Notes under the pieces: model-generated
Told to the model about the DNA's origin: nothing
Seen by the model: the letters and a program-made list of their open reading frames with translations, nothing else
Database searches by the model: none
Program-made: the position numbers and the translations under genes
From: an uncultured Desulfospira sp.
GTDB taxonomy: Bacteria > Desulfobacterota > Desulfobacteria > Desulfobacterales > Desulfobacteraceae
NCBI GenBank assembly: GCA_963663165.1
Contig: OY760175.1
Span: 928,001-992,000 of the forward strand
Length of the DNA stretch: 64,000 bases
Reading direction: 5' to 3'
In this document: positions 1 to 64,000 of the stretch, piece by piece
Layout of the letters: each line of letters begins with the position of its first letter
How positions within the stretch are numbered: the first letter of the stretch is position 1

Positions 1-1
1 T

Positions 2-1078
2 ATGAGTTCCCAGGCGTCAAGTGCGGGCAACAAAGAGGCCGATGTCCGGGAAAAGCTCATCAAGACCGGCCATGTGGATGTCATGATCGGTATCCGGTCC
101 AACTTCTTTTATACCCGGTCGGTGCCCTGTGAGCTGTGGTTTTTTAATAAATCCAAACCTAAGACCATGGCCCGTAAGGTGCTCATGCTGGATGCCCGGA
201 ATGTTTACCGGAAAGTTACGCGCAAGATCTACGACTTTACGCCGGAACAGCAAAAGAATCTTACGGCAATCATCTGGTTATACCGTGGCCAGACAGAGCG
301 ATACCTGGGACTTATCAAGGCGTACCTGGGAACGTTGGTAACTGAGAGTCTGGCCGTCGAGGACGCCCTCAAAGGGTTTGCCGATGGGCAAAAGCCGCTG
401 CTGGATAAACTCAATGCCTTCCAGAAGGTCGTCAAGGACGCCAGCCTGGGCCAATTAATCCGTGACGTGACCGGGATAGTCGAGCAGTGCAAGACCCATG
501 GTGGAAAACTGGTGTCCGACATCAATGCGTACGGGGCTGAATACGCCGGGATTCCCGGCACGAATGACCGCCAGAACCAGGCCCGCAAAGACTTTGAGCC
601 GATCAATGGCCAACTGAAGATGCTGCCCAAAACGATTGACCTTTTGTTTAAGCAGACGGTTCGGGGTATCGAGATTGCCGAAAAGGACCTGGACGCCAAG
701 TCCAATGATGCGTGGGATAATCGTGAGGTCACCCGTCTGAAAAAGGAACTGGATGTCATTCGAAAAGAGGCTGTTGGGAAGCTGAAGACACCAGGGTATT
801 ATTATCGGCAGATTGAATGGCTGCAATCGCGTTTCCCTGATGCCAAGCTTGTCGATGTCGAGGGATTGGTGAAGTTGGCCGATCAGTCGGAGCTTGAGGC
901 CAATGACTGGAGTCTGACGCCGGGACGGTACGTTGGGGTTGCCCCGCCTGTTGAGGACGAAGATTTTGACTTTGAGGAGACCATTCGGGATATCCATCTT
1001 GAGCTTGAGGGGTTGAACCAGGAAGCCATTGAATTGGCGAGGACTATCCAGAGCAACTTTGAGGATCTTGGGATATGA
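2..1078 (+). CDS. hsdM: Type I RM methyltransferase subunit, C-terminal part (5' end outside the window)
   Basis: HsdM C-terminal motifs (FFYTRSVPCELWFFNK, VLMLDAR, WSLTPGRYVG); ATGA overlap with hsdS. Confidence 0.93.
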   Translation: MSSQASSAGNKEADVREKLIKTGHVDVMIGIRSNFFYTRSVPCELWFFNKSKPKTMARKVLMLDARNVYRKVTRKIYDFTPEQQKNLTAIIWLYRGQTERYLGLIKAYLGTLVTESLAVEDALKGFADGQKPLLDKLNAFQKVVKDASLGQLIRDVTGIVEQCKTHGGKLVSDINAYGAEYAGIPGTNDRQNQARKDFEPINGQLKMLPKTIDLLFKQTVRGIEIAEKDLDAKSNDAWDNREVTRLKKELDVIRKEAVGKLKTPGYYYRQIEWLQSRFPDAKLVDVEGLVKLADQSELEANDWSLTPGRYVGVAPPVEDEDFDFEETIRDIHLELEGLNQEAIELARTIQSNFEDLGI

Positions 1079-2205
1079 GCTGGCTGACGCAAAAGCTTGG
1101 TGACGTTCTTACGCTGAAAAGGGGCTATGATTTACCTTCGTCAAAACGACAATTCGGTTCAATACCAATTATTTCATCATCAGGCATAACTGGAACACAT
1201 AATATTTGTAAGGTTGAAGGTCCCGGTGTTGTTACAGGGCGTTACGGCACCATAGGAAAGGTCTATTATGTAAACAACGATTTCTGGCCATTGAACACTG
1301 CCTTGTATGTGCAGGACTTCAAAGGCAATGACCCAAGGTTTGTTTCCTATTTTTTAAGTCACGTTTTGATGTTCACACAAAGTGACAAAGCTGCTGTGCC
1401 TGGAGTAAATCGAAATGACCTTCATGCCAAGGATGTTTTGTTTCCACCCAAGGAAATTCACACTAAAATTGCCTCCATCCTGACCGCCTACGATGACCTC
1501 ATCGAGAACAACAACCGCCGGATAGCCCTCCTTGAGGACTCCGCACGTCAGCTTTACCGTGAGTGGTTCGTGAGGTTGCGGTTTCCCGGGCATGAGAACA
1601 CAAGGATCACCGATGGTGTGCCCGATGGATGGGAGAAGGCTGCTGTTTCTAACTTTTGTACCGTTGGTAGAGGAGCTTCCCCGAGGCCAATCAAAGACTA
1701 TATGGGGGGCGATATTCCGTGGTTTAAAATCGGTGACGCTACTGCTTCAGAAAGCCCGTATATCTTTGAGACTGTAGAAAAGGTGACCGAAGATGGATCT
1801 CAGAAGAGTATCATACTGCCTGTTGGCGAGTTGATTCTCTCAAATAGTGCTACATGTGGGATTCCCAATTTTACGGGTGTTTCTGGTTGTATCCACGACG
1901 GTTGGCTTTATTTCAAAGGGTTAAAGCATATAAGTAAGTACTTTCTCTATCTTTACCTTATTTTTCAGCAACAAGCTCTCCTGCAAGGTATTGGAGATGG
2001 TGCAACTCAGAAGAATTTAAACACCAAATACGTTTCAAACCAACCACTTCTTGTGCCTAAATCAACCAAATTGCTTGTGCGTTTTGATAAACTGGTTCAA
2101 CCAAAGTTCGATTATATTGAAAACCTGGCGAAACAAAATCAAAAGCTCAAAGCCGCCCGTGACCTCCTGTTACCCAAACTCATGAACGGAGAGATACCCG
2201 TATGA
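1075..2205 (+). CDS. hsdS: Type I RM specificity subunit
   Basis: Two TRDs separated by the conserved IASILTAYDDLIENNNRRIALLE...LYREWFV spacer; C-terminal RDLLLPKLM. Confidence 0.95.
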   Translation: MSWLTQKLGDVLTLKRGYDLPSSKRQFGSIPIISSSGITGTHNICKVEGPGVVTGRYGTIGKVYYVNNDFWPLNTALYVQDFKGNDPRFVSYFLSHVLMFTQSDKAAVPGVNRNDLHAKDVLFPPKEIHTKIASILTAYDDLIENNNRRIALLEDSARQLYREWFVRLRFPGHENTRITDGVPDGWEKAAVSNFCTVGRGASPRPIKDYMGGDIPWFKIGDATASESPYIFETVEKVTEDGSQKSIILPVGELILSNSATCGIPNFTGVSGCIHDGWLYFKGLKHISKYFLYLYLIFQQQALLQGIGDGATQKNLNTKYVSNQPLLVPKSTKLLVRFDKLVQPKFDYIENLAKQNQKLKAARDLLLPKLMNGEIPV

Positions 2206-5200
2206 CAGGCCCCATGACCGAAGACAGACTTGTTCAGAAGACCACTGCTGAGTACTTTGAGTCGGAACTTGGATGGAACTCAGTGTATGCCTATAATGCT
2301 GAGGACTTCGGTCAGGACTCCCTGCTGGGGCGGAATGACGATACCGAGGTGGTGCTGGTCCAGCACCTTCTAAAGGCCCTGAAACAATACAACCCCGGCC
2401 TGCCCGAAACTGCCTATGAGTCAGCCGTAACGACAATTGCCGCCACCAGTGTCAGCAAGTCCGCCCTCCAGGCGAACCGGGAGAAATACGGGCTGTTCAA
2501 AAGCGGTGTCCCGGTCAAGTTCAAGAACGATAAGGGGATTATCGAAGAGCGGCGCCTCAAGGTCTTTGACTTTGGCGATCCACTGAACAATGATTTCCTG
2601 GTGGTCCGTGAATTGTGGATCGCAAAGCTTCCCTACCGGCGGCGTCCGGATATCATCGGGTTTGTCAACGGCATCCCTTTGCTGTTCATTGAACTAAAGA
2701 ACATCCATAAGGATATCCGCCGGGCCTATAATGAAAACCTCAAGGATTACAAGGACACCATTCCCCATTTATTTGATCACAATGCCTTTATCATGCTCTC
2801 CAACGGGGATAAGGCCAGGATGGGATCACTGTCAGCCAGGTATGGCCACTTCAAGGATTGGAAACGTCTGGACGAGGATGAACCGGGTGTGGTGGACTTT
2901 GAGACCATGCTCAAGGGGGTGTGCACCAAGTCAAACTTTATGGATCTTTTTGAAAATTTTATCCTGTTTGACGAGAGTGCCGGGACCCTTGCCAAAATCG
3001 TTGCGCGAAACCATCAGTATCTTGGGGTAAACCGGGCCGTTCGATCGGTACGGGACCGCAATGCCCTTGAAGGACAGCTCGGGGTCTTCTGGCATACCCA
3101 GGGGTCCGGCAAATCCTATTCCATGGTGTTCTTTTCCCAGAAGGTTCACCGTAAACTCACCGGAAATTTTACCTTTCTGATTGTCACGGATCGAGAAGAC
3201 CTGGATACTCAGCTTTACAAGACCTTTGCCGGATGCGGTATTGTGGATAACGATAAGGACCACTGCCGGGCATCAAGCGGGGCTGATCTTCGGGAACTGT
3301 TCTCTTCAAGCAAGGCGTACATCTTCACCATGGTCCACAAGTTCAATAAGGACGTGGCTGGCCCCGGGGATATCTATTCTGATCGGTCCGACATCATTGT
3401 TATCTCCGATGAGGCCCATCGTACCCAGTATGGCCGTCTTGCCCTGAATATGCGCAATGCACTTCCCCATGCCCACTACATCGGGTTTACCGGGACTCCG
3501 TTGTTCAAGGATGATGAGATCACCAAAAAAATATTCGGCGGGTACGTATCCACCTATGACTTCCAGCGGGCTGTTGAGGATAATGCAACAGTTCCACTCT
3601 TCTATGACAGCCGGGGGGAGAAACTTGGGCTGGCCACCACGAACATCAACATGAAACTGGCTGAAAAGCTTGAAGCCATTGAACTGGATGCGGACCAGGA
3701 GGCACTTCTGGAAAAGGACCTGTCCCGGGCGTACCATGTGATTACCGCCACCAGAAGGCTTACGGCCATTGCCCGGGATTTTGTTGAGCATTACGCCACC
3801 GCCTGGGAAACCGGCAAGGCCATGTTTGTCAGCCTCGACAAAATCACGGCCCTGCGGATGTATAATCTGGTTCAAGGGTTCTGGCAGGAACAAATTCAGA
3901 AAACCGACGCCGGCATGAAAGAGGCCTGTGACGAACAGGAATTAATGGGTCTGCGGCGTAAACTTGAATGGCTCAAAGAAACCCGGATGGCGGTGGTCGT
4001 GAGCGAAGAGCAGGGGGAGATTGAGAAGTTCAAACACTGGGATCTGGATATTATCCCCCACCGGGCACGCATGAAAAACGGATTTGAGACGTCTGACGGC
4101 AAGACCCTTGAAATCGACCTGGCATTCAAACGGGAGAATCACCCGTTCCGGGTTGTCTTTGTCTGTGCCATGTGACTGACGGGGTTTGATGTCCCAAGCC
4201 TTTCAACCCTCTACCTTGATAAACCCTTAAAGGCCCATACGCTGATGCAGGCCATTGCCCGGGCAAACCGCATCAACGAAGGAAAGAACAACGGGCTGAT
4301 TGTCGACTATTGCGGTATATTGAAAAATCTGAGGGAAGCGCTTGCCACTTTCGCTTCTGGTGGCGGCGCAGGTGGCGGTGTTCCCGAACCGCCCGTTAAA
4401 CCAGATGAAGAACTGCTTGAGGAACTGGCCGGGGCCATTGACCACACCAGGGTCTTTTTGAAGGAACGGGGGTTTGAGCTTGAGAGCATTTCCGAAAAAA
4501 CAGGATTTCAAAAAATTGCCGCCATAAAAGATGCCAAAAACGTGATCAATCAGAGTGAAGAGACCCGGAAGCGGTTTGAAATACAGGCACGGATGGTTTT
4601 TAAGAAATTTAAAGGCTGTCTGAACATCAAGGCTGTAAACGACTTCAGGCAGCCCCATGACGCCATTGACATTGTTTATAAAAAGCTGCTCGGGGATCGG
4701 GATAAAGCCGACATCAGCCGGATCATCCAGGATCTTCATAAGGTGGTGGACCAGGCCGTGGAAGTAAGGGAGGCCGGGCCGGGTGTTGATGACTACCTTT
4801 ATGATATCAGCAAGATAGACTTTAAGCTGCTGCAAGAAGAGTTTGCCAAAAAGAAACACAAGAACACAACGGTCTATTGCCTGAAAGAGGCCATTGAAAA
4901 GAAGCTTGCACGGATGCTGAAACAAAATCCCTTGAGGACCGACTTCAACAAACGCTATCAGGAGATCATCCAAGCGTATAATGAAGAAAAGAACAGATCC
5001 ACCATTGAGAAGACCTTTGAGGAGCTGATGAAGTATTACCGGCAGTTGTCCGAGGAAGAAAGGCGGGCCGCACGGGAAGGCCTTACCGAGGAACAGCTGG
5101 CGATCTTTGATCTATTACTCAAACCGGAAATATCAAAGGCGGACCGGGAAAAGGTGAAGCGCATCGCATCGCCGGTGAGCTTCTTGAGTTGTTAAAGGCT

Positions 5201-5404
5201 GAAAAGCTGAAAGTTGAGAACTGGCAGGAGAAAGAGGTGACCAAGGCCGCTGTCAAAACTTTCATTTACAACTACCTGTACGATGAAAACACCGGCCTGC
5301 CCGATCCCTTTTACAGCACCGATGATGTCGAACAAAAAACCGGTATCGTGTTTGATCACGTTTTTATGCGGTATCAGGATAGCGGCCATAGGGCTTATGT
5401 ATAG
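2202..5404 (+). pseudogene. hsdR: Type I RM restriction subunit, disrupted by a nonsense codon and a frameshift
   Basis: Motifs PD..IELK, HTQGSGKS, DEAH, TGT, QAIARANR. TGA at 4173-4175 inside VCAM-*-LTGFD (normally W). GCATC duplication at 5161-5170 shifts the last ~75 codons out of frame. Confidence 0.93.
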
Positions 5405-5409
5405 CCTTA

Positions 5410-6294
5410 TTATCTCCGATTCTTTTTCCTGGATTTTTTAGACTGTTTGCGTTTTTTCTTTTTAGCAGATGATTGTTTTCTGCTTGATGCTTTTTGAGCC
5501 TTTAATTTCAAAGAACCCGAATGTTTTGTATTATCCTGAAAGCATGCCCACCAGGACATGGCCGCGTGGAAATCATCAAGGCTGTGTCTTTCCATATCCT
5601 CTTTCAACACCTGAAGACTCTTTTCTTTTCCCATATCCAGGGTTTTCTTGAAGCTTTCATAACCGATTATTCCAGGTGAGATCAGTCCGTTTTCATAAGA
5701 TGCCTCGATCGTATCCATAATCTCTTCAGGGTAAAGGTCGCAAACGATGCATGCTAATAGTCCCCAGAAGTCTGAAGTTTTGTCCGCTTCATTCCCAGTG
5801 AACAATGAGTTGAAAAACTCAATGGTATCCTCCCTGGATACATAACCGGATACAGTAGAATAAGCTATTGCTTGACAGCCTGAAATACGGATATATTCGT
5901 TTACCGCTGTATTACGAACCATGGATTTCATAGAATCAATGGAGCCGTTACAGGTATTGAACAAAAGAGCCGGCAAATCCGAGGTACAGATATCGCCAAA
6001 TAGTTTGTCCGGCAAGTCATCCGGAAGGCAAAAAATATCTATAAGCAATTTATGGACACGATGTTCTTTAAAATGTCCAAGCAGCATTACCGAATAAATG
6101 TGGTCATAGAGTTCACCATCTTCGATGTAAACCTGGGGATTGGACAAGAGGTCTTCCAGAACTTTGATCAACGCGGGTGTTATCTCTTCTTTGAGTTCAA
6201 TGGCTGCGTTGATTTCTTCCCGTTTGTAAACACCATCATAATATTTAAAGGATGCGAGAATTTCAGACACCCGATTTTTTGTATGATCTTCCAT
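5410..6294 (-). CDS. DUF1186-like protein with Lys/Arg-rich tail
   Basis: 294 aa ORF resembling DUF1186 (EEITPALIKVLE...HIYSVMLLGHFKE...LFGD); AT-rich. Confidence 0.65.
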   Translation of the reverse strand: MEDHTKNRVSEILASFKYYDGVYKREEINAAIELKEEITPALIKVLEDLLSNPQVYIEDGELYDHIYSVMLLGHFKEHRVHKLLIDIFCLPDDLPDKLFGDICTSDLPALLFNTCNGSIDSMKSMVRNTAVNEYIRISGCQAIAYSTVSGYVSREDTIEFFNSLFTGNEADKTSDFWGLLACIVCDLYPEEIMDTIEASYENGLISPGIIGYESFKKTLDMGKEKSLQVLKEDMERHSLDDFHAAMSWWACFQDNTKHSGSLKLKAQKASSRKQSSAKKKKRKQSKKSRKKNRR

Positions 6295-6428
6295 ATCAAT
6301 CGTAGTAGATTTCCTTTTTTATTTTTCAGCGGGCTCAAAGCCACAACCTTGCGCTTGTCAAGGTGTTGAGAACTCGATTTAAAATGCAGGCTTTATTCTG
6401 CCTGTTTCACCAGTTGATAACTTTTCCT

Positions 6429-6851
6429 TTACAAAAACCTGGCTTTGAATTTTTCCGGCACCCTGGCCTTGACCCGCTCGTTTTTTTCCAGAAATACCCA
6501 TCCGTTTTTGGCCAGGGCCGCTAATTTTCCCGAATCCTGTATGGTCATCCGGTAGATAAATTCACATCCGCATTCCCAGAAACCGGAAACCCCGATCTCA
6601 ACGTTGAGAATCTGGCCGTAAAACACCTCTGATTTGTAGATAATGGCTGAGTCGGCCATGATCAGCCGGGTGCCTTCAATATCGGTTTCCACATAGCCAA
6701 GCTTTCGGATAAACCGGGCACGGGCCTCGCTGACCGCCACCAGAAAGGCTTCATTGCCCATATGATGGGCGGTATTGATGTCCCGCAGCCGGACATCAAT
6801 TTGGGTTGAAAAAAATATTCTTTCAGGGGGATCTATCCGAACTCGGGCCAT
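6429..6851 (-). CDS. Acyl-CoA thioesterase (4HBT/hotdog fold)
   Basis: VRLRDINTAHHMGN and ARARF motifs; 140 aa. Confidence 0.85.
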   Translation of the reverse strand: MARVRIDPPERIFFSTQIDVRLRDINTAHHMGNEAFLVAVSEARARFIRKLGYVETDIEGTRLIMADSAIIYKSEVFYGQILNVEIGVSGFWECGCEFIYRMTIQDSGKLAALAKNGWVFLEKNERVKARVPEKFKARFL

Positions 6852-6987
6852 ATTTTTATATCTCCTTGGATCTTTAGTGCTTCAACAACAACTTTCGGCC
6901 CAAGTTTACCGTCATGTGTCTTCAAAATCAATACCGGCTGAATCAATGTCATTAACTTAAGCATCGAGTATGTTATTTGCAGGTCTC

Positions 6988-7170
6988 CTCTGTGTAGTTT
7001 GGCGCAAGCCAAACCTTAAATTCTCTCTGTGGTTAAATAGAAAATGCGGGCGAAGCCCGCTGATTTCACAAACCAGGAATTTCAAAAAAAACCTTTCAAT
7101 CCCTTTGGGATTTCATGTTTTTAAACCACAGAGGACACTTAAGGTTTGGCTGCGCCAAACTTCACAGAGA
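6988..7170. repeat. Long imperfect inverted repeat with ~50 bp arms (MITE-like)
   Basis: CTCTGTGTAGTTTGGCGCAAGCCAAACCTTAA..CTCTGTGGTTAAA (6988-7037) pairs with TTAAACCACAGAG..TTAAGGTTTGGCTGCGCCAAACTTCACAGAG (7121-7169). Confidence 0.8.
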
Positions 7171-7339
7171 GTAACGGACAGGGGCAGGCATTGGGAGATG
7201 TGCTCTTCATGACGTTAATAAGAGCCGTCCCAATTTATAGTGATGAAAACTCTTAATTTAATGACATTGCCGGCTGAATAGAAACAAGACCGGATCACTT
7301 TTCCTTAGGGGTTCGCATTCCGGTCTCCGGTTTCCGGCG

Positions 7340-7450
7340 GCAGGAAGCAGGGCCATACCCGCGAACCAATGGCAGACATGGCCCGCTCCCTGCATGGACC
7401 TAAAATGTGAAAATAAATGCTGAAGGTCGGGTATCCTTAGAACAGTGCAC
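7340..7450. repeat. Degenerate copy of the GTAG-type REP dimer plus conserved tail
   Basis: Aligns with 25649-25762 and 29319-29430 (GGGCCAT..CCGCGA..CATGGCCCGCTCC..GACC.AAAATGT). Confidence 0.7.
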
Positions 7451-8585
7451 CCGGTCTGCGGTCTCCCGTCTGCGGTCTGCCTTTATAACTGTCAAATCCC
7501 TCCCAAACGCGTTGTCCGGTATATGCCACCGGGTCTTCCGTCCCGCTGATCACCCGTAACACCCCCAAGGCCAGGGCCTCCATCTCAAGTTCCCCGGGGT
7601 AAATATCCACCGGGGCAATAAAGGCCACCATCCGGGTGAGTTCTTCGATAAAATAACTGTCCCGGCTGATTCCCCCGGTGAGGACGATGGCGTCCACCTT
7701 TCCTTCAAGGACTGTGGCATAGGCGCCAATGCTTTTTGCCACCTGGTAGATCATGGCATCGTATACCAGTTTGGCATACCGGTCCCCTTTGGCGATCCGT
7801 TGTTTGACCTCCAGAACCTCGCTGGTTCCCAGGTGATTGACCAGTCCACCGTTCTTCATGAACAGCTCTTTGACCTTGCGTTCACTGTATTGCCCTGAAA
7901 AACAAAGGCTGATCAGTTTTGATGGCGGGACCACACCGGCCCGGGTCGGCGCCATGGGGGCTTCCCCGTAAAGCAGGTTATCGGCATCCACCACCCGTCC
8001 TTTTTTATGGGCCGCAACCGATACGCCCCCGCCGATGTGGGCCACCACCAGGTTAACATCGGTATAAGGTTTGCCCATTTTAGCCGCCGCCCGCAGGCCG
8101 ACTTCCTTGTGGCTTAGGGCATGAAAGCTGCTGGATCGGGGCAGATCGGCAATCCCGCTCACCCGGGCCACGGGCTCTAACTCATCCACATCAGGCGGAT
8201 TGACCACAAAGGCGGGCTTGTCGTAAGCCATGGAAAGATCATGGGCCAGCAAAGGGCCTAAGGCGGCCGGGTGAATGGGCCGGGACCGGGCATGGTCGAG
8301 CATGAGGTCATTGACCGGGTAGGTTCCCCCGGAACAGGGGTCCAAGCCCCCTGCCCGGCCCACAAAGGCGGTGAAGGTTCTCAAATCGTATCCTTGTTCA
8401 TCCATGGCTTTGATGATCATCTGTTTTCGATAATCGAACTGATCGCTTAACTGTTTGAACCGGGCCAGCCTTTCCGCCTCATGGGTAATATCAAGGCCAT
8501 AAACCTTGTCCTCATTTTCAAAGACGGCAATTTTGGTGGATGTGGAGCCGGGGTTAATGGCCAGGATCCGTATGATTTCCATCAT
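7437..8585 (-). CDS. buk: Butyrate kinase
   Basis: INPGSTSTK, HIGGGVSVAAH, VLTGG and PGELEMEALA motifs; adjacent to ptb. Confidence 0.93.
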   Translation of the reverse strand: MMEIIRILAINPGSTSTKIAVFENEDKVYGLDITHEAERLARFKQLSDQFDYRKQMIIKAMDEQGYDLRTFTAFVGRAGGLDPCSGGTYPVNDLMLDHARSRPIHPAALGPLLAHDLSMAYDKPAFVVNPPDVDELEPVARVSGIADLPRSSSFHALSHKEVGLRAAAKMGKPYTDVNLVVAHIGGGVSVAAHKKGRVVDADNLLYGEAPMAPTRAGVVPPSKLISLCFSGQYSERKVKELFMKNGGLVNHLGTSEVLEVKQRIAKGDRYAKLVYDAMIYQVAKSIGAYATVLEGKVDAIVLTGGISRDSYFIEELTRMVAFIAPVDIYPGELEMEALALGVLRVISGTEDPVAYTGQRVWEGFDSYKGRPQTGDRRPGALF

Positions 8586-8587
8586 GA

Positions 8588-9529
8588 TCAGCCTGCCTTT
8601 CCGGTAGCCGGGCAAGTTCCCGGCCCCGATTTATTGATGGATGCCGCCAGCAGAATCGAATTATATTTCTCTTCTGTAGGGCCCGATCTCGACGTTACAA
8701 TCATGGGGACCTTGGCGCCGACAATAATGGTGCCGGCAACGGATTTAGCACTGAATACCAGGCTTTTGGCCAGTGTATTGCCAACGGTAATATTGGGACA
8801 CAAAAGGATATCTGCCTCCCCGGCCACAGGGCTTGAATACCCTTTGATCAGGGCAGATTCCTTATCGACAGCAAGATCATAGGGCATGGGGCCTTCAACC
8901 GTACAGTCGGGTATCTCCCCGGCCTCACCCATTTTTTTAAGTTCCCCGGCCTCCACTGATTCGGGCATTTTAGGGTTCACGCGGTCTACGGCAGATAGAA
9001 CAGCAGCCTTAATGTCGGTGAACCCCATGCTTTTTAAAGCGCCGCTGGCATTGAGCAGCAGCTGTTTTTTTTGTTCCAGGGTCGGGTAGGGGACCATGGC
9101 CACATCTGTAATGGTCAACAGTTTATGATAGGTGGGAATCTTCAAAATAAGGATGTGGGAAATCAGCTTGCCGGTCCGCAGATCATTTTTTTTGTCGATG
9201 ACCATATTCATGAAGTCAGCGGTCTGAAGATGCCCCTTCATCATGACATCGATGTCACCTTTGCGGGCCAGATCAACGGTAATATTCAAGGCGGCATCCA
9301 TGTCTTTGGCATGCAGGATAGTGTATTCACAATAATCCTTATAAGCGCTTAAATTTTCGTTTATCTTTTGCTTGTCGCCAATCAGGACGGGATGGGCAAT
9401 ACCGTCCCTGCCCGCAGACATGGCGGCTTTTAAAGCATGGGCATCCTGGGCACAGACAACCGCGACATTTTTCTTGGTCGCGTTGAGGATATTGGCTTCA
9501 ATGAGCGTGCTAAAATCAGTGTAGACCAT
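8588..9529 (-). CDS. ptb: Phosphate butyryltransferase (phosphate acyltransferase)
   Basis: MKGHLQT, VEGPMPYDLA, GEADILLCPN..GNTLAK and VTSR motifs. Confidence 0.9.
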   Translation of the reverse strand: MVYTDFSTLIEANILNATKKNVAVVCAQDAHALKAAMSAGRDGIAHPVLIGDKQKINENLSAYKDYCEYTILHAKDMDAALNITVDLARKGDIDVMMKGHLQTADFMNMVIDKKNDLRTGKLISHILILKIPTYHKLLTITDVAMVPYPTLEQKKQLLLNASGALKSMGFTDIKAAVLSAVDRVNPKMPESVEAGELKKMGEAGEIPDCTVEGPMPYDLAVDKESALIKGYSSPVAGEADILLCPNITVGNTLAKSLVFSAKSVAGTIIVGAKVPMIVTSRSGPTEEKYNSILLAASINKSGPGTCPATGKAG

Positions 9530-9570
9530 TTTGACTTAAGACCCCCCCCCTTTTTTTATGAAAAAAACTG

Positions 9571-9599
9571 TTGACAAAGATTATCAAGGCATATATCAC
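9571..9599 (+). promoter_or_regulatory. Sigma70-type promoter for the abfD-like operon
   Basis: TTGACA-17 bp-TATCAC. Confidence 0.6.
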
Positions 9600-9600
9600 A

Positions 9601-9628
9601 AAAATAAAGCGAGCGCTCTATTTATTTT
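9601..9628. promoter_or_regulatory. Palindromic operator, candidate site for the cluster TetR
   Basis: AAAATAAA-gc-GAGCGCTC-ta-TTTATTTT immediately downstream of the -10. Confidence 0.6.
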
Positions 9629-9760
9629 AAAAAATTTTACACCGGCCAAAAAAATTAATTACCGCAACCTGGAAGCCAACTTTAAACATGAACCATTTAA
9701 CATCCCCCCATTTAAATTTGTCTATAAGGAAATTTGACACTTAAATTATGGAGAGAAATT

Positions 9761-11326
9761 ATGACCATAGGCACCTACGAAGAATACAAAAATAGACTGC
9801 TCAAAATGAAGCCCAATGTCTACTTAAACGGCAAAAAGGTGGACCGTTCCGGCGACTGGATCGATGGGGGGTGTTATGTAATGAAGCAAACCTATGATTT
9901 TGCCCACAACCCGGAGTATGAAGATGTCTGCACGGCCACATCCCATCTGACCGGCAAAAAAATCAACCGGTTCACCCATATTCACAGGTCCCAGGACGAT
10001 CTGCTTAAAAAACAGCTCATGACCCGGCTGCTCTGCCACCGGGTGGGCGGCTGTATCCAGCGCTGCATGGGGACCGATGCCTTGAACGCCCTGGCGGTTG
10101 TTACCTATGATTTAGACCAGGCCTGCGGGACCAGTTATCACGAACGCTTCAATAAGTATCTGCTCTATTCCCAGGAAAACGACCTGGTGGCCAACTGTGC
10201 CCAGACCGATGTCAAGGGGTCCAGAAATCCCAAGTACAAAAGGGCCCATATGCAGCCGGACCCGGACCAGTTTGTCCATATCGTCAAAACCGATGTGGAC
10301 GGTATCGGCATTGACGGCCAGCCCTGTAAGGGGATCATTGTCCGGGGCGCCAAAATCTGCAACTCCAATGCGCCTTATGTGGATGAAATCATTGTCACCC
10401 CCACCAAATTTATGGGACAAGGGGATGAGGCTTATGCGGTCTCCTTTGCCCTGCCCGCGGACTGGGACAATGTCAAACTCATGGCCCTGCCCGGCCGGCA
10501 TCACCGAAGAAAACATTTAAAAGCCCCCTTTGCCGAAGTCGGGGATGTGGAATCTTTGACCATTTTCGATGACACCTTTGTTCCTGAAGAACGGGTGTTT
10601 TTGAATGGTTACGACCATCCTGACGCATTTCAGTATGCCGGCTATCTGGCCTTGATGTTCGCCCACTTTCACCGTCACTCTTACACCGGGTGCAAGACCG
10701 CCGTCTCAGAAGTCATCGCGGCCCAGGCCGCCCTGGTGGCCGATGTCAATGATATTGCCAAACAGCATCATGTCAGGGATAAGCTGTGTGATATCATCAG
10801 CACGGCAGAACTTGTATTTGCTGCGGGCCAGGCCTCTGCCCTGCGGGCCGAAGAGTTTCCCAACGGGTCCTTTGTTCCCGATGAAATTTTGACCAATGCC
10901 GGCAGAAAACTGGCCGGTCAGAAAATTTACCATGAATATGAGACATTAGCCGACTTAACCGGCGGGGTCTGCGCCTCTCTGCCCACGGAAGAATCCTTTT
11001 ATGATCCCGAGACGGCAGAACTTTGCAATAAATATATTGTCAGAAATCCCGACTACACCCCGGAAGAAACCCACCGGGTCATGCGCATGATGGAAAACAA
11101 ATTGTGTGATGCCTTTGAAGGGGCCCAGGCCGTGGCCGGTGTCCATGGGGGCGGCTCTCCGCTGATGGAGACCATCACCATGATGAGCCGGTATGACCTG
11201 GAACCCTTAAAAAATATTGCCAAATTCCTGGCAGGCTTTGAAGGGGTCAAACTGCCCCGTTACGAACGCAAAACAGCCACGCCAAGAGCCATGCTGGACC
11301 GGTTTAAAAAAACAAAACAACCATAA
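9761..11326 (+). CDS. abfD: 4-hydroxybutyryl-CoA dehydratase-like [4Fe-4S]/FAD enzyme (AbfD/HpaB family)
   Basis: Cluster ligand motifs CIQRCMG and HRHSYTGCK; AQTDVKG; HGGGSP. Confidence 0.85.
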   Translation: MTIGTYEEYKNRLLKMKPNVYLNGKKVDRSGDWIDGGCYVMKQTYDFAHNPEYEDVCTATSHLTGKKINRFTHIHRSQDDLLKKQLMTRLLCHRVGGCIQRCMGTDALNALAVVTYDLDQACGTSYHERFNKYLLYSQENDLVANCAQTDVKGSRNPKYKRAHMQPDPDQFVHIVKTDVDGIGIDGQPCKGIIVRGAKICNSNAPYVDEIIVTPTKFMGQGDEAYAVSFALPADWDNVKLMALPGRHHRRKHLKAPFAEVGDVESLTIFDDTFVPEERVFLNGYDHPDAFQYAGYLALMFAHFHRHSYTGCKTAVSEVIAAQAALVADVNDIAKQHHVRDKLCDIISTAELVFAAGQASALRAEEFPNGSFVPDEILTNAGRKLAGQKIYHEYETLADLTGGVCASLPTEESFYDPETAELCNKYIVRNPDYTPEETHRVMRMMENKLCDAFEGAQAVAGVHGGGSPLMETITMMSRYDLEPLKNIAKFLAGFEGVKLPRYERKTATPRAMLDRFKKTKQP

Positions 11327-11345
11327 CAAAGGAACCCTGTGCTAA

Positions 11346-11870
11346 ATGATCAAAAAATTTAATAAAATTTTATTTGCCACCGACCTGTCCGTCAATTGTA
11401 AATACGCTTTTACCTATGCCACGAGCCTGGCGGTCCACTATGACGGGGGCATCACCTTGCTCCATGTCATGGAAGATATCCAGGATTCTCTGGATTCCCG
11501 GCTCAAAGCCATGCTCGGCCAGGAAAAATGGGATATGATACAGCAAAAGCAAAAACATGACACAAGGTCCATTCTCATTGGCAAAAAAAGTGAACTAAAG
11601 CAGATCCGGGAGGCCCTGACCACTTTTTCTGAAGGGGATCCAGCTGTCAAAGGCCGGTTTGCCGTTGAAAACATTCTGGTTAAATCAGGCCAAATCGTCG
11701 ACACCATAATTGAAACAGCCAGTGAAGAAAACTGTGACCTGATTGTCATCGGGTCCAATAAAACCCTGTTTTCAGACTCTGTTTCTTTAGGCAACCGGGC
11801 CAAATCCCTTTTTAAACGTTCAAAAATTCCCATCTTGATGGTGCCGCCCCTGCCGTCTGATGAAGAATAA
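11346..11870 (+). CDS. Universal stress protein
   Basis: KILFATDLS, LLHV, DLIVIGS and PILMVP motifs. Confidence 0.9.
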   Translation: MIKKFNKILFATDLSVNCKYAFTYATSLAVHYDGGITLLHVMEDIQDSLDSRLKAMLGQEKWDMIQQKQKHDTRSILIGKKSELKQIREALTTFSEGDPAVKGRFAVENILVKSGQIVDTIIETASEENCDLIVIGSNKTLFSDSVSLGNRAKSLFKRSKIPILMVPPLPSDEE

Positions 11871-11883
11871 AAGGAAATATAAA

Positions 11884-12660
11884 ATGACACTAACCGATAA
11901 AGTAGCCATTGTCACCGGTGCCAGCCGGGGCATCGGAAAGGCCATCTGCTTAGGGCTTGCCAGAGAAGGGGCCAGCGTGGTGGTGGTCGCCCGCAGCGAT
12001 CAGGTCAAAGACGAACGCTTTCCCGGGACCATCCATGAGACGGTGGAGCAGATCACTTCCCTTGGGGCAAAGGCCATTGCCGTCAAGTGCGACGTCACCA
12101 AAGAAGAGAGCGTCAACCAGATGATGGACAAGGCCATTGAGGCATTCGGAAAGGTGGACATCCTGGTGAACAACGCCGGTGTGGCCTTTTACTACCCCGT
12201 GGTTGAAACGCCTTTAAAGCGGTGGGATCTGGTTTTGGATGTCAACCTTAAGGGGACCTTTCTGTGCACCAAAGCGGTGCTGCCCCAGATGATGGACCGA
12301 AAAAGCGGCTCCATTATCAACATCTCCTCCCTGGCGGCCGACGAACGGGACGAGGGCACGGTTCCCACAGGGCTTGCCTACAGTGTGGCCAAGGCCGGGG
12401 TGGACCGGTTCACCTATGGGCTTGCCACGGAAGTGGGCAAATACAATATTGCCGTCAACTGCATCAAACCCAAAAATGTGGTCCGGACCGAGGGCATGGA
12501 ATACTGGATGCCCAAAGAGGCCCAGGGCAACTGGGAATCACCGGACCGGATGGTCAAATGCGCCGTATTTTTAGCGGCCATGGATGCCGGCCGGGTCACG
12601 GGCACGGTTGCCACCGACATTGAGCTGTGCGGATGGCACGGCCTGGACCAGGGAGCATAA
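11884..12660 (+). CDS. Short-chain dehydrogenase/reductase
   Basis: TGASRGIG, NNAG, YSVAK (YxxxK). Confidence 0.92.
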   Translation: MTLTDKVAIVTGASRGIGKAICLGLAREGASVVVVARSDQVKDERFPGTIHETVEQITSLGAKAIAVKCDVTKEESVNQMMDKAIEAFGKVDILVNNAGVAFYYPVVETPLKRWDLVLDVNLKGTFLCTKAVLPQMMDRKSGSIINISSLAADERDEGTVPTGLAYSVAKAGVDRFTYGLATEVGKYNIAVNCIKPKNVVRTEGMEYWMPKEAQGNWESPDRMVKCAVFLAAMDAGRVTGTVATDIELCGWHGLDQGA

Positions 12661-12661
12661 C

Positions 12662-13495
12662 ATGGAGATCAAACGGGTGGGAATCGTGGGATGCGGCATC
12701 ATGGGATCGGGCATTGCACTGCTCTGTGCCCAGAAAGGCTTTGATGTCTGTATCATGGAGCAAAATGAGGCGTTTCTTGAAAAAGGGCTGGCCGCCATTG
12801 AAAGACAGCTGCCAAAGGATGCGGATACCGCACAGATACTGGACCGGATTTCCGGCCGGTGCGACTTTTTATCCTTTGACACCTGCGATCTGGTCATTGA
12901 AGCGGTCACGGAAAATCTGGCATTGAAAAAACAGATTTTTGCAAAGCTCGATGATATCTGCCCGGACCATGCCATTTTAACCTCCAATACATCGGTGCTG
13001 CCGGTCATTGAAATGGCCTCTGCCACGGGAAGGCCCCATAAGGTCATGGGCACCCACTTTCTGACCCCGCCCCAGATTATCCCGCTGCTGGAGATTGTCC
13101 AGACCCTGGCCACGGGCACCGAGGAACTTGAAACCATGCGCCGGTTCGGTGAGGCCCTGGGCAAAAAGGTGGTGGTGTCAAAGGACCGGCCCGGGTTTAT
13201 CGTCAACCGGATTCTCACCCCTATCCTTTTAAATGCCGTCCGCCTCCATGAAGAGGGCACCGGCAGCATGGAAGATATTGAAACCGCCGTAAAAGACGGC
13301 CTTGGCCTTCCCATGGGGCCGTTTAAATTATTGGACCTTATCGGCCTGGATACCATCCAGAAGGGCACCACGGCCATGTATAACGAGCTTAACGACCCCC
13401 AGTACGCCTGCCCGGTCACCATCAACCGCATGGTCTCTGCCGGCTGGCTGGGACGAAAATCCGGTAAAGGGTTTTACGAATACCGCAGGAAATGA
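12662..13495 (+). CDS. 3-hydroxyacyl-CoA dehydrogenase
   Basis: GCGIMGSGIA, EAVTE, SNTS, PGFIVNR, PMGPF. Confidence 0.92.
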   Translation: MEIKRVGIVGCGIMGSGIALLCAQKGFDVCIMEQNEAFLEKGLAAIERQLPKDADTAQILDRISGRCDFLSFDTCDLVIEAVTENLALKKQIFAKLDDICPDHAILTSNTSVLPVIEMASATGRPHKVMGTHFLTPPQIIPLLEIVQTLATGTEELETMRRFGEALGKKVVVSKDRPGFIVNRILTPILLNAVRLHEEGTGSMEDIETAVKDGLGLPMGPFKLLDLIGLDTIQKGTTAMYNELNDPQYACPVTINRMVSAGWLGRKSGKGFYEYRRK

Positions 13496-13504
13496 TGAAG
13501 ATAA

Positions 13505-14170
13505 ATGAGTGATAAAAAACAGACCTTTTTAGACCGATGGGACGAACATGTTCACCGGTTGATCAATGTTACGGCCAAAAAGGCCGATGCCGTTGATGTA
13601 AAGCACCAGCAGATTGTTGAAGGGGCCTGCCAGGTCTTTTTTGAAAAGGGGTTCCACCCTGCCTCCATCCGGGAGATTGCCAAAGCCAGCGGCATGTCCA
13701 TGGGGCAGATGTACCACTACATCTCATCAAAGGATGATGTGCTGTTTCTCATTCACCGGCATTCCCAGATTATCTGGCATAAGCATTTGACCGACGCCAA
13801 ACTGGATGCCTGTGAAAACCCGGTCAAAAAAATGGAGAAGGCCCTGAAAAAATCCATCGAGTTTCTCTTTGACCATAAGGACCTGTTCCAGCTGATCTAT
13901 ACCGAGAGCAAGTACTTAAGTTCCGAACACCTCAAGGTGGTGCTGGAAATGGATGAAAAAAATGTCACCGGGTTCTGGTGTGATCTGGTGGGAGAGGTGT
14001 TTGAATACAAGGGTATACAGGAAGATGTGAAGCTTGCCGGAAACGTTCTGGCATACAATCTGGTGTTTGTGGCCTTACGGGGCTGGAACTTAAAAGACAA
14101 ACCCAAACAGCAGATTATTGATTTTTTAGGGGCGTTTGTACTCAAAGGCCTGGGCCTTAACCTGTCATAA
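13505..14170 (+). CDS. TetR-family regulator
   Basis: FFEKGFHPASIREIAKASGMSMGQMYHYISSK HTH. Confidence 0.92.
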   Translation: MSDKKQTFLDRWDEHVHRLINVTAKKADAVDVKHQQIVEGACQVFFEKGFHPASIREIAKASGMSMGQMYHYISSKDDVLFLIHRHSQIIWHKHLTDAKLDACENPVKKMEKALKKSIEFLFDHKDLFQLIYTESKYLSSEHLKVVLEMDEKNVTGFWCDLVGEVFEYKGIQEDVKLAGNVLAYNLVFVALRGWNLKDKPKQQIIDFLGAFVLKGLGLNLS

Positions 14171-14283
14171 AATGGGTTATAGGTCGCCGGGCGCCGGCTT
14201 AAACAGCGGTGCATTAAGCAAAAATATATTGTCTATTCAATGGATTATGGAGGCTTTTCACAAAATAGAATAAAGGAAAAAAA

Positions 14284-15939
14284 ATGGGAACCCCGTTAAA
14301 CCGCGTCAGGCAACCGCTTGTTAAAACTGAGTTCGAAGTTGAAAAACCCGTATCAGAGTACATCAGGGACTGGGCACTGTTTAATCCCGAAAGAATTGCG
14401 TTGCGATATTATGGCTGGGACATGACCTATGCCGGGCTCGACGAGGCCGTCAACCGGTTTGCCAATGCCCTGATTGGCCTTGGCCTTGAAAAGGGGGATC
14501 GTGTGGCCCTGTATCTGCAGAACTGTCCGCAATTTGTCATCAGTTTCTTTGGCATCATGAGGGCGGGCGGGGTGGTGGTTTCCCTAAATCCCATGTTCAA
14601 GCAGGGGGAACTTGAATTTGAGATCAACGATGCCGGCGCGCGCATCCTGGTGGCCCATGACTATCTGTATCCTGAAGTGCTGAAAATCAAAGACAATGTG
14701 GGGCTCGAGTATGCCATTTTATGCTCTCTTTCCGACTATATCCCCCCATCCCCTGCCCTTCCCCTTCCCGATGAAGCAAAGATCGCCAAACAGCCGTTTC
14801 CGGGAACCTTTGATTTCATCCCGTTTATCAATAATGCGGCCAGCGAGCCTGTCAGCCGTATCCATGAGCTGGACGAAGAGCTGGCCCTGCTCCAATATAC
14901 CGGCGGGACCACTGGCCTTCCCAAGGGTGCCATGATTTCCCACCATACCCTTGCCTTTACCTGCCTTGGGACCATCAGCTGGTTCAAACACAGATACGGG
15001 GATGTATTTTTGGGGCTTACGCCCTTTTTTCATGTCATGGGCATGCAGCAGCTCATGTGTACGCCACTGGTGGCCGGGGCCGAACTGGTGCTCATGCCAA
15101 GGTTTGATCCCACCATCACGGCCAAAGCCATTGAAACCTATCGGGTTACCTTCTGGGTCACTGCCACCACCAGCCTGATCGCCCTGCTGGAAACCCCCGG
15201 CATTGATCAGTATGACTTTTCTTCCCTTCGAATTCTGGGAACCGGCGGAACCCCCATCTCCACCACTATCCAGGAAAAAATCCGGAATCTGTCCCCTAAA
15301 ACCCTTGTGGTGGAAGGGTATGGCTTAAGCGAGTGTACCTCCCACGGCGGATTTCAATCCCCCGTTATGTGTAAAAAGCCCGGGTTTATCGGTATTGCCC
15401 AGTTAAACAAGGTCAAGCTGGTGGATCCCAATGACGGAAAGACCCCGGTAGCCCCTGGGGAACAGGGGGAAATCCTTATCAAAGGCCCCACGGTCATGAA
15501 AGGGTATTGGAACAATCCCGAAGCCACCTGGAACACCCTAAGGGACGGATGGCTTTTTACCGGGGATCTCGGGGTCATGGACGAGGACGGATGGTTCAAC
15601 ATTGTGGGACGCAAAAAAGAGCTGATCAAATGCTCAGGCTTTTCCGTATTTCCCAGTGAAGTGGAAAACCTTCTTTATCGGAACCCGGCTGTACTCGAAG
15701 TCGCCGTCATCGGTGTTCCCGACCCATACAGGGGAGAAAGCCCCAAGGCCTTTATCATGCTCAAACCCGAGTATCGCGATGAGACCACCGAAGAAGAAAT
15801 CATTGAATGGTGCAAGGACAACATGTCAGCTTATAAACGGCCGCGGCAGGTCGCCTTTGTGGAGGATCTGCCCAAAAGTGCCGCCGGAAAGCTTTTAAGG
15901 CGTGTACTGATAGAACAAGAAGAAGCACACAATAAATGA
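14284..15939 (+). CDS. Acyl-CoA synthetase (AMP-forming)
   Basis: YTGGTTGLPKG, EGYGLSE, TGD, PKSAAGK. Confidence 0.93.
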   Translation: MGTPLNRVRQPLVKTEFEVEKPVSEYIRDWALFNPERIALRYYGWDMTYAGLDEAVNRFANALIGLGLEKGDRVALYLQNCPQFVISFFGIMRAGGVVVSLNPMFKQGELEFEINDAGARILVAHDYLYPEVLKIKDNVGLEYAILCSLSDYIPPSPALPLPDEAKIAKQPFPGTFDFIPFINNAASEPVSRIHELDEELALLQYTGGTTGLPKGAMISHHTLAFTCLGTISWFKHRYGDVFLGLTPFFHVMGMQQLMCTPLVAGAELVLMPRFDPTITAKAIETYRVTFWVTATTSLIALLETPGIDQYDFSSLRILGTGGTPISTTIQEKIRNLSPKTLVVEGYGLSECTSHGGFQSPVMCKKPGFIGIAQLNKVKLVDPNDGKTPVAPGEQGEILIKGPTVMKGYWNNPEATWNTLRDGWLFTGDLGVMDEDGWFNIVGRKKELIKCSGFSVFPSEVENLLYRNPAVLEVAVIGVPDPYRGESPKAFIMLKPEYRDETTEEEIIEWCKDNMSAYKRPRQVAFVEDLPKSAAGKLLRRVLIEQEEAHNK

Positions 15940-15940
15940 A

Positions 15941-16030
15941 CGGGAACTGGGACATGGGACTTGGGATATGGGGAAAAGTGGTCAGGTCCCCTCCTCAGGT
16001 CCCAAGTCCCAAGTCCCAGATCCCATGTCT
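15941..16030. repeat. Inverted heptamer arrays (TGGGAC/T..)n ... (GTCCCAA)n
   Basis: Read directly; related copies at 19088-19165 and 29278-29310. Confidence 0.8.
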
Positions 16031-16206
16031 AAAAAAGGAAAGGAGGTGAACTGCCATTGATGAAGGTCCCTGTGCGGATTTGATGCTGGGGAAAGCAAAT
16101 GCGTTAAAGGGTGTTAAAGAACGGGTTTCAAGTAATGCGGCAGACCCGGCGTCTGCCATGGCCATTTTAATTTAATGACAAACATTTTGAAAAAGGGAGA
16201 GGCTCA

Positions 16207-17214
16207 ATGGTTAAACGTGTGATGGTTATCTTTATAGCAGTCATTGCCGTGCTTTCGGTAAACTTTTCCGTAAGTGCAAAAACAATTACCTTGAAAATTC
16301 AGTCCCACCTGATTCCGATTGATGCGGAGCGAGGCTTAGGCCCATTCAGGGATGCGGTTGAAAAACTGTCCAACGGCGAGATCAAGATCAAAATTTTTGG
16401 CGGCAGTTCCCTTTTTCCCATGAAAGAGGTTTTGGAAGCTGTGGGAAACGGCGCTCTGGACATGGCTGAAATCGCCGAAGGATACTGGCATAAAAAAATA
16501 CCGGTCAGTGAAGTGGCGGGCATGCCCTTTGCCTTTGAGACCCTGGAAGAGGCCAACGTATTTATGTATAAAAGAGGGTATGCGGAAATGTTAAAGCAGG
16601 AATATGCCAAATTCAACGTTTATCACATCCCTTATGAGTCTTACCCCGTCGGCTTGATGACCAACAAATCCATCAACACCTTTTCCGATGTGGTCGGCTT
16701 AAAACTGCGGGCATACGGTGTTATGGCTGAATGGCTCACTGAAATGGGCGCCTCCACCACCTATATTCCGGGCGGAGAACTCTATACCGCTCTGGCCACC
16801 GGCGTGGTTGACGGGGCCCACTGGGGGGATGCCTATCCCATGTTTATCATGAAGTTCCAGGAGGTCCTTAAAAACTACATGCTGCCCGATCCCATCGTCG
16901 GGGCATGGAACAACCTGATCGTGAACATGGACACCTGGAAAAAACTGACCCCGGTCCAGCAGGCAATTATTGAAAAAGCCGCCCTGGCTCAGGGGACGCT
17001 GCATTCCGCCGACACCCTGATTCTGTCTGAAATCGCCAGAAAGGATATGAAAAAAGACTGGAAGGTCAACATCAATACCCTGTCCGACGAAGAGTTAAAA
17101 AAGATGCGGGATGCCGCCATCGTTGTCTGGGATAAAATTGCCCAGAAAGATCCCCTCAATGCCAAGGCAATCGACATGATGAAAGCGTTCCTCAAGGACA
17201 TCGGGCGCATCTAA
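16207..17214 (+). CDS. dctP: TRAP transporter substrate-binding protein
   Basis: Signal peptide; GLKLR; ELYTALATGVVDG. Confidence 0.92.
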   Translation: MVKRVMVIFIAVIAVLSVNFSVSAKTITLKIQSHLIPIDAERGLGPFRDAVEKLSNGEIKIKIFGGSSLFPMKEVLEAVGNGALDMAEIAEGYWHKKIPVSEVAGMPFAFETLEEANVFMYKRGYAEMLKQEYAKFNVYHIPYESYPVGLMTNKSINTFSDVVGLKLRAYGVMAEWLTEMGASTTYIPGGELYTALATGVVDGAHWGDAYPMFIMKFQEVLKNYMLPDPIVGAWNNLIVNMDTWKKLTPVQQAIIEKAALAQGTLHSADTLILSEIARKDMKKDWKVNINTLSDEELKKMRDAAIVVWDKIAQKDPLNAKAIDMMKAFLKDIGRI

Positions 17215-17263
17215 ATCAAATGGTTCAGGATGTAATTTTCAAAAACTTCAAGGGGGTGAGGCA

Positions 17264-17770
17264 ATGCTCGACAGTATTCTAAAGCTGATCGATACCATCA
17301 GTGAATGGTCCGGCAAGGCGGTCAGCATGCTTATAATTGTGTTGGCGCTGATCGTAGGGTATGAGGTGGTGGCCCGGTATGTGTTTAAAAGCCCGACTTT
17401 ATGGGCCCACGAACTTTCTGCCATGATGTTCGGCACCTTTATCATTATCGGCGGGGCCTATACCGCTTATGAAAAGCTTCATGTCAATATGGACCTGGTT
17501 CACAAATCTTTGAGTGTCCGGACAAGGGCGCTGCTGGATATGGTCACTTTTTTCATCTCCTTGACGTTTTTGGGAACCCTGATCTGGGTCGGCGGGAAAA
17601 GCGCCGTCAAATCGGTTACCATACTGGAACACGCCTCCACTCAGTGGGGGCCCCCCATCTATCCGCTCAAGGTCATGCTTCCCATAGGGGCCTTGTTACT
17701 GCTTCTTCAGATAATTGCCAAATTCATTCGTGATGTAAGGACGCTTATCAGCGGAAAGGAACAGCACTGA
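17264..17770 (+). CDS. dctQ: TRAP small permease
   Basis: EVVARYVF.SPTLWA.E; HVNMD; 4 hydrophobic segments. Confidence 0.92.
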   Translation: MLDSILKLIDTISEWSGKAVSMLIIVLALIVGYEVVARYVFKSPTLWAHELSAMMFGTFIIIGGAYTAYEKLHVNMDLVHKSLSVRTRALLDMVTFFISLTFLGTLIWVGGKSAVKSVTILEHASTQWGPPIYPLKVMLPIGALLLLLQIIAKFIRDVRTLISGKEQH

Positions 17771-19083
17771 TGGAAGTCGGAACCATAACCCTTCTCATTT
17801 TCTCCTCACTGATCTTAGGCTTGTTAACCGGGCTTCCCCTGGTGTTTATTCTCGGGGGCCTGGCCGTGATTTTTAATTTCATTTTTCTGGGCCCCAGCAC
17901 GCTATTCATGATTTCGTCCACGGCCTTCGGCACCATGAACGATTTCATCTTAACCTCCATCCCCTTGTTCGTGTTCATGGGCATTCTGCTTCAGCACTCG
18001 GGCATTGCCGAAGCGTTGTTTGACATGATGCACAAATGGGTGGGCGGCATCAAGGGGGGGCTTGCCATCGGCACTATCATCATCTGTACGTTTTTTGCGG
18101 CCATGTCCGGCATCAGCGGTGCGGCCACCGTGACCATGGGGGTCATTGCCCTGCCGGCCATGCTCAAGTACAAGTATAACGTCAAACTGGCCTCGGGCAG
18201 TATTGCGGCAGGGGGGGCCCTGGGGATACTGATCCCGCCCAGCGTCCTGATGATCATCTACGGCATATTTGCCGGAGAATCCATTGGGGCACTGTTTGCC
18301 GGGGGCGTTATTCCAGGCTTTCTTCTCTCCTTGCTCTTCATTGCCTATATTGCCATTCGATGCTACTTCAATCCGGACATGGGCCCTGCCATTCCCAAAG
18401 CCGACCGGGCCGGGTGGCCGGAGAAATTTGCCGCACTCAAGGCCGTGATCCTGCCGATTCTCCTGATTACCCTGGTATTGGGCGTGATCTTTAAAGGTAT
18501 TGCCACCCCGACAGAGGCGGCGGCCATGGGGGCCTTAGGCGCCCTTTTGTGTGCGGCGGTATCCCGGAAACTGACCTGGAGCGTGTTCAAGGAATCCTCC
18601 TTTCACACCCTGGGGCTGTCCTGCATGATCATCTGGATCATCATCGGCGGCTCATGCCTGACCCGGACCTATACGGCGGTGGGGGCCGTGGATTTTATCA
18701 GAGAACTGGTCAGTGCCCTGCCCGTTTCCAAATATCTGATCCTTTTCGGTATTCAAATGACCCTGCTCTTTCTGGGCATGATTCTGGACCCCGGCGGCAT
18801 CATCATGATCTGCACCCCGGTGTTTGTGCCGGTCATTAAGAGTTTAGGGTTTGACCCTGTCTGGTTTGGTGTCCTTTTCATCGTCAACATGGAGATGTCC
18901 TACCTGACACCGCCCTTTGGGTTCAACCTGTTTTATTTAAAAAGCATTGTGCCAAGGAGTGTGACCATGCTGGACATTTACAAAGCCGTCATTCCCTTTG
19001 TGGGAATCCAGGCCCTGTGCCTGCTGCTGCTGATTTTATTTCCGCAGCTGGTCACATGGCTCCCAAGCCTCATTATTAATTAA
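17770..19083 (+). CDS. dctM: TRAP large permease
   Basis: SIPLFVFMG, LGILIPPS, TPTEAA, LTPPFG. Confidence 0.94.
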   Translation: MEVGTITLLIFSSLILGLLTGLPLVFILGGLAVIFNFIFLGPSTLFMISSTAFGTMNDFILTSIPLFVFMGILLQHSGIAEALFDMMHKWVGGIKGGLAIGTIIICTFFAAMSGISGAATVTMGVIALPAMLKYKYNVKLASGSIAAGGALGILIPPSVLMIIYGIFAGESIGALFAGGVIPGFLLSLLFIAYIAIRCYFNPDMGPAIPKADRAGWPEKFAALKAVILPILLITLVLGVIFKGIATPTEAAAMGALGALLCAAVSRKLTWSVFKESSFHTLGLSCMIIWIIIGGSCLTRTYTAVGAVDFIRELVSALPVSKYLILFGIQMTLLFLGMILDPGGIIMICTPVFVPVIKSLGFDPVWFGVLFIVNMEMSYLTPPFGFNLFYLKSIVPRSVTMLDIYKAVIPFVGIQALCLLLLILFPQLVTWLPSLIIN

Positions 19084-19087
19084 CGAA

Positions 19088-19165
19088 CGGGATATGGGAC
19101 TTGGGATATGGGTAAACGCCGTCAGGTCCCTTCCCCAAGACCCAAGTCTCATATCCCAAGTCCCC
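19088..19165. repeat. Inverted heptamer arrays
   Basis: GGGATATGGGACTTGGGATATGGG ... CCCAAGACCCAAGTCTCATATCCCAAGTCCC. Confidence 0.8.
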
Positions 19166-19181
19166 AAACAAAGGACCGATT

Positions 19182-19952
19182 ATGAGCATAAACGTTACGG
19201 ATCAGGACAAGGGCATTCGAATTCTCACCATTGACCGGCCCCCGGTCAATGCCCTCAACGAAGAAACGGTCCAGTCTCTTCTTGACAACATGGTGGAGAG
19301 CGCATCAGATCCCGACATCCGGGTTATCATTATCACCGGGGAAGGCAAATTCTTTGTGGCCGGTGCCGATGTGGACAAACTCCTTGAAGCGGACAGCGGC
19401 AAAGCCTCTGATATTGTCCAGGGGGTCAAAGCACTCCATCAAAAGATGCGCACCGCCCCCCAACCCGTCATTGCCGCCATCAACGGTCTGGCCGCCGGCG
19501 GCGGCCTGGAACTGGCCATGGCCTGTGATATCCGCATTGCCGCAGAAAATGCCGGCATGGGGCTTCCCGAGGTGACGTTAGGGGTACTGCCCGGGGCCGG
19601 CGGCACCCAGATGCTGCCCCGGCTGATTGGTGTTGGAAAGGCCATGCAGCTGATGTTCACAGGCAGAATCATTTCATCGTCCGAAGCATTGGCATTGGGA
19701 ATCATCGATGACATCGCCTCAACCCGGACGGTTTTAGAACAGGCCGTTGACCTGGCAAAGGCCGTGATCAAAAACGCGCCCCTCTCCATTGCCCAGATCA
19801 AGGCTGCGGCCTGGGATACCCTGTCCCTTTCCCTGGAACAGGGGCTTGAAATGGAAACCAAACGGTTTGCACAGCTGTGCGATTCACAGGATAAAAACGA
19901 AGGCATCAACGCCTTCAAAGAACGGCGCAAGGCGCAATTTCAAGGTAAATAG
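19182..19952 (+). CDS. Enoyl-CoA hydratase (crotonase)
   Basis: FVAGAD, GGGLELAMACD, PEVTLGVLPGAGGTQ. Confidence 0.93.
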   Translation: MSINVTDQDKGIRILTIDRPPVNALNEETVQSLLDNMVESASDPDIRVIIITGEGKFFVAGADVDKLLEADSGKASDIVQGVKALHQKMRTAPQPVIAAINGLAAGGGLELAMACDIRIAAENAGMGLPEVTLGVLPGAGGTQMLPRLIGVGKAMQLMFTGRIISSSEALALGIIDDIASTRTVLEQAVDLAKAVIKNAPLSIAQIKAAAWDTLSLSLEQGLEMETKRFAQLCDSQDKNEGINAFKERRKAQFQGK

Positions 19953-20058
19953 CTCTTAGCATTTAGTCTTTAGTTCTGGGCTCCTTTTCGTCAGCTAAAA
20001 GCTAACAGCTAACAGCCAATATCTCTTTTATCAAATTTCATACACGGGAGAAAATTTC

Positions 20059-21228
20059 ATGGACTTCAATCTAACCGACGAACAACGGGATATCAAAAAA
20101 GCGGCCAGAAAATTTGCCGAAGGCGAGTTTCCCAAAATCGCAAAAGAGTGTGACCGGGAGGAAAAAACCAGCATTGAACTCATTAAAAAAGCCAGTGACC
20201 TGGGATTTATCGGCCTGTTTATTGATGAAAAATACGGCGGGGGCGGATACGGGTTTTTGGAAAACGCCCTGGTCACTGAAGAGTTCTGGCGGGTGGACCC
20301 GGGACTTGGGGGGGCGACCCTTTGCCCCTGCTTTGGCGCTGAAATGCTGCTGCTGTTTGGCACCGAAGAACAAAAGGAAAAATACCTGATTCCCATCTGC
20401 AGCGGCGAAGCCATCAGCGCCGTGGCCGCGACAGAACCCGATGCGGGAAGCGATGTGCTGTCCGCCTCAACCACGGCTGAAAAAACAGACAAGGGATATA
20501 TCGTCAACGGGAACAAGATGTTTATTTCCAATGGCACCATTGCCGATTGCTTTGTCACCCTGTGCCTGACCCACCCGGAAGAAAGGTCCCGCCACCACCG
20601 GCACAGCGTTTTGATCATTGATGCCAAATCACCGGGGGTTGTCTGCAAAAAGCTGAAAGGAAAACTGGGCATCCGGGCCCATGAAACCGCAGAAATCATA
20701 TTTAAAGATGTTGAAGTGCCAAAGGAAAACATGATCGGCGAACCCGGAGACGGATTTAAATGCTTTATGGCGTTTTTTAACCGGTCCAGGGCTTATGTGG
20801 CGGCCCAGGGGGTCGGCATTGCCCAGGGCGCTTTGGAAATGGCCATCAACCATGTGACCCAGAGAAAACAGTTTGGGACCGCCCTGTCCGGTTTCCAGAT
20901 GGTCCAGGCCAAACTGGCTGAAATGGCCACCCTCACCGAAGCGGCCCGGAACATGGTCTATAAGGCCGCCTGGAAGCTGGACAACGGCCAGGCCGAAGAG
21001 ATGCTGGTCTCTATGGCCAAATGGTATGCCGGACAGACCGGGGTCAAGGTGGTGGATGAATCCCTTCAGCTTCACGGCGGGTACGGCTATATGGAAGATT
21101 ACGATATCAGCCGGTTTTACCGGGACGCCAAGATTGTGGAAATCTACGAAGGCAGCAAGGAGATTGAAAAGCTGATTATCGCCAAACGGCTGCTTTCCCG
21201 CAAAGGCCTGAAAGTCATGGGATGGTAA
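20059..21228 (+). CDS. Acyl-CoA dehydrogenase
   Basis: TEPDAGSD, KMFISNG, RKQFG, HGGYGY, IYEGS. Confidence 0.94.
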   Translation: MDFNLTDEQRDIKKAARKFAEGEFPKIAKECDREEKTSIELIKKASDLGFIGLFIDEKYGGGGYGFLENALVTEEFWRVDPGLGGATLCPCFGAEMLLLFGTEEQKEKYLIPICSGEAISAVAATEPDAGSDVLSASTTAEKTDKGYIVNGNKMFISNGTIADCFVTLCLTHPEERSRHHRHSVLIIDAKSPGVVCKKLKGKLGIRAHETAEIIFKDVEVPKENMIGEPGDGFKCFMAFFNRSRAYVAAQGVGIAQGALEMAINHVTQRKQFGTALSGFQMVQAKLAEMATLTEAARNMVYKAAWKLDNGQAEEMLVSMAKWYAGQTGVKVVDESLQLHGGYGYMEDYDISRFYRDAKIVEIYEGSKEIEKLIIAKRLLSRKGLKVMGW

Positions 21229-21319
21229 CCGATACCGATTGCCATCTTGCGCTTGTTCCAGACCATAAATTCGAGCACGGGCAAGAGCAAAAAATACCTA
21301 AATCCGACGAGGAATCCAA

Positions 21320-22513
21320 ATGATATCCAAAGAAAATGATCCGGTAATTGTATCCGCGGTAAGAACACCCATTGGCGCATTCGGCGGCGGGCTTCGACCT
21401 GTCTTACATGAACATCTGGCTGTCACCGTTTTAAAAGAGGTGTGTGACCGGGTGGATTTCCCCAAAGAATTGTTAGATGACGTATACTGGGGGGTGGTGA
21501 TGCTCAGAAGCGATGAAAACGGCCTGGCACGGGGGGCGGTTCTCAAGGCCGGTATCCCTGAGCGGGTCTCGGCGGTCCAGGTCAACCGGGCCTGCTGCTC
21601 TTCCATGGAGGCCATTCGCCTGGCGTCCATGTCCGTTCGACTAGGCGAAGGCCGGGCCCTGATTGCCGGAGGCGGAGAGAGCATGAGCAATGTCCCCTAC
21701 AGCCTTAAAAACGCCCGATGGGGCATGCCCTTTCGCCACCAGGAACTCACCGACGGGATCTGGGACGGGCTCACCGACCATCACACCGGCATTGTCATGG
21801 GGCTGACCGCCGAAAATGTGGCGGAAAAATACGAAATTTCCCGACAAGACCAGGACGAGTTTGCCTATACCAGCCAGATGCGGGCCAAAGCCGCCATGGC
21901 ATCGGGCCGGTTCAAGGACGAAATTGTCCCGGTGGTGATTCCCGGAAAACGCGGAAAACCCGACCGGGTGATCGATACCGATGAACACCCCAAGCCCGAC
22001 ACCACCTTAGAAGACCTTCAAAACCTTTCCCCGGCTTTTAAAAAGGACGGCACCGTTACAGCGGGAAATGCATCCGGGCTCAATGACGGGGCCAGCGCGG
22101 TGATTGTCTGCTCCAAATCCATTGCCGAAGAATGCGGCATGACGCGCCAGTGGCGGGTGGTGGGTTCGGCCGCAGTGGGGGTGGACCCCAGATACATGGG
22201 GATTGGCCCCATTGATGCCATCAACAAACTGCTCATGCAGACCGGCATGGCCCTTTCAGACATTGAACTGTTTGAAATCAACGAAGCCTTTGCGGCGCCC
22301 TCGGTAGCGGTGGAAAGGGCTTTGGGTTTAGACCGGGACAAAGTCAACGTCAACGGAAGCGGTATTGCCCTGGGCCACCCCATCGGCAATACCGGATGCC
22401 GCATTGTGGTCAGCCTGATTCATGAGCTTGAAAAACGCAATTTGAATGTGGGACTGGCCTCCCTTTGCGGCGGCAGCGGACACGGACAGGCCATCATTAT
22501 TGAAAGATGCTGA
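21320..22513 (+). CDS. Thiolase (acetyl-CoA C-acyltransferase)
   Basis: NRACCSS, NEAFA, GHPIG, LCGG. Confidence 0.94.
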   Translation: MISKENDPVIVSAVRTPIGAFGGGLRPVLHEHLAVTVLKEVCDRVDFPKELLDDVYWGVVMLRSDENGLARGAVLKAGIPERVSAVQVNRACCSSMEAIRLASMSVRLGEGRALIAGGGESMSNVPYSLKNARWGMPFRHQELTDGIWDGLTDHHTGIVMGLTAENVAEKYEISRQDQDEFAYTSQMRAKAAMASGRFKDEIVPVVIPGKRGKPDRVIDTDEHPKPDTTLEDLQNLSPAFKKDGTVTAGNASGLNDGASAVIVCSKSIAEECGMTRQWRVVGSAAVGVDPRYMGIGPIDAINKLLMQTGMALSDIELFEINEAFAAPSVAVERALGLDRDKVNVNGSGIALGHPIGNTGCRIVVSLIHELEKRNLNVGLASLCGGSGHGQAIIIERC

Positions 22514-22538
22514 TATTTTTTAGCGAAAGGAAGATCAT

Positions 22539-23399
22539 ATGAGTACCATTCAAACCGTGGGAATTCTGGGGGCCGGCATCATGGGTGCTGAAATTGCCTT
22601 ATGCTTTGCCAATGCCGGCTGCAAAGTCTTATTGAAAGACATCTCCACTGAAGCGGCCCAAAAGGGAAAAGACCGCCTGTCCAAACCCTTGGACAAAGCC
22701 ATTCAAAAGGGGAAATACACCGAAGAAAAAAAAGTGGAAACCCTTGAAAAAATCGTCCCCCTTGGCGATTACCAGGGATTTGATACCGCAGATCTTGTTG
22801 TGGAGGCGGTATTTGAAAATATGGATTTAAAGAAAAAACTGCTGGTTGAAGTGGCTGACCATTGCAAAAGCGACTGCATCATTGCCACCAATACCTCTTC
22901 CATCCCCATTACCCAGCTCGGGGCCTGCCTGCCGGCAGACCGCCGTCCCCTTTTTATCGGCGCCCATTTTTTTGCCCCGGCCTTTATCATGAAGCTGGTG
23001 GAGGTAATCCCCGGGGCGGAAACCTCAGAAGAGACCACCCTGGCACTCCTTGAAGCCTGCCGGATGATCGGGAAAACCCCCATAAGGGTAAAGGATACAG
23101 CCGGATTTGTGGTCAACCGGATGCTGTTTGCTTTTTTCAATGAAGCGGTCCGGCTGGTGGATGAGGGGGTTGCCTCTATCGAGGATATTGATACAGCCTG
23201 CCGGCTGGGCTTGGGCCATCCCATAGGCCCCCTGGCATTGATGGACATGGCCGATCTTGGCATGGCCCTTGATGTGAGCAACCTGCTTAAAGAATCCTAT
23301 GGCGACCGTTTCCGGTTCGGCACGGCCCTTCGCCAGAAAGTCTATGCCGGCCATATCGGCCGCAAAGCCGGCCAGGGCTGGTACGATTACAGAAAATAA
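22539..23399 (+). CDS. 3-hydroxybutyryl/3-hydroxyacyl-CoA dehydrogenase
   Basis: GAGIMG, EAVFE, TNTSS, HFF, GFVVNR. Confidence 0.92.
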   Translation: MSTIQTVGILGAGIMGAEIALCFANAGCKVLLKDISTEAAQKGKDRLSKPLDKAIQKGKYTEEKKVETLEKIVPLGDYQGFDTADLVVEAVFENMDLKKKLLVEVADHCKSDCIIATNTSSIPITQLGACLPADRRPLFIGAHFFAPAFIMKLVEVIPGAETSEETTLALLEACRMIGKTPIRVKDTAGFVVNRMLFAFFNEAVRLVDEGVASIEDIDTACRLGLGHPIGPLALMDMADLGMALDVSNLLKESYGDRFRFGTALRQKVYAGHIGRKAGQGWYDYRK

Positions 23400-23421
23400 T
23401 TAAAATCAAAAAGGGGGTGCC

Positions 23422-25086
23422 ATGGTAACAAAAATTGATTTTCAAAAACCGGGTCACCTGATCCTGATCATTGGTTTTTTTCTGCTGATCAGCCTGCCTT
23501 TAAACGGATTTTGTGAGCCGCCGATGATGCCGACGGTTGTTGAACCCGGTTACACAATTGGGTCCCTGATGCCCAAAACCCAGGTCAATGGATTTAACGG
23601 CATCGCATTTGACAGTCAGGGGAACCTCTACGGGGGGGTGGTACAGGGGTCCACCATTTACAAAATCCATAAGGAAACCGGTGCGGTCACTCCCTTTATC
23701 GGTCCCCCTGAAGGCATGGCCGATGACTTGATTTTTGAACCCGGGGGACGGGTGATCTGGACCGGTTTTTTCTTAGGCAAAATTTTTGCCAAAGGGGCCG
23801 ATGGCGCAGTGGTTACCCTGGCCGAAGGATATCCGGGTGCCAATGCCATCGCCAGAAGCCGGGACGGCCGGGTGTTCTTTACCCAGGTTTTCTTGGGGGA
23901 CGCCTTATATGAGTTGGACATTTCCGGACAAAACAAGCCTCGCAAAATTGCGGAAAAGCTTGGGGGGCTGAACGCCTTCCAGGTCCACACCGACGGGTAT
24001 ATATACGGCCCAAGATGGTTTAAAGGCGATATCATCAAAGTCAATGTGGAAACGGGGGATTATCAACCCATTGCCGATGGTTTTCAGATCCCTGCGGCCG
24101 TAAAATTTGATTCAAAGGGCAACCTGTTTGTCATTGACAACAAGGCCGGAACCTTATTAAAGGTAGATATCAACACAGGGCAAAAAAACCTGGTGGCCAC
24201 CCTGGTGCCCCACCTGGACAACCTGGCCATTGACGAACAGGACCGGGTCTTTATCAGCACCAACGGAGACGGCAGTATCTTTGAAGTGGATACGGCCACG
24301 GGCAAGGTCAGAACGGTGGTCAAAGGACGGCTTGCCTGTCCCCAGGGGATTGCGGTCTGGGACAGCCCTGAAGGAGAGATTCTGTTCGTTGCCGACAACT
24401 TTGCCTACAAAAGGGTGGACGGGTTTACCGGTGAGGTCCATGAATCCACCAAGGGCGGGGCCTTTCCCAATGCGGCCGGCATCACCGGTGACCGGGTATT
24501 GATGTCGGGCTGGTTCCGAAATGTGGTTGAGGTATTTGACGCGAAAAACGACGACCTGCTCTATTCTATTCCCGGGTTTAAAGGGTCGCTTGGGATGCTC
24601 ATGCTGGATGACGGGACCCTTCTGGTGGCTGAGGCCCAGACCGGCAGCATTATCCGGGTTAAGGATAAAGCGGGCAAACAGCGGGATGTCCTGACCAAAG
24701 ATCTTTCTCTTCCGGTCTACATGGCAAAGGCAGGTCCCGATGCCGTCTATGTAACCGAATTTTTGTCAGGAGAACTCACCAAAGTCAGCCTGAAAACCGG
24801 AGAACAAAAAGTGGTTGCTTCGGGCTTAAGAAAGCCCAAGGGAGTGGCGGTCAAAGGGGACGGAACCATTCTGGTGGTCAATTCCGGGGCCCGGGAGCTG
24901 GTTTCCATCGATCCGGACACCGGTGCGGTCAAGCCCTTTGTTCAGGACCTGCCTGTCGGCCTCTATGTCCCCGAAGGGTTTATGCCCGCGTTCACCCTCA
25001 CCGGTGTGGCGGTTTCCAGAGCAGGCAACATTTATGTGACCAGTGATATAGAAAATGTGATCTATAAAATTTGCCCCGGCAAATAG
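23422..25086 (+). CDS. Exported repeat beta-propeller protein (SMP-30/gluconolactonase/NHL-like)
   Basis: Hydrophobic N-terminal signal; repeated blades such as NGIAFDSQGNLY, AVKFDSKGNLFV, DNLAIDEQDRVF, GVAVSRAGNIYV. Confidence 0.75.
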   Translation: MVTKIDFQKPGHLILIIGFFLLISLPLNGFCEPPMMPTVVEPGYTIGSLMPKTQVNGFNGIAFDSQGNLYGGVVQGSTIYKIHKETGAVTPFIGPPEGMADDLIFEPGGRVIWTGFFLGKIFAKGADGAVVTLAEGYPGANAIARSRDGRVFFTQVFLGDALYELDISGQNKPRKIAEKLGGLNAFQVHTDGYIYGPRWFKGDIIKVNVETGDYQPIADGFQIPAAVKFDSKGNLFVIDNKAGTLLKVDINTGQKNLVATLVPHLDNLAIDEQDRVFISTNGDGSIFEVDTATGKVRTVVKGRLACPQGIAVWDSPEGEILFVADNFAYKRVDGFTGEVHESTKGGAFPNAAGITGDRVLMSGWFRNVVEVFDAKNDDLLYSIPGFKGSLGMLMLDDGTLLVAEAQTGSIIRVKDKAGKQRDVLTKDLSLPVYMAKAGPDAVYVTEFLSGELTKVSLKTGEQKVVASGLRKPKGVAVKGDGTILVVNSGARELVSIDPDTGAVKPFVQDLPVGLYVPEGFMPAFTLTGVAVSRAGNIYVTSDIENVIYKICPGK

Positions 25087-25095
25087 GGCCTCGAT

Positions 25096-25581
25096 TTGGC
25101 AATGGTTGAACTGGAGAATATGGATACCCTCAAAGGCTTGGGCAATGCCCGTTTCGGGCCGGGGCCCTGGGTCATGCTAACCCAGGAGATGATTGACGCC
25201 TTTGCCCTTGCCACACGGGATTACCAATGGATCCATACGGATCCGGACAGGGCCGCCAAAGGGTCATGCTTTGGCAACACCACCATTGCCCATGGGTTTT
25301 TGGTTCTGTCCATGGTCTCTGCCATGCACCGGGAAACCGTGGCCATCAAAAATGTGGCCATAGGGGTGAACTACGGTCTAAACCGGGTCCGCTTCCCGAG
25401 TCCGGTACCGGTAAACAGCCGGATACGCTTGTACTGCCGCACAGGCCGAATGGAAGATATGGGTAACGGCAGCTTCAAGGTGGTCTGGAAATGTGAAGTT
25501 GAAGTGGAAAACAGCCAAAAACCGGCCTGTGTCTGTGAATTGATTACCATGATGGTCGGGAGCGCAAATATTATAACGTAA
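25096..25581 (+). CDS. MaoC-family (R)-enoyl-CoA hydratase
   Basis: DYQWIHTD, IAHGFL, NYGLNRVRFPSPV. Confidence 0.9.
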   Translation: MAMVELENMDTLKGLGNARFGPGPWVMLTQEMIDAFALATRDYQWIHTDPDRAAKGSCFGNTTIAHGFLVLSMVSAMHRETVAIKNVAIGVNYGLNRVRFPSPVPVNSRIRLYCRTGRMEDMGNGSFKVVWKCEVEVENSQKPACVCELITMMVGSANIIT

Positions 25582-25648
25582 AAAAAGGAAACCGGAAGAT
25601 GGAAGACGGGAGACCGGATATGTCAAGTTCCCTGGTTTGAGCGGGAGG

Positions 25649-25762
25649 GTAGGAGCGGGCCATGCCCGAGATTCGAATCGCGGGCATGGCCCGCTCCTAC
25701 CTTGCATTGACCCAAAATGTAACGATAGCTGCAGGATGTCGGGTTCCCTTGGAGGAGCGCAT
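25649..25762. repeat. GTAG-type REP dimer (REPIN-like) plus conserved tail
   Basis: GTAGGAGCGGGCCATGCCCGAGATTCGAATCGCGGGCATGGCCCGCTCCTAC near-perfect palindrome at 25649-25700. Confidence 0.85.
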
Positions 25763-25851
25763 TCCGGCCTCCTGTCTTCCTTCTTACGGTCTCCCTGCAT
25801 TTAACATTTTCTACAAAACCATATGCTTTCAAACCAAAAGGGGAGTGGTTC

Positions 25852-26529
25852 ATGGAATTACAAGACGCCATCAATCAAAGAAAAAGTATTCGCCGGTATT
25901 TAAATAAACCTGTGCCCAAAGAGATCCTGACACAGATTCTGACCCTTGCGGCCCAGGCCCCGTCTGCGGAAAATGCCCAGCCATGGGAGTTTGTGGTGAT
26001 CGCCGGAGAACCCCTGGATCAGCTTAGAAAAGCCAATGTGGAAAAACTAAGAAACCGTGAAGTGCCCCCCCAGGAAATGGCCCACATCACAATGGGGCTG
26101 GACAAGAAAAGCATTTACCGCCAACGGCAGATCGACATTGCCAAAAAGTTGTTCGCCGTTATGGGGATTGCCAGGGAAGATAAAGTCAAACGCTCGGAAT
26201 GGATGGAACGTGGATACCGGTATTTTGATGCGCCGGCAGCCATCATCATTGTGGCGGACAAATCCCTGCCCCTTGAGGGGTCCTTTCTTGACGTCGGTGC
26301 TGTCATGCAGAACCTGTGCCTGGCCGCCCTTGATTTCGGGCTTCACACCTGCATCGAAAACCAGGGCATCACCTATGCCAATGCCGTCAGGCAGATTGCC
26401 AAAATCCCCGATAACAAACGCCTGATGATCGCCATTGCCATTGGGTATCCGGACTGGGATTTCCCGGCCAACCAGGTCAAAAGTGAAAGAGAAGCTATCG
26501 AAAATGTTGTGACCTGGCATGGGATATAA
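25852..26529 (+). CDS. Nitroreductase family protein
   Basis: RKSIRRY, APSAENAQPW, IAIGYPD. Confidence 0.92.
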   Translation: MELQDAINQRKSIRRYLNKPVPKEILTQILTLAAQAPSAENAQPWEFVVIAGEPLDQLRKANVEKLRNREVPPQEMAHITMGLDKKSIYRQRQIDIAKKLFAVMGIAREDKVKRSEWMERGYRYFDAPAAIIIVADKSLPLEGSFLDVGAVMQNLCLAALDFGLHTCIENQGITYANAVRQIAKIPDNKRLMIAIAIGYPDWDFPANQVKSEREAIENVVTWHGI

Positions 26530-26629
26530 TCCATTGGAAACCGGAAACCGAAGACGGCAGACCGGAAGGTTTTAACCCGGAAAATTAACACATCAGGTTT
26601 TCCGGTCTCCAGTCGCCATTCTTTATATT

Positions 26630-26960
26630 TTTATATGAAAGTCTCACTAACAAGCTGAAAAGACTTTCATTTTTCGTTGTGGGCGGTGCTTGGTTGGATA
26701 ACCAAGGCGGCCCGTGGCCGTTTATATGAAAGTCTCACTAACGTCCTGAGAAGACTTTCAATATTTGTTGTGGGCGGCTCTTGGTTGGATAACCAAAGCG
26801 GCCCGAGGCCGTTTATAAGAAACTGGAGACAAGAAACAAGAGACAAGAGGGCGAAGCACCTGCGGTGCCCAATTTATAGTCTACCGTTGCTGGTATCTTC
26901 AGTTTCATTATTCGTTGTGGGCGGCTCTTGGTTGGATAACCAAAGCGGCCCGTGGCCGTT
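26630..26960. repeat. Mosaic array of three 47 bp REP-like hairpin units with palindromic linkers
   Basis: GTTGTGGGCGG..CTTGGTTGGATAACCAA.GCGGCCCG.GGCCGTT at 26676-26722, 26767-26813 and 26914-26960. Confidence 0.85.
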
Positions 26961-27170
26961 CGTACGATCCATTTTAAAATGACAGACGCTTAAAATAAAT
27001 CGTTTTCATTCATGTCTGATTTGCCGGTTTTCGTAATTCATGTCATAATGGGGATAAATCTTACCTGATCAATACATATTCTTGTGGCTCCTTCCTAAGG
27101 TTGAAAGGCATATGATTAAGGCATTTTTCTATTTGTAACACCAGGCACTACCGTCAAGTTAGGTGATGTA

Positions 27171-29252
27171 ATGGATCAAGACAACGATAGAACCCCATTA
27201 TGGCTTGAGTCTGCCTATGGACAAGAGGCAGATGAAATGCTTTCCAAGCTTGGCCCGGCCTGGGGGCAGATCCCAGGGGCCGTGGATAATTTTTATCAGA
27301 CCCTGTTTAAAATTCCTGCAGCTGAAAACCTGCTCGGCAATGTCTCCCCCGAGGAGTTCGCCCGGCTGAAAAAAGCCCAGGCCGATTACCTGACTATGAT
27401 TGTATCCCCGGGGATCACCATAGATGACCATCGCCGGATGGCATTGAAAATTGGTTTTACCCACTGTTTTGTAGGGGTCTCCACTGACCTGCTCACAGAG
27501 TCTTCCATTCTTTACACCGATATTGCGGGGCTGCTGACATCGGGAATGGACAACGAGGATGCGCTCAAGGAACTGATTGCCCGCCGCTTGCAGTTTGATG
27601 TGATCACACAGATCGAGGCCTATGCGAAAGTCCAGCATATTCGACTTGAAGTTTACAATAAAATCAGCCGGTTAAAGGACCAGGAAACCACCCTTGATCT
27701 GATGCGTTTTGTGCTTGATTTGCTCATCAGTTCGTTTAATAAGAGCCTTGCCGGCGTGGCATTCGGCAGCGTGAAAAACGGGACCTACCGCCACCTGCTT
27801 TCCATGGGGGATGTCCCCTTTGGGCCGGAAAAAAGCAAGGGCAACCGGTATCCCACTGTTAAAATCCGAAAAATTGAAGAGGCCTGGTTCAACGAACAGT
27901 CTTTTGTAAAAAACAATATATATGGCTGTTTTGAATCATTTGACAGCCTGAAAGAAGCCTGTGTAAACAAGGGGATCCGTTCTTTTGGGTTTTTTATGCT
28001 CCATGACCTTCAATATGCCCCTAAAGCTTACCTGCTGGTGTGCGGGAAATTTCCCGGATATTTCAGCGACAAGTCCATGAGGTACTATTGGAATCACCTG
28101 GCAGACGTGATCGGCGCCCATTTTGACATGATTGAACGCGCCCGGATCAAACGGCAAAGCCGCCTGTCCGACGGACTGACATACCGGCAGCTTCTGGCAA
28201 GGGGCCGGGTCAACATGCATTATCAGCCCATTATCGATCCGGCCACCGGGGCTACGGTAAAGGTGGAGACCTTAGCCCGGCTTGAGGATGGGGACAGGAT
28301 TATTTCACCGGGAATGTTTTTGCCCACCTTTGGAACCAATCACCTGCGTGACCTGTTTGAAATCGGGCTGGCCCAGGTCCTCAAAACATTGCCCACGGCC
28401 AGCGAGATTCCGTTGATGTGCAGCATCAACCTGCCGCCTGAGGCCCTGCTGGACAGGGAGTGGCTCGAACGGCTGCCGGATTATCTGGTGAAAACCGGTG
28501 CCAATCCCCAGCGGATTTGCCTTGAAATCCTTGAATCCTCTATTCATGACGATCCGGCGGTGATGACGCATTTGTTTGCCCTGCGCGAGGCGGGTTATGG
28601 CATTTTCCTGGATGATGTGGGGGCGGGGGAATCCTCGTTGCTGCGCCTGGTCAACCTGCCCGTGTCCGGGATTAAGATCGACCAGAGCTTTGTCCGGTCC
28701 CTGCCCCGCAGTTTTGAAAATATCGACCTGATTCTTTCCATGCGGTTTCTGGCCAACAACCGGGGTTTGGAGTGTATTGCCGAAGGGGTTGAAAACAGGG
28801 ATATTGCCGACACCCTGTTCCATATGAGCAAGGGCCGGATCCTGTTTCAGGGGTTTGCCTACGCAAAGCCCATGCCTGCCAAGGCACTGGCCGGCTGGCT
28901 GGTGCGAAACAATCCGTGTCCCCCGGAACCTGAGGTGTCCCAGTCCCTTTACGGCTGGTATTCCGGTCATATCGGCCGGCTCTTTTCCATGGGCAATGCC
29001 CTCCAGACCATCCCGGATCTTATTGACGCGGATCGCCTGGAAACCGCCGAATCCTGCCCCCTGCATCAAAATATTCGAAAAATCGGGGGCAATGCAGACA
29101 TTGAGGAGGCCCACCGGCAGTGGCACACCACCTATGCCGAATTTGTCAAAAGAATACAGGCAGGTTCAGGCTGCCAGGATCTCTGGCAGGCATTGAAGGC
29201 GGCCAGGCACAACCTCCAGGTCCTGATTGAAAAGGCGGTTCAAAAAAACTAA
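27171..29252 (+). CDS. Globin-coupled EAL phosphodiesterase with GAF-like middle and CZB-like tail
   Basis: Globin (VDNFY...RLKKAQ...KIGFTH); EAL motifs YQPI, ETLAR, DDVGAG, KIDQSF, EGVE, QGF; tail with H..C..H..WH. Confidence 0.82.
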   Translation: MDQDNDRTPLWLESAYGQEADEMLSKLGPAWGQIPGAVDNFYQTLFKIPAAENLLGNVSPEEFARLKKAQADYLTMIVSPGITIDDHRRMALKIGFTHCFVGVSTDLLTESSILYTDIAGLLTSGMDNEDALKELIARRLQFDVITQIEAYAKVQHIRLEVYNKISRLKDQETTLDLMRFVLDLLISSFNKSLAGVAFGSVKNGTYRHLLSMGDVPFGPEKSKGNRYPTVKIRKIEEAWFNEQSFVKNNIYGCFESFDSLKEACVNKGIRSFGFFMLHDLQYAPKAYLLVCGKFPGYFSDKSMRYYWNHLADVIGAHFDMIERARIKRQSRLSDGLTYRQLLARGRVNMHYQPIIDPATGATVKVETLARLEDGDRIISPGMFLPTFGTNHLRDLFEIGLAQVLKTLPTASEIPLMCSINLPPEALLDREWLERLPDYLVKTGANPQRICLEILESSIHDDPAVMTHLFALREAGYGIFLDDVGAGESSLLRLVNLPVSGIKIDQSFVRSLPRSFENIDLILSMRFLANNRGLECIAEGVENRDIADTLFHMSKGRILFQGFAYAKPMPAKALAGWLVRNNPCPPEPEVSQSLYGWYSGHIGRLFSMGNALQTIPDLIDADRLETAESCPLHQNIRKIGGNADIEEAHRQWHTTYAEFVKRIQAGSGCQDLWQALKAARHNLQVLIEKAVQKN

Positions 29253-29318
29253 CCCCCGTTTTCCATGGATGTATAGTTGAGACTTGGGACTTGGGATATG
29301 GGACTTGGGGAAGACCGG

Positions 29319-29430
29319 ATAGGAGCGGGCCATGTCAGCGATTCGATCGCGGGCATGGCCCGCTCCTGCTTTGTATTGACCAAAATGTAAAAATGGATGC
29401 CGGATGCCGGGTTCCCTTAGAGAGGGCGCC
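29319..29430. repeat. GTAG-type REP dimer plus tail, between convergent genes
   Basis: TAGGAGCGGGCCATG..CGATTCGATCGCGGGCATGGCCCGCTCCT; preceded by a TGGGACT heptamer array. Confidence 0.8.
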
Positions 29431-29470
29431 ACCGGTTTCCGGTCTGCCTTGTTCCGGCTGCCATTTAATC

Positions 29471-30307
29471 TTAATTGACGATGATGGGCACGGTAACCCC
29501 AAAATACCGGGCCAGGGATGTCAGGTCCCCGTCAACCAGGGCCGCGACCAGGTCAGCGCCGTCCACATCGCCGTCGTCATTGGCATCGCCGGGCACGGGA
29601 ATGTTGGCTATGCCGGTCAGGGATAAGTGGTCGTTTTCATCTTCTATGACAAGGACACCCAGGTTGGGTTCTATATAAAGCGAGAAGGTTGATTCAATTT
29701 GGTACGGGTTAACGGAATAAGTCTGGGTAGTGGTCACCTTCAGGACTTCAAAACTGCCATAGGGCATTGCCAGGGTTTGAACCCCTTCAATATCCACAGA
29801 TGATGAATAGTCTGCTTTTCCAGTTATGGGGTAGACGCCTAGTTTATAATAAAAATCGCCTTGCCCGGTTGCTACCAGGGGGTCAGCATCCGTGTCCATG
29901 GAGGGAAGGGAAATGACTTTTTTATAGGGAGACGCAAATGAAATACTCAAAGACAGGGTTGTTTCATCTCCCGGATATTCTTTTGTGCCGATTTCGTACA
30001 ACCCATCTTCTAAAACTTGGTAATATTCTTTTACCGTCTCCTCTATAGTATCATCATCATTATATGTGACCATGCGAAGCAGTCCCACGTCGACAATATC
30101 ATTGAACTTAACAGGTTCCATGACCTCAACCGTTGTTTTCTTACCGTTCTCGTCCTCATATTGCCATTGGCTGCCCGGCACCTGTAACAGATACAGGTAC
30201 GCCCCCATCTCGATCACCGGCTCTGCCATAGCGGGTGTCTGAACTGAAAGGCAAAGGGATACCCCCATTAGACCGGATATAAAAATAAAACCAATGAAAT
30301 GCTTCAT
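29471..30307 (-). CDS. Secreted acidic protein with C-terminal dockerin/EF-hand-like motif
   Basis: Signal peptide; GGAGG RBS; PGDANDDGDVDGADL. Confidence 0.7.
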   Translation of the reverse strand: MKHFIGFIFISGLMGVSLCLSVQTPAMAEPVIEMGAYLYLLQVPGSQWQYEDENGKKTTVEVMEPVKFNDIVDVGLLRMVTYNDDDTIEETVKEYYQVLEDGLYEIGTKEYPGDETTLSLSISFASPYKKVISLPSMDTDADPLVATGQGDFYYKLGVYPITGKADYSSSVDIEGVQTLAMPYGSFEVLKVTTTQTYSVNPYQIESTFSLYIEPNLGVLVIEDENDHLSLTGIANIPVPGDANDDGDVDGADLVAALVDGDLTSLARYFGVTVPIIVN

Positions 30308-30631
30308 GCTTAACCTCCTGTGGACTGTGCGGTTATGCGGTGTACGCCAGCCCTAACCAATTGATTTTCTGGATTTCTATTTTTCGTGTGCTGCAAAAGA
30401 TATTAAAATGGGAGCCTGCCTGGTGTCAACAAAAGAATGGTCGAAAAAAACGGTTCTGTTTCACAAGGTGCGGCACAATTTTGAACCGCCGGGTTCCGGT
30501 AACGGTCGGGAACGGTCAGGTAACGCAATTTGTGTTATTCGGCTGCCGGTATGGCTCTGTCCTTTGAGGCGGACCATGCTGATTTTACGGGGAAATGCTC
30601 TTTTATGAATTTTTTTCGACAATCAAACCCT

Positions 30632-30648
30632 TTGGCATGATGCATGCA
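30632..30648 (+). promoter_or_regulatory. Sigma54 promoter for the DUF1638 gene
   Basis: TTGGCATGATGCATGCA (GG-N10-GC); GGTAACG boxes at 30498-30525. Confidence 0.7.
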
Positions 30649-30789
30649 TTATAAATTTACAGTTATGCAGAAACCTTACCTCCATAATTTTCTGTTTAAC
30701 CACCTCACCACCGTCCGGGGCAGCTTAATACCGCCAGTGGCTGCCCCGGACTTCACCCACAAACGTTCAAGCCTTAAAAGGAAAAATCA

Positions 30790-31446
30790 ATGGAAAATGT
30801 AAGTTTTAAAGATTGCGCCATTGTCGCCTGCGGCACCATGAGCCTTGAGCTCAATCATCTCAAGGGGGAAGGGTTTCTCGATACCGATCATCTGTTTTAC
30901 ACCACCCCCGGGCTTCATCAGGATATTGTTAAACTGGAATCCCAGCTGGTCAAAATGATTGAAAAGGCCAGGACAAAAGCCGGTAAGGTCATTGTGGTGT
31001 ACGGGGGAAAGTACTGCTATGTAAACCCGGACCAGCCCACAAGACTGATGAAACACCTGGTGGAAGATCAGGGCAAGGGCATAAGTCGCGTTGATGCGAC
31101 CCATTGCATGGGCATGCTGGCCAGTGACGATGACATGAAAAAAATAGCGGAAGAAATGGCCGGCGGCGAGCCGGTCTGGTTTATGACCCCCGGCTGGGTA
31201 AAATACCGGCACGAAGTGTTCAAGGGATGGGACAAGGGGGTGGCCAACGAGAACTTCCCCCGGCATACCGGCGGCGCCATTGTCCTGGACGGCATCGGGT
31301 TTATGGACCAGTACATGGCCGAAAAGCCTGAAGAATTTCTTGAGTACTGTGACTGGATGGGAATTCCCATGCAGGCCTGCCCCATTACCCTGGACCGGTT
31401 CAAGGGGCTTTTGACGGATGCGCTGTTAAAGACGGGTCAGCCATAA
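30790..31446 (+). CDS. DUF1638 domain protein
   Basis: IVACG, PGLH, VVYG..C, HCMGML, FMTPGW. Confidence 0.8.
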   Translation: MENVSFKDCAIVACGTMSLELNHLKGEGFLDTDHLFYTTPGLHQDIVKLESQLVKMIEKARTKAGKVIVVYGGKYCYVNPDQPTRLMKHLVEDQGKGISRVDATHCMGMLASDDDMKKIAEEMAGGEPVWFMTPGWVKYRHEVFKGWDKGVANENFPRHTGGAIVLDGIGFMDQYMAEKPEEFLEYCDWMGIPMQACPITLDRFKGLLTDALLKTGQP

Positions 31447-31551
31447 CGGCCCCTATCCTGTTGGCAGAAACCGGGCGGCCCTGGTTGTTCAAACCAAAGG
31501 CTGCCCTCAAAAAACCTGGCAGCCTTCAGTCTAAACCCCTTCAGCCTTTTT

Positions 31552-32265
31552 TTAGAAATAATGGGGCATGTAATCGATATCAGCCTGGTCAAATTCCTTG
31601 AACAGAAGTTTGAGCCGCTCATTGGCCGTATGGACGGCCAATGGTTTTTCATCGCTTTCCCGGGCCGTGGGATAGCAGGACAGGCAACGCTGGAACCGGC
31701 TGTTCTGCCCAAGGGCCGCAATGGTAAAGTCGGCCATCAGAAAAGTCTGTTCATTCTTTTTGGCGGCAAAATGCTCTACTGCAGGGATGATCTCCAAGCT
31801 TACGTCAATATGGACCTTATGGCCCTCTTTGGCAATATGGATATAGTCATGGATGGTCAACATCCCGCCTGTAAAAGGGTCCCGGCCAAGATCAATCTCA
31901 TCGTATTTCACCATCATTTTTTCTAAGCTGAACGAGGTGTCCGGCATTTGAATTCCCGTGTCGGCCAGCCGCTTGAAATCCCGTTTCAGATACCGGTTGG
32001 CAATCATCACGGCCTGGGAAACATGGGGACACAGGTTGTGGGGACACCCCTTTGCGTAGCATTTCCTGAAGGCATATGCCCGGCTGCCGCAAGTTCCGGA
32101 ATAATGGCACAAAAAGACAAAGGCCTGGAACGTAACATCGGCCTGGGCAAAATTGACGGGCACGATCTCAAAACCGGTCCGGCAGGTAACCGTTTCCCCC
32201 TGGTTTTTCAGTTGGATCAGATCGGTCACCCGGTTCGGTGCCGGGCTGCTGATTGCGGTTTCCAT
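31552..32265 (-). CDS. Cys-rich hypothetical protein, last gene of the Hdr-like operon
   Basis: 237 aa; RKCYAKGCPHNLCPHV and RCLSC; co-oriented with the operon. Confidence 0.7.
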   Translation of the reverse strand: METAISSPAPNRVTDLIQLKNQGETVTCRTGFEIVPVNFAQADVTFQAFVFLCHYSGTCGSRAYAFRKCYAKGCPHNLCPHVSQAVMIANRYLKRDFKRLADTGIQMPDTSFSLEKMMVKYDEIDLGRDPFTGGMLTIHDYIHIAKEGHKVHIDVSLEIIPAVEHFAAKKNEQTFLMADFTIAALGQNSRFQRCLSCYPTARESDEKPLAVHTANERLKLLFKEFDQADIDYMPHYF

Positions 32266-32285
32266 TTTTCCCCCTTTATCAAGGC

Positions 32286-32651
32286 TTAATAAACCAGTTG
32301 GGCGTCGGCTTCCAGGGCAAGCATGTTCAAGGCCCCGCCGGTGGTGACCTCTGTGCCGTCAATGAGATCTGATTCCTCAATTTTCCGGTCCTGGATACAG
32401 GGCTTGCACACCATGAGCTTTCCGCCAAGCTCCATAAAATCTGCCATGAGTTTGGTCAGAGGCGCAAAACCGCCCGTGGCCGGGACATGCTCAATATACC
32501 CTTTCTGAGCCAGGTAAACGGCGCTGCCCTGGAGGGCAACTGTGGTATCCACATCAAGGGCAATGGCGGCACAGGCCATGGCAAAACAGATGGACGCCTT
32601 TTCCGCATCATCTCCGCCATGGGTACAAAAGTAGACGATTTTTTCAGACAT
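32286..32651 (-). CDS. DsrE/DsrF-like sulfur relay protein
   Basis: THGGDDAEKA, GSAVYLA, VCKPC. Confidence 0.82.
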   Translation of the reverse strand: MSEKIVYFCTHGGDDAEKASICFAMACAAIALDVDTTVALQGSAVYLAQKGYIEHVPATGGFAPLTKLMADFMELGGKLMVCKPCIQDRKIEESDLIDGTEVTTGGALNMLALEADAQLVY

Positions 32652-32768
32652 GATTTTCTCCTTTAGATTTGTTTAGGGGTTTAGGCTGAAGGGGTTTAGA
32701 CTGAAGGAAATCGATCGCCTTTCGAGCAGCGAGACCTAACCGTCTTCAGCCTTCAGCCTATCCACCTT

Positions 32769-33695
32769 TTAAATATGTTCTACCAATAAGCTGCTCAGAT
32801 CCCGCACATCAGCCCCGGCCTTTTTAAGGTTCCCCATACAGATGGGGCACATGGCAATGATGGGCTTGCCGGGTTCTGAAAGCTCCCCTGCCCGTTTTTC
32901 CATGATCTGGCTGGAAAGCTTGGGGGAAATGGATTCGGCAGGCCCGCCGCAGCAGCTGGTGAAGTCCCGGGAATTCCGGATCCGGGTTTCCCGGATTCCC
33001 AAGCCTGCCAGCACTTTTCTGGGGATATCGGATACGCCCAGATACCGGCCGAAAAAACAAGGGTCATGCAGGGTAACCTCAAGGCCGGCATTTTTGGATT
33101 CAAGATTCAGCAGTTCAAAATAGGGAACCACCTCAAATTGAGCCCCGGTATATTTGGGAAAAAGTTCTTTTAAGGCATAGGTGGTATGGGGATCAATGGT
33201 AATAATTTTTTTGATTCCAGCCTGTTGCAGCTTTTTGGCAACTTTCCTGGCATGGGCCACAAACCCTTTCTGGTCGCCCATGTCATAAAGCAGAATCCCT
33301 GAATAATGGTCCAGATCCGGCCGGTAGCCAAAATCCACCCCGGATTGCCTGAGCAGGCGAACCACATTTTTCAAAGGAATGCCGGCCTTTGCCTTTTCCT
33401 TTGCCCGGGTCATGAGGGCCAGGCCGATTCCTGAAAAAGTGCCGGGAACATACCGGGCATATTTGAGATAATCTGCCGTCGGGGTGTCCTCATAGGTCGC
33501 AAGATACCGGGTGGATGTCTCAATATACGGGATAAACTGGTACATCAGGCCGGTATACAAAAGGTATTTCCCGTCATGGGGAAGATTTTGAGTTTTATAC
33601 CAGGTATTGACCATGAACTTAGGGATTCCAAAAGGGCTCATGGTCTGCCTTACGTTCCGGGCAAGGACCTCAATGATATCTATAGGATTGAACAT
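32769..33695 (-). CDS. CCG-domain Fe-S protein (HdrB/HdrD-like)
   Basis: HDPC, SCCGG, MCPIC. Confidence 0.8.
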   Translation of the reverse strand: MFNPIDIIEVLARNVRQTMSPFGIPKFMVNTWYKTQNLPHDGKYLLYTGLMYQFIPYIETSTRYLATYEDTPTADYLKYARYVPGTFSGIGLALMTRAKEKAKAGIPLKNVVRLLRQSGVDFGYRPDLDHYSGILLYDMGDQKGFVAHARKVAKKLQQAGIKKIITIDPHTTYALKELFPKYTGAQFEVVPYFELLNLESKNAGLEVTLHDPCFFGRYLGVSDIPRKVLAGLGIRETRIRNSRDFTSCCGGPAESISPKLSSQIMEKRAGELSEPGKPIIAMCPICMGNLKKAGADVRDLSSLLVEHI

Positions 33696-33699
33696 GATG

Positions 33700-34002
33700 T
33701 CAGGACCTCCTCTGGTAATCCACAACAAAGCGTTTGAGTCCCAGGATAATCTCGCCGGGATCGGCCTGTCTCGGACAGGTATGGGTACAAAGCCCGCAGT
33801 GCAGGCACTTCCACAGTTCATTGGCGTTTTCTAAAATGGCCTGCTTTGCCCCGATCTGGATGTACCGGATCATTCGCCTGGGAAAATTGTCGTTGACCAG
33901 GGGGCATACGGCGGCGCAGGTGCCGCAGTTAAAACATTCAAGCGCCGTATCCTGGCAATAGGGGGCCAATTCTTGGGCAAAATCCAAATCAACACTTGTC
34001 AT
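33700..34002 (-). CDS. HdrC-like 2x[4Fe-4S] protein
   Basis: CFNCGTCAAVCP; FPRRMIR; CLHCGLCTHTCP. Confidence 0.88.
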   Translation of the reverse strand: MTSVDLDFAQELAPYCQDTALECFNCGTCAAVCPLVNDNFPRRMIRYIQIGAKQAILENANELWKCLHCGLCTHTCPRQADPGEIILGLKRFVVDYQRRS

Positions 34003-34003
34003 G

Positions 34004-34339
34004 TCACACCTTCTCTTTTTCCCGGGGTTGATTATTGCCCCCGGACCCATGGGTTGTATTTAATTTGTATTTAAAAAATGATCCGTCCTTGGGCCCTTCC
34101 ACAATCTGTCCATACTTTTTAAGGGTGGCCATGTACCACAGGGTCCGGTCCGTGGGCATCCGGACCCCTTGTGAAATCTCAGGGATCGTGGCGTCACCAT
34201 TTTCAAGAAACGCCAGGATGTCCCCCATCTGTTTTTTTTGCTGCTTCATTTTGGCGGAGGCCTTCTTGATGGACTCCTTTCGCCGGGCCCTTAAGGCTTT
34301 CATGGCCTCTTTTCGGGTCTCTTTGTCTTGCTGTTCCAT
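34004..34339 (-). CDS. Small winged-helix protein
   Basis: ATIPEISQGVRM..RTLWYMATLKKYGQI. Confidence 0.7.
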   Translation of the reverse strand: MEQQDKETRKEAMKALRARRKESIKKASAKMKQQKKQMGDILAFLENGDATIPEISQGVRMPTDRTLWYMATLKKYGQIVEGPKDGSFFKYKLNTTHGSGGNNQPREKEKV

Positions 34340-34387
34340 GATATGGTTCTCCCCCTGATTTATTTTTGGGATAGCGGTGAGGCTGCC

Positions 34388-36163
34388 TTAAGCGGCTGAG
34401 ACGATGGCATCCACCATTTTTTCGTATTGTTCCAGCGCCCATCCGTTCAGATCAATGGCCTTTTCCGGACAGACCGCCACACAGGCCCCGCATCCTAAGC
34501 ACATGGCCGCGGTGACCTGAGCCTGCTTCACGGTTTGGCCCTGCCGCTGAACCTCAACCAGGTTCAGGGCACCTTCCTTGATGCAGGCATCCACGCAAGC
34601 CCCATGGCCCTGGCATTTGTCCGGATCGACCTCGGCCACAAAGGGATCCAGTTCAATCACGGCTTTGCCCAGCAGGGCACAGGCTTTGGCGGCGGCCGCG
34701 CCGGCAGCATTGCAGGCTTCGCCCGAATCCATGGGGGCCTGGCAGGTGCCGGCCAGGAACACGCCGGAAACCGGAAATTCCACGGGCCTGAGTTTGGGAT
34801 GGACTTCGAGCAGGAACCGGTCGGTCCCCACGGGCAGTTTCATGATTGAGGCCAAATTGCCAACATCGCTTGGCTCAACCCCTGCGGCCAGGACCACCAG
34901 GTCGGCCGGGACGACCATCTCCTCATTAAAGGTCAGGGAATCCGTGACCTTCACGGTCAGGGGATAAGCAGATCCGGCCGATTTTTCAACCTGGGGCGGG
35001 GCATCGGCCTCATACCGCATGAACACCACCTTGTTGGCGCTGGCCCGGTTGTAAAGGTCTTCCTGGCCCCGGCCATAAGTTCTGATATCCCGAAACATTT
35101 CATATATCTGTGTTTGGGGATAGGATTCGCGAATCTGGTTGGCCGCATTGAGCATGGCAGCGCAGCAGGTCCTTGAGCAGTACTCGTTGAGCTGCCCGTT
35201 CTCTTTGGGCTGGTGAATTCCGGGAATCTGCCGGGAGCCCACACAGTGGATCATGGCAATATTCCGGACGGGCCGCCCTTCAAATTCAAACCGGTTTCCA
35301 CCCGGGGCGCCCTGTTTGAGGGCCTCAATCAGGGTCTGGAGGGTGATGACCTGCCGGTGGGTGCCAAAACCGAACTCCCCTTCAAAGGGCTGGTAAGGCA
35401 CGGATCCCGTTGCCATGACAATGGCCCCGGTGTCGATCTTAAATGATCCGTCTTTCCCCGTAACATCCAGGGTGAAATTGCCGACATAGCCTTGGACATC
35501 CGTGACTTCACTGCCCGTGTGTACGGTAATGGCAGGCTCTGCCGTTACCTGGGCGAGCAGTTCATTGAGGATATCCGATGCCTTTTCCCCGAACGGGGCC
35601 AGCCGGCCTAAATTATTCAGGTGTCCGCCCAAGGTTTGGGTTTTTTCGATCAGTGCCGTTTCAATCCCGTTTTGGGCCATATCCAGGGCGGTCTTGAGCC
35701 CGGCAATGCCGCCGCCGATGACCACGGCATGTTTTTTCGCATCCACCCGGATGGGCTCCAGGGGTTTAAGTTTTCCGGCCTTGGCTGCGGCCGCTGAAAT
35801 CAGCACCGCGGCCTTGTCCGTAGCCGGATCACCGTGATGGACCCAGGAGACCTGCTCACGGATGTTGGCATGCTCATAAACAAACGGATTGGCCCCGGCC
35901 CGTTCAATGGCCCCCCTGAAGGTGGCCTCATGAAGGCTCGGGGCACAGGACGCCACCACTACCGAATCGATTTTCCCGGCTTTAAGATCCTCGATGATCA
36001 TTTCCTGGCCGGGATCAGAACACATGAACATATTGGTCCTGGCCACGGCCACGCCCGGTATTTTTTCAGCCCGGTTTCTGACCTCTTCCACGTCCACGTG
36101 GTCGGAGATGTTCCCCCCGCAGTAGCAGATATAGACCCCGACTTTTTGATCGTTTTCTTTCAT
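34388..36163 (-). CDS. hdrA: HdrA-like FAD/Fe-S protein (long copy)
   Basis: VYICYCGGNI, ASCAP..HE, ANIREQ, GGGIAG, CVGSR, CSRTCC, C-terminal ferredoxin. Confidence 0.88.
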   Translation of the reverse strand: MKENDQKVGVYICYCGGNISDHVDVEEVRNRAEKIPGVAVARTNMFMCSDPGQEMIIEDLKAGKIDSVVVASCAPSLHEATFRGAIERAGANPFVYEHANIREQVSWVHHGDPATDKAAVLISAAAAKAGKLKPLEPIRVDAKKHAVVIGGGIAGLKTALDMAQNGIETALIEKTQTLGGHLNNLGRLAPFGEKASDILNELLAQVTAEPAITVHTGSEVTDVQGYVGNFTLDVTGKDGSFKIDTGAIVMATGSVPYQPFEGEFGFGTHRQVITLQTLIEALKQGAPGGNRFEFEGRPVRNIAMIHCVGSRQIPGIHQPKENGQLNEYCSRTCCAAMLNAANQIRESYPQTQIYEMFRDIRTYGRGQEDLYNRASANKVVFMRYEADAPPQVEKSAGSAYPLTVKVTDSLTFNEEMVVPADLVVLAAGVEPSDVGNLASIMKLPVGTDRFLLEVHPKLRPVEFPVSGVFLAGTCQAPMDSGEACNAAGAAAAKACALLGKAVIELDPFVAEVDPDKCQGHGACVDACIKEGALNLVEVQRQGQTVKQAQVTAAMCLGCGACVAVCPEKAIDLNGWALEQYEKMVDAIVSAA

Positions 36164-36164
36164 A

Positions 36165-37454
36165 TCAGATTCTCCCGTTGGCGTTGGACATGAATTTGGC
36201 GGCTTCCATGGCGGCCGAGCCTGACTCGGTGATGGTATCCACAATGTCCTTGGGGCCGGCGGCGGCCCCGGTGGTAAACACCCCTGCCATATCCGTTAAT
36301 ACCGGAGAAATTTTAGGCTTGATGGAGGTGATGAAGTGATCCGTATCCGTTGAAACCGGACAGATGCCGGCCGGATCCCATCCGGGCACCATGCCCATGG
36401 AAAGGATGACCAGATCGTGGCTGGCCGTGTCAATGCCCGAACCGTCCTGGCGCTCGTACCGGACCGCTACGCTCCCATTTTCCCCGGGATCAATCCGGCC
36501 GACCTTGGCCTTAACAAATTCAATGCCCATGGCCTTGGCATTCTGGTAAAACTGTTCATAGCCTTTGCCAAAGGCCCGGATATCCATATAGTAAATGGTA
36601 ATATCCGCCAGGGGCAAAGAACCGGAAAGCAGCATGGCCTGCTTGATGGCATACATGCAGCAAACCCTTGAACAATAGGGAACCCCCATTTGTTTATCCC
36701 GGGAGCCCGCACACTGGACATAGGCTACCGAGTCGGGTTCCATGCCGTCTGAAGGCCGCAGCACCCGGTTGTAGGGGCCGTGAGGGGCCAGAAGCCGCTC
36801 CATCTGAAGGGAGTCAATGACATTGGGAATAAGGCCGTTCCCATAGGGAGCATTCTGTTCCTTGGGCAGCAGCTCAAACCCGGTGCTTATGACCGCCGTT
36901 CTGGCCTCAATGAGAAAATCTTCGCCCTCCTGGAGATAGTCAATGGCCTTTGTGGGACAGATCTTTTCACACTGCCCGCAGAGCATGCAGTGGTCCGGGG
37001 AAAGGACCGGCAGCTGGGGAATGGCATTGGAAAAGGGGATGGAAATGGCCTTTTTAGCGCTCAATCCCCCCTGTTCTTCGTCAGGGATATAAACCGGACA
37101 GACGTATTCGCATTTCCGGCAGCCGATGCACTTGTCCTCGTCCACATACCTGGGGTTCCGGCGAACCTTGGCCTTTACACCGGATTCGTCCCGGGTAAGG
37201 GAGGACAGGTCACAATAGGTAAACAGGGTAATATTTTCATGATGGGCGGCAGATGACATCTTCGGGGTGGTAATGCAACTGGCACAGTCCAGGGTGGGAA
37301 ACACCTTGGACAGGCGGATCATCTTGCCGCCGATGGACGCGTCTTTTTCCACAACAGCGACCTTGTATCCCTGATCGCCAAGGTCCAGGGCGGTTTGAAG
37401 CCCTGCGATGCCTGCGCCCACCACAAGGGTGTCAAATGATTGAATGGGGAGCAT
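36165..37454 (-). CDS. hdrA: HdrA-like FAD/Fe-S protein (short copy)
   Basis: GAGIAG, KVFPTLDCASC, ferredoxin insert, CAGSRD, CSRVCC, GPKDI. Confidence 0.88.
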   Translation of the reverse strand: MLPIQSFDTLVVGAGIAGLQTALDLGDQGYKVAVVEKDASIGGKMIRLSKVFPTLDCASCITTPKMSSAAHHENITLFTYCDLSSLTRDESGVKAKVRRNPRYVDEDKCIGCRKCEYVCPVYIPDEEQGGLSAKKAISIPFSNAIPQLPVLSPDHCMLCGQCEKICPTKAIDYLQEGEDFLIEARTAVISTGFELLPKEQNAPYGNGLIPNVIDSLQMERLLAPHGPYNRVLRPSDGMEPDSVAYVQCAGSRDKQMGVPYCSRVCCMYAIKQAMLLSGSLPLADITIYYMDIRAFGKGYEQFYQNAKAMGIEFVKAKVGRIDPGENGSVAVRYERQDGSGIDTASHDLVILSMGMVPGWDPAGICPVSTDTDHFITSIKPKISPVLTDMAGVFTTGAAAGPKDIVDTITESGSAAMEAAKFMSNANGRI

Positions 37455-37495
37455 GGTTCCTCCTAGTAGATGGCTTGGCCGGTTTTCCGGCCGGG

Positions 37496-37915
37496 TCAGC
37501 ATGAAAGCTGCGGCGGCCCCAGCTCACTGACCAGCTGGTTCATCTGATTAATTTCATTTAAAAACGCCCGGTTGCAGACCGTGCAGATGGCGGTCAGGCG
37601 CAGCCGTTTCAAATCCAGGTTAAGGGCCTTCATCTTCTGATAGACCGAGTTGAGCCGGGTGGCCATGGCCTTGTAGGCCCCGTCATAGGGGCACTCTTCG
37701 CCGCAGGACATCACGATAATGCCGCTGATGCCTTTTTTGAAACAGTCAATGTAAAAGGATTCCGGGAACAGGACCGGGGCCCTGACCCTTAAAATGTAGG
37801 TATTTGCCGGATAGGAAGAGTGGGCCTGGCCCACGGAATCCGCGCCCGGATATGCGCAGGTTTCCGTGGCCAGAACCAGGATCTTGTTTGCCGTTGGGGT
37901 CCCTTGGGATGACAT
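37496..37915 (-). CDS. mvhD: MvhD/FlpD-like [2Fe-2S] subunit with atypical Cys pattern
   Basis: CAYPGAD; MSCGEECPY; RLRL..ICTVC. Confidence 0.8.
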   Translation of the reverse strand: MSSQGTPTANKILVLATETCAYPGADSVGQAHSSYPANTYILRVRAPVLFPESFYIDCFKKGISGIIVMSCGEECPYDGAYKAMATRLNSVYQKMKALNLDLKRLRLTAICTVCNRAFLNEINQMNQLVSELGPPQLSC

Positions 37916-37926
37916 GGCGGCCTGCC

Positions 37927-38175
37927 TTATTTCTTCCGGGTGACAAAATGCCGGTCATACCCGTCTGCCTCAAGAAATCCCATGTATTCGTGCCCGACCT
38001 TGCCGGCCCAGGCCGGGATATCGTTCCGGGTTCCTGAATCGTTGGACAGGATTTCCAGGGTCTGGCCCACCTGGACCTTGCCGATCCCTTTTTTGGCTTC
38101 CAGAAGGGGGCCGGGGCAGGCACTGCCTCTGGCGTCAGCTGTGTTGGCCGCTTCAATTGCATTTAGATCTGTCAT
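37927..38175 (-). CDS. tusA: TusA-family sulfur carrier
   Basis: DARGSACPGP (CPxP); DIPAWA..GH. Confidence 0.9.
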   Translation of the reverse strand: MTDLNAIEAANTADARGSACPGPLLEAKKGIGKVQVGQTLEILSNDSGTRNDIPAWAGKVGHEYMGFLEADGYDRHFVTRKK

Positions 38176-38243
38176 GATGATGTTCCTTTCGGTTTGGGTT
38201 AAAAATTCCACCGGGTTAGGGTGATCCGCTGATAACCTGTATG

Positions 38244-38260
38244 AGCAAGGTCAATGCCAA
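38244..38260 (-). promoter_or_regulatory. Sigma54 promoter of the tusA-hdr operon
   Basis: TTGGCATTGACCTTGCT on the minus strand; GGTAAC/GTTACC boxes at 38367-38411. Confidence 0.8.
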
Positions 38261-38606
38261 AAGGATTAAATAAAAAATTTAGTTCTTAAAAAACGACAAA
38301 TTGTTTTAATTTCAAGCGGTTTGTCCGGCTGACAGTCACCGTTGAAGGCTTTGGAGAATGGATTCAGATAACGTTACCCTTGGGAACGGGTAACGGTTTG
38401 GTTGCGTTACCCCCGGTATAAAATTTGAACCGCGCGGGGCCGGACAATACTGTTTGCCAATTCGTACTCAGAGATATAGACTTCTTTCCTCTATCTTTCT
38501 GTGTTAATACAAGCTGTCGCATCCAGGCTCATTTCAGATTCCTGGCCCGGCCCGGCGATATTTGCGTATATGTAAAATATTTTCAATATTTAGTAAATTA
38601 TTTTAA

Positions 38607-38635
38607 TTGACAGGCATTATCTAACCCGATAGGTT
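38607..38635 (+). promoter_or_regulatory. Sigma70-type promoter for the corrinoid cluster
   Basis: TTGACA-17 bp-TAGGTT. Confidence 0.55.
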
Positions 38636-38641
38636 GGTCCG

Positions 38642-38756
38642 AAATAGGACTTTTTTGCTAAAAATAGGACTTTTTTGCTAAAACCTGCTTACTATTTATT
38701 TTCTTTGTGAATTGTTTTGAACGACCTGTTTTGAACGACCTGTTTTGAACGACCTG
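38642..38756. repeat. Two perfect tandem repeats in the leader (20 bp x2 and 14 bp x3)
   Basis: AAATAGGACTTTTTTGCTAA x2 (38642-38681); TGTTTTGAACGACC x3 (38713-38754). Confidence 0.92.
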
Positions 38757-38916
38757 GGGGGCTTTTCTATGGGGAGTTGGGAACCTGGCGGCGATATTAA
38801 ATGAGCGGACGGTGAATTCACACAGGTATCACCCGTTTGCAAGGCCCCCCGGCCGCATGCCAGCCAAGAGGCCTTTGATATAAGCGTTTTACACACCAAA
38901 TAAGAGGAGATGGGCA

Positions 38917-39570
38917 ATGACAACCAAGCAAGAAATTCTTTCCAAGCTCAGCGAGGCGGTCTTAAAGTTTGAAGAAGAGGACGCGCGGACCTCAGCCATT
39001 GAAGCCCTGGAAAACAACATCGACGCTGTTGAGGCCATACTGGACGGCTTTGTGGTCGGAATGAAAAAAGCCGGTGAGTTGTTCAAACGACAGGAGTACT
39101 TTGTTCCGGAAATCCTGTTGTGCGCCGACGCTATGGAAGAAGGCATGAAAATTTTGCGGCCACACATTTCTAATAACAAAGCCACAAGCTCAAAAGGAAA
39201 AATCATATTGGGGACCGTAGAGGGCGATATTCATTGTATCGGGAAAAATCTGGTCAAATTGATGCTGGATACCAACGGATTTGAGGTTTACGACCTTGGG
39301 GAAGATGTTCCTGTATCCCGATTTGTCGAGGAACAAAAACGTATTGGTGCCGATATCGTCGCTTTGTCTACCCTGATGACAACAACGATGATGGCGGTCA
39401 AAAATTCGATTCCCATTCTAAGAGAAAGCGCTCCCGAACTGGCCATCATGGTTGGTGGCGCGCCGTTTACAGATGAAATTGCAAAAAAATTCGGTGCCGA
39501 TGGATACGCTTCTGACGCAATTACTGCCGTTAATGAGGCGGAAAGGATTATGGCTGCAAAATTAAGTTGA
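38917..39570 (+). CDS. Corrinoid (B12-binding) methyl carrier protein, MtaC/MtbC-like
   Basis: GTVEGDIHCIGKNLV (DxHxxG); MVGGAP; cap domain. Confidence 0.93.
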   Translation: MTTKQEILSKLSEAVLKFEEEDARTSAIEALENNIDAVEAILDGFVVGMKKAGELFKRQEYFVPEILLCADAMEEGMKILRPHISNNKATSSKGKIILGTVEGDIHCIGKNLVKLMLDTNGFEVYDLGEDVPVSRFVEEQKRIGADIVALSTLMTTTMMAVKNSIPILRESAPELAIMVGGAPFTDEIAKKFGADGYASDAITAVNEAERIMAAKLS

Positions 39571-40592
39571 TAAATGTCCTTAAGAAATCCCCACCTCTGG
39601 AGCAGAATATGAATGAATTGGCGCAATTTATCACCGGCCTTGGCAGGGTTCCCATTGTCCCGCTGATTGGATTCCCGGGTATCCAGCTCAACAAAAAAAC
39701 GGTCAAGGAAGCCCTTTTCGATCCCAAAGTACAGATAGAAGCACTTTTGGCCCTTAACGAACAAGTTCGCCCGGACGCCCTGTTTGCCATGATGGACCTG
39801 ACCGTTGAGGCAGAACACCTTGGATGCCCTTTAAAATTCTCAGAGAATGACCCACCGGCTGTGGCAGACGGTTTATTCGATGATCGCGCAGACAATGACA
39901 CCATTTCCCGGGTTTTCAAAGACAGAACTGCCGGAGGCAGAATGCATCTTTTTGCCGAGGTGGTCTCCGGCTTGAGTGATGTGCTTGATATCCCGGTGGC
40001 CGCGTACGTGATCGGACCTTTGACCCTGGCCGGGGAGATCATGGGCATTTCCCGCGTCATGAAATCAACACGAAAAAATCCTGCCGTGCTCCATCAGGTT
40101 CTTTCAAATACAACTGAGTTAATCATGAATTATATTAATTTACTGGAAAGTGCGGGAGCACGGATCATATGCATACTCGAACCTAGTGCCATGATGATTT
40201 CCCCCACTCTTTTCAATGAATTTTCCGGACGGTACTGTAAAAAAATCGTCTCAGAAAGCATCACAGTGATGAGCGTTTTGCATATTTGCGGGGACACAAA
40301 TCATTTGATACCGGAAATGGAAAAAGTCGGTGCCGACGGCCTCAGCCTGGACAAACAGGTGGACCTGCCCAAAGCATATGACACCTTACATTCCCAAACG
40401 GTGTTGATCGGCAATATCGATCCTGTTTCCATCATCACCTTTGAAGATGCCGATACCGTTAAAAAGAAAAGCACACAGTTGATTCAAGCAATGAAAGGTA
40501 AACCCAATTTCATTCTGAGTACGGGGTGCGATGTCCCCCCCAACGCCCCCATTGAAAACCTTAAGGCCATGATGCAATCCAATGGTTTCTGA
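39567..40592 (+). CDS. URO-D-fold MT2 methyltransferase (MtaA/CmuA-like)
   Basis: DLTVEAEHLG, GPLTLA, LHICG, GNIDP, STGCD. Confidence 0.87.
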   Translation: MINVLKKSPPLEQNMNELAQFITGLGRVPIVPLIGFPGIQLNKKTVKEALFDPKVQIEALLALNEQVRPDALFAMMDLTVEAEHLGCPLKFSENDPPAVADGLFDDRADNDTISRVFKDRTAGGRMHLFAEVVSGLSDVLDIPVAAYVIGPLTLAGEIMGISRVMKSTRKNPAVLHQVLSNTTELIMNYINLLESAGARIICILEPSAMMISPTLFNEFSGRYCKKIVSESITVMSVLHICGDTNHLIPEMEKVGADGLSLDKQVDLPKAYDTLHSQTVLIGNIDPVSIITFEDADTVKKKSTQLIQAMKGKPNFILSTGCDVPPNAPIENLKAMMQSNGF

Positions 40593-40653
40593 AAAAAATC
40601 CAGAAGCCAAACAATAGTAAGCTTAATTTATTAATCATTTGAAAGGAGCCACA

Positions 40654-41685
40654 ATGAAAATTACTGTCATTTGCAAACGTTCACTTTCTTTGCTGATCAT
40701 GATTTCGGTCGTCATGTTGACATGGACAACCGGATCCTATGCCAAAACAATCAAGCTTAACTATAGTTGGTTTGCGCCAAATTCGGAAGCCCACTACCAG
40801 GTGGTTCAATACTTTATCAAGGAAATTGAAGAACGGACTCAGGGGCGTGTCAAAATAACATACTTTCCAGCCGGGTCCCTTGTGGGCGGCCCCCAGGCGT
40901 ATGACGCCGTCTCAAAAGGGATTTCCGATATTGATTTTCCGGTCATGGCATATACGCCGGCCCGTTTTCCGGTTTGCTTTGCCTGGGACCTGCCTTTGGG
41001 AATCAAATCATCTGCTGCAGCGACCCAAATGATGATCGAGTCCTATGAAAAATTTAAACCCAAAGAACTGGATGGTGTCAAAATTCTCTATCTTTGGGGA
41101 TCTCCGCCTTGCCAGCTTCAAGTCAAAAAAGAAATGAACAGCATGACAGATATTGTTGGCCGGAAAATCAGATGCACCGGCATTACGGCGGAATTTATCC
41201 GGGCGCTTGGCGGCACCCCCGTGTCACTGCCCATGTCCGGCGCCTATGAATCATTGCAAAAAGGGGTGGTTGAGGGCACCATCAACTCAACCAACGCACT
41301 GAAAGTCTTCAAGCTTGGCGAACTGCTCGACTATGAATACGAAATAAACGCCTTAACCGTCCCTTTTATTTGTGTAATGAATCAAAAGAAATGGCAGTCG
41401 CTTCCGGCTGATATCCAAAAAATCATCAGCGAGGTAAGCCAGGAATGTATTCCTCTGGAAACCAAAGTCTGGAATGAGTCAGTTCATGAAGGCCGCATGT
41501 TTGGGGAGGAAAAAGGCATGCAGTTTATTAAGGCGACACCGGAAATGTTTAAGGAAATAGAGACGGTACAACCGGTTTTGTATCAAAACTACCTGGATAA
41601 TCTAAAGAAACTCGGGCTTGAAAAAGAGGGGAAAGCCTTTCTGGATTACTTAATTGCCTTTTCAAAAAGTGACAAGAATAAGTAG
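40654..41685 (+). CDS. dctP: TRAP substrate-binding protein
   Basis: Signal peptide; GRKIR; YESLQKGVVEG. Confidence 0.9.
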   Translation: MKITVICKRSLSLLIMISVVMLTWTTGSYAKTIKLNYSWFAPNSEAHYQVVQYFIKEIEERTQGRVKITYFPAGSLVGGPQAYDAVSKGISDIDFPVMAYTPARFPVCFAWDLPLGIKSSAAATQMMIESYEKFKPKELDGVKILYLWGSPPCQLQVKKEMNSMTDIVGRKIRCTGITAEFIRALGGTPVSLPMSGAYESLQKGVVEGTINSTNALKVFKLGELLDYEYEINALTVPFICVMNQKKWQSLPADIQKIISEVSQECIPLETKVWNESVHEGRMFGEEKGMQFIKATPEMFKEIETVQPVLYQNYLDNLKKLGLEKEGKAFLDYLIAFSKSDKNK

Positions 41686-41699
41686 GACAACATAACATA

Positions 41700-42200
41700 A
41701 TGATAACGAGAATGAAAAACGGTATTGTCTGGGTAAGCGGACGCTTAAACGCCGTTGCGGGTGTTATCGTAATCGCACTGATGGTGCTGACCACCAGCGA
41801 TGTGTTTTTGAGATATCTGTTTAACTGCCCTGTAAGAGGGACTTATGATGTTTCCGGGCTTATGGCGCTGGTGATCATCAGTCTTGCCCTGGCACAAACC
41901 CAATTGAAAAGAGGGCATATCAGCATTACGATCCTCCTGACCGTCCTGCCAAAGAAAATCGAGATACTGGTACAGGCCGCCATTGATTTTATCTGTCTTC
42001 TGGCGTCCATTGGTGTCGCCTGGCAAAGCTGGATCTACGCCATTTCTCTGGCTTCGGTCGGAGAAGCTTCCCAGACGGAAAAAATTCCTTTTGCCCCATT
42101 TGTTTACACGATTAGCGCCGGCTTTATTGTCCTGAGTCTTGTTTTGCTTATCAGCGTTGTTGAATCCATAAACAAGGAATTTAAAAATGAGTCCAATTGA
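41700..42200 (+). CDS. dctQ: TRAP small permease
   Basis: DVFLRYLFN.PV.G; GHISI. Confidence 0.9.
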   Translation: MITRMKNGIVWVSGRLNAVAGVIVIALMVLTTSDVFLRYLFNCPVRGTYDVSGLMALVIISLALAQTQLKRGHISITILLTVLPKKIEILVQAAIDFICLLASIGVAWQSWIYAISLASVGEASQTEKIPFAPFVYTISAGFIVLSLVLLISVVESINKEFKNESN

Positions 42201-43485
42201 AACAGGCATTGTTGGGTTGATATCACTGGTCATCGCGATTCTGGTCGGATTCCCGGTTGCATTTGCCATGTTGATTATCGGTTTTTTGGGGTTCAGCGCA
42301 CTGGTTTCAATGGATGCCGGATTAAACATTGTCTCACAGGATATATTCAGTGTGTTTTCATCCTATTCATTGACAGTGGTCCCCATGTTCGTATTAATGG
42401 GGTCCATCGCATTTTCAGCCGGGACCAGCAGCCGGCTTTTCAATGTTGCCAATAATTTTTTCGGCCATCTTAAAGGAGGGCTGGCCATGGCCACCATTGG
42501 CACCTGTGCTGCATTTGCCGCCATGTGCGGGTCTGCCAATGCCGCTACGGCAGCATTGGGTAAAGTCGCCATACCGGAAATGGAGAAATATAATTATTCT
42601 TCCATCCTTTCCACCGGATGCGTTGCCTCCGGCGGAACATTGGGGGTTCTTATCCCGCCGAGTACGGTATTTATCATCTATGGCATATTAACGGGCGAAT
42701 CCATTGGCAAGCTGTTTATTTCCGGCATTATCCCCGGCCTTCTGTTAACCCTGTTGTTTGTCGTAACCATATATATTCTCTGTAAGGCCAATCCAGTCCT
42801 CGGACCTGCGGGTGAACGCATCAGCTGGTCAAATAGAATTAAATCCCTCAGTGGTGTTATTGAAATGCTGATGTTATTTATTCTGGTCATGGGGGGGATA
42901 TTTACGGGTGTTTTCACGCCCACGGAAGCGGGCGGCGTTGGGGCTTCGGGCACCATTGTTATCGGATTGATTGGCCGCAATTTAAGCTGGAAAATGATGA
43001 AAATAGCCGTTACAGACACGGTCAATATTACCTGTATGCTGTTTTTTATCATTGCGGGTGCCACCGTTTTCGGGCATTTCATTGCGGTGACGCAAATCCC
43101 CATTGCCCTGGTAAACTGGCTTTCTGATTTGACCGTCAGCCCTCAGATTATTTTAGGGCTTATTATTGCCATCTACTTTGTCGGCGGATGTTTTATTGAC
43201 ATTCTGCCTCTAATCCTATTAACCGTTCCTATTTTTGCACCGATTATCCAATCCTTAAATTACAGCCTCATCTGGTTTGGTGTAATTATCGTTCTGATTG
43301 CCCAGATCGGTGCCATCACTCCCCCGGTCGGCGTATGCGTTTACGTACTCAAAGGGGTGTGCCCGTCCGTTCCTTTGACCGTGATTTTTAAAGGATGCCT
43401 GCCTTTTGTCATCACTATTTTGATTTGCGTTTTAATATTGTTGCTCTTTCCGTCAATCGTCACTTTTTTACCGGACCTGATGTGA
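42187..43485 (+). CDS. dctM: TRAP large permease
   Basis: VPMFVLMG, LGVLIPPS, TPTEAG, ITPPVG. Confidence 0.93.
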   Translation: MSPIETGIVGLISLVIAILVGFPVAFAMLIIGFLGFSALVSMDAGLNIVSQDIFSVFSSYSLTVVPMFVLMGSIAFSAGTSSRLFNVANNFFGHLKGGLAMATIGTCAAFAAMCGSANAATAALGKVAIPEMEKYNYSSILSTGCVASGGTLGVLIPPSTVFIIYGILTGESIGKLFISGIIPGLLLTLLFVVTIYILCKANPVLGPAGERISWSNRIKSLSGVIEMLMLFILVMGGIFTGVFTPTEAGGVGASGTIVIGLIGRNLSWKMMKIAVTDTVNITCMLFFIIAGATVFGHFIAVTQIPIALVNWLSDLTVSPQIILGLIIAIYFVGGCFIDILPLILLTVPIFAPIIQSLNYSLIWFGVIIVLIAQIGAITPPVGVCVYVLKGVCPSVPLTVIFKGCLPFVITILICVLILLLFPSIVTFLPDLM

Positions 43486-43512
43486 CCCATTATCTTAACT
43501 TAAGGGATTATT

Positions 43513-44586
43513 ATGGAAATTAATTTAAAAAAAGATCAGATGACCCTGCATGAAAGATGGACTGCTCTTTTAAACCGGCAACCGATGGATCGCATCCCGG
43601 TGTATGCGTTTGCCCATGGGTTTTGTGGAAAACATGCCGGACTCACCCTTGCCGATACCTATAGTTCTCCACAAAAAACATTTAATGCCATTAAAAATGT
43701 CAGTGAGAAATTTGGATGGCAGGATCTGCCGCTGATCGCTTATGCCGGATTAGGCGCATGGGAGTTCGGCGGTGAGGTCCAAATGCCGCAAAGTCAATAT
43801 GATCAGGCCCCGAAAGTGATCAGACGGCCGGTTACAAAACCCGAAGATATTGAATTATTAACCGTTCCCGATGTCCATAACGCCGGAATCTATCCGTTTG
43901 CCATGGAAGTTTCCAAACTTCAGGCGCAAAGCGGGACAGGGCTGATCATGTTCATGATTCCAACCCCCTGGGCACTTGCCTGCAATATTTGCGGAATGGA
44001 AAATATTGCCCGGTGGTCATTAAAGGCGCCGGATCTGGTAGACAGGGTTCAAGAAATCATCCTGCCCTTTACCGGTAAAATCTTAGAATACTGGATTGAT
44101 GCATTTGGAACCGATCGCCTTCTGCCCTGGGTGAGCGGGGGGGCCGCATCAAATAACAGCCTCATTTCCCCCAAAATATTTTCCAGATTTGTCCTGCCCT
44201 ACATGCAAAAAACCTTTGACGCGGTTCACCGGTCCGGTATTAAGCATATTTATGTTCACGTCTGCGGTGAACATAATTTGAACTTGCCTTATTGGGCGCA
44301 ACTGAATTATGGTGACCCAGGGATTTTAAGTTTTGGGATTGAAGTTGATCTGAACACTGCGGGTAAAATGTTTCCCAATGATATTATCATGGGCAATATT
44401 GATACGGCCATTTTGGCCGAAGGGACACCCGAGCAGGTATACGAAGCAACGAAAATGACCATTGAGAAAGGGAAACAGTGTCCGGGAGGATTTATGCTGG
44501 CGCCAGGCTGTGAAATGCCTCCCATGGCCCCTGAAGAAAACATGTGGGCAATGATGCAGGCCGTGAGTGACTTTGGCTGGTATTAG
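43513..44586 (+). CDS. Second URO-D-fold MT2 methyltransferase
   Basis: DRIPV, HVCGE, GNID, LAPGCEMP. Confidence 0.87.
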   Translation: MEINLKKDQMTLHERWTALLNRQPMDRIPVYAFAHGFCGKHAGLTLADTYSSPQKTFNAIKNVSEKFGWQDLPLIAYAGLGAWEFGGEVQMPQSQYDQAPKVIRRPVTKPEDIELLTVPDVHNAGIYPFAMEVSKLQAQSGTGLIMFMIPTPWALACNICGMENIARWSLKAPDLVDRVQEIILPFTGKILEYWIDAFGTDRLLPWVSGGAASNNSLISPKIFSRFVLPYMQKTFDAVHRSGIKHIYVHVCGEHNLNLPYWAQLNYGDPGILSFGIEVDLNTAGKMFPNDIIMGNIDTAILAEGTPEQVYEATKMTIEKGKQCPGGFMLAPGCEMPPMAPEENMWAMMQAVSDFGWY

Positions 44587-44619
44587 GGAATCGGAACCGG
44601 ACCTAAAAAAACCTGCCGT

Positions 44620-45471
44620 ATGGAAAAAGACAATTTGAGCCTTGCCGAATCTATTGGTATTAATGTCCGAAAGTTAAGAAAAAAAAGCAATTATACCCTG
44701 AAGAATCTTTCTGATAAAACAGGGCTTTCCATTGCGTTGCTTTCAAGAATTGAGAATGGGCAGCTCAGCCCGTCCGTTAATACACTCGATAAAATCGCCA
44801 ATGCGCTGGGGATTGAAATATCTCATATCCTTCAAGAAGAGCTGTCACCGGATCAGCTGGGGTTGGAAATTTCAGAAAAAATTAAAAAACGCATGAAAAT
44901 TTTTGGAATTTCCATAGTTGAACTATCAGAAAAAAGTGAAATCCCAGAGACCATGCTGAAGCGGTTTTTAAAAAATGAAATATTTTTATCCATCCCCAAT
45001 TTTATGCGGCTGGCCAATATCCTGAAAGTTGATTTAAGCTACTTTTTCCAAAACTCACCCAATAAAAACTTTGTGATCAGCCGAAAAGACAACCGGACTT
45101 TAAATGAATGGATGGGGAAAAAAGGAAAACCCAATTATTTGGTTGAAATACTATTTGAAGATTTCCCCAACCAGGTAATGGAACCGGTTATTTCCACACA
45201 TGTTGCCAAAGAAGATTTCCTCATTAAAGCCAGCCACGCAGGCCAGGAATTTTTTTATGTGCTGGAAGGAAAGGTCAAATTGTTCCTGGACGATCATAAA
45301 ATCATTCTAAATCAAGGGGATGCCATTTACTTTGACTCCCATCTGCCCCATGCGGCGGTAAGCATCAGTGATGCGCCCGCAAAAACCATTCATACCCATT
45401 TTGCGCCCTATTCGAGGTTAAAAACAGGGGCTTTGCCTCAAAAAGGAATCGATAAACCCCAAAAGGTCTGA
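44620..45471 (+). CDS. XRE regulator with two HTH domains and a cupin domain
   Basis: LSIALLSRIENG..PS HTH; second HTH; HAGQEFFYVLEG..GDAIYFDS.LPH. Confidence 0.88.
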   Translation: MEKDNLSLAESIGINVRKLRKKSNYTLKNLSDKTGLSIALLSRIENGQLSPSVNTLDKIANALGIEISHILQEELSPDQLGLEISEKIKKRMKIFGISIVELSEKSEIPETMLKRFLKNEIFLSIPNFMRLANILKVDLSYFFQNSPNKNFVISRKDNRTLNEWMGKKGKPNYLVEILFEDFPNQVMEPVISTHVAKEDFLIKASHAGQEFFYVLEGKVKLFLDDHKIILNQGDAIYFDSHLPHAAVSISDAPAKTIHTHFAPYSRLKTGALPQKGIDKPQKV

Positions 45472-45530
45472 ATCCGGACAATTATCATTTAAAATTCGTT
45501 ACCGGCCATCCTGATTTCCAATAGTAAATT

Positions 45531-45718
45531 TTTATATAAAAGTCTCACTAACATCCTGATAAGACTTTCAATATTTGTTGTGGGCGGTTCTTGGTTGGAT
45601 AACCAAGACGGCCCGTGGCCGTTCATAAGAAACTGGAGACAAGAGGGCGAAGCACCTGCGGTGCCCAATTTATAGTCTACCGTTGCTGGTATCTTCAGTT
45701 TCATTATTCGTTGTGGGC
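45531..45718. repeat. Copy of the 26721-26922 mosaic repeat
   Basis: 47 bp core at 45577-45623 with both linkers. Confidence 0.88.
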
Positions 45719-45903
45719 TTGTGGTCCGTGACTGTTTGTAACCGCCGTTGGTACTATATTTGCTTACAATGTTGTTTGGCTTAACAATGAATTTATGATC
45801 TTGGGTTATCCGAAAAAAAAGGGATGGCCAGGTTGATGGTAATCTAAAATTAAAACATCGAATCCAAGACGGGAGACCTGTCCCATGGATCCAGGAGGTA
45901 AAG

Positions 45904-46908
45904 ATGCGAAAGAAAGACAGGACAGGGGTCAGCCGAAGGGCGTTTTTAAAAGGGGTAGCCGCCGGGGGCGCCTGCATGATGTTGCCCGGAACGGTGAAAG
46001 CGGCGCAACAGGGTAAGGTACTGGCTACCCTGCATGATCTGTCTCGGTGTATTGGCTGCGGGGAATGTGTGTCTGCCTGTACCGCACAGAATGAAGCCAA
46101 GTATCCGGAACCCCAAAAACCCTTTCCCAGGATGTATCCTGACCGGGTCAAGGTGGCGGACTGGTCGGATAAGCGTGATATGGACGACCGGCTCACCCCT
46201 TACAACTGGCTGACCATCCAGAGCGTTGAGGTTGAATGGCAGGGGGAATCCTATGAAATCCATATCCCCCGGCGCTGCATGCACTGCGAAAATCCCCCCT
46301 GTGCCAACCTGTGTCCCTGGGGGGCCTGTGCCCGGGAGGACAATGGTGTGGTGCGCATCAATTCGGATATCTGCCTGGGCGGTTCCAAGTGCCGGTCGGT
46401 CTGCCCCTGGGATATTCCCCAGCGCCAGACAGGTGTGGGCCTTTATCTTAAACTCATGCCGGCTTTTGCCGGCAACGGGGTCATGTATAAATGTGATCGC
46501 TGTTTTGATCTGTTGAGCCAGGGCGGTGTACCGGCCTGTATCAGTGAGTGCCCCGAAGAGGTCCAGTTCATCGGCCCCCGAGATGAGATCCTGGCCCGGG
46601 CCCACGAGCTGGCCAGATCCTTTGCCGGCAGCGGCAATGAAACCGATTTCATTTATGGGGAATTTGAAAACGGTGGCACCAACACTATATATGTTTCGCC
46701 GGTCCCCATTGAGGTGCTGGCCAAGGCCCTTGAGGCCGGGCCGGGAAATCCCCATATGAACCCGGTTGAGGATATGATGGCCAAAGATGAAATTTTTGGC
46801 ATGGCCGCCCTGACCGCGCCATTGGCCGGCGTGGCCGCCGGGGTGCTCACGGCTGGGGCAGGACTGCTCAAATTAGGCGGGAAGGATAAGGAGGAGACCC
46901 ATGAATAG
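45904..46908 (+). CDS. Tat-exported multi-[4Fe-4S] protein (DmsB/HybA/FdnH-like) with C-terminal anchor
   Basis: SRRAFLK; CIGCGECVSAC, CMHCENPPCANLCP, CLGGSKCRSVCP, KCDRC..PACISECP. Confidence 0.87.
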   Translation: MRKKDRTGVSRRAFLKGVAAGGACMMLPGTVKAAQQGKVLATLHDLSRCIGCGECVSACTAQNEAKYPEPQKPFPRMYPDRVKVADWSDKRDMDDRLTPYNWLTIQSVEVEWQGESYEIHIPRRCMHCENPPCANLCPWGACAREDNGVVRINSDICLGGSKCRSVCPWDIPQRQTGVGLYLKLMPAFAGNGVMYKCDRCFDLLSQGGVPACISECPEEVQFIGPRDEILARAHELARSFAGSGNETDFIYGEFENGGTNTIYVSPVPIEVLAKALEAGPGNPHMNPVEDMMAKDEIFGMAALTAPLAGVAAGVLTAGAGLLKLGGKDKEETHE

Positions 46909-47368
46909 TCTTTTTTCCAGAGGGATGAACCGCATCCTGCTTTCGGTCATGGCCATCCTTGCCCTGACCGGCATGGCCCAGATGCCCATTTTCAAACGGT
47001 ATTACATTGCCGATATTCCGGGATTCGGGTGGCTGGCCGCCTATTATACCACCCACCAGATCCATTATATGGCAGCGTTTGTGTTCCTGTTTGTGCTGTT
47101 CTGGATGGCCGCGGAATACCTGATGCGCCGGCGCAGGGAATGGCGGGTCACCCCCATGGGCTGGATGCGGCTGGCTGTCCTGGCCATGATCGTGGCCACC
47201 GGAATGTTACGGACCGTGAAAAATCTGCCCGGCCACGGGTTCAGCCCCATGGCGGTCATGCTGGTGGACTGGATTCATCTGGCAGGGGCCATGCTTTTGG
47301 GCCTTATCGCCATCCTTGCAAGAATAGGCCCCTGGCGCCGGAATGGGGTTTATGCCGCACGGCGGTGA
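46901..47368 (+). CDS. Small membrane partner, possibly cytochrome b-like
   Basis: Four hydrophobic segments with His in THQIHY and WIHL; overlaps the upstream gene. Confidence 0.7.
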   Translation: MNSLFSRGMNRILLSVMAILALTGMAQMPIFKRYYIADIPGFGWLAAYYTTHQIHYMAAFVFLFVLFWMAAEYLMRRRREWRVTPMGWMRLAVLAMIVATGMLRTVKNLPGHGFSPMAVMLVDWIHLAGAMLLGLIAILARIGPWRRNGVYAARR

Positions 47369-47468
47369 CTAAGGTAATTAGACTGAAGGTGGTTAGGCTG
47401 AAGGGATGCGCAACCCTAAATCCCTTCAGTCTTTAGCCTAAATCCCCAGGTTTTATTGGAGACAATCT

Positions 47469-48860
47469 TTACCCCTGCAACGGAATATCCCATTTTTTCA
47501 TATATTTCCAGACAGCGGTCCGGCTCTTGTTGATCTGCCGGGCCACTTCGGCTTTGTTCCAGCGGCACTCTTCGAGCAGCTGGATGAGGCTCTCCCGGGT
47601 GATTTCCCGGTTGGAAAAATCCGTGGTCAGCCGGGGTCCCATTTGAGGCGAGGCCTTTACCATATGGCTTTCCCGGATTTCAATGGGAAGATCTTTTAAC
47701 TGGATCTGATGGGATTCACACAGGACAAAGGCATGCTCGACGGCGTTTTCAAGTTCCCGGACATTCCCGGGCCAGGGGTGTTCCATGATCTTTTTCATGG
47801 CCTGGGAGCTGAGGCTGGATATATGTTTGCCTTCTCTTTTATTTCCCTTGTCCAGAAAGTGGCTGACCAGCAGGGGAATGTCATCCCTTCTTTCCCGCAG
47901 GGGCGGCACATGGACCGGGAAAACCTTGAGCCGGTAGAACAGGTCCTCACGGAACTGCCCCTCCCGGACCATGCGGTAAAGGTCTTTGTGGGTGGCGGCA
48001 ATGATCCGGATGTCAATTTTGATTTTTTTTGAATCCCCTACCCTCTCGATCTCCCTTTCCTGGAGAACCCTAAGCAGCTTGACCTGCATGTAAGGGGTGA
48101 GTTCTCCGATCTCGTCCAGGAAAATGGTGCCCTGGTCCGCTTCCTCGAACCGGCCTTTCCTGTCCCTGTGGGCCCCGGTGAACGCCCCTTTGACATGGCC
48201 GAACAGCTCACTTTCCAGCAAGGTTTCGGACAGGGCTGAACAGTTGACCGTGATCAGGGGTTTTTCCCCGCCGGGACCGTTGTAATGGATGGCCCCGGCC
48301 ACCAGTTCTTTGCCCGTGCCGCTTTCCCCGTAAATAAGGATGTTGGCCTGGCTGTTGGCCGCCGCCCTGATGGCGTCAAACACGTTTTGCATGGCCGTGC
48401 TTTTTCCGATGATATTGCCCAGCCGATAGGCTTTTTTAAGCTTTCTTTGGGCCTCTTCGGCGGTCTGCCGGACCTTCTTGAGCTCTGTCAGGTCCGTGAC
48501 GGTCTCAACAATACCGAGAACCCGGCCCTCCTCATCCTTTGCCAGCCGGGCGTTTTTTATCACAGGGATGTCATGGCCGTCTTTATGGCGGATAAAGCAT
48601 TCTTTGGTTTCGGTCCTGCCATGTTCAATCACCCCGCATTTTTGAATGTCGGCCGGGCAGTTCCGGCCAAAACAGCGGCTGCACTCAATGAGGCGGCACG
48701 TCTTGCCGATGGCTTCCTGTGCGCCGTATCCGCTAATTTTTTCCATGGACCGGTTCCAGGACGTGATGATCCCTTTGGGATCCAGAATGAAAAGTCCTTC
48801 AGCCATGGTGTCGAGAATTTGATTTAAAAAAGAGACATTCCAGATGTCATGGGTTTTCAT
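47469..48860 (-). CDS. Sigma54 enhancer-binding protein with Cys-rich PAS domain (OrpR-like)
   Basis: PAS with [43 protein letters not shown]; Fis-type HTH. Confidence 0.92.
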
Positions 48861-48955
48861 AAGGCAAGTCCTGTTGTCATCCCTGTTATGGTAACTGTTT
48901 GGTAACGCTACCGTTATCTGAACTGGTTTGCAAGCCTAAGGTTTACAAAATAAAC

Positions 48956-48972
48956 AGCAAACCCCGTGCCAG
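48956..48972 (-). promoter_or_regulatory. Sigma54 promoter facing the PAS-EBP gene
   Basis: CTGGCACGGGGTTTGCT, consensus match. Confidence 0.7.
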
Positions 48973-49052
48973 GCGGCCAAGTGCATGTGGGGAACGGCTT
49001 TTTTCTGTTTATAAGTAAGGTTCGGAAACCCTATGGGTAAAAATTTTATAAC

Positions 49053-49069
49053 CTGGCATAAAACTTGAT
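49053..49069 (+). promoter_or_regulatory. Sigma54 promoter (GA variant at -12) for thioredoxin
   Basis: CTGGCATAAAACTTGAT; GGTAAC boxes at 48890-48918. Confidence 0.6.
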
Positions 49070-49117
49070 TTATCAATATGTCAGACAGTTCAGGAACCAC
49101 GTGTAAAGGAAACGAAA

Positions 49118-49417
49118 ATGGACAAAGAACAATTTCAGGCAGGCCTTAAGGGGAAAACCGTCCTGGTGGTTTTTGGGGCATCCTGGTGCGGACCGTGCCG
49201 GGCCATGGCGCCGGTGATCCGGGAAATTATGGATGAACTCGGAAGCCGGGCAAAAATTCTGGAAATGGACATTGATTCGGAAAAAAACCTGGCCATGGAT
49301 TACATGGTTCAAAGTATCCCGACCCTTATCCTCTTTAAGAATGGGGTAGAGATCAAACGATTGGTAGGAACTCAATCAAAAGATGTTATTTCAAACTTGC
49401 TGAATACGGTGGTGTAA
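49118..49417 (+). CDS. Thioredoxin
   Basis: WCGPC; SIPTLILFKNG. Confidence 0.93.
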   Translation: MDKEQFQAGLKGKTVLVVFGASWCGPCRAMAPVIREIMDELGSRAKILEMDIDSEKNLAMDYMVQSIPTLILFKNGVEIKRLVGTQSKDVISNLLNTVV

Positions 49418-49523
49418 AACACCTGAATTACCGCTTTCAAACCAGAACGCCCCATCTGCGCGGTGTGATTATCCTAACTGGCAAGCAACTTATTTTACAC
49501 CCTCTGAACCGTCAAATCAAATT

Positions 49524-49586
49524 ACCATGAAAATCATGAAGCGCAAGAAGGCGCTTGTCCTTCATGCGCTTCATGATTTTCATGGT
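49524..49586. repeat. Inverted repeat built from 9-mers, between convergent genes
   Basis: ACCATGAAAATCATGAAGCGCA.GAAGG ... CCTTC.TGCGCTTCATGATTTTCATGGT. Confidence 0.85.
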
Positions 49587-49658
49587 TATTAAAAAATCGG
49601 ATCTATGCGGTGCCGATCAGTAAGGGTTATAACCATTGAAAATCAAAATTATACTCTT

Positions 49659-49871
49659 TTACCGCCAGACCAGAGATTCTTTGTTCCCGACAATATCCCC
49701 TGGCTGGACAGGCTTGTCGGTCCAGACAATTCTGGTACTGCATTCCCATTCATCCTTGTTCAGCTCTTTTTGCCGTTTGGCCAGATTCCTTTCAGAATCT
49801 TTCCGGCTGGCATGGACGGAAATAACCTCACGTTCGGCCGTATGATTATTTTGATAAATCAGTGCATACAT
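49659..49871 (-). CDS. Small hypothetical protein
   Basis: 70 aa ORF with GGGAGG RBS, downstream of DUF4242. Confidence 0.6.
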   Translation of the reverse strand: MYALIYQNNHTAEREVISVHASRKDSERNLAKRQKELNKDEWECSTRIVWTDKPVQPGDIVGNKESLVWR

Positions 49872-49967
49872 TGGCTGGCCCTCCCCTGATGTTGACTGGC
49901 ATCATTTCATTCGGAGTGCAGGCCGGGAAAGCGGTGAATCCGGCCTGTACTCCCGTTTAAATTTTAT

Positions 49968-50282
49968 TCAGTTGCCCAGGGTATCGGCAACCGCCTCTTT
50001 TTCAATGTGAACCTGCCAGCTTTCACCCCACAGATCCGGAACAGTTTCCTCCACCGGTAAAATAGAATCCCACCCAATCCCGATTTCCGAAAAAACCTCT
50101 TTGAGGACGCCTTCATCAGGGGCCATCCACAGGCAGTACCGGACGCCTTTTTCGTCGTTATAGTATGTTCTGATCCATGTTGCGGCTTCAACGTCAGCCA
50201 GTTTTCGCCAGTTGGCCTGGACCTGTTCGCAGTCAATGCCGGGGTTGCTGTGTACCATCATATACTTTTTAAATTTGGCCAT
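49968..50282 (-). CDS. DUF4242-like protein
   Basis: YMMVH..PG, WIRTY, YCLWMAPD; AAGGAG RBS. Confidence 0.75.
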   Translation of the reverse strand: MAKFKKYMMVHSNPGIDCEQVQANWRKLADVEAATWIRTYYNDEKGVRYCLWMAPDEGVLKEVFSEIGIGWDSILPVEETVPDLWGESWQVHIEKEAVADTLGN

Positions 50283-50359
50283 GATTCATCTCCTTGATCT
50301 CGTATGGTTGTTGTCTTGATCCAAAAGATGCACATCAATTGGGAGTTAAAAATAATAAT

Positions 50360-50376
50360 ATCAATAACCGTGCCAG
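50360..50376 (-). promoter_or_regulatory. Sigma54 promoter (GA variant) for DUF4242
   Basis: CTGGCACGGTTATTGAT; GGTAACG boxes at 50517-50566. Confidence 0.7.
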
Positions 50377-50576
50377 CCATTCATATACAGCTGGCAGCGA
50401 CATCAACAGACGATAGACGCCAGAAGGGAATAAGTGGAAAATGCCGTCAAAAGGTTATTTTCCCGGATAATGGGAATCATACTTTGTGGATCAGATGATG
50501 GAATTTATGGCCACAGGGTAACGGCACCGGTACCGGTATGGGTAACGTTACGTAACGTTAAGTTACTTCTTATATT

Positions 50577-50711
50577 TTATGCCTTTTCCCCTGGATACAA
50601 ATCCGGGTGTTCTATCCATATGGCATGGTCCACCATCCCAAGGGAGGACAGAATGTTGACCAGGGTGAGGGCCAGTGCCGATCCTTTAGGGCCGGCACTG
50701 GCCGTGTCCCA
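50577..50711 (-). pseudogene. 3' remnant of the hypothetical gene that is intact at 58876-59178
   Basis: Encodes WDTASAGPKGSALALTLVNILSSLGMVDHAIWIEHPDLYPGEKA*; cut off at the repeat starting 50714. Confidence 0.8.
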
Positions 50712-50713
50712 CT

Positions 50714-50756
50714 AACGGCCACGGGCCGTCTTGGTTATCCAACCAAGAACCGCCCA
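50714..50756 (-). repeat. Inverted, slightly truncated copy of the 47 bp REP-like unit
   Basis: AACGGCCACGGGCCGTCTTGGTTATCCAACCAAGAACCGCCCA. Confidence 0.88.
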
Positions 50757-51163
50757 TTGGATTTGGAAGAACATCCCCCTTGGTCCGACAGCGCCTGTGT
50801 TCCGAAAATTGGACGGTCAGGCATTCAGGGAAAAGACGGCGCCCCGGTGTCGGCAGTGATTTCCATTGGGATCTTGGCCGCCGGGATTATATATCGAGTT
50901 TACAGACGCAGCCCCCCATCTCCTGCCGGGTTCCAGCGGCGATCCTGCTAAAAAAAGGGGCTTTCGTCCTTGACAGAACAGGCGTCCTACTTTATGTAAT
51001 ATCTGAGATCAGACAACTCGCCATATTCGGATAAAAACAATTCATCGCTTTGTCGTCTTCACACCAGGCTGTCAGGCTGTTCGTCATTCTCACCATTGGC
51101 CAGCGGATACATTTGCCGCTGACGATATATTCGCCGTTATCATTATCATACAGGGAGGAAAAA

Positions 51164-53209
51164 ATGGCTTCATTCCGCTTCAAGAAGAGCAATGGGCAAA
51201 AACCGGAGAATAACGGAACGGTTGTAACCATCGAGAGCACTGTCGGCAAATTAACCCCAAACCTTTCAAAAATCCCCTTCACCCCGACATTTATCGTCGC
51301 CTTTGTATCACCTTACGTGGATATTGACAGCGTCGCCCGAAAGGTCTGTGAACAATTCCCCAAAACCGCCATGACGTTTTGCTCCACGGCCGGGGAGCTG
51401 TTCACCGATGGTTCTTGTCTTTACTGCAGCACCGGGAATAGCTGGGACCGGGTTGTGCTTCAATGCTACAGCCCCGAGGTCATTGCCAAAGCAGAGGTGG
51501 TGGCGCTCCCCCTTGGGTGTGAAGACATGCGAAAAGGACAAATTAAGACCGCGCTAAAAGACCGGATCGAATCTTTGAAAAAAGGGATCCAGGCCTTGAG
51601 GGTTTCCATGCCCATTGACCATAAGGATACATTTGCCTATATCCTGTTCGACGGGCTCAGTGCATCGGAATCTTTTTTCATGGAAGCCCTTTACGATTCA
51701 GGGCGGTTTCCCTGCATGTTTGTGGGGGGATCTGCCGGCGGCAAGCTTGATTTTCAGAACACCTTTCTTCATGACGGCCGGAAACGGTATGAAAATCATG
51801 TAATGATCGCTTTCATCAAAACAGCGCCGGGCATCCGGTTCGGCCTGATGAAAAGCCAGAACTTCTCTTTGGCCAACACCTCATTCTCCATTTTATCATC
51901 TTCGGTTGAACAGCGCTTTGTCAGCCAGGTTGTGGACCGGGAAGGGCAGATCCTGACCCTCATAGAGGCCCTTTGCAAAACCTTCAACTGTGCGCCCGAA
52001 GCGCTTGAAGGGAATCTTTCAGATTACTCTTTTGCCATCTCAGTGGGCAAAGAGCTGTATGTTCGCTCCATATCGGCCATAGACCTTGAAGGTGGCCATA
52101 TTCATTTTTATTGTGACATTTCACCCGGTGAAGAGCTGATGCTGATCAAACGCGAAGACATGGTCCGAAATACCGAGCGGGATTTCAAAAAATTTATGGA
52201 GGGCAAACCCTCTGCCCCCATTGCAGGAATTTTAAATGACTGTATTTTAAGACGGCTGCTCAACGATGCCAGTCTGACAAAAATGGGGCAGGTTTTAAAA
52301 GGGATGGATGTCGCGGGGTTCTCAACCTTTGGGGAGATCCTTGGATTGAATCTGAACCAGACCCTGACCGCTGTTTTTTTCTTTAAAGTAGAACCGGGCC
52401 AGCCCTTCAGCGACGCGTATGTGGATAATTTTCCCATTCATTACAGCGAATTCAAAGCATTCTTCCTTAAAAGACAAATTTCAAAACTACAGCGGCTGTC
52501 CCAGGTCGTGGTCCGCCATATCAACGACTTCAAGCAGCGCCAGTACGGCAGCAGGCTCGACCCGACAGGCATGGATCCGGTTATGGCCACGGTATTTCAA
52601 GGCATGAATGATTTGGGGCAGACACTGATCGATGTCAATGAACATCGTGAGGCCATGGCCGGCAGAATAGATGAGTGCACCAACGACCTTTACGGATCTG
52701 TTGACGAGCTGGTCGGCCACATCCAAAAACAGGATCAGACCGTGGATGAGCTCAAAGGAAAATTTGAAGAGCTTTCCCAACTGGCCGGCAAGACCATGAT
52801 CAGTACCCAGGAGCTTGGCGATGCCAGCCGCCGCATTGAAAATTTCATTGAGGTTATAGAAGATATTGCCGCCCAGACCAACCTGCTCTCCCTTAATGCT
52901 ACCATTGAAGCCGCCCGGGCCGGTGAGAGCGGCAAGGGATTTGCCGTTGTTGCCGATGAAGTCCGCAGCCTTGCCGCGCAATCCAAAGACAGTGCAACCG
53001 AAATCAGGGACAATATTGCTGCCCTTTCCGGTGAAATCGGAAATGTTGCCCATGAGATTGAACTTCAAAACCAAAGCGTGGCCCTGTTGACGGAAATGCT
53101 CAATACCATAAAGGAAACCAGCTCCCGGACCTCGGAAACGGCGGACAGTACCAGAGGGATAGCTGATACACTCAAGGGGATGACCGGGAAATCAGGGGTC
53201 ACTGTCTAA
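51164..53209 (+). CDS. Soluble chemoreceptor, FIST (NosP-like) + MCP signalling domain
   Basis: [66 protein letters not shown]; no obvious TM segment. Confidence 0.9.
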
Positions 53210-53247
53210 GATAAAAAGACAAGACCGCTCTTTAAGGGCGCTCACAG

Positions 53248-53284
53248 AAAAAGGCTTTCAGCCGTCCTTGCTGAAAGCCTTTTT
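53248..53284. terminator. Bidirectional intrinsic terminator
   Basis: AAAAAGGCTTTCAGC-7 nt-GCTGAAAGCCTTTTT between convergent genes. Confidence 0.85.
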
Positions 53285-53336
53285 CACTTAAAATCCAGGG
53301 CATGATGCGGCAGCACAATGGCCCGAAAATTTAAAT

Positions 53337-53963
53337 TTAAGCAGTGGCAATGGGCTTTCCTCTTCTCCAGCCGGCAAGACCGATCAGCCCTGCACCCAAT
53401 ACCAGACAAGATCCCGGCACAGGAACAGGAGACGTCTGTGTAAATACGGCATAGACACGGCTTGCAGCGCCGGCTGTTGAATTATCTACCCCATAAGTTT
53501 TAGATTTTACGATAAAGTCACCGGCGTTATATGTTCCGGTGCTTGTTTCCGTATAGACTAAAAAATAATTAAGCAGTGATATATCGGCTACCGTATTGTC
53601 ATCCGTATTGATGCCATAGGCAACCACCAGACTGATTTTTTCATCACTTGAAACCCCATATACGGAGGTAAACATATTGCCATACATATTATAAATATAG
53701 CTTAATTTCTCTAATGCAGCTTCTGCATCATCCTGGCTGGTAAAGGCAAAGTCATACTCGCCGTTCCCGTCGGAATCATATACATCCCCGGCACTGCCCT
53801 CCACAAAGGACACATCATAAGTTGCCCCATTGACCACCAGACCGGTTACTTTCGAAAGTTCACCGCTGGAGTCGGAATACAGGCAGATCGCCGCACTGGC
53901 GACCCCGGGAATAAAGACCATAAGGCAAAATACGGCCACTACAAATTTTGATGCTGTTTTCAT
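53337..53963 (-). CDS. PEP-CTERM/VPLPA-CTERM-like exported protein
   Basis: Signal peptide; C-terminal VPVPGSCLVLGAGLIGLAGWRR. Confidence 0.85.
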   Translation of the reverse strand: MKTASKFVVAVFCLMVFIPGVASAAICLYSDSSGELSKVTGLVVNGATYDVSFVEGSAGDVYDSDGNGEYDFAFTSQDDAEAALEKLSYIYNMYGNMFTSVYGVSSDEKISLVVAYGINTDDNTVADISLLNYFLVYTETSTGTYNAGDFIVKSKTYGVDNSTAGAASRVYAVFTQTSPVPVPGSCLVLGAGLIGLAGWRRGKPIATA

Positions 53964-54063
53964 CTAACTTACTCCCTAATACATAAAATATCCATACGCT
54001 TGAGAGGTCAGCCCTGATCATACTGTATTCATCAGGGGTGCGCCTCGCTCCGGGCCAAATTCA

Positions 54064-54079
54064 TGCATATACCATGCCG
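54064..54079 (-). promoter_or_regulatory. Sigma54 promoter of the PEP-CTERM-like gene
   Basis: CGGCATGGTATATGCA (GG-N10-GC). Confidence 0.55.
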
Positions 54080-54775
54080 GAATATTATCCGGAGCAAAAC
54101 AAAGGCATAATAAAGACGCATCTATCTGAAAATAAAGAGATTTCAAAAAGAACTATTTTTTTATAAATCAAATTTGGAAAACGAATTCGCCTCTGTCAGC
54201 CGGAAAATTCTACATTTTTAGGAAAAAAATACCACATAAATCGGATAAATAAAAACGGATCGGGGACAAGGATCGCCCTTGTTTACCAATTCTGGGGGCA
54301 CCTTATTTAATTGCGAAGAATTATGGTTGTTGTCTTGATCCAAAAGATGCGCATCAATTGGGAGTTAAAAACAATATCAATAACCGTGCCAGCCATTGCA
54401 GCCATTGATATACAGCTGGCAGCGACATCAACAGACGATAGACTTCAGAAGGGAATAAGTGGAAAATGCCGTCAAAAGGTTATTTTCCCGGATGCTCACA
54501 TTCAAATAATGTAACGGATTTTTTTTCGTTCATTATTTCAAAAAAGAAATGGTTTTTCATATAAATTTAGTAGGTTAGGTTGGCAGTCAAAAATATTGAA
54601 AGTTGCAAATTAATGTAACGGTTCAAAAAAGATTCAAAAACAATCTGTGGTTCCCTGATTTTCACAGGTATATCCAGGCGAAAAATTGCGTTAATCAATT
54701 AAGGTCAAAATATAAACAGGCCATCTTCCGGTTAAATCAGAAGTGGCCTGTTTTTACGGATCTACTTTTCAGGGA

Positions 54776-55438
54776 TTACTGGGGAGGAAGGTCAGATATA
54801 AACTCCAGGGCAAGATTAATGTCAACAAATTGGTGGTTCAATTCCTTTGCCTTGTCCCGGCAGTCAGTACAGATTTCTTTAAATTTACGCATGTCGCCTT
54901 TGACCGCCATATAAATTTGCTCAACGGCTTCCTGCTGGATATCTTTATATTGTTCGATAAAGCCCTCAACCTCTATGGGATATAAAATCAGGGTTTTCAA
55001 CCGGCTGAGGATATCAGGGTGATTGCGAATCAAATAGGTCCTGACCTTTGGAAGCCCTGCAAAAACAATAGGAACACCGGCATCAATGATCCGCTTAAGA
55101 TATGGCCAGACCCTGGTATCCAGATCATTGGCCTCATCAATAATAATAAAGCAGTTGGACAGGTTGCAGATCATTTTCAGGTACTGGGGAGTTCTGCGAT
55201 ATGTGGCTGTGGTGTCATAGTTCAATTCTTTGAGTATGGATGCCAGGGTTTCGTGTATGTTGAACAGGGACTCTACCCATACGGCATGAAGTTTTTTGGG
55301 ACGAAGCAGTTTTAAAAACCTGGTTTTTCCCGCTCCAAAATCTCCCTCAATGAGTACGCTCCGGCCCCGGTAGATCCGGCTATAAGTGGCGCTCAGGTAT
55401 GATACCCTTCGTTTGTCACTGATAAAATCTGCCTTCAT
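54776..55438 (-). CDS. Transposon AAA+ ATPase (IstB/MuB/TnsC-like role)
   Basis: Walker A GDFGAGKT; Walker B IIIDEA; ATGA overlap with the transposase. Confidence 0.85.
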   Translation of the reverse strand: MKADFISDKRRVSYLSATYSRIYRGRSVLIEGDFGAGKTRFLKLLRPKKLHAVWVESLFNIHETLASILKELNYDTTATYRRTPQYLKMICNLSNCFIIIDEANDLDTRVWPYLKRIIDAGVPIVFAGLPKVRTYLIRNHPDILSRLKTLILYPIEVEGFIEQYKDIQQEAVEQIYMAVKGDMRKFKEICTDCRDKAKELNHQFVDINLALEFISDLPPQ

Positions 55439-57102
55439 GTTAAATCTCCGCAGGATGCATACGTGGCCACATGGTTTGTATTGATCAATTTCCGGCAGTC
55501 AAGCATAAAGGCATTGAATACCGCCTGCTTTTTCTGTGTTTCAGGTTGCCGCATCTTTTTCATATAATTCTTGTACCTGGATTGATTATGATGAAGCACT
55601 TGTTGAGCCCGGGCCAGAGTGAGGCCGCTATGATAAGCTTCAATTAAGACTCGCCGGTCGACGGCCATGTTGTGCTTTTCCAGAAAAATGATCATCATGT
55701 CGAGTTCATCCGGGGCCACTGGTACAGATTTTGGGTCAGGTGGTTTGTCAAACGGCTTTGTGGCAAGGGCTTCGCCCAATAGTATGCCGTCTTCCCCCCG
55801 TTCAAAAATAAACAGCTTGCCCTTATATACTGATATTTGCACCGGTGTACTTTTATGCCTGCTGAACCGGTCTGTACCACTGGTTACACAATAGATCCGG
55901 TTGTCATGGCGAATGGTTCTTTTGTTAGATACAGTGGCTTTTATTTTCCTGTAGCCATACTTCATATATTCCTGCACCTCATCCGGTGAAAAGGTAAGGA
56001 TATCGGCTTGCCTTGATAAAAATTCTTCCAGCTTTTGTGCCGGAACCCATGCACTGATCTTTCCATTTTCGCTAAAATAATGTTTGGTGTGGTTATGTTC
56101 GTGGCGGTATTCTTTTATCAGGGGGCTGTGTCTTAAATCCCGGAGTGTAATATCAAGGAGTGTCACAGTGATTTTTTCTTTTTTCTTATTATTGAAGATA
56201 ACCCCTGGAACGGTCTTTACAATCCTGTCTTCAAACGCCTTGATGATTCGGATTTCAAAATTATGAAGACTGCGATGGGAGGACTCAAGATGGGCCTTGT
56301 CCCTGGGGGCACTTACCCTTGAAAAATCCGGCGCCAGATAAAATCCTCCGGGAACGGAATGTTTTATATTCAAGGCGTTGATGACTCTTTTGAGATTTAC
56401 AAATCCTGTGGCGTTATCCGGCCTGAACCGGACTTTCTTCTGGGGAAATGGGGTGGAAAGCAAAAACCGGTTAAACAAATCCACTGAGCTTAAGCTGCTT
56501 TCATCGAAATAGGCATCAAGTTCAAACATGTACCGGGAACCGGTATCAAACGTTTCAATGACTTGGGGTTTTTGCCAGTGGCCAGCCTCATTTTTGATTT
56601 TTAAATATCGAAAGTTGCAACCGTCTACCTGTATCAGGCCAAACACCGGAACAGGCTTGAATGCGTTTTTCACCGGGGCATTTTCTTCAAAATCTTCTTT
56701 TTCCAGGTAAAATTTAAGGCCTTCCCTTTGGGCACATCGCCTGAGTGCCGGAAGGCTGATGGTTTTTCCCAATTCTCTTTCAAGCCAATAGTGGTAATTT
56801 TTAATGGTTCTGGCTTTTCGGGTAATAAAAATAAACCCCTGGGATGACGGGTCACAGGAGGCCTTGACCATTTCGATAAACCGCCTTTTGGTTTGTTCAT
56901 CTATGGACCGGGGCCGGCCGCTGCATTTGCGGCCGTCCATAATCCCTTTTTCAACCAGTAGAAGGGGCGTCGGGATAATGCCGGTTTTCCTGTACTGGTC
57001 TTTGTAATATTTTTTGGACCTTCTTTTGGCTGATCCGGTTTTATTCATGATTTTTTTATGGAGCAGCAAATAAAAACGGTCATCAAGGCTCAGGTTCTTC
57101 AT
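55435..57102 (-). CDS. DDE transposase/integrase
   Basis: GRPR-HTH-like N-terminus; QVD, RPDNATGF and KAHLE candidate catalytic triad. Confidence 0.82.
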   Translation of the reverse strand: MKNLSLDDRFYLLLHKKIMNKTGSAKRRSKKYYKDQYRKTGIIPTPLLLVEKGIMDGRKCSGRPRSIDEQTKRRFIEMVKASCDPSSQGFIFITRKARTIKNYHYWLERELGKTISLPALRRCAQREGLKFYLEKEDFEENAPVKNAFKPVPVFGLIQVDGCNFRYLKIKNEAGHWQKPQVIETFDTGSRYMFELDAYFDESSLSSVDLFNRFLLSTPFPQKKVRFRPDNATGFVNLKRVINALNIKHSVPGGFYLAPDFSRVSAPRDKAHLESSHRSLHNFEIRIIKAFEDRIVKTVPGVIFNNKKKEKITVTLLDITLRDLRHSPLIKEYRHEHNHTKHYFSENGKISAWVPAQKLEEFLSRQADILTFSPDEVQEYMKYGYRKIKATVSNKRTIRHDNRIYCVTSGTDRFSRHKSTPVQISVYKGKLFIFERGEDGILLGEALATKPFDKPPDPKSVPVAPDELDMMIIFLEKHNMAVDRRVLIEAYHSGLTLARAQQVLHHNQSRYKNYMKKMRQPETQKKQAVFNAFMLDCRKLINTNHVATYASCGDLT

Positions 57103-57653
57103 TGTCTTGCCCCTTTTGATAAAATTTTTTCGCGGATCACCCTGTGCCACAACAATGCAGCCTGCCGGGACGTTTGCTGCCAATGATCATGCTGGGCCAC
57201 CCGCACCTGTTCAATCATTGCATGTACGGCTGCCATGTATTCAGCCGAAATCCGTTCCGCCAAATCCGGTTTGTTCTCCGGGGGTATTTTTTGGGCCTCT
57301 ACAAATTTTTTGATGTTCCGTGCGGTTAACTCAATACCGTTGTCTATGATTGCCTTCCAGGTGTTGCGCTGGTCCAGGGGGTCCAATTGAGCAAGAGGCC
57401 GGACCTGGGATTCATTGGCAGGTGTTTTGTCCCCAATTGGGGACAAATTATAGATCACTTCATAAGATTTGATCAGGCGGTATGCATGGGACTTGCCCAT
57501 ATCCCACCGTTCCCTGGTATATGCTTCAAATGTCTCAAACAGGGCCAGTTTGTACAGGCGGCTGTCACGGATTTCTTTTAACGCCTGACCGATCTTATAG
57601 AAACTCTCCTGATTACGGGCAATAAGGGTCTCCAGTTGAAGCAGCCGTTTCAT
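57099..57653 (-). CDS. Helical DNA-binding-like protein (DUF3102-like, as in phage methylase N-termini; no catalytic motifs)
   Basis: IGQALKEIRD..LY..TFEAY..ERW....AYRLI; PANESQVRPL. Confidence 0.65.
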   Translation of the reverse strand: MKRLLQLETLIARNQESFYKIGQALKEIRDSRLYKLALFETFEAYTRERWDMGKSHAYRLIKSYEVIYNLSPIGDKTPANESQVRPLAQLDPLDQRNTWKAIIDNGIELTARNIKKFVEAQKIPPENKPDLAERISAEYMAAVHAMIEQVRVAQHDHWQQTSRQAALLWHRVIREKILSKGARQ

Positions 57654-57655
57654 CT

Positions 57656-58042
57656 TTACTTCCCAGGCCAGGGTTGACCGATACCGGTGGCAAGAGACGT
57701 CAACACATTTGCCGGGACATAGGAGACCGCATCCAGTTCTTTCAAAAAAAATACACTGTCCCTGAATCCATATCCCTTGACTTCCATGACCAGATCAATG
57801 GTGTTGAAATTCTTCTCACACCGAAAACACCTGGCCAGATTGGTGGCTGGATTTACAGCGGTTTGAAACTCATTGCACAAAGGACATAAAAACCGGAAAA
57901 CACCATCCCTGATTTTGGATGGAATCTGTAAATGGTCACGGATCAGCATATCCACAGGGATATCGTTTCTCAGTTTAAATAGCTCCCGGGATGAAAATCT
58001 GTTTTTCATTTTGTTGCAATGGCCTGTCAATATTTCTTTTTT
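57656..58042 (-). CDS. Stand-alone primase-type (CHC2-like) zinc-finger protein; start uncertain (ORF track extends to 58060)
   Basis: CPLC..TAVNP..N..RCFRC..NTIDLVM..GF.DSV. Confidence 0.72.
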   Translation of the reverse strand, partial: KKEILTGHCNKMKNRFSSRELFKLRNDIPVDMLIRDHLQIPSKIRDGVFRFLCPLCNEFQTAVNPATNLARCFRCEKNFNTIDLVMEVKGYGFRDSVFFLKELDAVSYVPANVLTSLATGIGQPWPGK

Positions 58043-58069
58043 CATTGTCTTATCCTCCATTAAGATGTT

Positions 58070-58459
58070 TCATTGATTGGCCCTTACAGGTCGTTTTGCA
58101 TATCCGCGCCAGGGAAAATGCTCTACAACCCAACCAATTTTCCCACAAAAATGGCAACAGGGGCCGGAACATAATGGCTTGGGAGAGACACTATCATGGG
58201 TTACACCGGGTATAGTAGATGTATCATCCATGGTTTTTTCAGCTTGACGTAATCTTTTGTTTTTTTCTTGACGACGGTGGGCCTCTTTACCTTTTGGCGT
58301 TTGTCGATATTTTTTTTGAGCTTTGCAGTGCGCTTCTTTGCGGGCCTCCTGGCGGCATTCTTGACAGCAATATGCCTGCCCCCGCCAGCAACTGCGGCAC
58401 ACATAGAAAATTTGGAAACATCGCTTACACTCGATACGTTTTAATAAAACGATTTCCAT
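58070..58459 (-). CDS. Cys-rich basic hypothetical protein, first gene of the element
   Basis: CKRC..CRSCWRGQAYCCQEC, basic helix, CHFCG. Confidence 0.7.
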   Translation of the reverse strand: MEIVLLKRIECKRCFQIFYVCRSCWRGQAYCCQECRQEARKEAHCKAQKKYRQTPKGKEAHRRQEKNKRLRQAEKTMDDTSTIPGVTHDSVSPKPLCSGPCCHFCGKIGWVVEHFPWRGYAKRPVRANQ

Positions 58460-58544
58460 GCTTCCGCTCTTGCTAAATTACGGAAGCCGTGGTTAGATAA
58501 AAACGGTGGTGTGGCTTCCGTAACCTACTCGGATGTCTACATTG

Positions 58545-58577
58545 AAGGCTCGAAGTTGCAGCTTCGAGCCTTTTTTA
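58545..58577 (+). terminator. Intrinsic terminator on the strand antisense to the transposon genes
   Basis: AAGGCTCGAAG-ttgcag-CTTCGAGCCTTTTTT. Confidence 0.65.
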
Positions 58578-58875
58578 TCAAGGAAGTATTGACTTCTTCC
58601 AAATAGATTGGCAAAGCTTTTTTCGAAAAAATTCGCGGCGGGATAACTGCGGGGTAAGCGAGGTAAGGTTTATATATTTTATTGGCGGGGTAAAGCGGCG
58701 GGATATCTTCCCGTTATATTATTTTGTAGCTGATTTGGCGTATCCGCGTTACATTTTTTGAATCTTAGCACCCGGACAATGGGAATTATACTTTGTGGAT
58801 CAGGTGATGGAATTTATGGTCACAGGGTAAAGGCACCGGTACCGGCATGGGTAACGTTAAGTTACTTCTTATATT

Positions 58876-59178
58876 TTATGCCTTTTCCCCTGGATACAAA
58901 TCCGGGCGTTCTATCCATATGGCATGATCTACTATTCCAAGGGAGGACAGGGTGTTCACCAGGGTGAGGGCCAGTGCCGAGCCTTTGGGGTCGGCACTGG
59001 CCGTATCCCAGTAAAGCAGGATGGAAAAATCACCGCTGATACTGGCATGGTGAAAGAGGTGCCAGTCATACAGCCTGGTGTTTTTCCGTATTTCGACGTT
59101 TAAACTTGCCATTATTTTTAACACTTCAGGCACAGTGGCGGCACCGGCCCGCAAGCGGATATGTTCAAGCCAGATCAT
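58876..59178 (-). CDS. Hypothetical protein (100 aa)
   Basis: MIWLEHIRLR...VDHAIWIE; reading frame conserved in the duplicated fragment at 50577-50711. Confidence 0.7.
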   Translation of the reverse strand: MIWLEHIRLRAGAATVPEVLKIMASLNVEIRKNTRLYDWHLFHHASISGDFSILLYWDTASADPKGSALALTLVNTLSSLGIVDHAIWIERPDLYPGEKA

Positions 59179-59189
59179 GGGGAGTTTTC

Positions 59190-59757
59190 TCACTGTATGG
59201 GAACGTACAACACCACCACCGGGTCCCCGAGGTAATTGCCGTCTTTGCACCCGTGTTTCTGGTAGTTGCTGTGGAACCGGTCATCGTATAAGTTGAATAT
59301 GGGGCTTTTTTTCTGCCGGTACCCATTCAGTTCGATCCAGAATTTCATGGTATACACGGCCACCAGGCTGGCTGCGGTATGGTTACGTTTCATAAACTCG
59401 ACCCGGACATATCGGCCCTCCTGAAGGGTGACCTTTGAAAATTCTTCACCGGTTGCGCCGGTTTTGTTCTCAACGGCAATGTAATAGTCAAAATCCTTCC
59501 CGTTTTCATGAAGATCAAAAATACAATACATCACCGGGTCGTTTTCTTTTTTTAAAGGGCCTAATTGGTCGTTATCGTAAACCTCATGGTAAAAAGGGGG
59601 AATTTCCCTTTTTTTTCCGGTTGTCTGTAAAGGATGTGGTAATGCTGTATCCGATACATTTTGTTTCTTTAAACTCAACCACCTCGGGCCTGGCGAGCAT
59701 GTTTTTGCCGATCAGAGCCCTGAAAAACGGTTGGCCTATCGCTTTGATCAATTTCAT
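59190..59757 (-). pseudogene. GyrI-like effector-binding protein with a frameshift in an A8 run
   Basis: RBS AGGAGG and ATG at 59757; removing one base of the T8 at 59609-59616 joins KCIGYSITTSFTDNRKK to REIPPFYHEVY...FDYYIAVE..EGRY...LYVPI. Confidence 0.8.
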
Positions 59758-59858
59758 TTTCCCCTCCTGTACAAGAAATAATTATGGGATGATTTTTTTT
59801 AAACCTGCCGGCTGCTTTACGGCCTGAGACCGGCGGACGGCCTTTCATCTGTAGGTAT

Positions 59859-59875
59859 TGCCACAATCGTGCCAA
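59859..59875 (-). promoter_or_regulatory. Sigma54 promoter of the gyrI-like operon, with IHF-like site and UAS palindrome upstream
   Basis: TTGGCACGATTGTGGCA; AATCAAATGGTTA at 59893-59905; TATTTGGCAG-N7-CTGCCAAATA at 59943-59969. Confidence 0.72.
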
Positions 59876-60031
59876 AAAATTAATCCAATAAAAATCAAAT
59901 GGTTAAAAGAATCCATCCCTTTAAAAGCCCATAAAACCACATTATTTGGCAGTTACTGGCTGCCAAATATTTAAGCCTTGAATAATTCTGCCATATTTGG
60001 GAGAATGCCCTGACCCCAAAGAGGAGAACCT

Positions 60032-61570
60032 ATGGACGACACTGATTTTTTCCGTCAGGTAACCCTTAGAATCTGCGGTAGCCTGAATATTGAAAAGGCC
60101 CTGTTTGACACCTATGAGTATTTATGCCGGCTTATGCCGGTGGACGAGGTGTCCTATACCCACTTTGTTCCGGATATGGGTGCCATTCAGTTTGTGGCCT
60201 GCGCTACCAAAGAAGGCGGCAGGAATTTGGGGCTCACCCCCATGCCCATGCCCCGGTCCCTGGTGGAATGGATGAAGCAGGACATCCCTGTCAAAGGTTA
60301 TTATGTGTTGAACCACCCAAATGATCATCCCCTATCCCGTGTCCTTACCCAATTTCGCGGAATGGATGAAAATACATCCATTCTGGTGTTGCGGCTGTTA
60401 ATGGAAAACAAATTTTTAGGGTCTTTTAACATGGCCTGTGCCGGAACCGGCCGGTATACCGGAGCACATACTAAACTTTTGTCAGCCGCCAAAGAGCCCC
60501 TGGCCATTGCTTTGAGCAATCATTTGAAACACCGGGAGGTCATTGCCCTCAAAGAGTTAAAGGAACAGGACAACCAATACCTGAAAAGCGAGCTTAACCG
60601 GCGGGTAAGCAACACCATTATCGGGGATGACTTCGGGCTTAAAGGCGTTATGACCCAGGTTCGCCAGGTGGCCGGGGAAAAAAGCCCGGTCCTGCTCTTA
60701 GGTGAAACCGGAACCGGCAAAGAGGTGATTGCCGCCGCCCTTCACAACCTGTCATCGCGCTCAACCGGCCCCTTTGTCACCATCAATTGCGGCGCCATCC
60801 CCGAAGGACTGGTTGACAGTGAATTGTTCGGCCATGAAAAAGGCGCTTTTACCGGTGCGGTCTCCCGGTACCGGGGCCGTTTTGAACGGGCCCACAAGGG
60901 CACTATATTCTTAGATGAAATCGGCGAACTGCCACTGCAGGCCCAGGTCAGGCTGTTAAGGGTCTTGCAGGAACACCGGATTGAACGGGTGGGGTCCACT
61001 CAGACCATCAAAGTTGATAACCGCGTTATCGCCGCCACCCACAGGGACCTGGAGGACATGGCGTCCAAGGGAACCTTCAGACAGGATCTGCTTTACCGGC
61101 TTAAAGTGTTTCCCATTCGCCTGCCCCCGTTACGGGACCGGCCATCGGACATCCCTGCCCTGGCCCAGCATTTTCTACAAAAAAAAGGTCAGGAACTTGG
61201 CATGGGACACCCCCCGAAAATAGGGCAGGATTTTTTAAACCAGCTGCTGTCTTACCACTGGCCGGGAAATGTCCGGGAACTTGAAAATTTTATTGAGCGA
61301 AAGCTTATCGTGAACCGGGGGGCTGCCATGCTTCCGGGAAAGGATCCGGACACCCAAAAGGATTTAACCTGTGTTCAACCCGGCCAGGATGATGACAGGG
61401 TGTTATTATCCCTTGACCAGGCCATAAAACGACATATTGAAAAGGCCATGGAACTTTGCGGGGGACGGATAGAGGGGCGTGACGGCCTTGCCGAGCGATT
61501 GGACATCAAGCCCAACACATTGCGTGCCCGGATGAAAAAGCTTGATATCCCCTTTGGCCGAAAAAGATGA
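60032..61570 (+). CDS. GAF-domain sigma54 enhancer-binding protein (FhlA/NifA-like architecture)
   Basis: [23 protein letters not shown]-terminal HTH. Confidence 0.93.
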   Translation: MDDTDFFRQVTLRICGSLNIEKALFDTYEYLCRLMPVDEVSYTHFVPDMGAIQFVACATKEGGRNLGLTPMPMPRSLVEWMKQDIPVKGYYVLNHPNDHPLSRVLTQFRGMDENTSILVLRLLMENKFLGSFNMACAGTGRYTGAHTKLLSAAKEPLAIALSNHLKHREVIALKELKEQDNQYLKSELNRRVSNTIIGDDFGLKGVMTQVRQVAGEKSPVLLLGETGTGKEVIAAALHNLSSRSTGPFVTINCGAIPEGLVDSELFGHEKGAFTGAVSRYRGRFERAHKGTIFLDEIGELPLQAQVRLLRVLQEHRIERVGSTQTIKVDNRVIAATHRDLEDMASKGTFRQDLLYRLKVFPIRLPPLRDRPSDIPALAQHFLQKKGQELGMGHPPKIGQDFLNQLLSYHWPGNVRELENFIERKLIVNRGAAMLPGKDPDTQKDLTCVQPGQDDDRVLLSLDQAIKRHIEKAMELCGGRIEGRDGLAERLDIKPNTLRARMKKLDIPFGRKR

Positions 61571-61737
61571 CCTTAATGTCCGCTTTCAGGCCCCCCCGGC
61601 ATCAGCTGACCCAAAAGAAAAGGGCTTTCAATAATTTCTGGGGTATCTCCCCGAACCCATCAGTTCTCACCGGATCCAAACTGATCCATAACCAGATCAC
61701 GACGGTAATCCCGGCTGAACTCCCCGTTATTATGCCT

Positions 61738-62166
61738 TCAAAACATGGCAAACTCCCAAGGATTGATAATATTAACACCTGCTGCCTGAAACGGGCTCAC
61801 ATCTCTGGTTGCGACACTAAATCGATTGGCAGCGGCAATTGCGGCAATATACCCATCGGCCGCAGCAATTGCCTGGCCGGAGGATTTTGCGTTTGCCATG
61901 AGTTCAGCATAAGCTGTTGTGCAGTTAACATCAAAGGAACATACACGTCCGGTGAATAGAGGCAAAATTTGATTTTCAATACTGTTTTCCAGTTCATCCC
62001 GCCGCTTTCCAGCCGGCAGGCTTTTGATGCCAAAACGCAACTGGGCAACAGTGATTGCCGATAAATAAAGCGTTTCAATTGATTGTGCATCAATCCAGTT
62101 AATGACATGGGTTTCAGGAAAAGGACGCAATGGTTCAGAAACGACATTTATGTCTAACAATATCAT
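61738..62166 (-). CDS. vapC: PIN-domain toxin (VapC/FitB/StbB-like)
   Basis: MILLD.NVVSE, PAGKRR, ADGYIAAIA, VATRD..PF, INPW. Confidence 0.9.
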   Translation of the reverse strand: MILLDINVVSEPLRPFPETHVINWIDAQSIETLYLSAITVAQLRFGIKSLPAGKRRDELENSIENQILPLFTGRVCSFDVNCTTAYAELMANAKSSGQAIAAADGYIAAIAAANRFSVATRDVSPFQAAGVNIINPWEFAMF

Positions 62167-62417
62167 TTAAAATCCACCGGTTTGGCCGGGGTTTTATCCC
62201 GGCTCTGCCCAAAAACCGAAAACTCATCATCGGTCAAGTTCATTTTCCGCCCGATGCTGGCAAGGAGCGAACCGAGTTTGACCCGTCCTTCCGGTTGGAC
62301 AGCATTACCCAATATTTCCCGGATTTCAGCCTCGGCACTACGGCCATGATGTGCGGCCCTAACCCGTAAAGCACGATGGACCTCCTCCGGTACATTTCTG
62401 ACAGTGATGGATGGCAT
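62163..62417 (-). CDS. Ribbon-helix-helix antitoxin (FitA/StbC-like)
   Basis: MPSITVRNVPEEVHRALRVRAAHHGRSAEAEIREIL; overlaps the toxin start. Confidence 0.9.
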   Translation of the reverse strand: MPSITVRNVPEEVHRALRVRAAHHGRSAEAEIREILGNAVQPEGRVKLGSLLASIGRKMNLTDDEFSVFGQSRDKTPAKPVDFK

Positions 62418-62555
62418 GACTTCATCTCCATAGAATGATTTATTTGAAAGCATTATATTATTTTGCAAGCAAATAAATCAAGGGAAGATTCCTGAAAAAT
62501 CCTAATCCAATTTTTGGGCAACCCTCTGATCCGTTCCAGGGGAAGGGTTAACCCG

Positions 62556-64000
62556 TCAGGCTCCAAGGCGTTTTAAAATGGCGATGGTTTCTTTTAAGGC
62601 CGGGGATATGTTCAGCCGTTTCTGGCCCAAAACAAAGCGGATGGTGTCCTTGGTGATGAACTTGTGGGCCGGCAGTTTTGAAAGCTGCTCTAATAACCGG
62701 TTTTTGGAAATTTTCAGGTGGGGTTCTGAAAAGGAAAGGGTCAGGATATCCGGGGTAATGTCCAGCCGCTGGATGCCGATCTGGATGGCATAGACCCGGA
62801 GCATGATCCTGAACAGCATGTTTTCAGCTTCTCGCGGCAGGTTGCCGTACCGGTCGGTGAGTTCCTTTTTCATATCGGAGATCTCAGACACCTGGGTTAA
62901 CCGGGACAGTCTTCGGTAAAGGGTGAGGCGCTGTTCCACGGATTCCACATAAGATTCGGGAAATCCCGCGGAAATGGCGGCATTGATTTCAGGCTCCAAG
63001 GGAGCGGTTCTGGTTTCTCCTTTAAGCTCACTGACCGCATTGTCCAAAAGTTTTAAGAACATGTCATACCCCACCGCCGCAATATGGCCGGACTGTGAGG
63101 CCCCAAGCGCCGTGCCGGCCCCACGGATCTGAAGGTCTTTCATGGCGATCTGGAATCCGGAACCAAGGTCTTTATGCTCCATTAAGGCGGCCAGCCGTTT
63201 TTTGGCATCTTTGGTCAGCCTTGATTCATCGCCGATAAACAGATAGGCATAGGCCTGGTGGTCTCCGCGCCCGATCCTTCCCCGAAGCTGGTAGATCTGG
63301 GAAAGCCCGAAGTTCTCAGCCCGGTCAATGATCATGGTGTTGGCCGAAGGAATGTCCAGGCCCGATTCCACAATGGTGGTGCAGACCAGGACATTGATCT
63401 CCACATTAACAAACTGGAACATGACCTTTTCAAGCTCAGCTTCGGACAGCCTTCCGTGGGCCACCCCGATTCTGGCTTCCGGCACCAGGGTTTTGATCTG
63501 GTCAGCTACTTTAAAAATGGTCTTTATGTTGTTGTGGACAAAAAAGACCTGGCCCTTCCGGTCCAGTTCCTTTCGCACGGCATCCCGGACAATGACATCC
63601 TCGTATTTGGAGATATAAGAAACAATGGGCTGACGGTCCGCCGGCGGCGTGGCAATAACGCTGATATCCCGCATGCCGGTCAAGGACATGTGAAGGGTCC
63701 TCGGGATGGGGGTGGCGCTTAAGGCCAGCACATCCACGCTGCTTCGTTTTTTCTTTAAGGCCTCCTTGTGCTTGACCCCGAACCGCTGTTCCTCGTCAAT
63801 GACCAGAAGCCCCAAAGACTTGAACACCACGTCCTTTTGCAGCAGCCGGTGGGTGCCGATAACGATGTCTACAACCCCTGAGGCCAGCTGCTTTAAAATC
63901 CGACCGGTCTCTTTGGCGCTCCTGAACCGTGACAGGCATTCCACCTGCACCGGATAGTCTTCAAATCTTTTCCGGAAAGTGTCCAGATGCTGTTCCGCCA
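62556..64000 (-). CDS. mfd: Transcription-repair coupling factor, C-terminal part (5' end outside the window)
   Basis: GTHRLL, DEEQRFGV, SATPIPRTL, QLRGRIGR, DLQIRGAG, TRCF domain. Confidence 0.96.
   Translation of the reverse strand, partial: AEQHLDTFRKRFEDYPVQVECLSRFRSAKETGRILKQLASGVVDIVIGTHRLLQKDVVFKSLGLLVIDEEQRFGVKHKEALKKKRSSVDVLALSATPIPRTLHMSLTGMRDISVIATPPADRQPIVSYISKYEDVIVRDAVRKELDRKGQVFFVHNNIKTIFKVADQIKTLVPEARIGVAHGRLSEAELEKVMFQFVNVEINVLVCTTIVESGLDIPSANTMIIDRAENFGLSQIYQLRGRIGRGDHQAYAYLFIGDESRLTKDAKKRLAALMEHKDLGSGFQIAMKDLQIRGAGTALGASQSGHIAAVGYDMFLKLLDNAVSELKGETRTAPLEPEINAAISAGFPESYVESVEQRLTLYRRLSRLTQVSEISDMKKELTDRYGNLPREAENMLFRIMLRVYAIQIGIQRLDITPDILTLSFSEPHLKISKNRLLEQLSKLPAHKFITKDTIRFVLGQKRLNISPALKETIAILKRLGA

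Follow-up and report, generated by a model that had tools for sequence, protein, structure and literature searches.

OrpR (DVU2106) of Desulfovibrio vulgaris Hildenborough is a PAS-containing sigma-54 activator that has a [4Fe-4S] cluster sensitive to redox (PMC8359166), as was correctly stated in a preliminary description of the DNA presented here. Fe-S clusters are also found in the PAS domain of NreB, which functions as a [2Fe-2S] sulfide sensor in Bacillus licheniformis and as a [4Fe-4S] oxygen sensor in Staphylococcus carnosus (PMC13478379). In B. licheniformis NreB, which controls the sulfur-detoxifying genes sqr-pdo, the [2Fe-2S] cluster is ligated by a CX2CX11C motif; the motif is defined as CX2CX11C or CX2CX11CX2C, and similar cysteine motifs arose independently in unrelated PAS domains (PMC13478379).

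The window, i.e., the whole stretch of 64,000 nt that was analyzed, contains a gene for a one-component enhancer-binding protein (Table 1) that belongs to an uncharacterized family with only generic database names. This activator probably drives a sigma-54 regulon marked by recurring GTAACG boxes, an explanation to which we assign a probability of about 0.78. Its AAA+ domain (PF00158, Sigma54_activat, E = 1.1e-71, residues 150-316) includes the GAFTGA sequence in the translation, its Pfam domains also include PAS and AAA_lid, and its last 53 residues match HTH_8 (PF02954; 29.6 bits, cutoff 22). Every match to the curated NCBIfam activator families (NifA, PrdR, AtoC, NorR, and others) remained under the family cutoff, the best being NifA (390 bits vs. 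529) and PrdR (377 vs. 795). A second sigma-54 activator gene is located at 60032-61570.

Like OrpR, the activator combines PAS, AAA+, and Fis-type HTH domains, has conserved cysteines in the PAS domain, is encoded beside divergent sigma-54 target promoters, and is found in an anaerobic sulfate reducer. However, the OrpR operator is GGGCGYRTTTTGCGCCC, which has no match with up to three mismatches in the window, whereas the operator predicted here is RGTAACGTTACY. OrpR has a GAFTDA loop, and the CX8CX3C spacing of its cysteine triad C52/C61/C65 was not found in the window protein. OrpR targets two orp operons only, whereas thioredoxin, tusA-hdr, and two DUF genes are predicted as targets in the window; no orp-type targets were found among the neighbor genes. 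Since operator, cysteine spacing, and targets all differ in this motif-level comparison, the activator is very probably not an OrpR orthologue. OrpR nevertheless shows that a PAS-type sigma-54 activator can contain an Fe-S cluster, and this was counted in favor of the proposed explanation. The locus also resembles the small regulons of D. vulgaris enhancer-binding proteins (Kazakov et al., 2015, PMC4641369), in which activator genes adjoin their targets and -24/-12 promoters are preceded, at ~100-350 bp, by palindromic sites. None of the 37 activators in Table 1 of that study is assigned thioredoxin, tusA, or hdr targets like those seen here, its binding-site table contains no GTAACG or CGTTAC string, and, by eye, none of the DNA-binding helices presented there matches that of the window activator (PMC4641369).

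Table 1. Features of the predicted regulon in the window (positions are those of the whole 64,000-nt stretch).
Feature	Position	Strand	Description
Enhancer-binding protein gene, 463 aa	47469..48860	-	PAS, AAA+ sigma-54 interaction domain (GAFTGA), Fis-type HTH
Box cluster 1	30498..30525	+	GGTAACG, GGGAACG, GGTAACG direct repeats; predicted DUF1638 enhancer
Box cluster 2	38367..38411		five boxes including palindrome GATAACGTTACC; predicted tusA operon enhancer
Box cluster 3	48890..48918		GGTAACT, GGTAACG, CGTTATC (one exact box, two variants)
Box cluster 4	50517..50566		GGTAACG, then GGTAACGTTAC GTAACGTTAAGTTAC; predicted DUF4242 enhancer
Sigma-54 promoter, DUF1638	30633..30648	+	TGGCATGATGCATGCA; score at least 12/14.5
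Sigma-54 promoter, tusA-hdr operon	38244..38259	-	TGGCATTGACCTTGCT; score at least 12/14.5
Sigma-54 promoter, activator gene	48956..48971	-	TGGCACGGGGTTTGCT; best consensus match in the window
Sigma-54 promoter, thioredoxin	49053..49068	+	TGGCATAAAACTTGAT; score 11.5 by hand, below listing threshold
Sigma-54 promoter, DUF4242	50360..50375	-	TGGCACGGTTATTGAT; score at least 12/14.5
Second copy of DUF4242 promoter region	54322..54493	-	identical TGGCACGGTTATTGAT at 54376-54391
DUF1638 gene, 218 aa	30790..31446	+	PF07796, E = 1.8e-21
tusA-hdr operon	31552..38211	-	tusA, mvhD-like, hdrA-like (445 aa), hdrA-like (618 aa), 111-aa ORF, hdrC-like, hdrB-like (CCG domain), dsrE-like, 237-aa ORF (Pfam and NCBIfam annotation)
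Thioredoxin gene, 99 aa	49118..49417	+	PF00085; TIGR01068, 98.0 bits vs. cutoff 96.8
DUF4242/SCO4226-like gene, 104 aa	49968..50282	-	PF14026, E = 2.3e-18

The preliminary description had reported clusters of GGTAACG boxes at four places, and counts, shuffles, and Markov simulations all bear this out. The window contains 12 copies of GGTAACG, a number attained in none of 100 shuffles, vs. 4.17 expected (SD 1.95), and eight of the 12 lie inside the four clusters. When a looser box was used ([GA][TG]AACG on both strands, at least three boxes per 60 bp), three places were found (30499, 38368, and 50518), whilst 200 first-order Markov simulations produced a mean of 0.23 and a maximum of 3 such places. 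Besides the four, no GGTAACG-type clusters were found in the window, except for one degraded duplicate. The distance to the promoter is 108-135 bp for cluster 1, 108-152 bp for cluster 2, 135-163 bp for cluster 3, and 142-191 bp for cluster 4; thus, the earlier estimate of about 100-190 bp is correct. The suggested helical phasing is found as well: the boxes in cluster 1 are spaced by 10 and 11 bp, and the same-orientation spacings in relatives are most frequent at 10-11 bp (43 pairs), at 20-22 bp (21 pairs), and at 31-33 bp (17 pairs). GGTAACG is indeed the recurring element, but it is a half-site of a family-wide palindrome, RGTAACGTTACY, the predicted full site; position by position, GTAACG is followed by T in 168, T in 226, A in 199, and C in 151 of 297 boxes.

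Promoters were scanned with a consensus score of our own, with a maximum of 14.5 and a listing threshold of 12. The four -24/-12 promoters named earlier were all retained, three by their scores and that of thioredoxin with the backing of relatives, in which TGGCATAAAACTTGAT has counterparts of corresponding sequence and position (TGGCAT..TTGAx, -63 to -78) at most of 31 thioredoxin loci. The strongest promoter in the window, which leads into the activator gene, had been missed. Thus, the window has five sites of the -24 GG/-12 GC type with upstream boxes; in two of them (thioredoxin and DUF4242), the -12 element is a non-canonical TTGA instead of TTGC. The DUF1638 promoter would generate a 5' leader of ~130 nt with a hairpin with a 12-bp stem (30713-30751), and the genes from tusA to the 237-aa ORF probably constitute a single operon, because their same-strand spacing is tight.

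As described earlier, cluster 3 abuts the start of the gene for the cysteine-rich PAS activator: it is located 30-58 bp upstream of the ATG at 48860. It is also downstream of the activator's own promoter, a position that is unusual for activation. Cluster 3 probably has a dual role, as an enhancer of the divergent thioredoxin promoter and as an autoregulatory site. XylR and NtrC autoregulate via sites overlapping their own promoters and offer a possible analogy for such a double use of enhancer sites. A sigma-70-like promoter was not found in the spacer between the activator and thioredoxin genes.

The comparison was extended to 80 orthologous loci of Desulfobacteraceae and relatives (57-84% protein identity), which share a phylogeny, and counts over these loci represent non-independent events. 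Motif discovery on the orthologous upstream regions, a check that had been proposed earlier, yielded GTAACG as the top 6-mer: within the 150 bp preceding the activator gene, it is present in 55 of 71 regions vs. 5.3% of 4000 random chunks. Within 360 bp around the gene start, one or more GTAACG boxes were found for 56 and two or more for 52 of the 69 orthologous activator genes, whereas none was found for any of 25 paralogous activator genes from the same loci. In most orthologous loci, these boxes are positioned at -40 to -65 from the ATG. An outward-pointing sigma-54 promoter is present 40-260 bp from the cluster in 67 of 118 cases (57%) vs. 1360 of 16200 random positions (8.4%), and 49 of 77 cluster-promoter distances are within 80-140 bp. 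In 27 of 68 regions, a sigma-54 promoter on the same strand was found in front of the activator gene, ~5 of these promoters probably being chance matches in coding DNA; the layout in locus L047 is as compact as that in the window (activator promoter at -119, box at -57).

Within 10 kb of the activator gene, tblastn matches to thioredoxin were found in 44 loci, to DUF1638 in 20, to tusA-mvhD in 10, and to DUF4242 in 2. At 31 thioredoxin loci, at least two boxes were present in 27, a promoter scoring at least 11.5 in 21, and such a promoter with a box upstream in 19. For DUF1638, at least two boxes were found in 7 of 18 relatives, and a promoter plus box in three (L027, L068, and L079); the layout in the Desulfotignum locus L027 (boxes at -286 to -261, promoter at -158) matches that in the window (-292 to -265 and -157). 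The tusA gene has a box and promoter in 3 of 7 relatives: in L002, L047, and L048, boxes are located at -214 to -169 and promoters scoring 14.0 at -51 to -60. Box clusters also precede tusA in L011 and L039. DUF4242 has both elements in 1 of 2 relatives, with sigma-54 promoters at -94 and -99 in L048 and L054. Hence, the proposed co-control by the activator is supported by comparative genomics, consistently so for thioredoxin and the activator itself, whereas the conservation of boxes and promoters before DUF1638, tusA, and DUF4242 is patchy. The predicted core regulon consists of the activator and the divergent thioredoxin gene, the only two consistent members, whilst the tusA-hdr-dsrE operon, DUF1638, and DUF4242 appear to be lineage-variable members. 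A Pfam scan of 20 downstream proteins, hand-picked from 71 box-plus-promoter pairs in relatives, revealed eight ACR3-like SBF transporters (six fused to Usp), two CoA-disulfide-reductase-like proteins, and one thioredoxin. The ACR3-like/Usp transporter and CoA-disulfide-reductase-like genes are predicted additions to the regulon in relatives, and the genes behind these pairs fit a thiol/sulfur theme.

The patchy conservation before DUF1638 and DUF4242 could also mean that the boxes are regulatory but that the activator controls the core only, whilst DUF1638, tusA-hdr, and DUF4242 are mainly driven by another enhancer-binding protein and their boxes are weak or accessory. Candidates would be the second activator encoded in the window or a paralogue such as that encoded next to tusA-hdr in Desulfosarcina-like loci: in six loci (L057, L058, L061, L063, L066, and L068), a paralogous activator (43-46% identity) is divergent from tusA-mvhD, and no GTAACG boxes were found there. 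This possibility is improbable, however, considering that clusters 1, 2, and 4, located before DUF1638, tusA, and DUF4242, are the densest in the window, with three to five boxes each, that the close relatives L002, L047, L048, L011, L039, and L027 retain boxes at the same positions before tusA or DUF1638, and that no paralogue adjoins these units in the window.

That there is a regulon and that the activator binds its boxes is, in our view, highly probable. The HTH domains of the activator would bind the GTAACG boxes (full site RGTAACGTTACY), which would be presented on one face of the helix at ~10.5-bp intervals, and the ATPase ring at the boxes would loop to sigma-54 RNA polymerase at -24/-12 promoters 80-190 bp away, resulting in promoter opening. 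In this way, five promoters in the window would be driven, i.e., those of thioredoxin, the tusA-mvhD-hdrA-hdrA-hdrCB-dsrE operon, DUF1638, DUF4242, and the activator itself. As the binding is something we infer, and as the box is short, with a 10-bp palindrome being rather small to accommodate a Fis-type HTH dimer, the boxes might instead be bound by a different, unlinked factor that regulates the activator and thioredoxin genes. The chances of this are small: the occurrence of multiple boxes distinguishes orthologous from paralogous activator genes, the boxes are at enhancer distance from sigma-54 promoters, which require an enhancer-binding protein, and no regulator gene other than that of the activator is consistently adjacent in the loci. 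Moreover, such activators usually adjoin their targets (Kazakov et al., PMC4641369, quoted in PMC8359166).

The DUF4242 promoter region is duplicated in the window, the duplicated segment being 413 bp and including cluster 4. In the duplicate, a 4.28-kb insert splits the promoter from the box region, which resumes at 58771-59014 and contains degraded boxes at about 58810-58870. REP-like repeats are located nearby (45581-45623, 50714-50756, and 26689-26948). Although this duplication and these repeats could be seen as signs that the clusters are non-regulatory copies of a dispersed repeat or a mobile remnant, this is scarcely credible, as the four clusters have only the boxes in common, and these vary in number and orientation from cluster to cluster. 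Moreover, genera with otherwise dissimilar intergenic DNA have conserved boxes, and none of the 80 orthologous loci contains the REP-like repeat.

The PAS domain of the activator contains six cysteines, Cys55/60/63/68/75/88, spaced as C55-X4-C60-X2-C63-X4-C68-X6-C75-X12-C88. Among 70 sequences, C55, C63, C75, and C88 are invariant, and C60 and C68 are kept in 91 and 89%, respectively. By motif comparison only, C60-X2-C63-X11-C75 constitutes a CX2CX11C motif at nearly the same PAS position as C63/C66/C78 in NreB. However, NreB is a histidine kinase and not a sigma-54 activator, C55 and C88 are additional invariant cysteines, and C60 is replaced in 9% of the orthologues. Fold and sequence searches with the PAS domain retrieved generic PAS/LOV domains only, with no NreB chains among the matches in the PDB, and the AlphaFold model is poorly defined over the cysteine loop (pLDDT <50, residues 64-70). 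The PAS domain would most likely carry an Fe-S cluster ligated by cysteines, through which the cellular redox or sulfur state would gate the ATPase, but the odds for an Fe-S cofactor are slightly less than even. With such gating, the members of the regulon would form a thiol, persulfide, and low-potential repair set. Redox or sulfane sulfur/sulfide is somewhat favored as the signal over metal(loid)s or other ligands; signal and response polarity are both predictions. FisR of Cupriavidus, a sigma-54 activator that is said to sense sulfane sulfur via cysteines, may be analogous in its thiol-based sensing of sulfur species.

A wider reading, unlikely when all its parts are taken together, is that the activator represents a new class of Fe-S sensors, in which an NreB-like CX2CX11C motif and two more invariant cysteines are combined with a sigma-54 ATPase, and that its signal in sulfate reducers is sulfide, sulfane sulfur, or redox potential. 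The activator would switch on a dedicated reductive module in which thioredoxin and DUF4242 cooperate with the TusA/Hdr-like/DsrE complex and with DUF1638 as a cobalamin-reactivation factor. In many relatives, its gene would share a transcript with that of an undescribed, membrane-anchored selenoprotein of ~50 aa, a candidate because of a UGA and, 11 nt behind it, a SECIS-like hairpin. In Phaeobacter, DUF1638 is genetically linked to cobalamin reactivation (PMC5764234).

The predicted regulon would provide a shared, testable regulatory context for poorly understood genes in marine sulfate reducers, i.e., those for the TusA-MvhD-HdrA-HdrCB-DsrE complex, DUF4242, and DUF1638, so far tied to corrinoid reactivation by genetics only, as well as, in relatives, the ACR3-like/Usp transporter and CoA-disulfide-reductase-like enzymes. 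The helically phased operator RGTAACGTTACY and the activator family may allow regulon prediction in any Desulfobacteraceae genome. Should an Fe-S cluster be present in the PAS domain, OrpR would be joined by a second Fe-S enhancer-binding protein, one with a much broader regulon.

The activator, i.e., the PAS/AAA+/Fis-HTH enhancer-binding protein, and the other genes around the boxes were assigned in the preliminary description from sequence alone, and these gene calls were upheld by Pfam and NCBIfam. The activator reaches the curated cutoff of none of the named NCBIfam activator families. A search with its PAS region (residues 1-135) returned 586 protein clusters at E <= 1e-10, and the named clusters among the 120 matches listed bear generic names only.

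Coordinates of the genes in the window and of the small ORF in related loci
Feature	Location	Remarks
DUF1638 gene	30790-31446	Pfam/NCBIfam
tusA, mvhD-like, two hdrA-like, hdrC-like, hdrB-like and dsrE-like genes, two unassigned ORFs	31552-38211	minus-strand operon; Pfam/NCBIfam
Activator gene	47469-48860	PAS, AAA+ with GAFTGA, Fis-type HTH
Thioredoxin gene	49118-49417	Pfam/NCBIfam
DUF4242/SCO4226-like gene	49968-50282	Pfam/NCBIfam
Tiny ORF, related locus L011	9760-9912	
Tiny ORF, related locus L001	9606-9755	
Tiny ORF, at least 17 other related loci		

The box GGTAACG is present in 12 copies in the 64-kb window, as opposed to 4.17 expected, and none of 100 shuffled sequences reached 12. Eight of the 12 copies are located within four intergenic clusters (30498-30525, 38367-38411, 48890-48918 and 50517-50566), the third of which consists of one exact box and two variants. 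When a looser form of the box was searched for, densities of at least three per 60 bp were found at only three places in the window, all among these clusters (simulation mean, 0.23). The four box clusters of the preliminary description are confirmed. The list of box-linked -24/-12 promoters was recovered as well: a simple consensus score (maximum 14.5, listing threshold 12) identified 30633(+), 38244(-) and 50360(-), while 49053(+) is weaker, with TTGA at -12 and a score of 11.5 when calculated by hand, and agrees in sequence and position with the thioredoxin promoters of relatives. The distances between boxes and promoters in the window are 108-191 bp. However, the list left off the top-scoring sigma-54 site of the window, 48956-48971(-) (TGGCACGGGGTTTGCT), which is directed into the activator gene. 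No sigma-70-like promoter was found in the spacer between the activator and thioredoxin genes, where this site is located.

Several other elements were observed near the boxes. The 10-mer TTTGAACCGC is found just distal to the first two clusters (30480-30489 and 38424-38433) and in a third exact copy at 29235-29244; it has a copy in 5 of 80 related loci, without consistent association with boxes, and may be due to chance or represent a species-specific co-factor site. A single GGTAACG (45497-45503) and a sigma-54-like site (45749-45764, TGGTACTATATTTGCT) precede the genes at 45904-47368, which encode an HmcB/OhcB-like Fe-S protein with a TAT signal and a 155-aa ORF. This gene pair is convergent with the activator gene, has orthologues near the activator in two related loci (L008 and L012) too, and may be a weak sixth member of the regulon. 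Box control was also considered for the operon for a corrinoid protein, a methyltransferase and a TRAP transporter that starts at 38917, and was not supported, as there are no plus-strand sites scoring 12 or more within 38412-38916. Upstream of this operon, there are tandem repeats at 38642-38681 (two times the 20-bp AAATAGGACTTTTTTGCTAA) and 38713-38754 (three times the 14-bp TGTTTTGAACGACC), which may be the sites of another regulator, e.g., the HTH-cupin protein encoded at 44620-45471.

For comparison, one scan of species-representative genomes yielded 80 loci with orthologues of the activator (57-84% identity) in Desulfospira, Desulfobacter, Desulfobacula, Desulfotignum, Desulfosarcina-like genomes and unclassified relatives. 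Named isolates represented in this set are Desulfobacter curvatus, D. vibrioformis and Desulfospira joergensenii. The box survey covers the window and the 10-kb flanks of these orthologues; since the loci are mutually related, locus counts do not represent independent events. Besides the boxes, the intergenic DNA has little in common at this divergence, A/T-rich words and a single hairpin word excepted. Prior-free motif discovery, which had been suggested as a check, gave GTAACG as the most widespread 6-mer in the 150 bp preceding the activator gene (55 of 71 regions, vs. 5.3% of 4000 random chunks). As to specificity, at least two boxes were found around 52 of the 69 orthologous gene starts, whereas the 25 paralogous activator genes that these loci also contain have none. 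Furthermore, 67 of 118 box clusters have an outward-pointing sigma-54 promoter at 40-260 bp, compared with 8.4% of 16200 random positions, and 49 of 77 cluster-promoter distances are 80-140 bp. Boxes in the same orientation are spaced by 10-11 bp (43 pairs), 20-22 bp (21 pairs) or 31-33 bp (17 pairs), in agreement with the earlier view that they are helically phased. The full site, as derived from the flanking bases, is RGTAACGTTACY, and boxes are most often arranged as the palindrome GTAACGTTAC (50 occurrences); therefore, the GGTAACG of the window is a half-site.

As judged from this comparison, the predicted core of the regulon is the thioredoxin gene and the activator gene itself. A tblastn match to thioredoxin was found within 10 kb of the activator in 44 of the 80 loci; in roughly 35 of these, thioredoxin is the divergent neighbor of the activator, and the other matches are paralogues of low identity at other places in the locus. 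At least two boxes are present within 400 bp upstream of thioredoxin in 27 of 31 loci, mostly at -175 to -220, and a promoter TGGCAT..TTGAx was seen by eye at -63 to -78 in most of the 31, 21 of which pass the threshold of 11.5 used for this promoter. In 27 of 68 regions, the activator gene has a sigma-54 promoter ahead of it on its own strand; about five of the 27, each from Desulfotignum, seem to be chance matches within coding DNA. Boxes are found upstream of the promoter in 15 of the 27 and between the promoter and the ATG in 20. Nearly all loci, also those that lack a sigma-54 promoter for the activator, have boxes between -40 and -65 from the activator ATG; in the latter loci, these boxes serve divergent promoters as well. 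In the compact layout that the window has in common with one related locus (L047), the boxes are downstream of the activator promoter, which is at -111 or -119. The activator-proximal cluster is read as an enhancer for the divergent promoter and as a predicted autoregulatory site, at which the activator would either activate or block its own promoter.

The tusA-hdr operon, DUF1638 and DUF4242 are putative lineage-variable members of the regulon. The tblastn search of the 10 kb around the activator matched DUF1638 in 20 loci, tusA and mvhD in 10 and DUF4242 in two. Boxes and a strong promoter precede tusA in three of seven scored loci (L002, L047 and L048), and clusters are found before tusA in L011 and L039. 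For DUF1638, at least two boxes are present in 7 of 18 loci and a promoter with a box in three; the geometry in L027 matches that in the window almost base for base by position. DUF4242 has a promoter in both loci and a box in one. DUF1638 has been linked to the reductive reactivation of cobalamin (PMC5764234; PMC12478193). In six Desulfosarcina-like loci (L057, L058, L061, L063, L066 and L068), a paralogous activator (43-46% identical) is divergent from tusA-mvhD-hdrA, and no GTAACG boxes were found at tusA-hdr beside it. In evolution, the tusA-hdr operon appears to have passed from the control of one activator paralogue to that of another. Among 20 ORFs that were hand-picked from the 71 downstream of box-plus-promoter pairs in relatives and scanned against Pfam, eight encode ACR3-like SBF transporters (six fused to Usp) and two CoA-disulfide-reductase-like proteins; single cases are an OYE-type flavoenzyme, a thioredoxin, an ABC transporter and a DUF3373 protein. 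The other six have no Pfam family, and NCBIfam names one of them a porin.

The DUF4242 promoter and its boxes lie on a 413-bp segment (50303-50715) of which a second copy, 92-97% identical, is present at 54322-54493 and 58771-59014. In the second copy, promoter and boxes are set apart by a 4.28-kb insert (54494-58770). Its gene products are an AAA_22 protein, a primase-like protein with a CHC2 zinc finger and a 582-aa protein without family. Because CCCGGAT is found at one junction and CCCGGAC at the other, the insert resembles a mobile element flanked by duplicated target sites. Lone GTAACGG boxes are located inside the insert at 54511 and 54615, just upstream of the orphaned promoter. The 3' end of a 124-aa ORF also falls within the duplicated segment. 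This ORF and a GyrI-like/Cass2 gene, both in 58876-59678(-), are preceded by a sigma-54-like site at 59859-59874(-) (TGGCACGATTGTGGCA), which is divergent from a second sigma-54 activator gene (60032-61570(+), 512 aa) with an unassigned N-terminal domain. A REP-like repeat with internal palindromes (45581-45623, 50714-50756 and also at 26689, 26780 and 26927) is absent from all 80 related loci; its first two copies form a perfect 43-nt inverted pair bracketing a 5.1-kb block with the HmcB-like Fe-S gene, the 155-aa ORF, the activator, thioredoxin and DUF4242. Rfam gave no match anywhere in the window. Accordingly without Rfam family are a hairpin with a 12-bp stem in the ~130-nt DUF1638 leader (30713-30751) and a 32-nt inverted repeat (49520-49590, 94% complementary) 3' of thioredoxin.

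In at least 19 relatives, a tiny hydrophobic ORF (..IYILVQVYILPKMGIST) ending in TGA lies between the sigma-54 promoter of the activator and the activator gene. The TGA is followed by an invariant ATG and an in-frame conserved peptide, M[KR]D[AS]CQVTD, with a Lys-rich tail. Starting 11 nt past the TGA is a conserved hairpin, with a stem of 5 bp, a loop of AGGU and one compensatory pair. The ORF has no Pfam or NCBIfam match, and both ORF and hairpin are absent from the window. It is a candidate for either a membrane-anchored selenoprotein of ~50 aa or two coupled mini-ORFs; the former reading presumes a SECIS rule for a hairpin after the TGA.

The PAS domain of the activator contains six cysteines, which were also viewed in a 32-sequence alignment. 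Among 70 orthologues, C55, C63, C75 and C88 never vary, and C60 and C68 are kept in 91 and 89%, respectively. An AlphaFold model has a PAS fold (mean pLDDT, 74.8) with loop 64-70 undefined, and structure and look-alike searches gave generic PAS and LOV matches only. In the window protein, C60-X2-C63-X11-C75 is an exact CX2CX11C pattern. In Bacillus licheniformis NreB, described as a sulfide sensor controlling sqr-pdo, the same pattern in the PAS domain coordinates a [2Fe-2S] cluster, while the oxygen sensor NreB of Staphylococcus has CX2CX11CX2C; according to the same paper, such motifs arose independently (PMC13478379). The likeness to NreB is a pattern match only, albeit a closer one than that to OrpR. 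Given this pattern and a regulon with thiol, persulfide and sulfur-carrier functions, the preferred reading is that the domain would sense redox or sulfur state by means of an Fe-S cluster or thiols.

OrpR of Desulfovibrio vulgaris, put forward earlier as precedent, is correctly cited as a sigma-54 activator with a PAS domain and an Fe-S cluster; as described, the cluster is [4Fe-4S], the cysteines are C52/C61/C65, the operator is GGGCGYRTTTTGCGCCC and the regulon comprises two operons (PMC8359166). In OrpR, the PAS domain is inhibitory. However, its cysteine spacing, operator and targets differ from those of the activator studied here, and its operator is absent from the window; therefore, orthology is rejected and the activator is taken to be an OrpR analogue. 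A LOV/flavin sensor was considered, as 'GKTCRLIEC' aligns with LOV 'GRNCRFLQC' and LOV tops the fold search, but flavin binding is not proposed since orthologues differ in the residue that follows the Cys (R, S, G, T, N, A, D or C). A regulon of the DVU3142/Ohc type, prompted by the neighboring HmcB/OhcB-like Fe-S gene (45904-46908), was rejected, as the sites of DVU3142 are of another type and the table that lists them has no GTAACG.

In the sigma-54 regulome paper of D. vulgaris, neither GTAACG nor CGTTAC is found in the site table, and Table 1 holds no activator with comparable targets (PMC4641369). Searches of open-access full texts with GTAACG-type motif strings gave nothing relevant by title, and an open-access search on sigma-54 activators together with tusA and dsrE returned no title or abstract that describes this regulon. 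The regulon would be of the classical enhancer-binding-protein type, with a predicted operator that would be new and an uncharacterised activator family. The set of targets is useful because the functions of these targets are unknown.

What the first reader, a model, noticed from the sequence alone, without database searches (positions are those of the whole stretch)
31552..38175. Non-canonical Hdr-like operon with sulfur carriers: tusA-mvhD-hdrA-hdrA-wHTH-hdrC-CCG protein-dsrE-Cys-rich ORF
Seen: nine co-oriented genes under one sigma54 promoter, with no hydrogenase, Fdh, Flx, Apr or lipoate-binding genes. Known: HdrABC-MvhD, Qmo, Flx-Hdr and sHdr complexes have different compositions; TusA and DsrE carry persulfides. 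Inference: a flavin-based (possibly bifurcating) complex acting on protein-bound persulfide or a small disulfide, for example in sulfur/polysulfide handling. The winged-helix and Cys-rich proteins are unexplained.
Basis: partly seen in the sequence, partly recalled or inferred. Interest (0 to 1): 0.7.

Follow-up and report, generated by a model that had tools for sequence, protein, structure and literature searches.

The report
TusA-linked split HdrA redox operon
This is a real nine-gene operon, shared by some bacterial and archaeal sulfite reducers and not described in the papers I could search, for an electron-splitting flavoenzyme that travels with two small sulfur-carrier proteins and most likely trades electrons with protein-bound sulfur.

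Summary
Observation confirmed: nine minus-strand genes behind a sigma54 site; the probable activator lies 9 kb upstream. The core tusA-mvhD-hdrA1-hdrA2 is intact in 29 of 29 fetched Desulfobacterota loci and in 4 archaeal loci; carriers mostly hold dsrA (33 of 35).

The parts match the BamDEF core of class II benzoyl-CoA reductase, split into separate genes. HdrA1 keeps the bifurcating-FAD residues; HdrA2 has lost the lysine. It has one His-capped cluster, folds best onto EtfD, shares its cysteine pattern with the genome's ETF-linked oxidoreductase, and is swapped for QmoC-like or HdrD-like modules in relatives. The distinctive part is MvhD: it lacks two canonical cysteines, has an invariant CxxC, and always has tusA upstream.

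Best model (0.45): ETF or menaquinone plus ferredoxin are coupled at HdrA1 to thiol/persulfide chemistry on TusA/DsrE through MvhD. Substrate and direction are untested. Orthologues of the flavoprotein pair were already caught as an 'HdrA-QmoB' pair (Neukirchen 2023), without a function. This scan reported the operon at least eight times on other genomes. Verdict: new variant of a known kind.

The parts
38244..38259 (-). sigma54 (-24/-12) promoter site
   Evidence: One mismatch to consensus; conserved in 27 of 56 upstream regions against 0.3% in shuffles
37927..38175 (-). tusA, sulfur carrier, 82 aa, active-site CPGP (Cys20)
   Evidence: PF01206; Cys20 in 34 of 34 aligned orthologues
37496..37915 (-). 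MvhD*, atypical MvhD adaptor, 139 aa: lacks the canonical Cys13 and Cys42 positions, has an invariant C111-x-x-C114
   Evidence: PF02662; alignment to 5ODC MvhD; CxxC in 34 of 34 and 117 of 119 close homologues
36165..37454 (-). HdrA1, 429 aa: FAD domain plus inserted 2x[4Fe-4S] ferredoxin, no N-terminal domain; keeps C57/C60, E219, K271 (bifurcating half)
34388..36163 (-). HdrA2, 591 aa: N-terminal cluster domain, FAD domain without the lysine (N339), C-terminal ferredoxin (non-bifurcating half)
34004..34339 (-). Winged-helix protein, 111 aa, no cysteine, conserved KYG motif; probably a structural subunit (inference)
   Evidence: Present in 27 of 27 uncut bacterial and 4 of 4 archaeal loci; alignment; ArsR-like atlas neighbours
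33700..34002 (-). HdrC/QmoC-N-like 2x[4Fe-4S] protein, 100 aa
   Evidence: eight cysteines in 43 of 43
32769..33695 (-). CCG*, 308 aa: only the C-terminal CCG cluster (C213, C248, C249, C283, C286) plus invariant D-P-H170; EtfD/LldE-type relay
32286..32651 (-). DsrE-family protein, 121 aa, C82-x-x-C85
   Evidence: PF02635; both cysteines in 46 of 46; one orthologue has an in-frame TGA at the first cysteine
31552..32265 (-). Cys-rich protein of unknown family, 237 aa, two similar three-strand-plus-helix halves, C69/C74/C79/H81 and C194/C197; optional member
   Evidence: found in 6 of 29 phylum-wide loci
47469..48860 (-). PAS + sigma54 activator with a cysteine-rich PAS insert; probable cognate regulator, displaced 9.3 kb upstream
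   Evidence: Pfam; best genome match (55-79% over near full length) for the activators upstream of tusA in L003, L006, L009, L012, L022; cysteine pattern
30790..31446 (+). DUF1638 gene, convergent; recurrent neighbour, not part of the transcription unit
   Evidence: PF07796; beside the operon in 3 of 44 and 3 of 29 genome loci

Best explanation
The operon encodes a soluble three-port HdrA-type electron-bifurcating/confurcating enzyme, built like the BamDEF core of class II benzoyl-CoA reductase but with BamE and BamD split in two. HdrA1 and HdrA2 form an asymmetric dimer with one working FAD, in HdrA1. The high-potential port is HdrC-CCG*, a relay to an electron-transferring flavoprotein or another flavoenzyme (relatives use a QmoC-like subunit, that is menaquinone). 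The low-potential port is ferredoxin, through the inserted ferredoxin domain of HdrA1. The mid-potential two-electron port is MvhD*, where other complexes dock a hydrogenase or NADH module. Here no such module is encoded, and the CxxC of MvhD* exchanges electrons with sulfur bound to TusA and/or the DsrE protein. The slightly preferred direction is confurcation: ETF(red) or MKH2 plus reduced ferredoxin reduce protein-bound sulfane sulfur, an inducible outlet for polysulfide or sulfur. The reverse (thiol or sulfide oxidation yielding reduced ferredoxin) is about as plausible. Shown: gene content, conserved residues, module swapping. Inferred: subunit assembly, ETF as partner, TusA at MvhD*, substrate, direction.
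For: (1) Asymmetry. K271 and C57/C60 are kept in 18 of 18 HdrA1 rows and lost in 18 of 18 HdrA2 rows (numbering; Lys409 as FAD N5 contact in PMC6405883, passages). BamE is a fused dimer with the same split: Lys280 and Cys59/62 in the first half, a non-bifurcating second FAD (bioRxiv 10.64898/2026.04.10.717634, passages). (2) CCG* as relay. Best fold EtfD (Z 25.6, rmsd 2.2, 255 aligned), then LutA (19.6), then HdrB (17.5). H170 aligns with EtfD His583, which those authors say makes the cluster non-catalytic; FadF and DgcB lack the first cluster (PMC13083937, passages). BamD, with a His-capped cluster and a disrupted second cluster, docks ETF. The closest other CCG protein in this genome has the same D-P-H motif and cysteine set and lies directly before etfB-etfA. 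An archaeal 43% homologue sits in a lactate-dehydrogenase-type operon. (3) Swapping. Of 29 loci anchored on mvhD*, 13 have HdrC+CCG*, 9 a QmoC-like subunit, 5 a fused HdrD-like protein, 2 are cut; tusA is upstream in 29 of 29, 4 of 4 archaeal loci and 77 of 80 metagenome loci, the other 3 being cut. (4) MvhD*. CxxC invariant in 34 of 34, the canonical Cys42 position absent in 34 of 34; some distant homologues keep only the CxxC. A related asymmetric pair with a hydrogenase has a canonical MvhD and no tusA hit (L188). (5) Sulfur link: 28 of 204 dsrA-positive against 2 of 196 dsrA-negative genomes (kin not independent). (6) Energetics: the mean of ferredoxin (about -450 mV) with menaquinone (-74 mV; abstract) or ETF (+16 mV) is -262 to -217 mV, near sulfur/polysulfide (about -260 to -270 mV, recalled).
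Against: No contact between TusA or DsrE and any subunit is shown. No expression, genetic or biochemical data were found. No etfAB genes were looked for beside the operon, and none lies among its nine genes, so ETF as partner rests on likeness. A His at that position may not exclude catalysis: DsrK, thought to act on DsrC, has a similar motif (recalled, unchecked). In the window's own genome canonical MvhD is followed by MetV-MetF in one tandem-HdrA locus, and metV/metF follow this operon in 11 and 12 of 44 close relatives, so MvhD* could dock a C1 enzyme instead. One complete carrier (G052) has neither dsrA nor aprA, and no dsrE was found in its locus. The geometry of the CxxC relative to the cluster site was not measured; the pair may simply be relocated [2Fe-2S] ligands.
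Confidence: 0.45

Rival explanations
1. Same bifurcating core, but MvhD* docks an enzyme encoded elsewhere or downstream (MetVF, Flx, Fdh), most likely for methyl/C1 oxidation. TusA and DsrE are accessory: sulfur supply for cluster assembly, or protection of thiols.
For: metV and metF follow the operon in 11 and 12 of 44 close relatives; DUF1638 and corrinoid/methyltransferase genes flank it in the window; a tandem-HdrA, MvhD, MetV, MetF locus exists in the same genome.
Against: metVF was found in 0 of 29 phylum-wide loci within the fetched stretch and is not in the window's operon. Maturation factors would not explain the MvhD CxxC appearing together with tusA from bacteria to archaea.
Confidence: 0.25
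2. One reading: CCG* is the catalytic site and cleaves a persulfide or small disulfide on its single non-cubane cluster (DsrK-like), fed by HdrA from an unknown donor at MvhD*.
For: Five cluster cysteines invariant in 32 of 32; HdrB fold (Z 17.5); dsrE lies directly after the CCG gene; sulfur-oxidiser sHdr clusters pair Hdr genes with TusA and DsrE (listings).
Against: 9 of 27 uncut bacterial loci and 3 of 4 archaeal loci have a QmoC-like subunit and no CCG protein, yet keep TusA. CCG* is closer to EtfD and to the genome's ETF-linked protein than to HdrB.
Confidence: 0.2
3. A second Qmo (type II) that donates electrons to APS reductase or to DsrC/DsrAB under special conditions.
For: Orthologues were scored HdrA-QmoB by DiSCo; type II Qmo occurs in sulfate reducers and Ammonifex KC4 shows QmoA, QmoB, one skipped accession, QmoC; aprA in 31 of 35 carriers.
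Against: No apr gene in the operon; this genome has canonical aprA-qmoABC elsewhere; both flavoproteins branch apart from that QmoA/QmoB; G052 (100% complete) carries the operon without aprA or dsrA.
Confidence: 0.1

Closest known systems
BamDEF module of class II benzoyl-CoA reductase (Geobacter metallireducens; bioRxiv 10.64898/2026.04.10.717634, passages read)
   Same: Asymmetric HdrA pair with one bifurcating FAD and a Cys pair in the first half; HdrBC/D-like subunit with a His-capped cluster and a damaged second cluster; MvhD adaptor; a winged-helix motif in the adaptor (BamF)
   Different: Genes are split; no BamGHI input or BamBC tungsten enzyme; MvhD has a new CxxC; the winged helix is a separate gene (homology to that of BamF not tested); TusA and DsrE are present
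Type II QmoAB(C) / co-syntenic 'HdrA-QmoB' pairs (Neukirchen 2023, PMC10504309; passages and Table S1 rows read, supplementary PDF not readable)
   Same: D. curvatus and D. vibrioformis orthologues are listed as HdrA-QmoB pairs; HdrA-like rather than type I Qmo-like; found with or without Dsr/Apr; function open
   Different: The passages read do not mention TusA, the altered MvhD, the winged-helix or DsrE genes in this context; this variant has HdrC+CCG* in place of QmoC
Methanogen HdrABC-MvhAGD (PDB 5ODC, 8RVU, 7BKB)
   Same: HdrA domains, Lys409/Glu356 equivalents in HdrA1, MvhD and HdrC homologues
   Different: Heterodimer instead of homodimer; one CCG cluster instead of two; no hydrogenase; altered MvhD cysteines
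EtfD / FadF / DgcB-type ETF:menaquinone oxidoreductases and LutA/LldE (PMC13083937, passages read)
   Same: HdrC+CCG* matches their soluble part in fold and in the His-capped single cluster
   Different: No membrane or haem domain; attached to HdrA
sHdr-LbpA system of sulfur oxidisers (hdrC1B1A-hyp-hdrC2B2 with tusA, dsrE; listings and recall)
   Same: Hdr-like genes clustered with TusA and DsrE
   Different: sHdr has one short HdrA, two HdrBC pairs, lipoate-binding proteins and no MvhD; none of this fits here
Type I QmoABC, FlxABCD-HdrABC and MetFV-HdrABC-MvhD
   Same: HdrA-family flavoproteins in sulfate reducers and acetogens; metVF follows this operon in some relatives
   Different: No apr or flx genes; separate clades from the genome's own QmoA/QmoB; no two-cluster HdrB

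Membership tests
HdrA-type flavin-based bifurcating module | FAD domain with Lys409 (and Glu356) equivalents and adjacent [4Fe-4S] cluster | tested here: met
   HdrA1 K271, E219, C248/C261/C265/C266; HdrA2 lacks the lysine. The role of Glu356 is recalled.
HdrA-type flavin-based bifurcating module | Measured coupled electron transfer to a high- and a low-potential partner | not testable with these tools
   Needs purified enzyme
Heterodisulfide reductase HdrABC | HdrB with two intact CCG motifs | tested here: not met
   Only the C-terminal motif has cysteines
Heterodisulfide reductase HdrABC | Full-length HdrA with all four domains in one chain | tested here: not met
   Domains are shared out between HdrA1 and HdrA2; both score far below NCBIfam HdrA cut-offs
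Type I QmoABC | Flavoproteins group with canonical QmoA/QmoB; membrane QmoC; linked to aprBA | tested here: not met
   Separate clades from the genome's own QmoA/QmoB, the only type I references used (FastTree); no hydrophobic stretch above 1.75 on a crude scan; aprA 2.5 Mb away
Type II QmoAB(C) | Falls in the type II clade of Neukirchen 2023 / Chernyh 2020 | tested here: inconclusive
   Orthologues are in their table as HdrA-QmoB, but the PDF with the type assignment could not be read and no named type II sequence was in my tree
sHdr (sulfur oxidisers) | hdrC1B1A-hyp-hdrC2B2 order, lipoate-binding protein, no MvhD (recalled; order also in passages) | tested here: not met
   Gene order and content differ; the 349-aa chain 6TJR (sHdrA by recall) is the weakest HdrA-family PDB match
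Class II benzoyl-CoA reductase (Bam) | BamBC tungsten subunits and BamGHI input module encoded with BamDEF | tested here: not met
   None among the nine genes; works-like claim only
Flx-Hdr / MetFV-HdrABC-MvhD | flxABCD or metVF co-encoded | tested here: not met
   Absent from the window's operon; metV/metF follow it in 11 and 12 of 44 close relatives and 0 of 29 phylum-wide loci
TusA persulfide carriers | N-terminal CPxP cysteine | tested here: met
   Cys20 in 34 of 34; persulfide formation itself not testable here

The most novel reading that the evidence does not exclude
A new class of flavin-based electron bifurcation in which the mid-potential couple is sulfur bound to a small carrier protein. 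A repurposed MvhD with a thioredoxin-like CxxC on the mobile arm of HdrA reduces or forms TusA/DsrE persulfide, balanced against ferredoxin and ETF or menaquinone. It would give sulfate reducers from bacteria to Archaeoglobus-like archaea a Dsr-independent, reversible route between sulfide and zero-valent sulfur.
Probability: 0.3. Interest if true: 0.85.

Novelty: new variant of a known kind. Interest (0 to 1): 0.58.

Why it matters
HdrA modules are widespread energy-coupling devices of anaerobes, and most copies in sulfate reducers have no known substrate. How sulfate reducers and sulfur disproportionators handle polysulfide and elemental sulfur in the cytoplasm is still open. This operon offers a small soluble version in cultured strains (Desulfobacter curvatus, D. 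vibrioformis, Desulfospira joergensenii, Desulfosarcina widdelii, Desulfacinum spp.), with its own promoter and sensor. It gives a sharp test: is the sulfur chemistry at the MvhD CxxC or at the CCG cluster? It would also put a function on the 'HdrA-QmoB' pairs left open in 2023, and it warns against annotating such loci as heterodisulfide reductase.

Tried and rejected
Complex prediction of MvhD* with TusA and a [2Fe-2S] cluster gave no verdict (score 0.04, mark 0.32); it counts neither for nor against binding. No RNA holder was listed among sequencing runs, so expression was not examined. A search for longer proteins found 4 hits and none with a TusA domain (only the 8000 best candidates were scored). 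The Cys-rich protein has no Pfam or NCBIfam family, no Foldseek match at E 0.001, best VIA Z 5.4, only a weak atlas lead to a cluster with 20% SWIM members (score 0.76), and no Pfam domain in the best 120 of 1101 homologues. A zinc-finger role stays a guess. The winged-helix protein as a persulfide-sensing ArsR repressor was rejected because it has no cysteine. Sigma70 promoters and terminators were at chance level. IQ-TREE timed out, so the tree is FastTree only. The L094 HdrD translation was out of frame and was ignored. Literature: ten full-text searches, of which some were aimed at this operon, found no description of it. Passages on Hdr loci of D. multivorans, Db. autotrophicum, S. fumaroxidans, D. 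phosphitoxidans, D. dismutans, D. thermophilus and ANME partners describe other arrangements. Pereira 2011 was not held. Appel 2021, Chernyh 2020 and Wagner 2017 were not read. Whether A. fulgidus AF1238 (mentioned as of unknown mechanism) belongs to this family was not determined. Subscription journals and most supplements were not searchable, so a prior mention cannot be excluded.

Full report
OBSERVATION. The nine ORFs are present on the minus strand in the stated order, closely spaced. Family scans give TusA, MvhD, two HdrA-family flavoproteins, a 2x[4Fe-4S] protein, a CCG protein and a DsrE protein. The 111-aa and 237-aa ORFs have no curated family. A sigma54 site lies 69 bp before tusA. 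It is not striking within the window alone, but 27 of 56 tusA upstream regions carry it with at most one mismatch, against 0.3% of shuffles (a few regions are the same genome twice). The window's PAS-sigma54 activator at 47469-48860 is the best genome match for the activators upstream of tusA in L003 (79%), L006, L009, L012 and L022, and for the partial ones in L010 and L018; other loci match a paralogue elsewhere better. It is the probable cognate regulator, separated from tusA by a block of corrinoid, methyltransferase and transporter genes.

DISTRIBUTION. A scan with the CCG protein gave 44 loci, mostly Desulfobacterales. Of these, 25 hold all eight genes tusA to dsrE in order, and 18 of those 25 also hold the Cys-rich ORF (2 partial). 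The rest are cut by contig ends, except L043 (a different operon) and L044 (a fragmented copy). To avoid bias toward the CCG variant I searched with MvhD: 30 of 400 other Desulfobacterota genomes match. I fetched 29 of the 30; one hit lay at a contig end. All 29 have tusA-mvhD-hdrA1-hdrA2, and all 27 uncut ones have the winged-helix gene. Downstream, 13 have HdrC+CCG as in the window, 9 a 375-400-aa QmoC-like membrane protein, 5 dsrE followed by a fused HdrD-like protein, and 2 are cut. Two of the nine QmoC-like proteins were scanned and hit the QmoC model at 184-190 bits, under its cut-off of 300. dsrE is in 25 of 27, the Cys-rich ORF in 6 of 29 and metVF in 0 of 29, although metV and metF follow the operon in 11 and 12 of the 44 closer loci. 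Four of the 29 appear to be genomes already in the first set. In an archaeal phylum sample, 9 of 251 genomes matched weakly; I fetched 6, and 4 carry the same operon, three with a QmoC-like gene (one cut) and one with an HdrD-like gene. In the best 80 of 524 metagenome matches, tusA precedes mvhD in 77, and the other three start within 30 bases of mvhD; these are close relatives. Carriers have dsrA in 33 of 35 and aprA in 31 of 35 cases. In the same 400 genomes the operon is in 28 of 204 with dsrA and 2 of 196 without. Kin are not independent. It is accessory even among sulfite reducers, and one complete genome (G052) has it without dsrA or aprA.

THE TWO FLAVOPROTEINS ARE HALVES. HdrA1 matches residues 146-567 of a methanogen HdrA, with the inserted ferredoxin but without the N- and C-terminal domains. 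HdrA2 has those two domains and lacks the inserted ferredoxin. By the 5ODC numbering, Lys409 (the FAD N5 contact; PMC6405883, passages) is K271 in HdrA1 and N339 in HdrA2. Across 18 operon pairs, HdrA1 always keeps the lysine, the glutamate and the C57/C60 pair. HdrA2 always lacks the lysine and the pair; 4 of 18 keep the glutamate. A FastTree tree of 50 FAD domains groups bacterial and archaeal HdrA1 (support 1.0) and HdrA2 (0.97) apart from the genome's own QmoA and QmoB (0.995); it has few reference sequences. The same asymmetry is described for BamE of class II benzoyl-CoA reductase, a fused HdrA dimer with one bifurcating and one structural FAD (bioRxiv 10.64898/2026.04.10.717634, passages).

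THE CCG PROTEIN LOOKS LIKE A RELAY. Only the C-terminal cluster cysteines exist; the first motif reads D-P-H-T, invariant in 32 of 32. A confident model (pLDDT 91) matches EtfD best (Z 25.6, rmsd 2.2, 255 aligned), then LutA (19.6) and HdrB (17.5). H170 aligns with EtfD His583. The EtfD authors say this histidine makes the cluster non-catalytic, and note that FadF and DgcB lack the first cluster (PMC13083937, passages). In the Bam complex the equivalent subunit has a five-Cys-one-His cluster and a damaged second cluster, and binds ETF. In this genome the closest other CCG protein is a 687-aa membrane protein with the same D-P-H motif and cysteine set, directly upstream of etfB-etfA. An archaeal homologue (43%) sits between a GlcD-type FAD oxidase and two LUD-domain genes, an arrangement like the lactate dehydrogenase cluster described for A. 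fulgidus (PMC3949148, passages). The HdrD-like replacements also carry S-P-H-C. Caveat, recalled and unchecked: DsrK has a histidine in a similar place and is thought to be catalytic.

THE MvhD IS THE UNUSUAL PART. Canonical MvhD in this genome has cysteines at 13, 16, 42, 67 and 72. The operon protein lacks the first and third and has a new C111-x-x-C114. The CxxC is invariant in 34 of 34 rows, while each retained canonical cysteine is missing in one row; 117 of 119 close homologues have it and none has the canonical VxCS. Some distant homologues, of unknown context, keep only the CxxC. In other HdrA complexes MvhD docks the input module, and thiol chemistry next to its cluster has been proposed. 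In this genome's tandem-HdrA loci the canonical MvhD is followed by other redox genes, in one case MetV-MetF (labels partly from reading ORF starts). An archaeal locus with a sister HdrA pair plus hydrogenase genes has a canonical MvhD and no tusA hit (L188). Here no input module is encoded, and tusA is the fixed neighbour.

OTHER GENES. The winged-helix protein has no cysteine and is conserved from bacteria to archaea in mid-operon. BamF carries a winged-helix motif as a structural interface, so a structural role is plausible but untested. DsrE has a CxxC in 46 of 46; one orthologue has an in-frame TGA at the first cysteine, probably selenocysteine, which fits a redox role. The Cys-rich ORF folds as two similar halves (pLDDT 83; 27% identity between halves) with no clear structural match. 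It is optional and often precedes metV.

MECHANISM. The best reading is a three-port enzyme: ETF or menaquinone at the HdrC side, ferredoxin at the inserted domain of HdrA1, and carrier-bound sulfur at MvhD. The mean of the two outer potentials (-262 to -217 mV; values) is close to that of sulfur/polysulfide (recalled), so either direction is feasible. Architecture is well supported (about 0.8). Sulfur chemistry at MvhD is inference (0.45 overall). Rivals: a trans-encoded or C1 enzyme at MvhD with accessory sulfur carriers (0.25), catalysis at the CCG cluster (0.2), a second Qmo for Apr or Dsr (0.1).

PRIOR KNOWLEDGE. Neukirchen 2023 (PMC10504309, passages) define a type II Qmo closer to HdrA, found with or without Dsr/Apr, of unclear function. 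Their Table S1 lists WP_020586817.1-HdrA with WP_020586818.1-QmoB for D. curvatus, and these are the orthologues of HdrA1 and HdrA2 (85-88% identity). The PDF with the type assignment could not be read. Eight searches aimed at the operon found no paper describing it or its link with TusA; the library lacks most subscription journals. This scan reported the operon on eight other genomes; those notes gave me the type II Qmo paper and the leads on QmoC variants, metVF, the sensor, archaeal copies and selenocysteine, which I checked as above.

VERDICT. Real, conserved and uncharacterised: a new variant of the HdrA-module kind. Interest 0.58. The parts are known families and no function is shown, but the altered MvhD and the module swapping yield a specific, testable claim about where the sulfur chemistry sits.

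Noticed in passing
window 38917-45471 (+): Lower-GC block (about 45-47%) between tusA and its probable activator: B12-binding protein, two URO-D/MtaA-family methyltransferases, TRAP-type transporter genes (label from reading the ORFs) and an XRE-cupin regulator; looks like an inserted methyl-substrate uptake unit.
   Followed up: partly
window 45904-47368 (+): 4Fe-4S dicluster protein and a small hydrophobic partner next to the sigma54 activator; homologous genes lie near the operon in several relatives (clusters found in 7 and 3 of 45 loci).
   Followed up: partly
window 49968-50282 (-): SCO4226-like (PF14026) small gene, also upstream of the operon's activator in L009, L012 and L022.
   Followed up: partly
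window 31487-31557 and 32675-32768: Related imperfect inverted repeats after the last gene and between the CCG gene and dsrE; 13- and 11-base cores occur 43 and 191 times in the genome against about 0.2 and 3 expected under equal base frequencies, so probably a REP-like dispersed element.
   Followed up: partly
window 38642-38681 and 38713-38756: A perfect 20-bp tandem duplication and a 14-bp unit repeated three times in the intergenic region upstream of the promoter.
   Followed up: no
window 47469-48860: The activator's PAS domain has a cysteine-rich insert shared by the activators next to the operon in relatives; a possible Fe-S or thiol sensor.
   Followed up: partly
L188:629-7950 (archaeal genome G540): QmoC-like, HdrA1-like, HdrA2-like, canonical mvhD and two hydrogenase-like genes: an asymmetric HdrA pair joined to a hydrogenase and a membrane subunit.
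   Followed up: partly
G000:C1:427772-430837, 3151605-3154655, 3881088-3884117, 6546965-6550018: Four fused tandem-HdrA genes of about 1010-1030 aa with the same first-half/second-half asymmetry, each followed by a canonical mvhD; two have an in-frame TGA; one locus continues with metV-metF and one ends in a DsrC-like gene (label from the ORF start).
   Followed up: partly
L044:7316-8532: A Desulfobacter genome with a heavily deleted remnant of the operon (pieces of tusA, hdrA1, hdrC, CCG, dsrE within 1.2 kb).
   Followed up: no
L006, L007, L012, L014-L018, L020: Two dsrE genes in tandem; L040 and two metagenome loci have repeated Cys-rich ORFs.
   Followed up: no
L025:1395-2919: A membrane protein resembling YeeE/YedE (label recalled) and a second tusA follow dsrE in this locus; the membrane gene is also in L023.
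   Followed up: no
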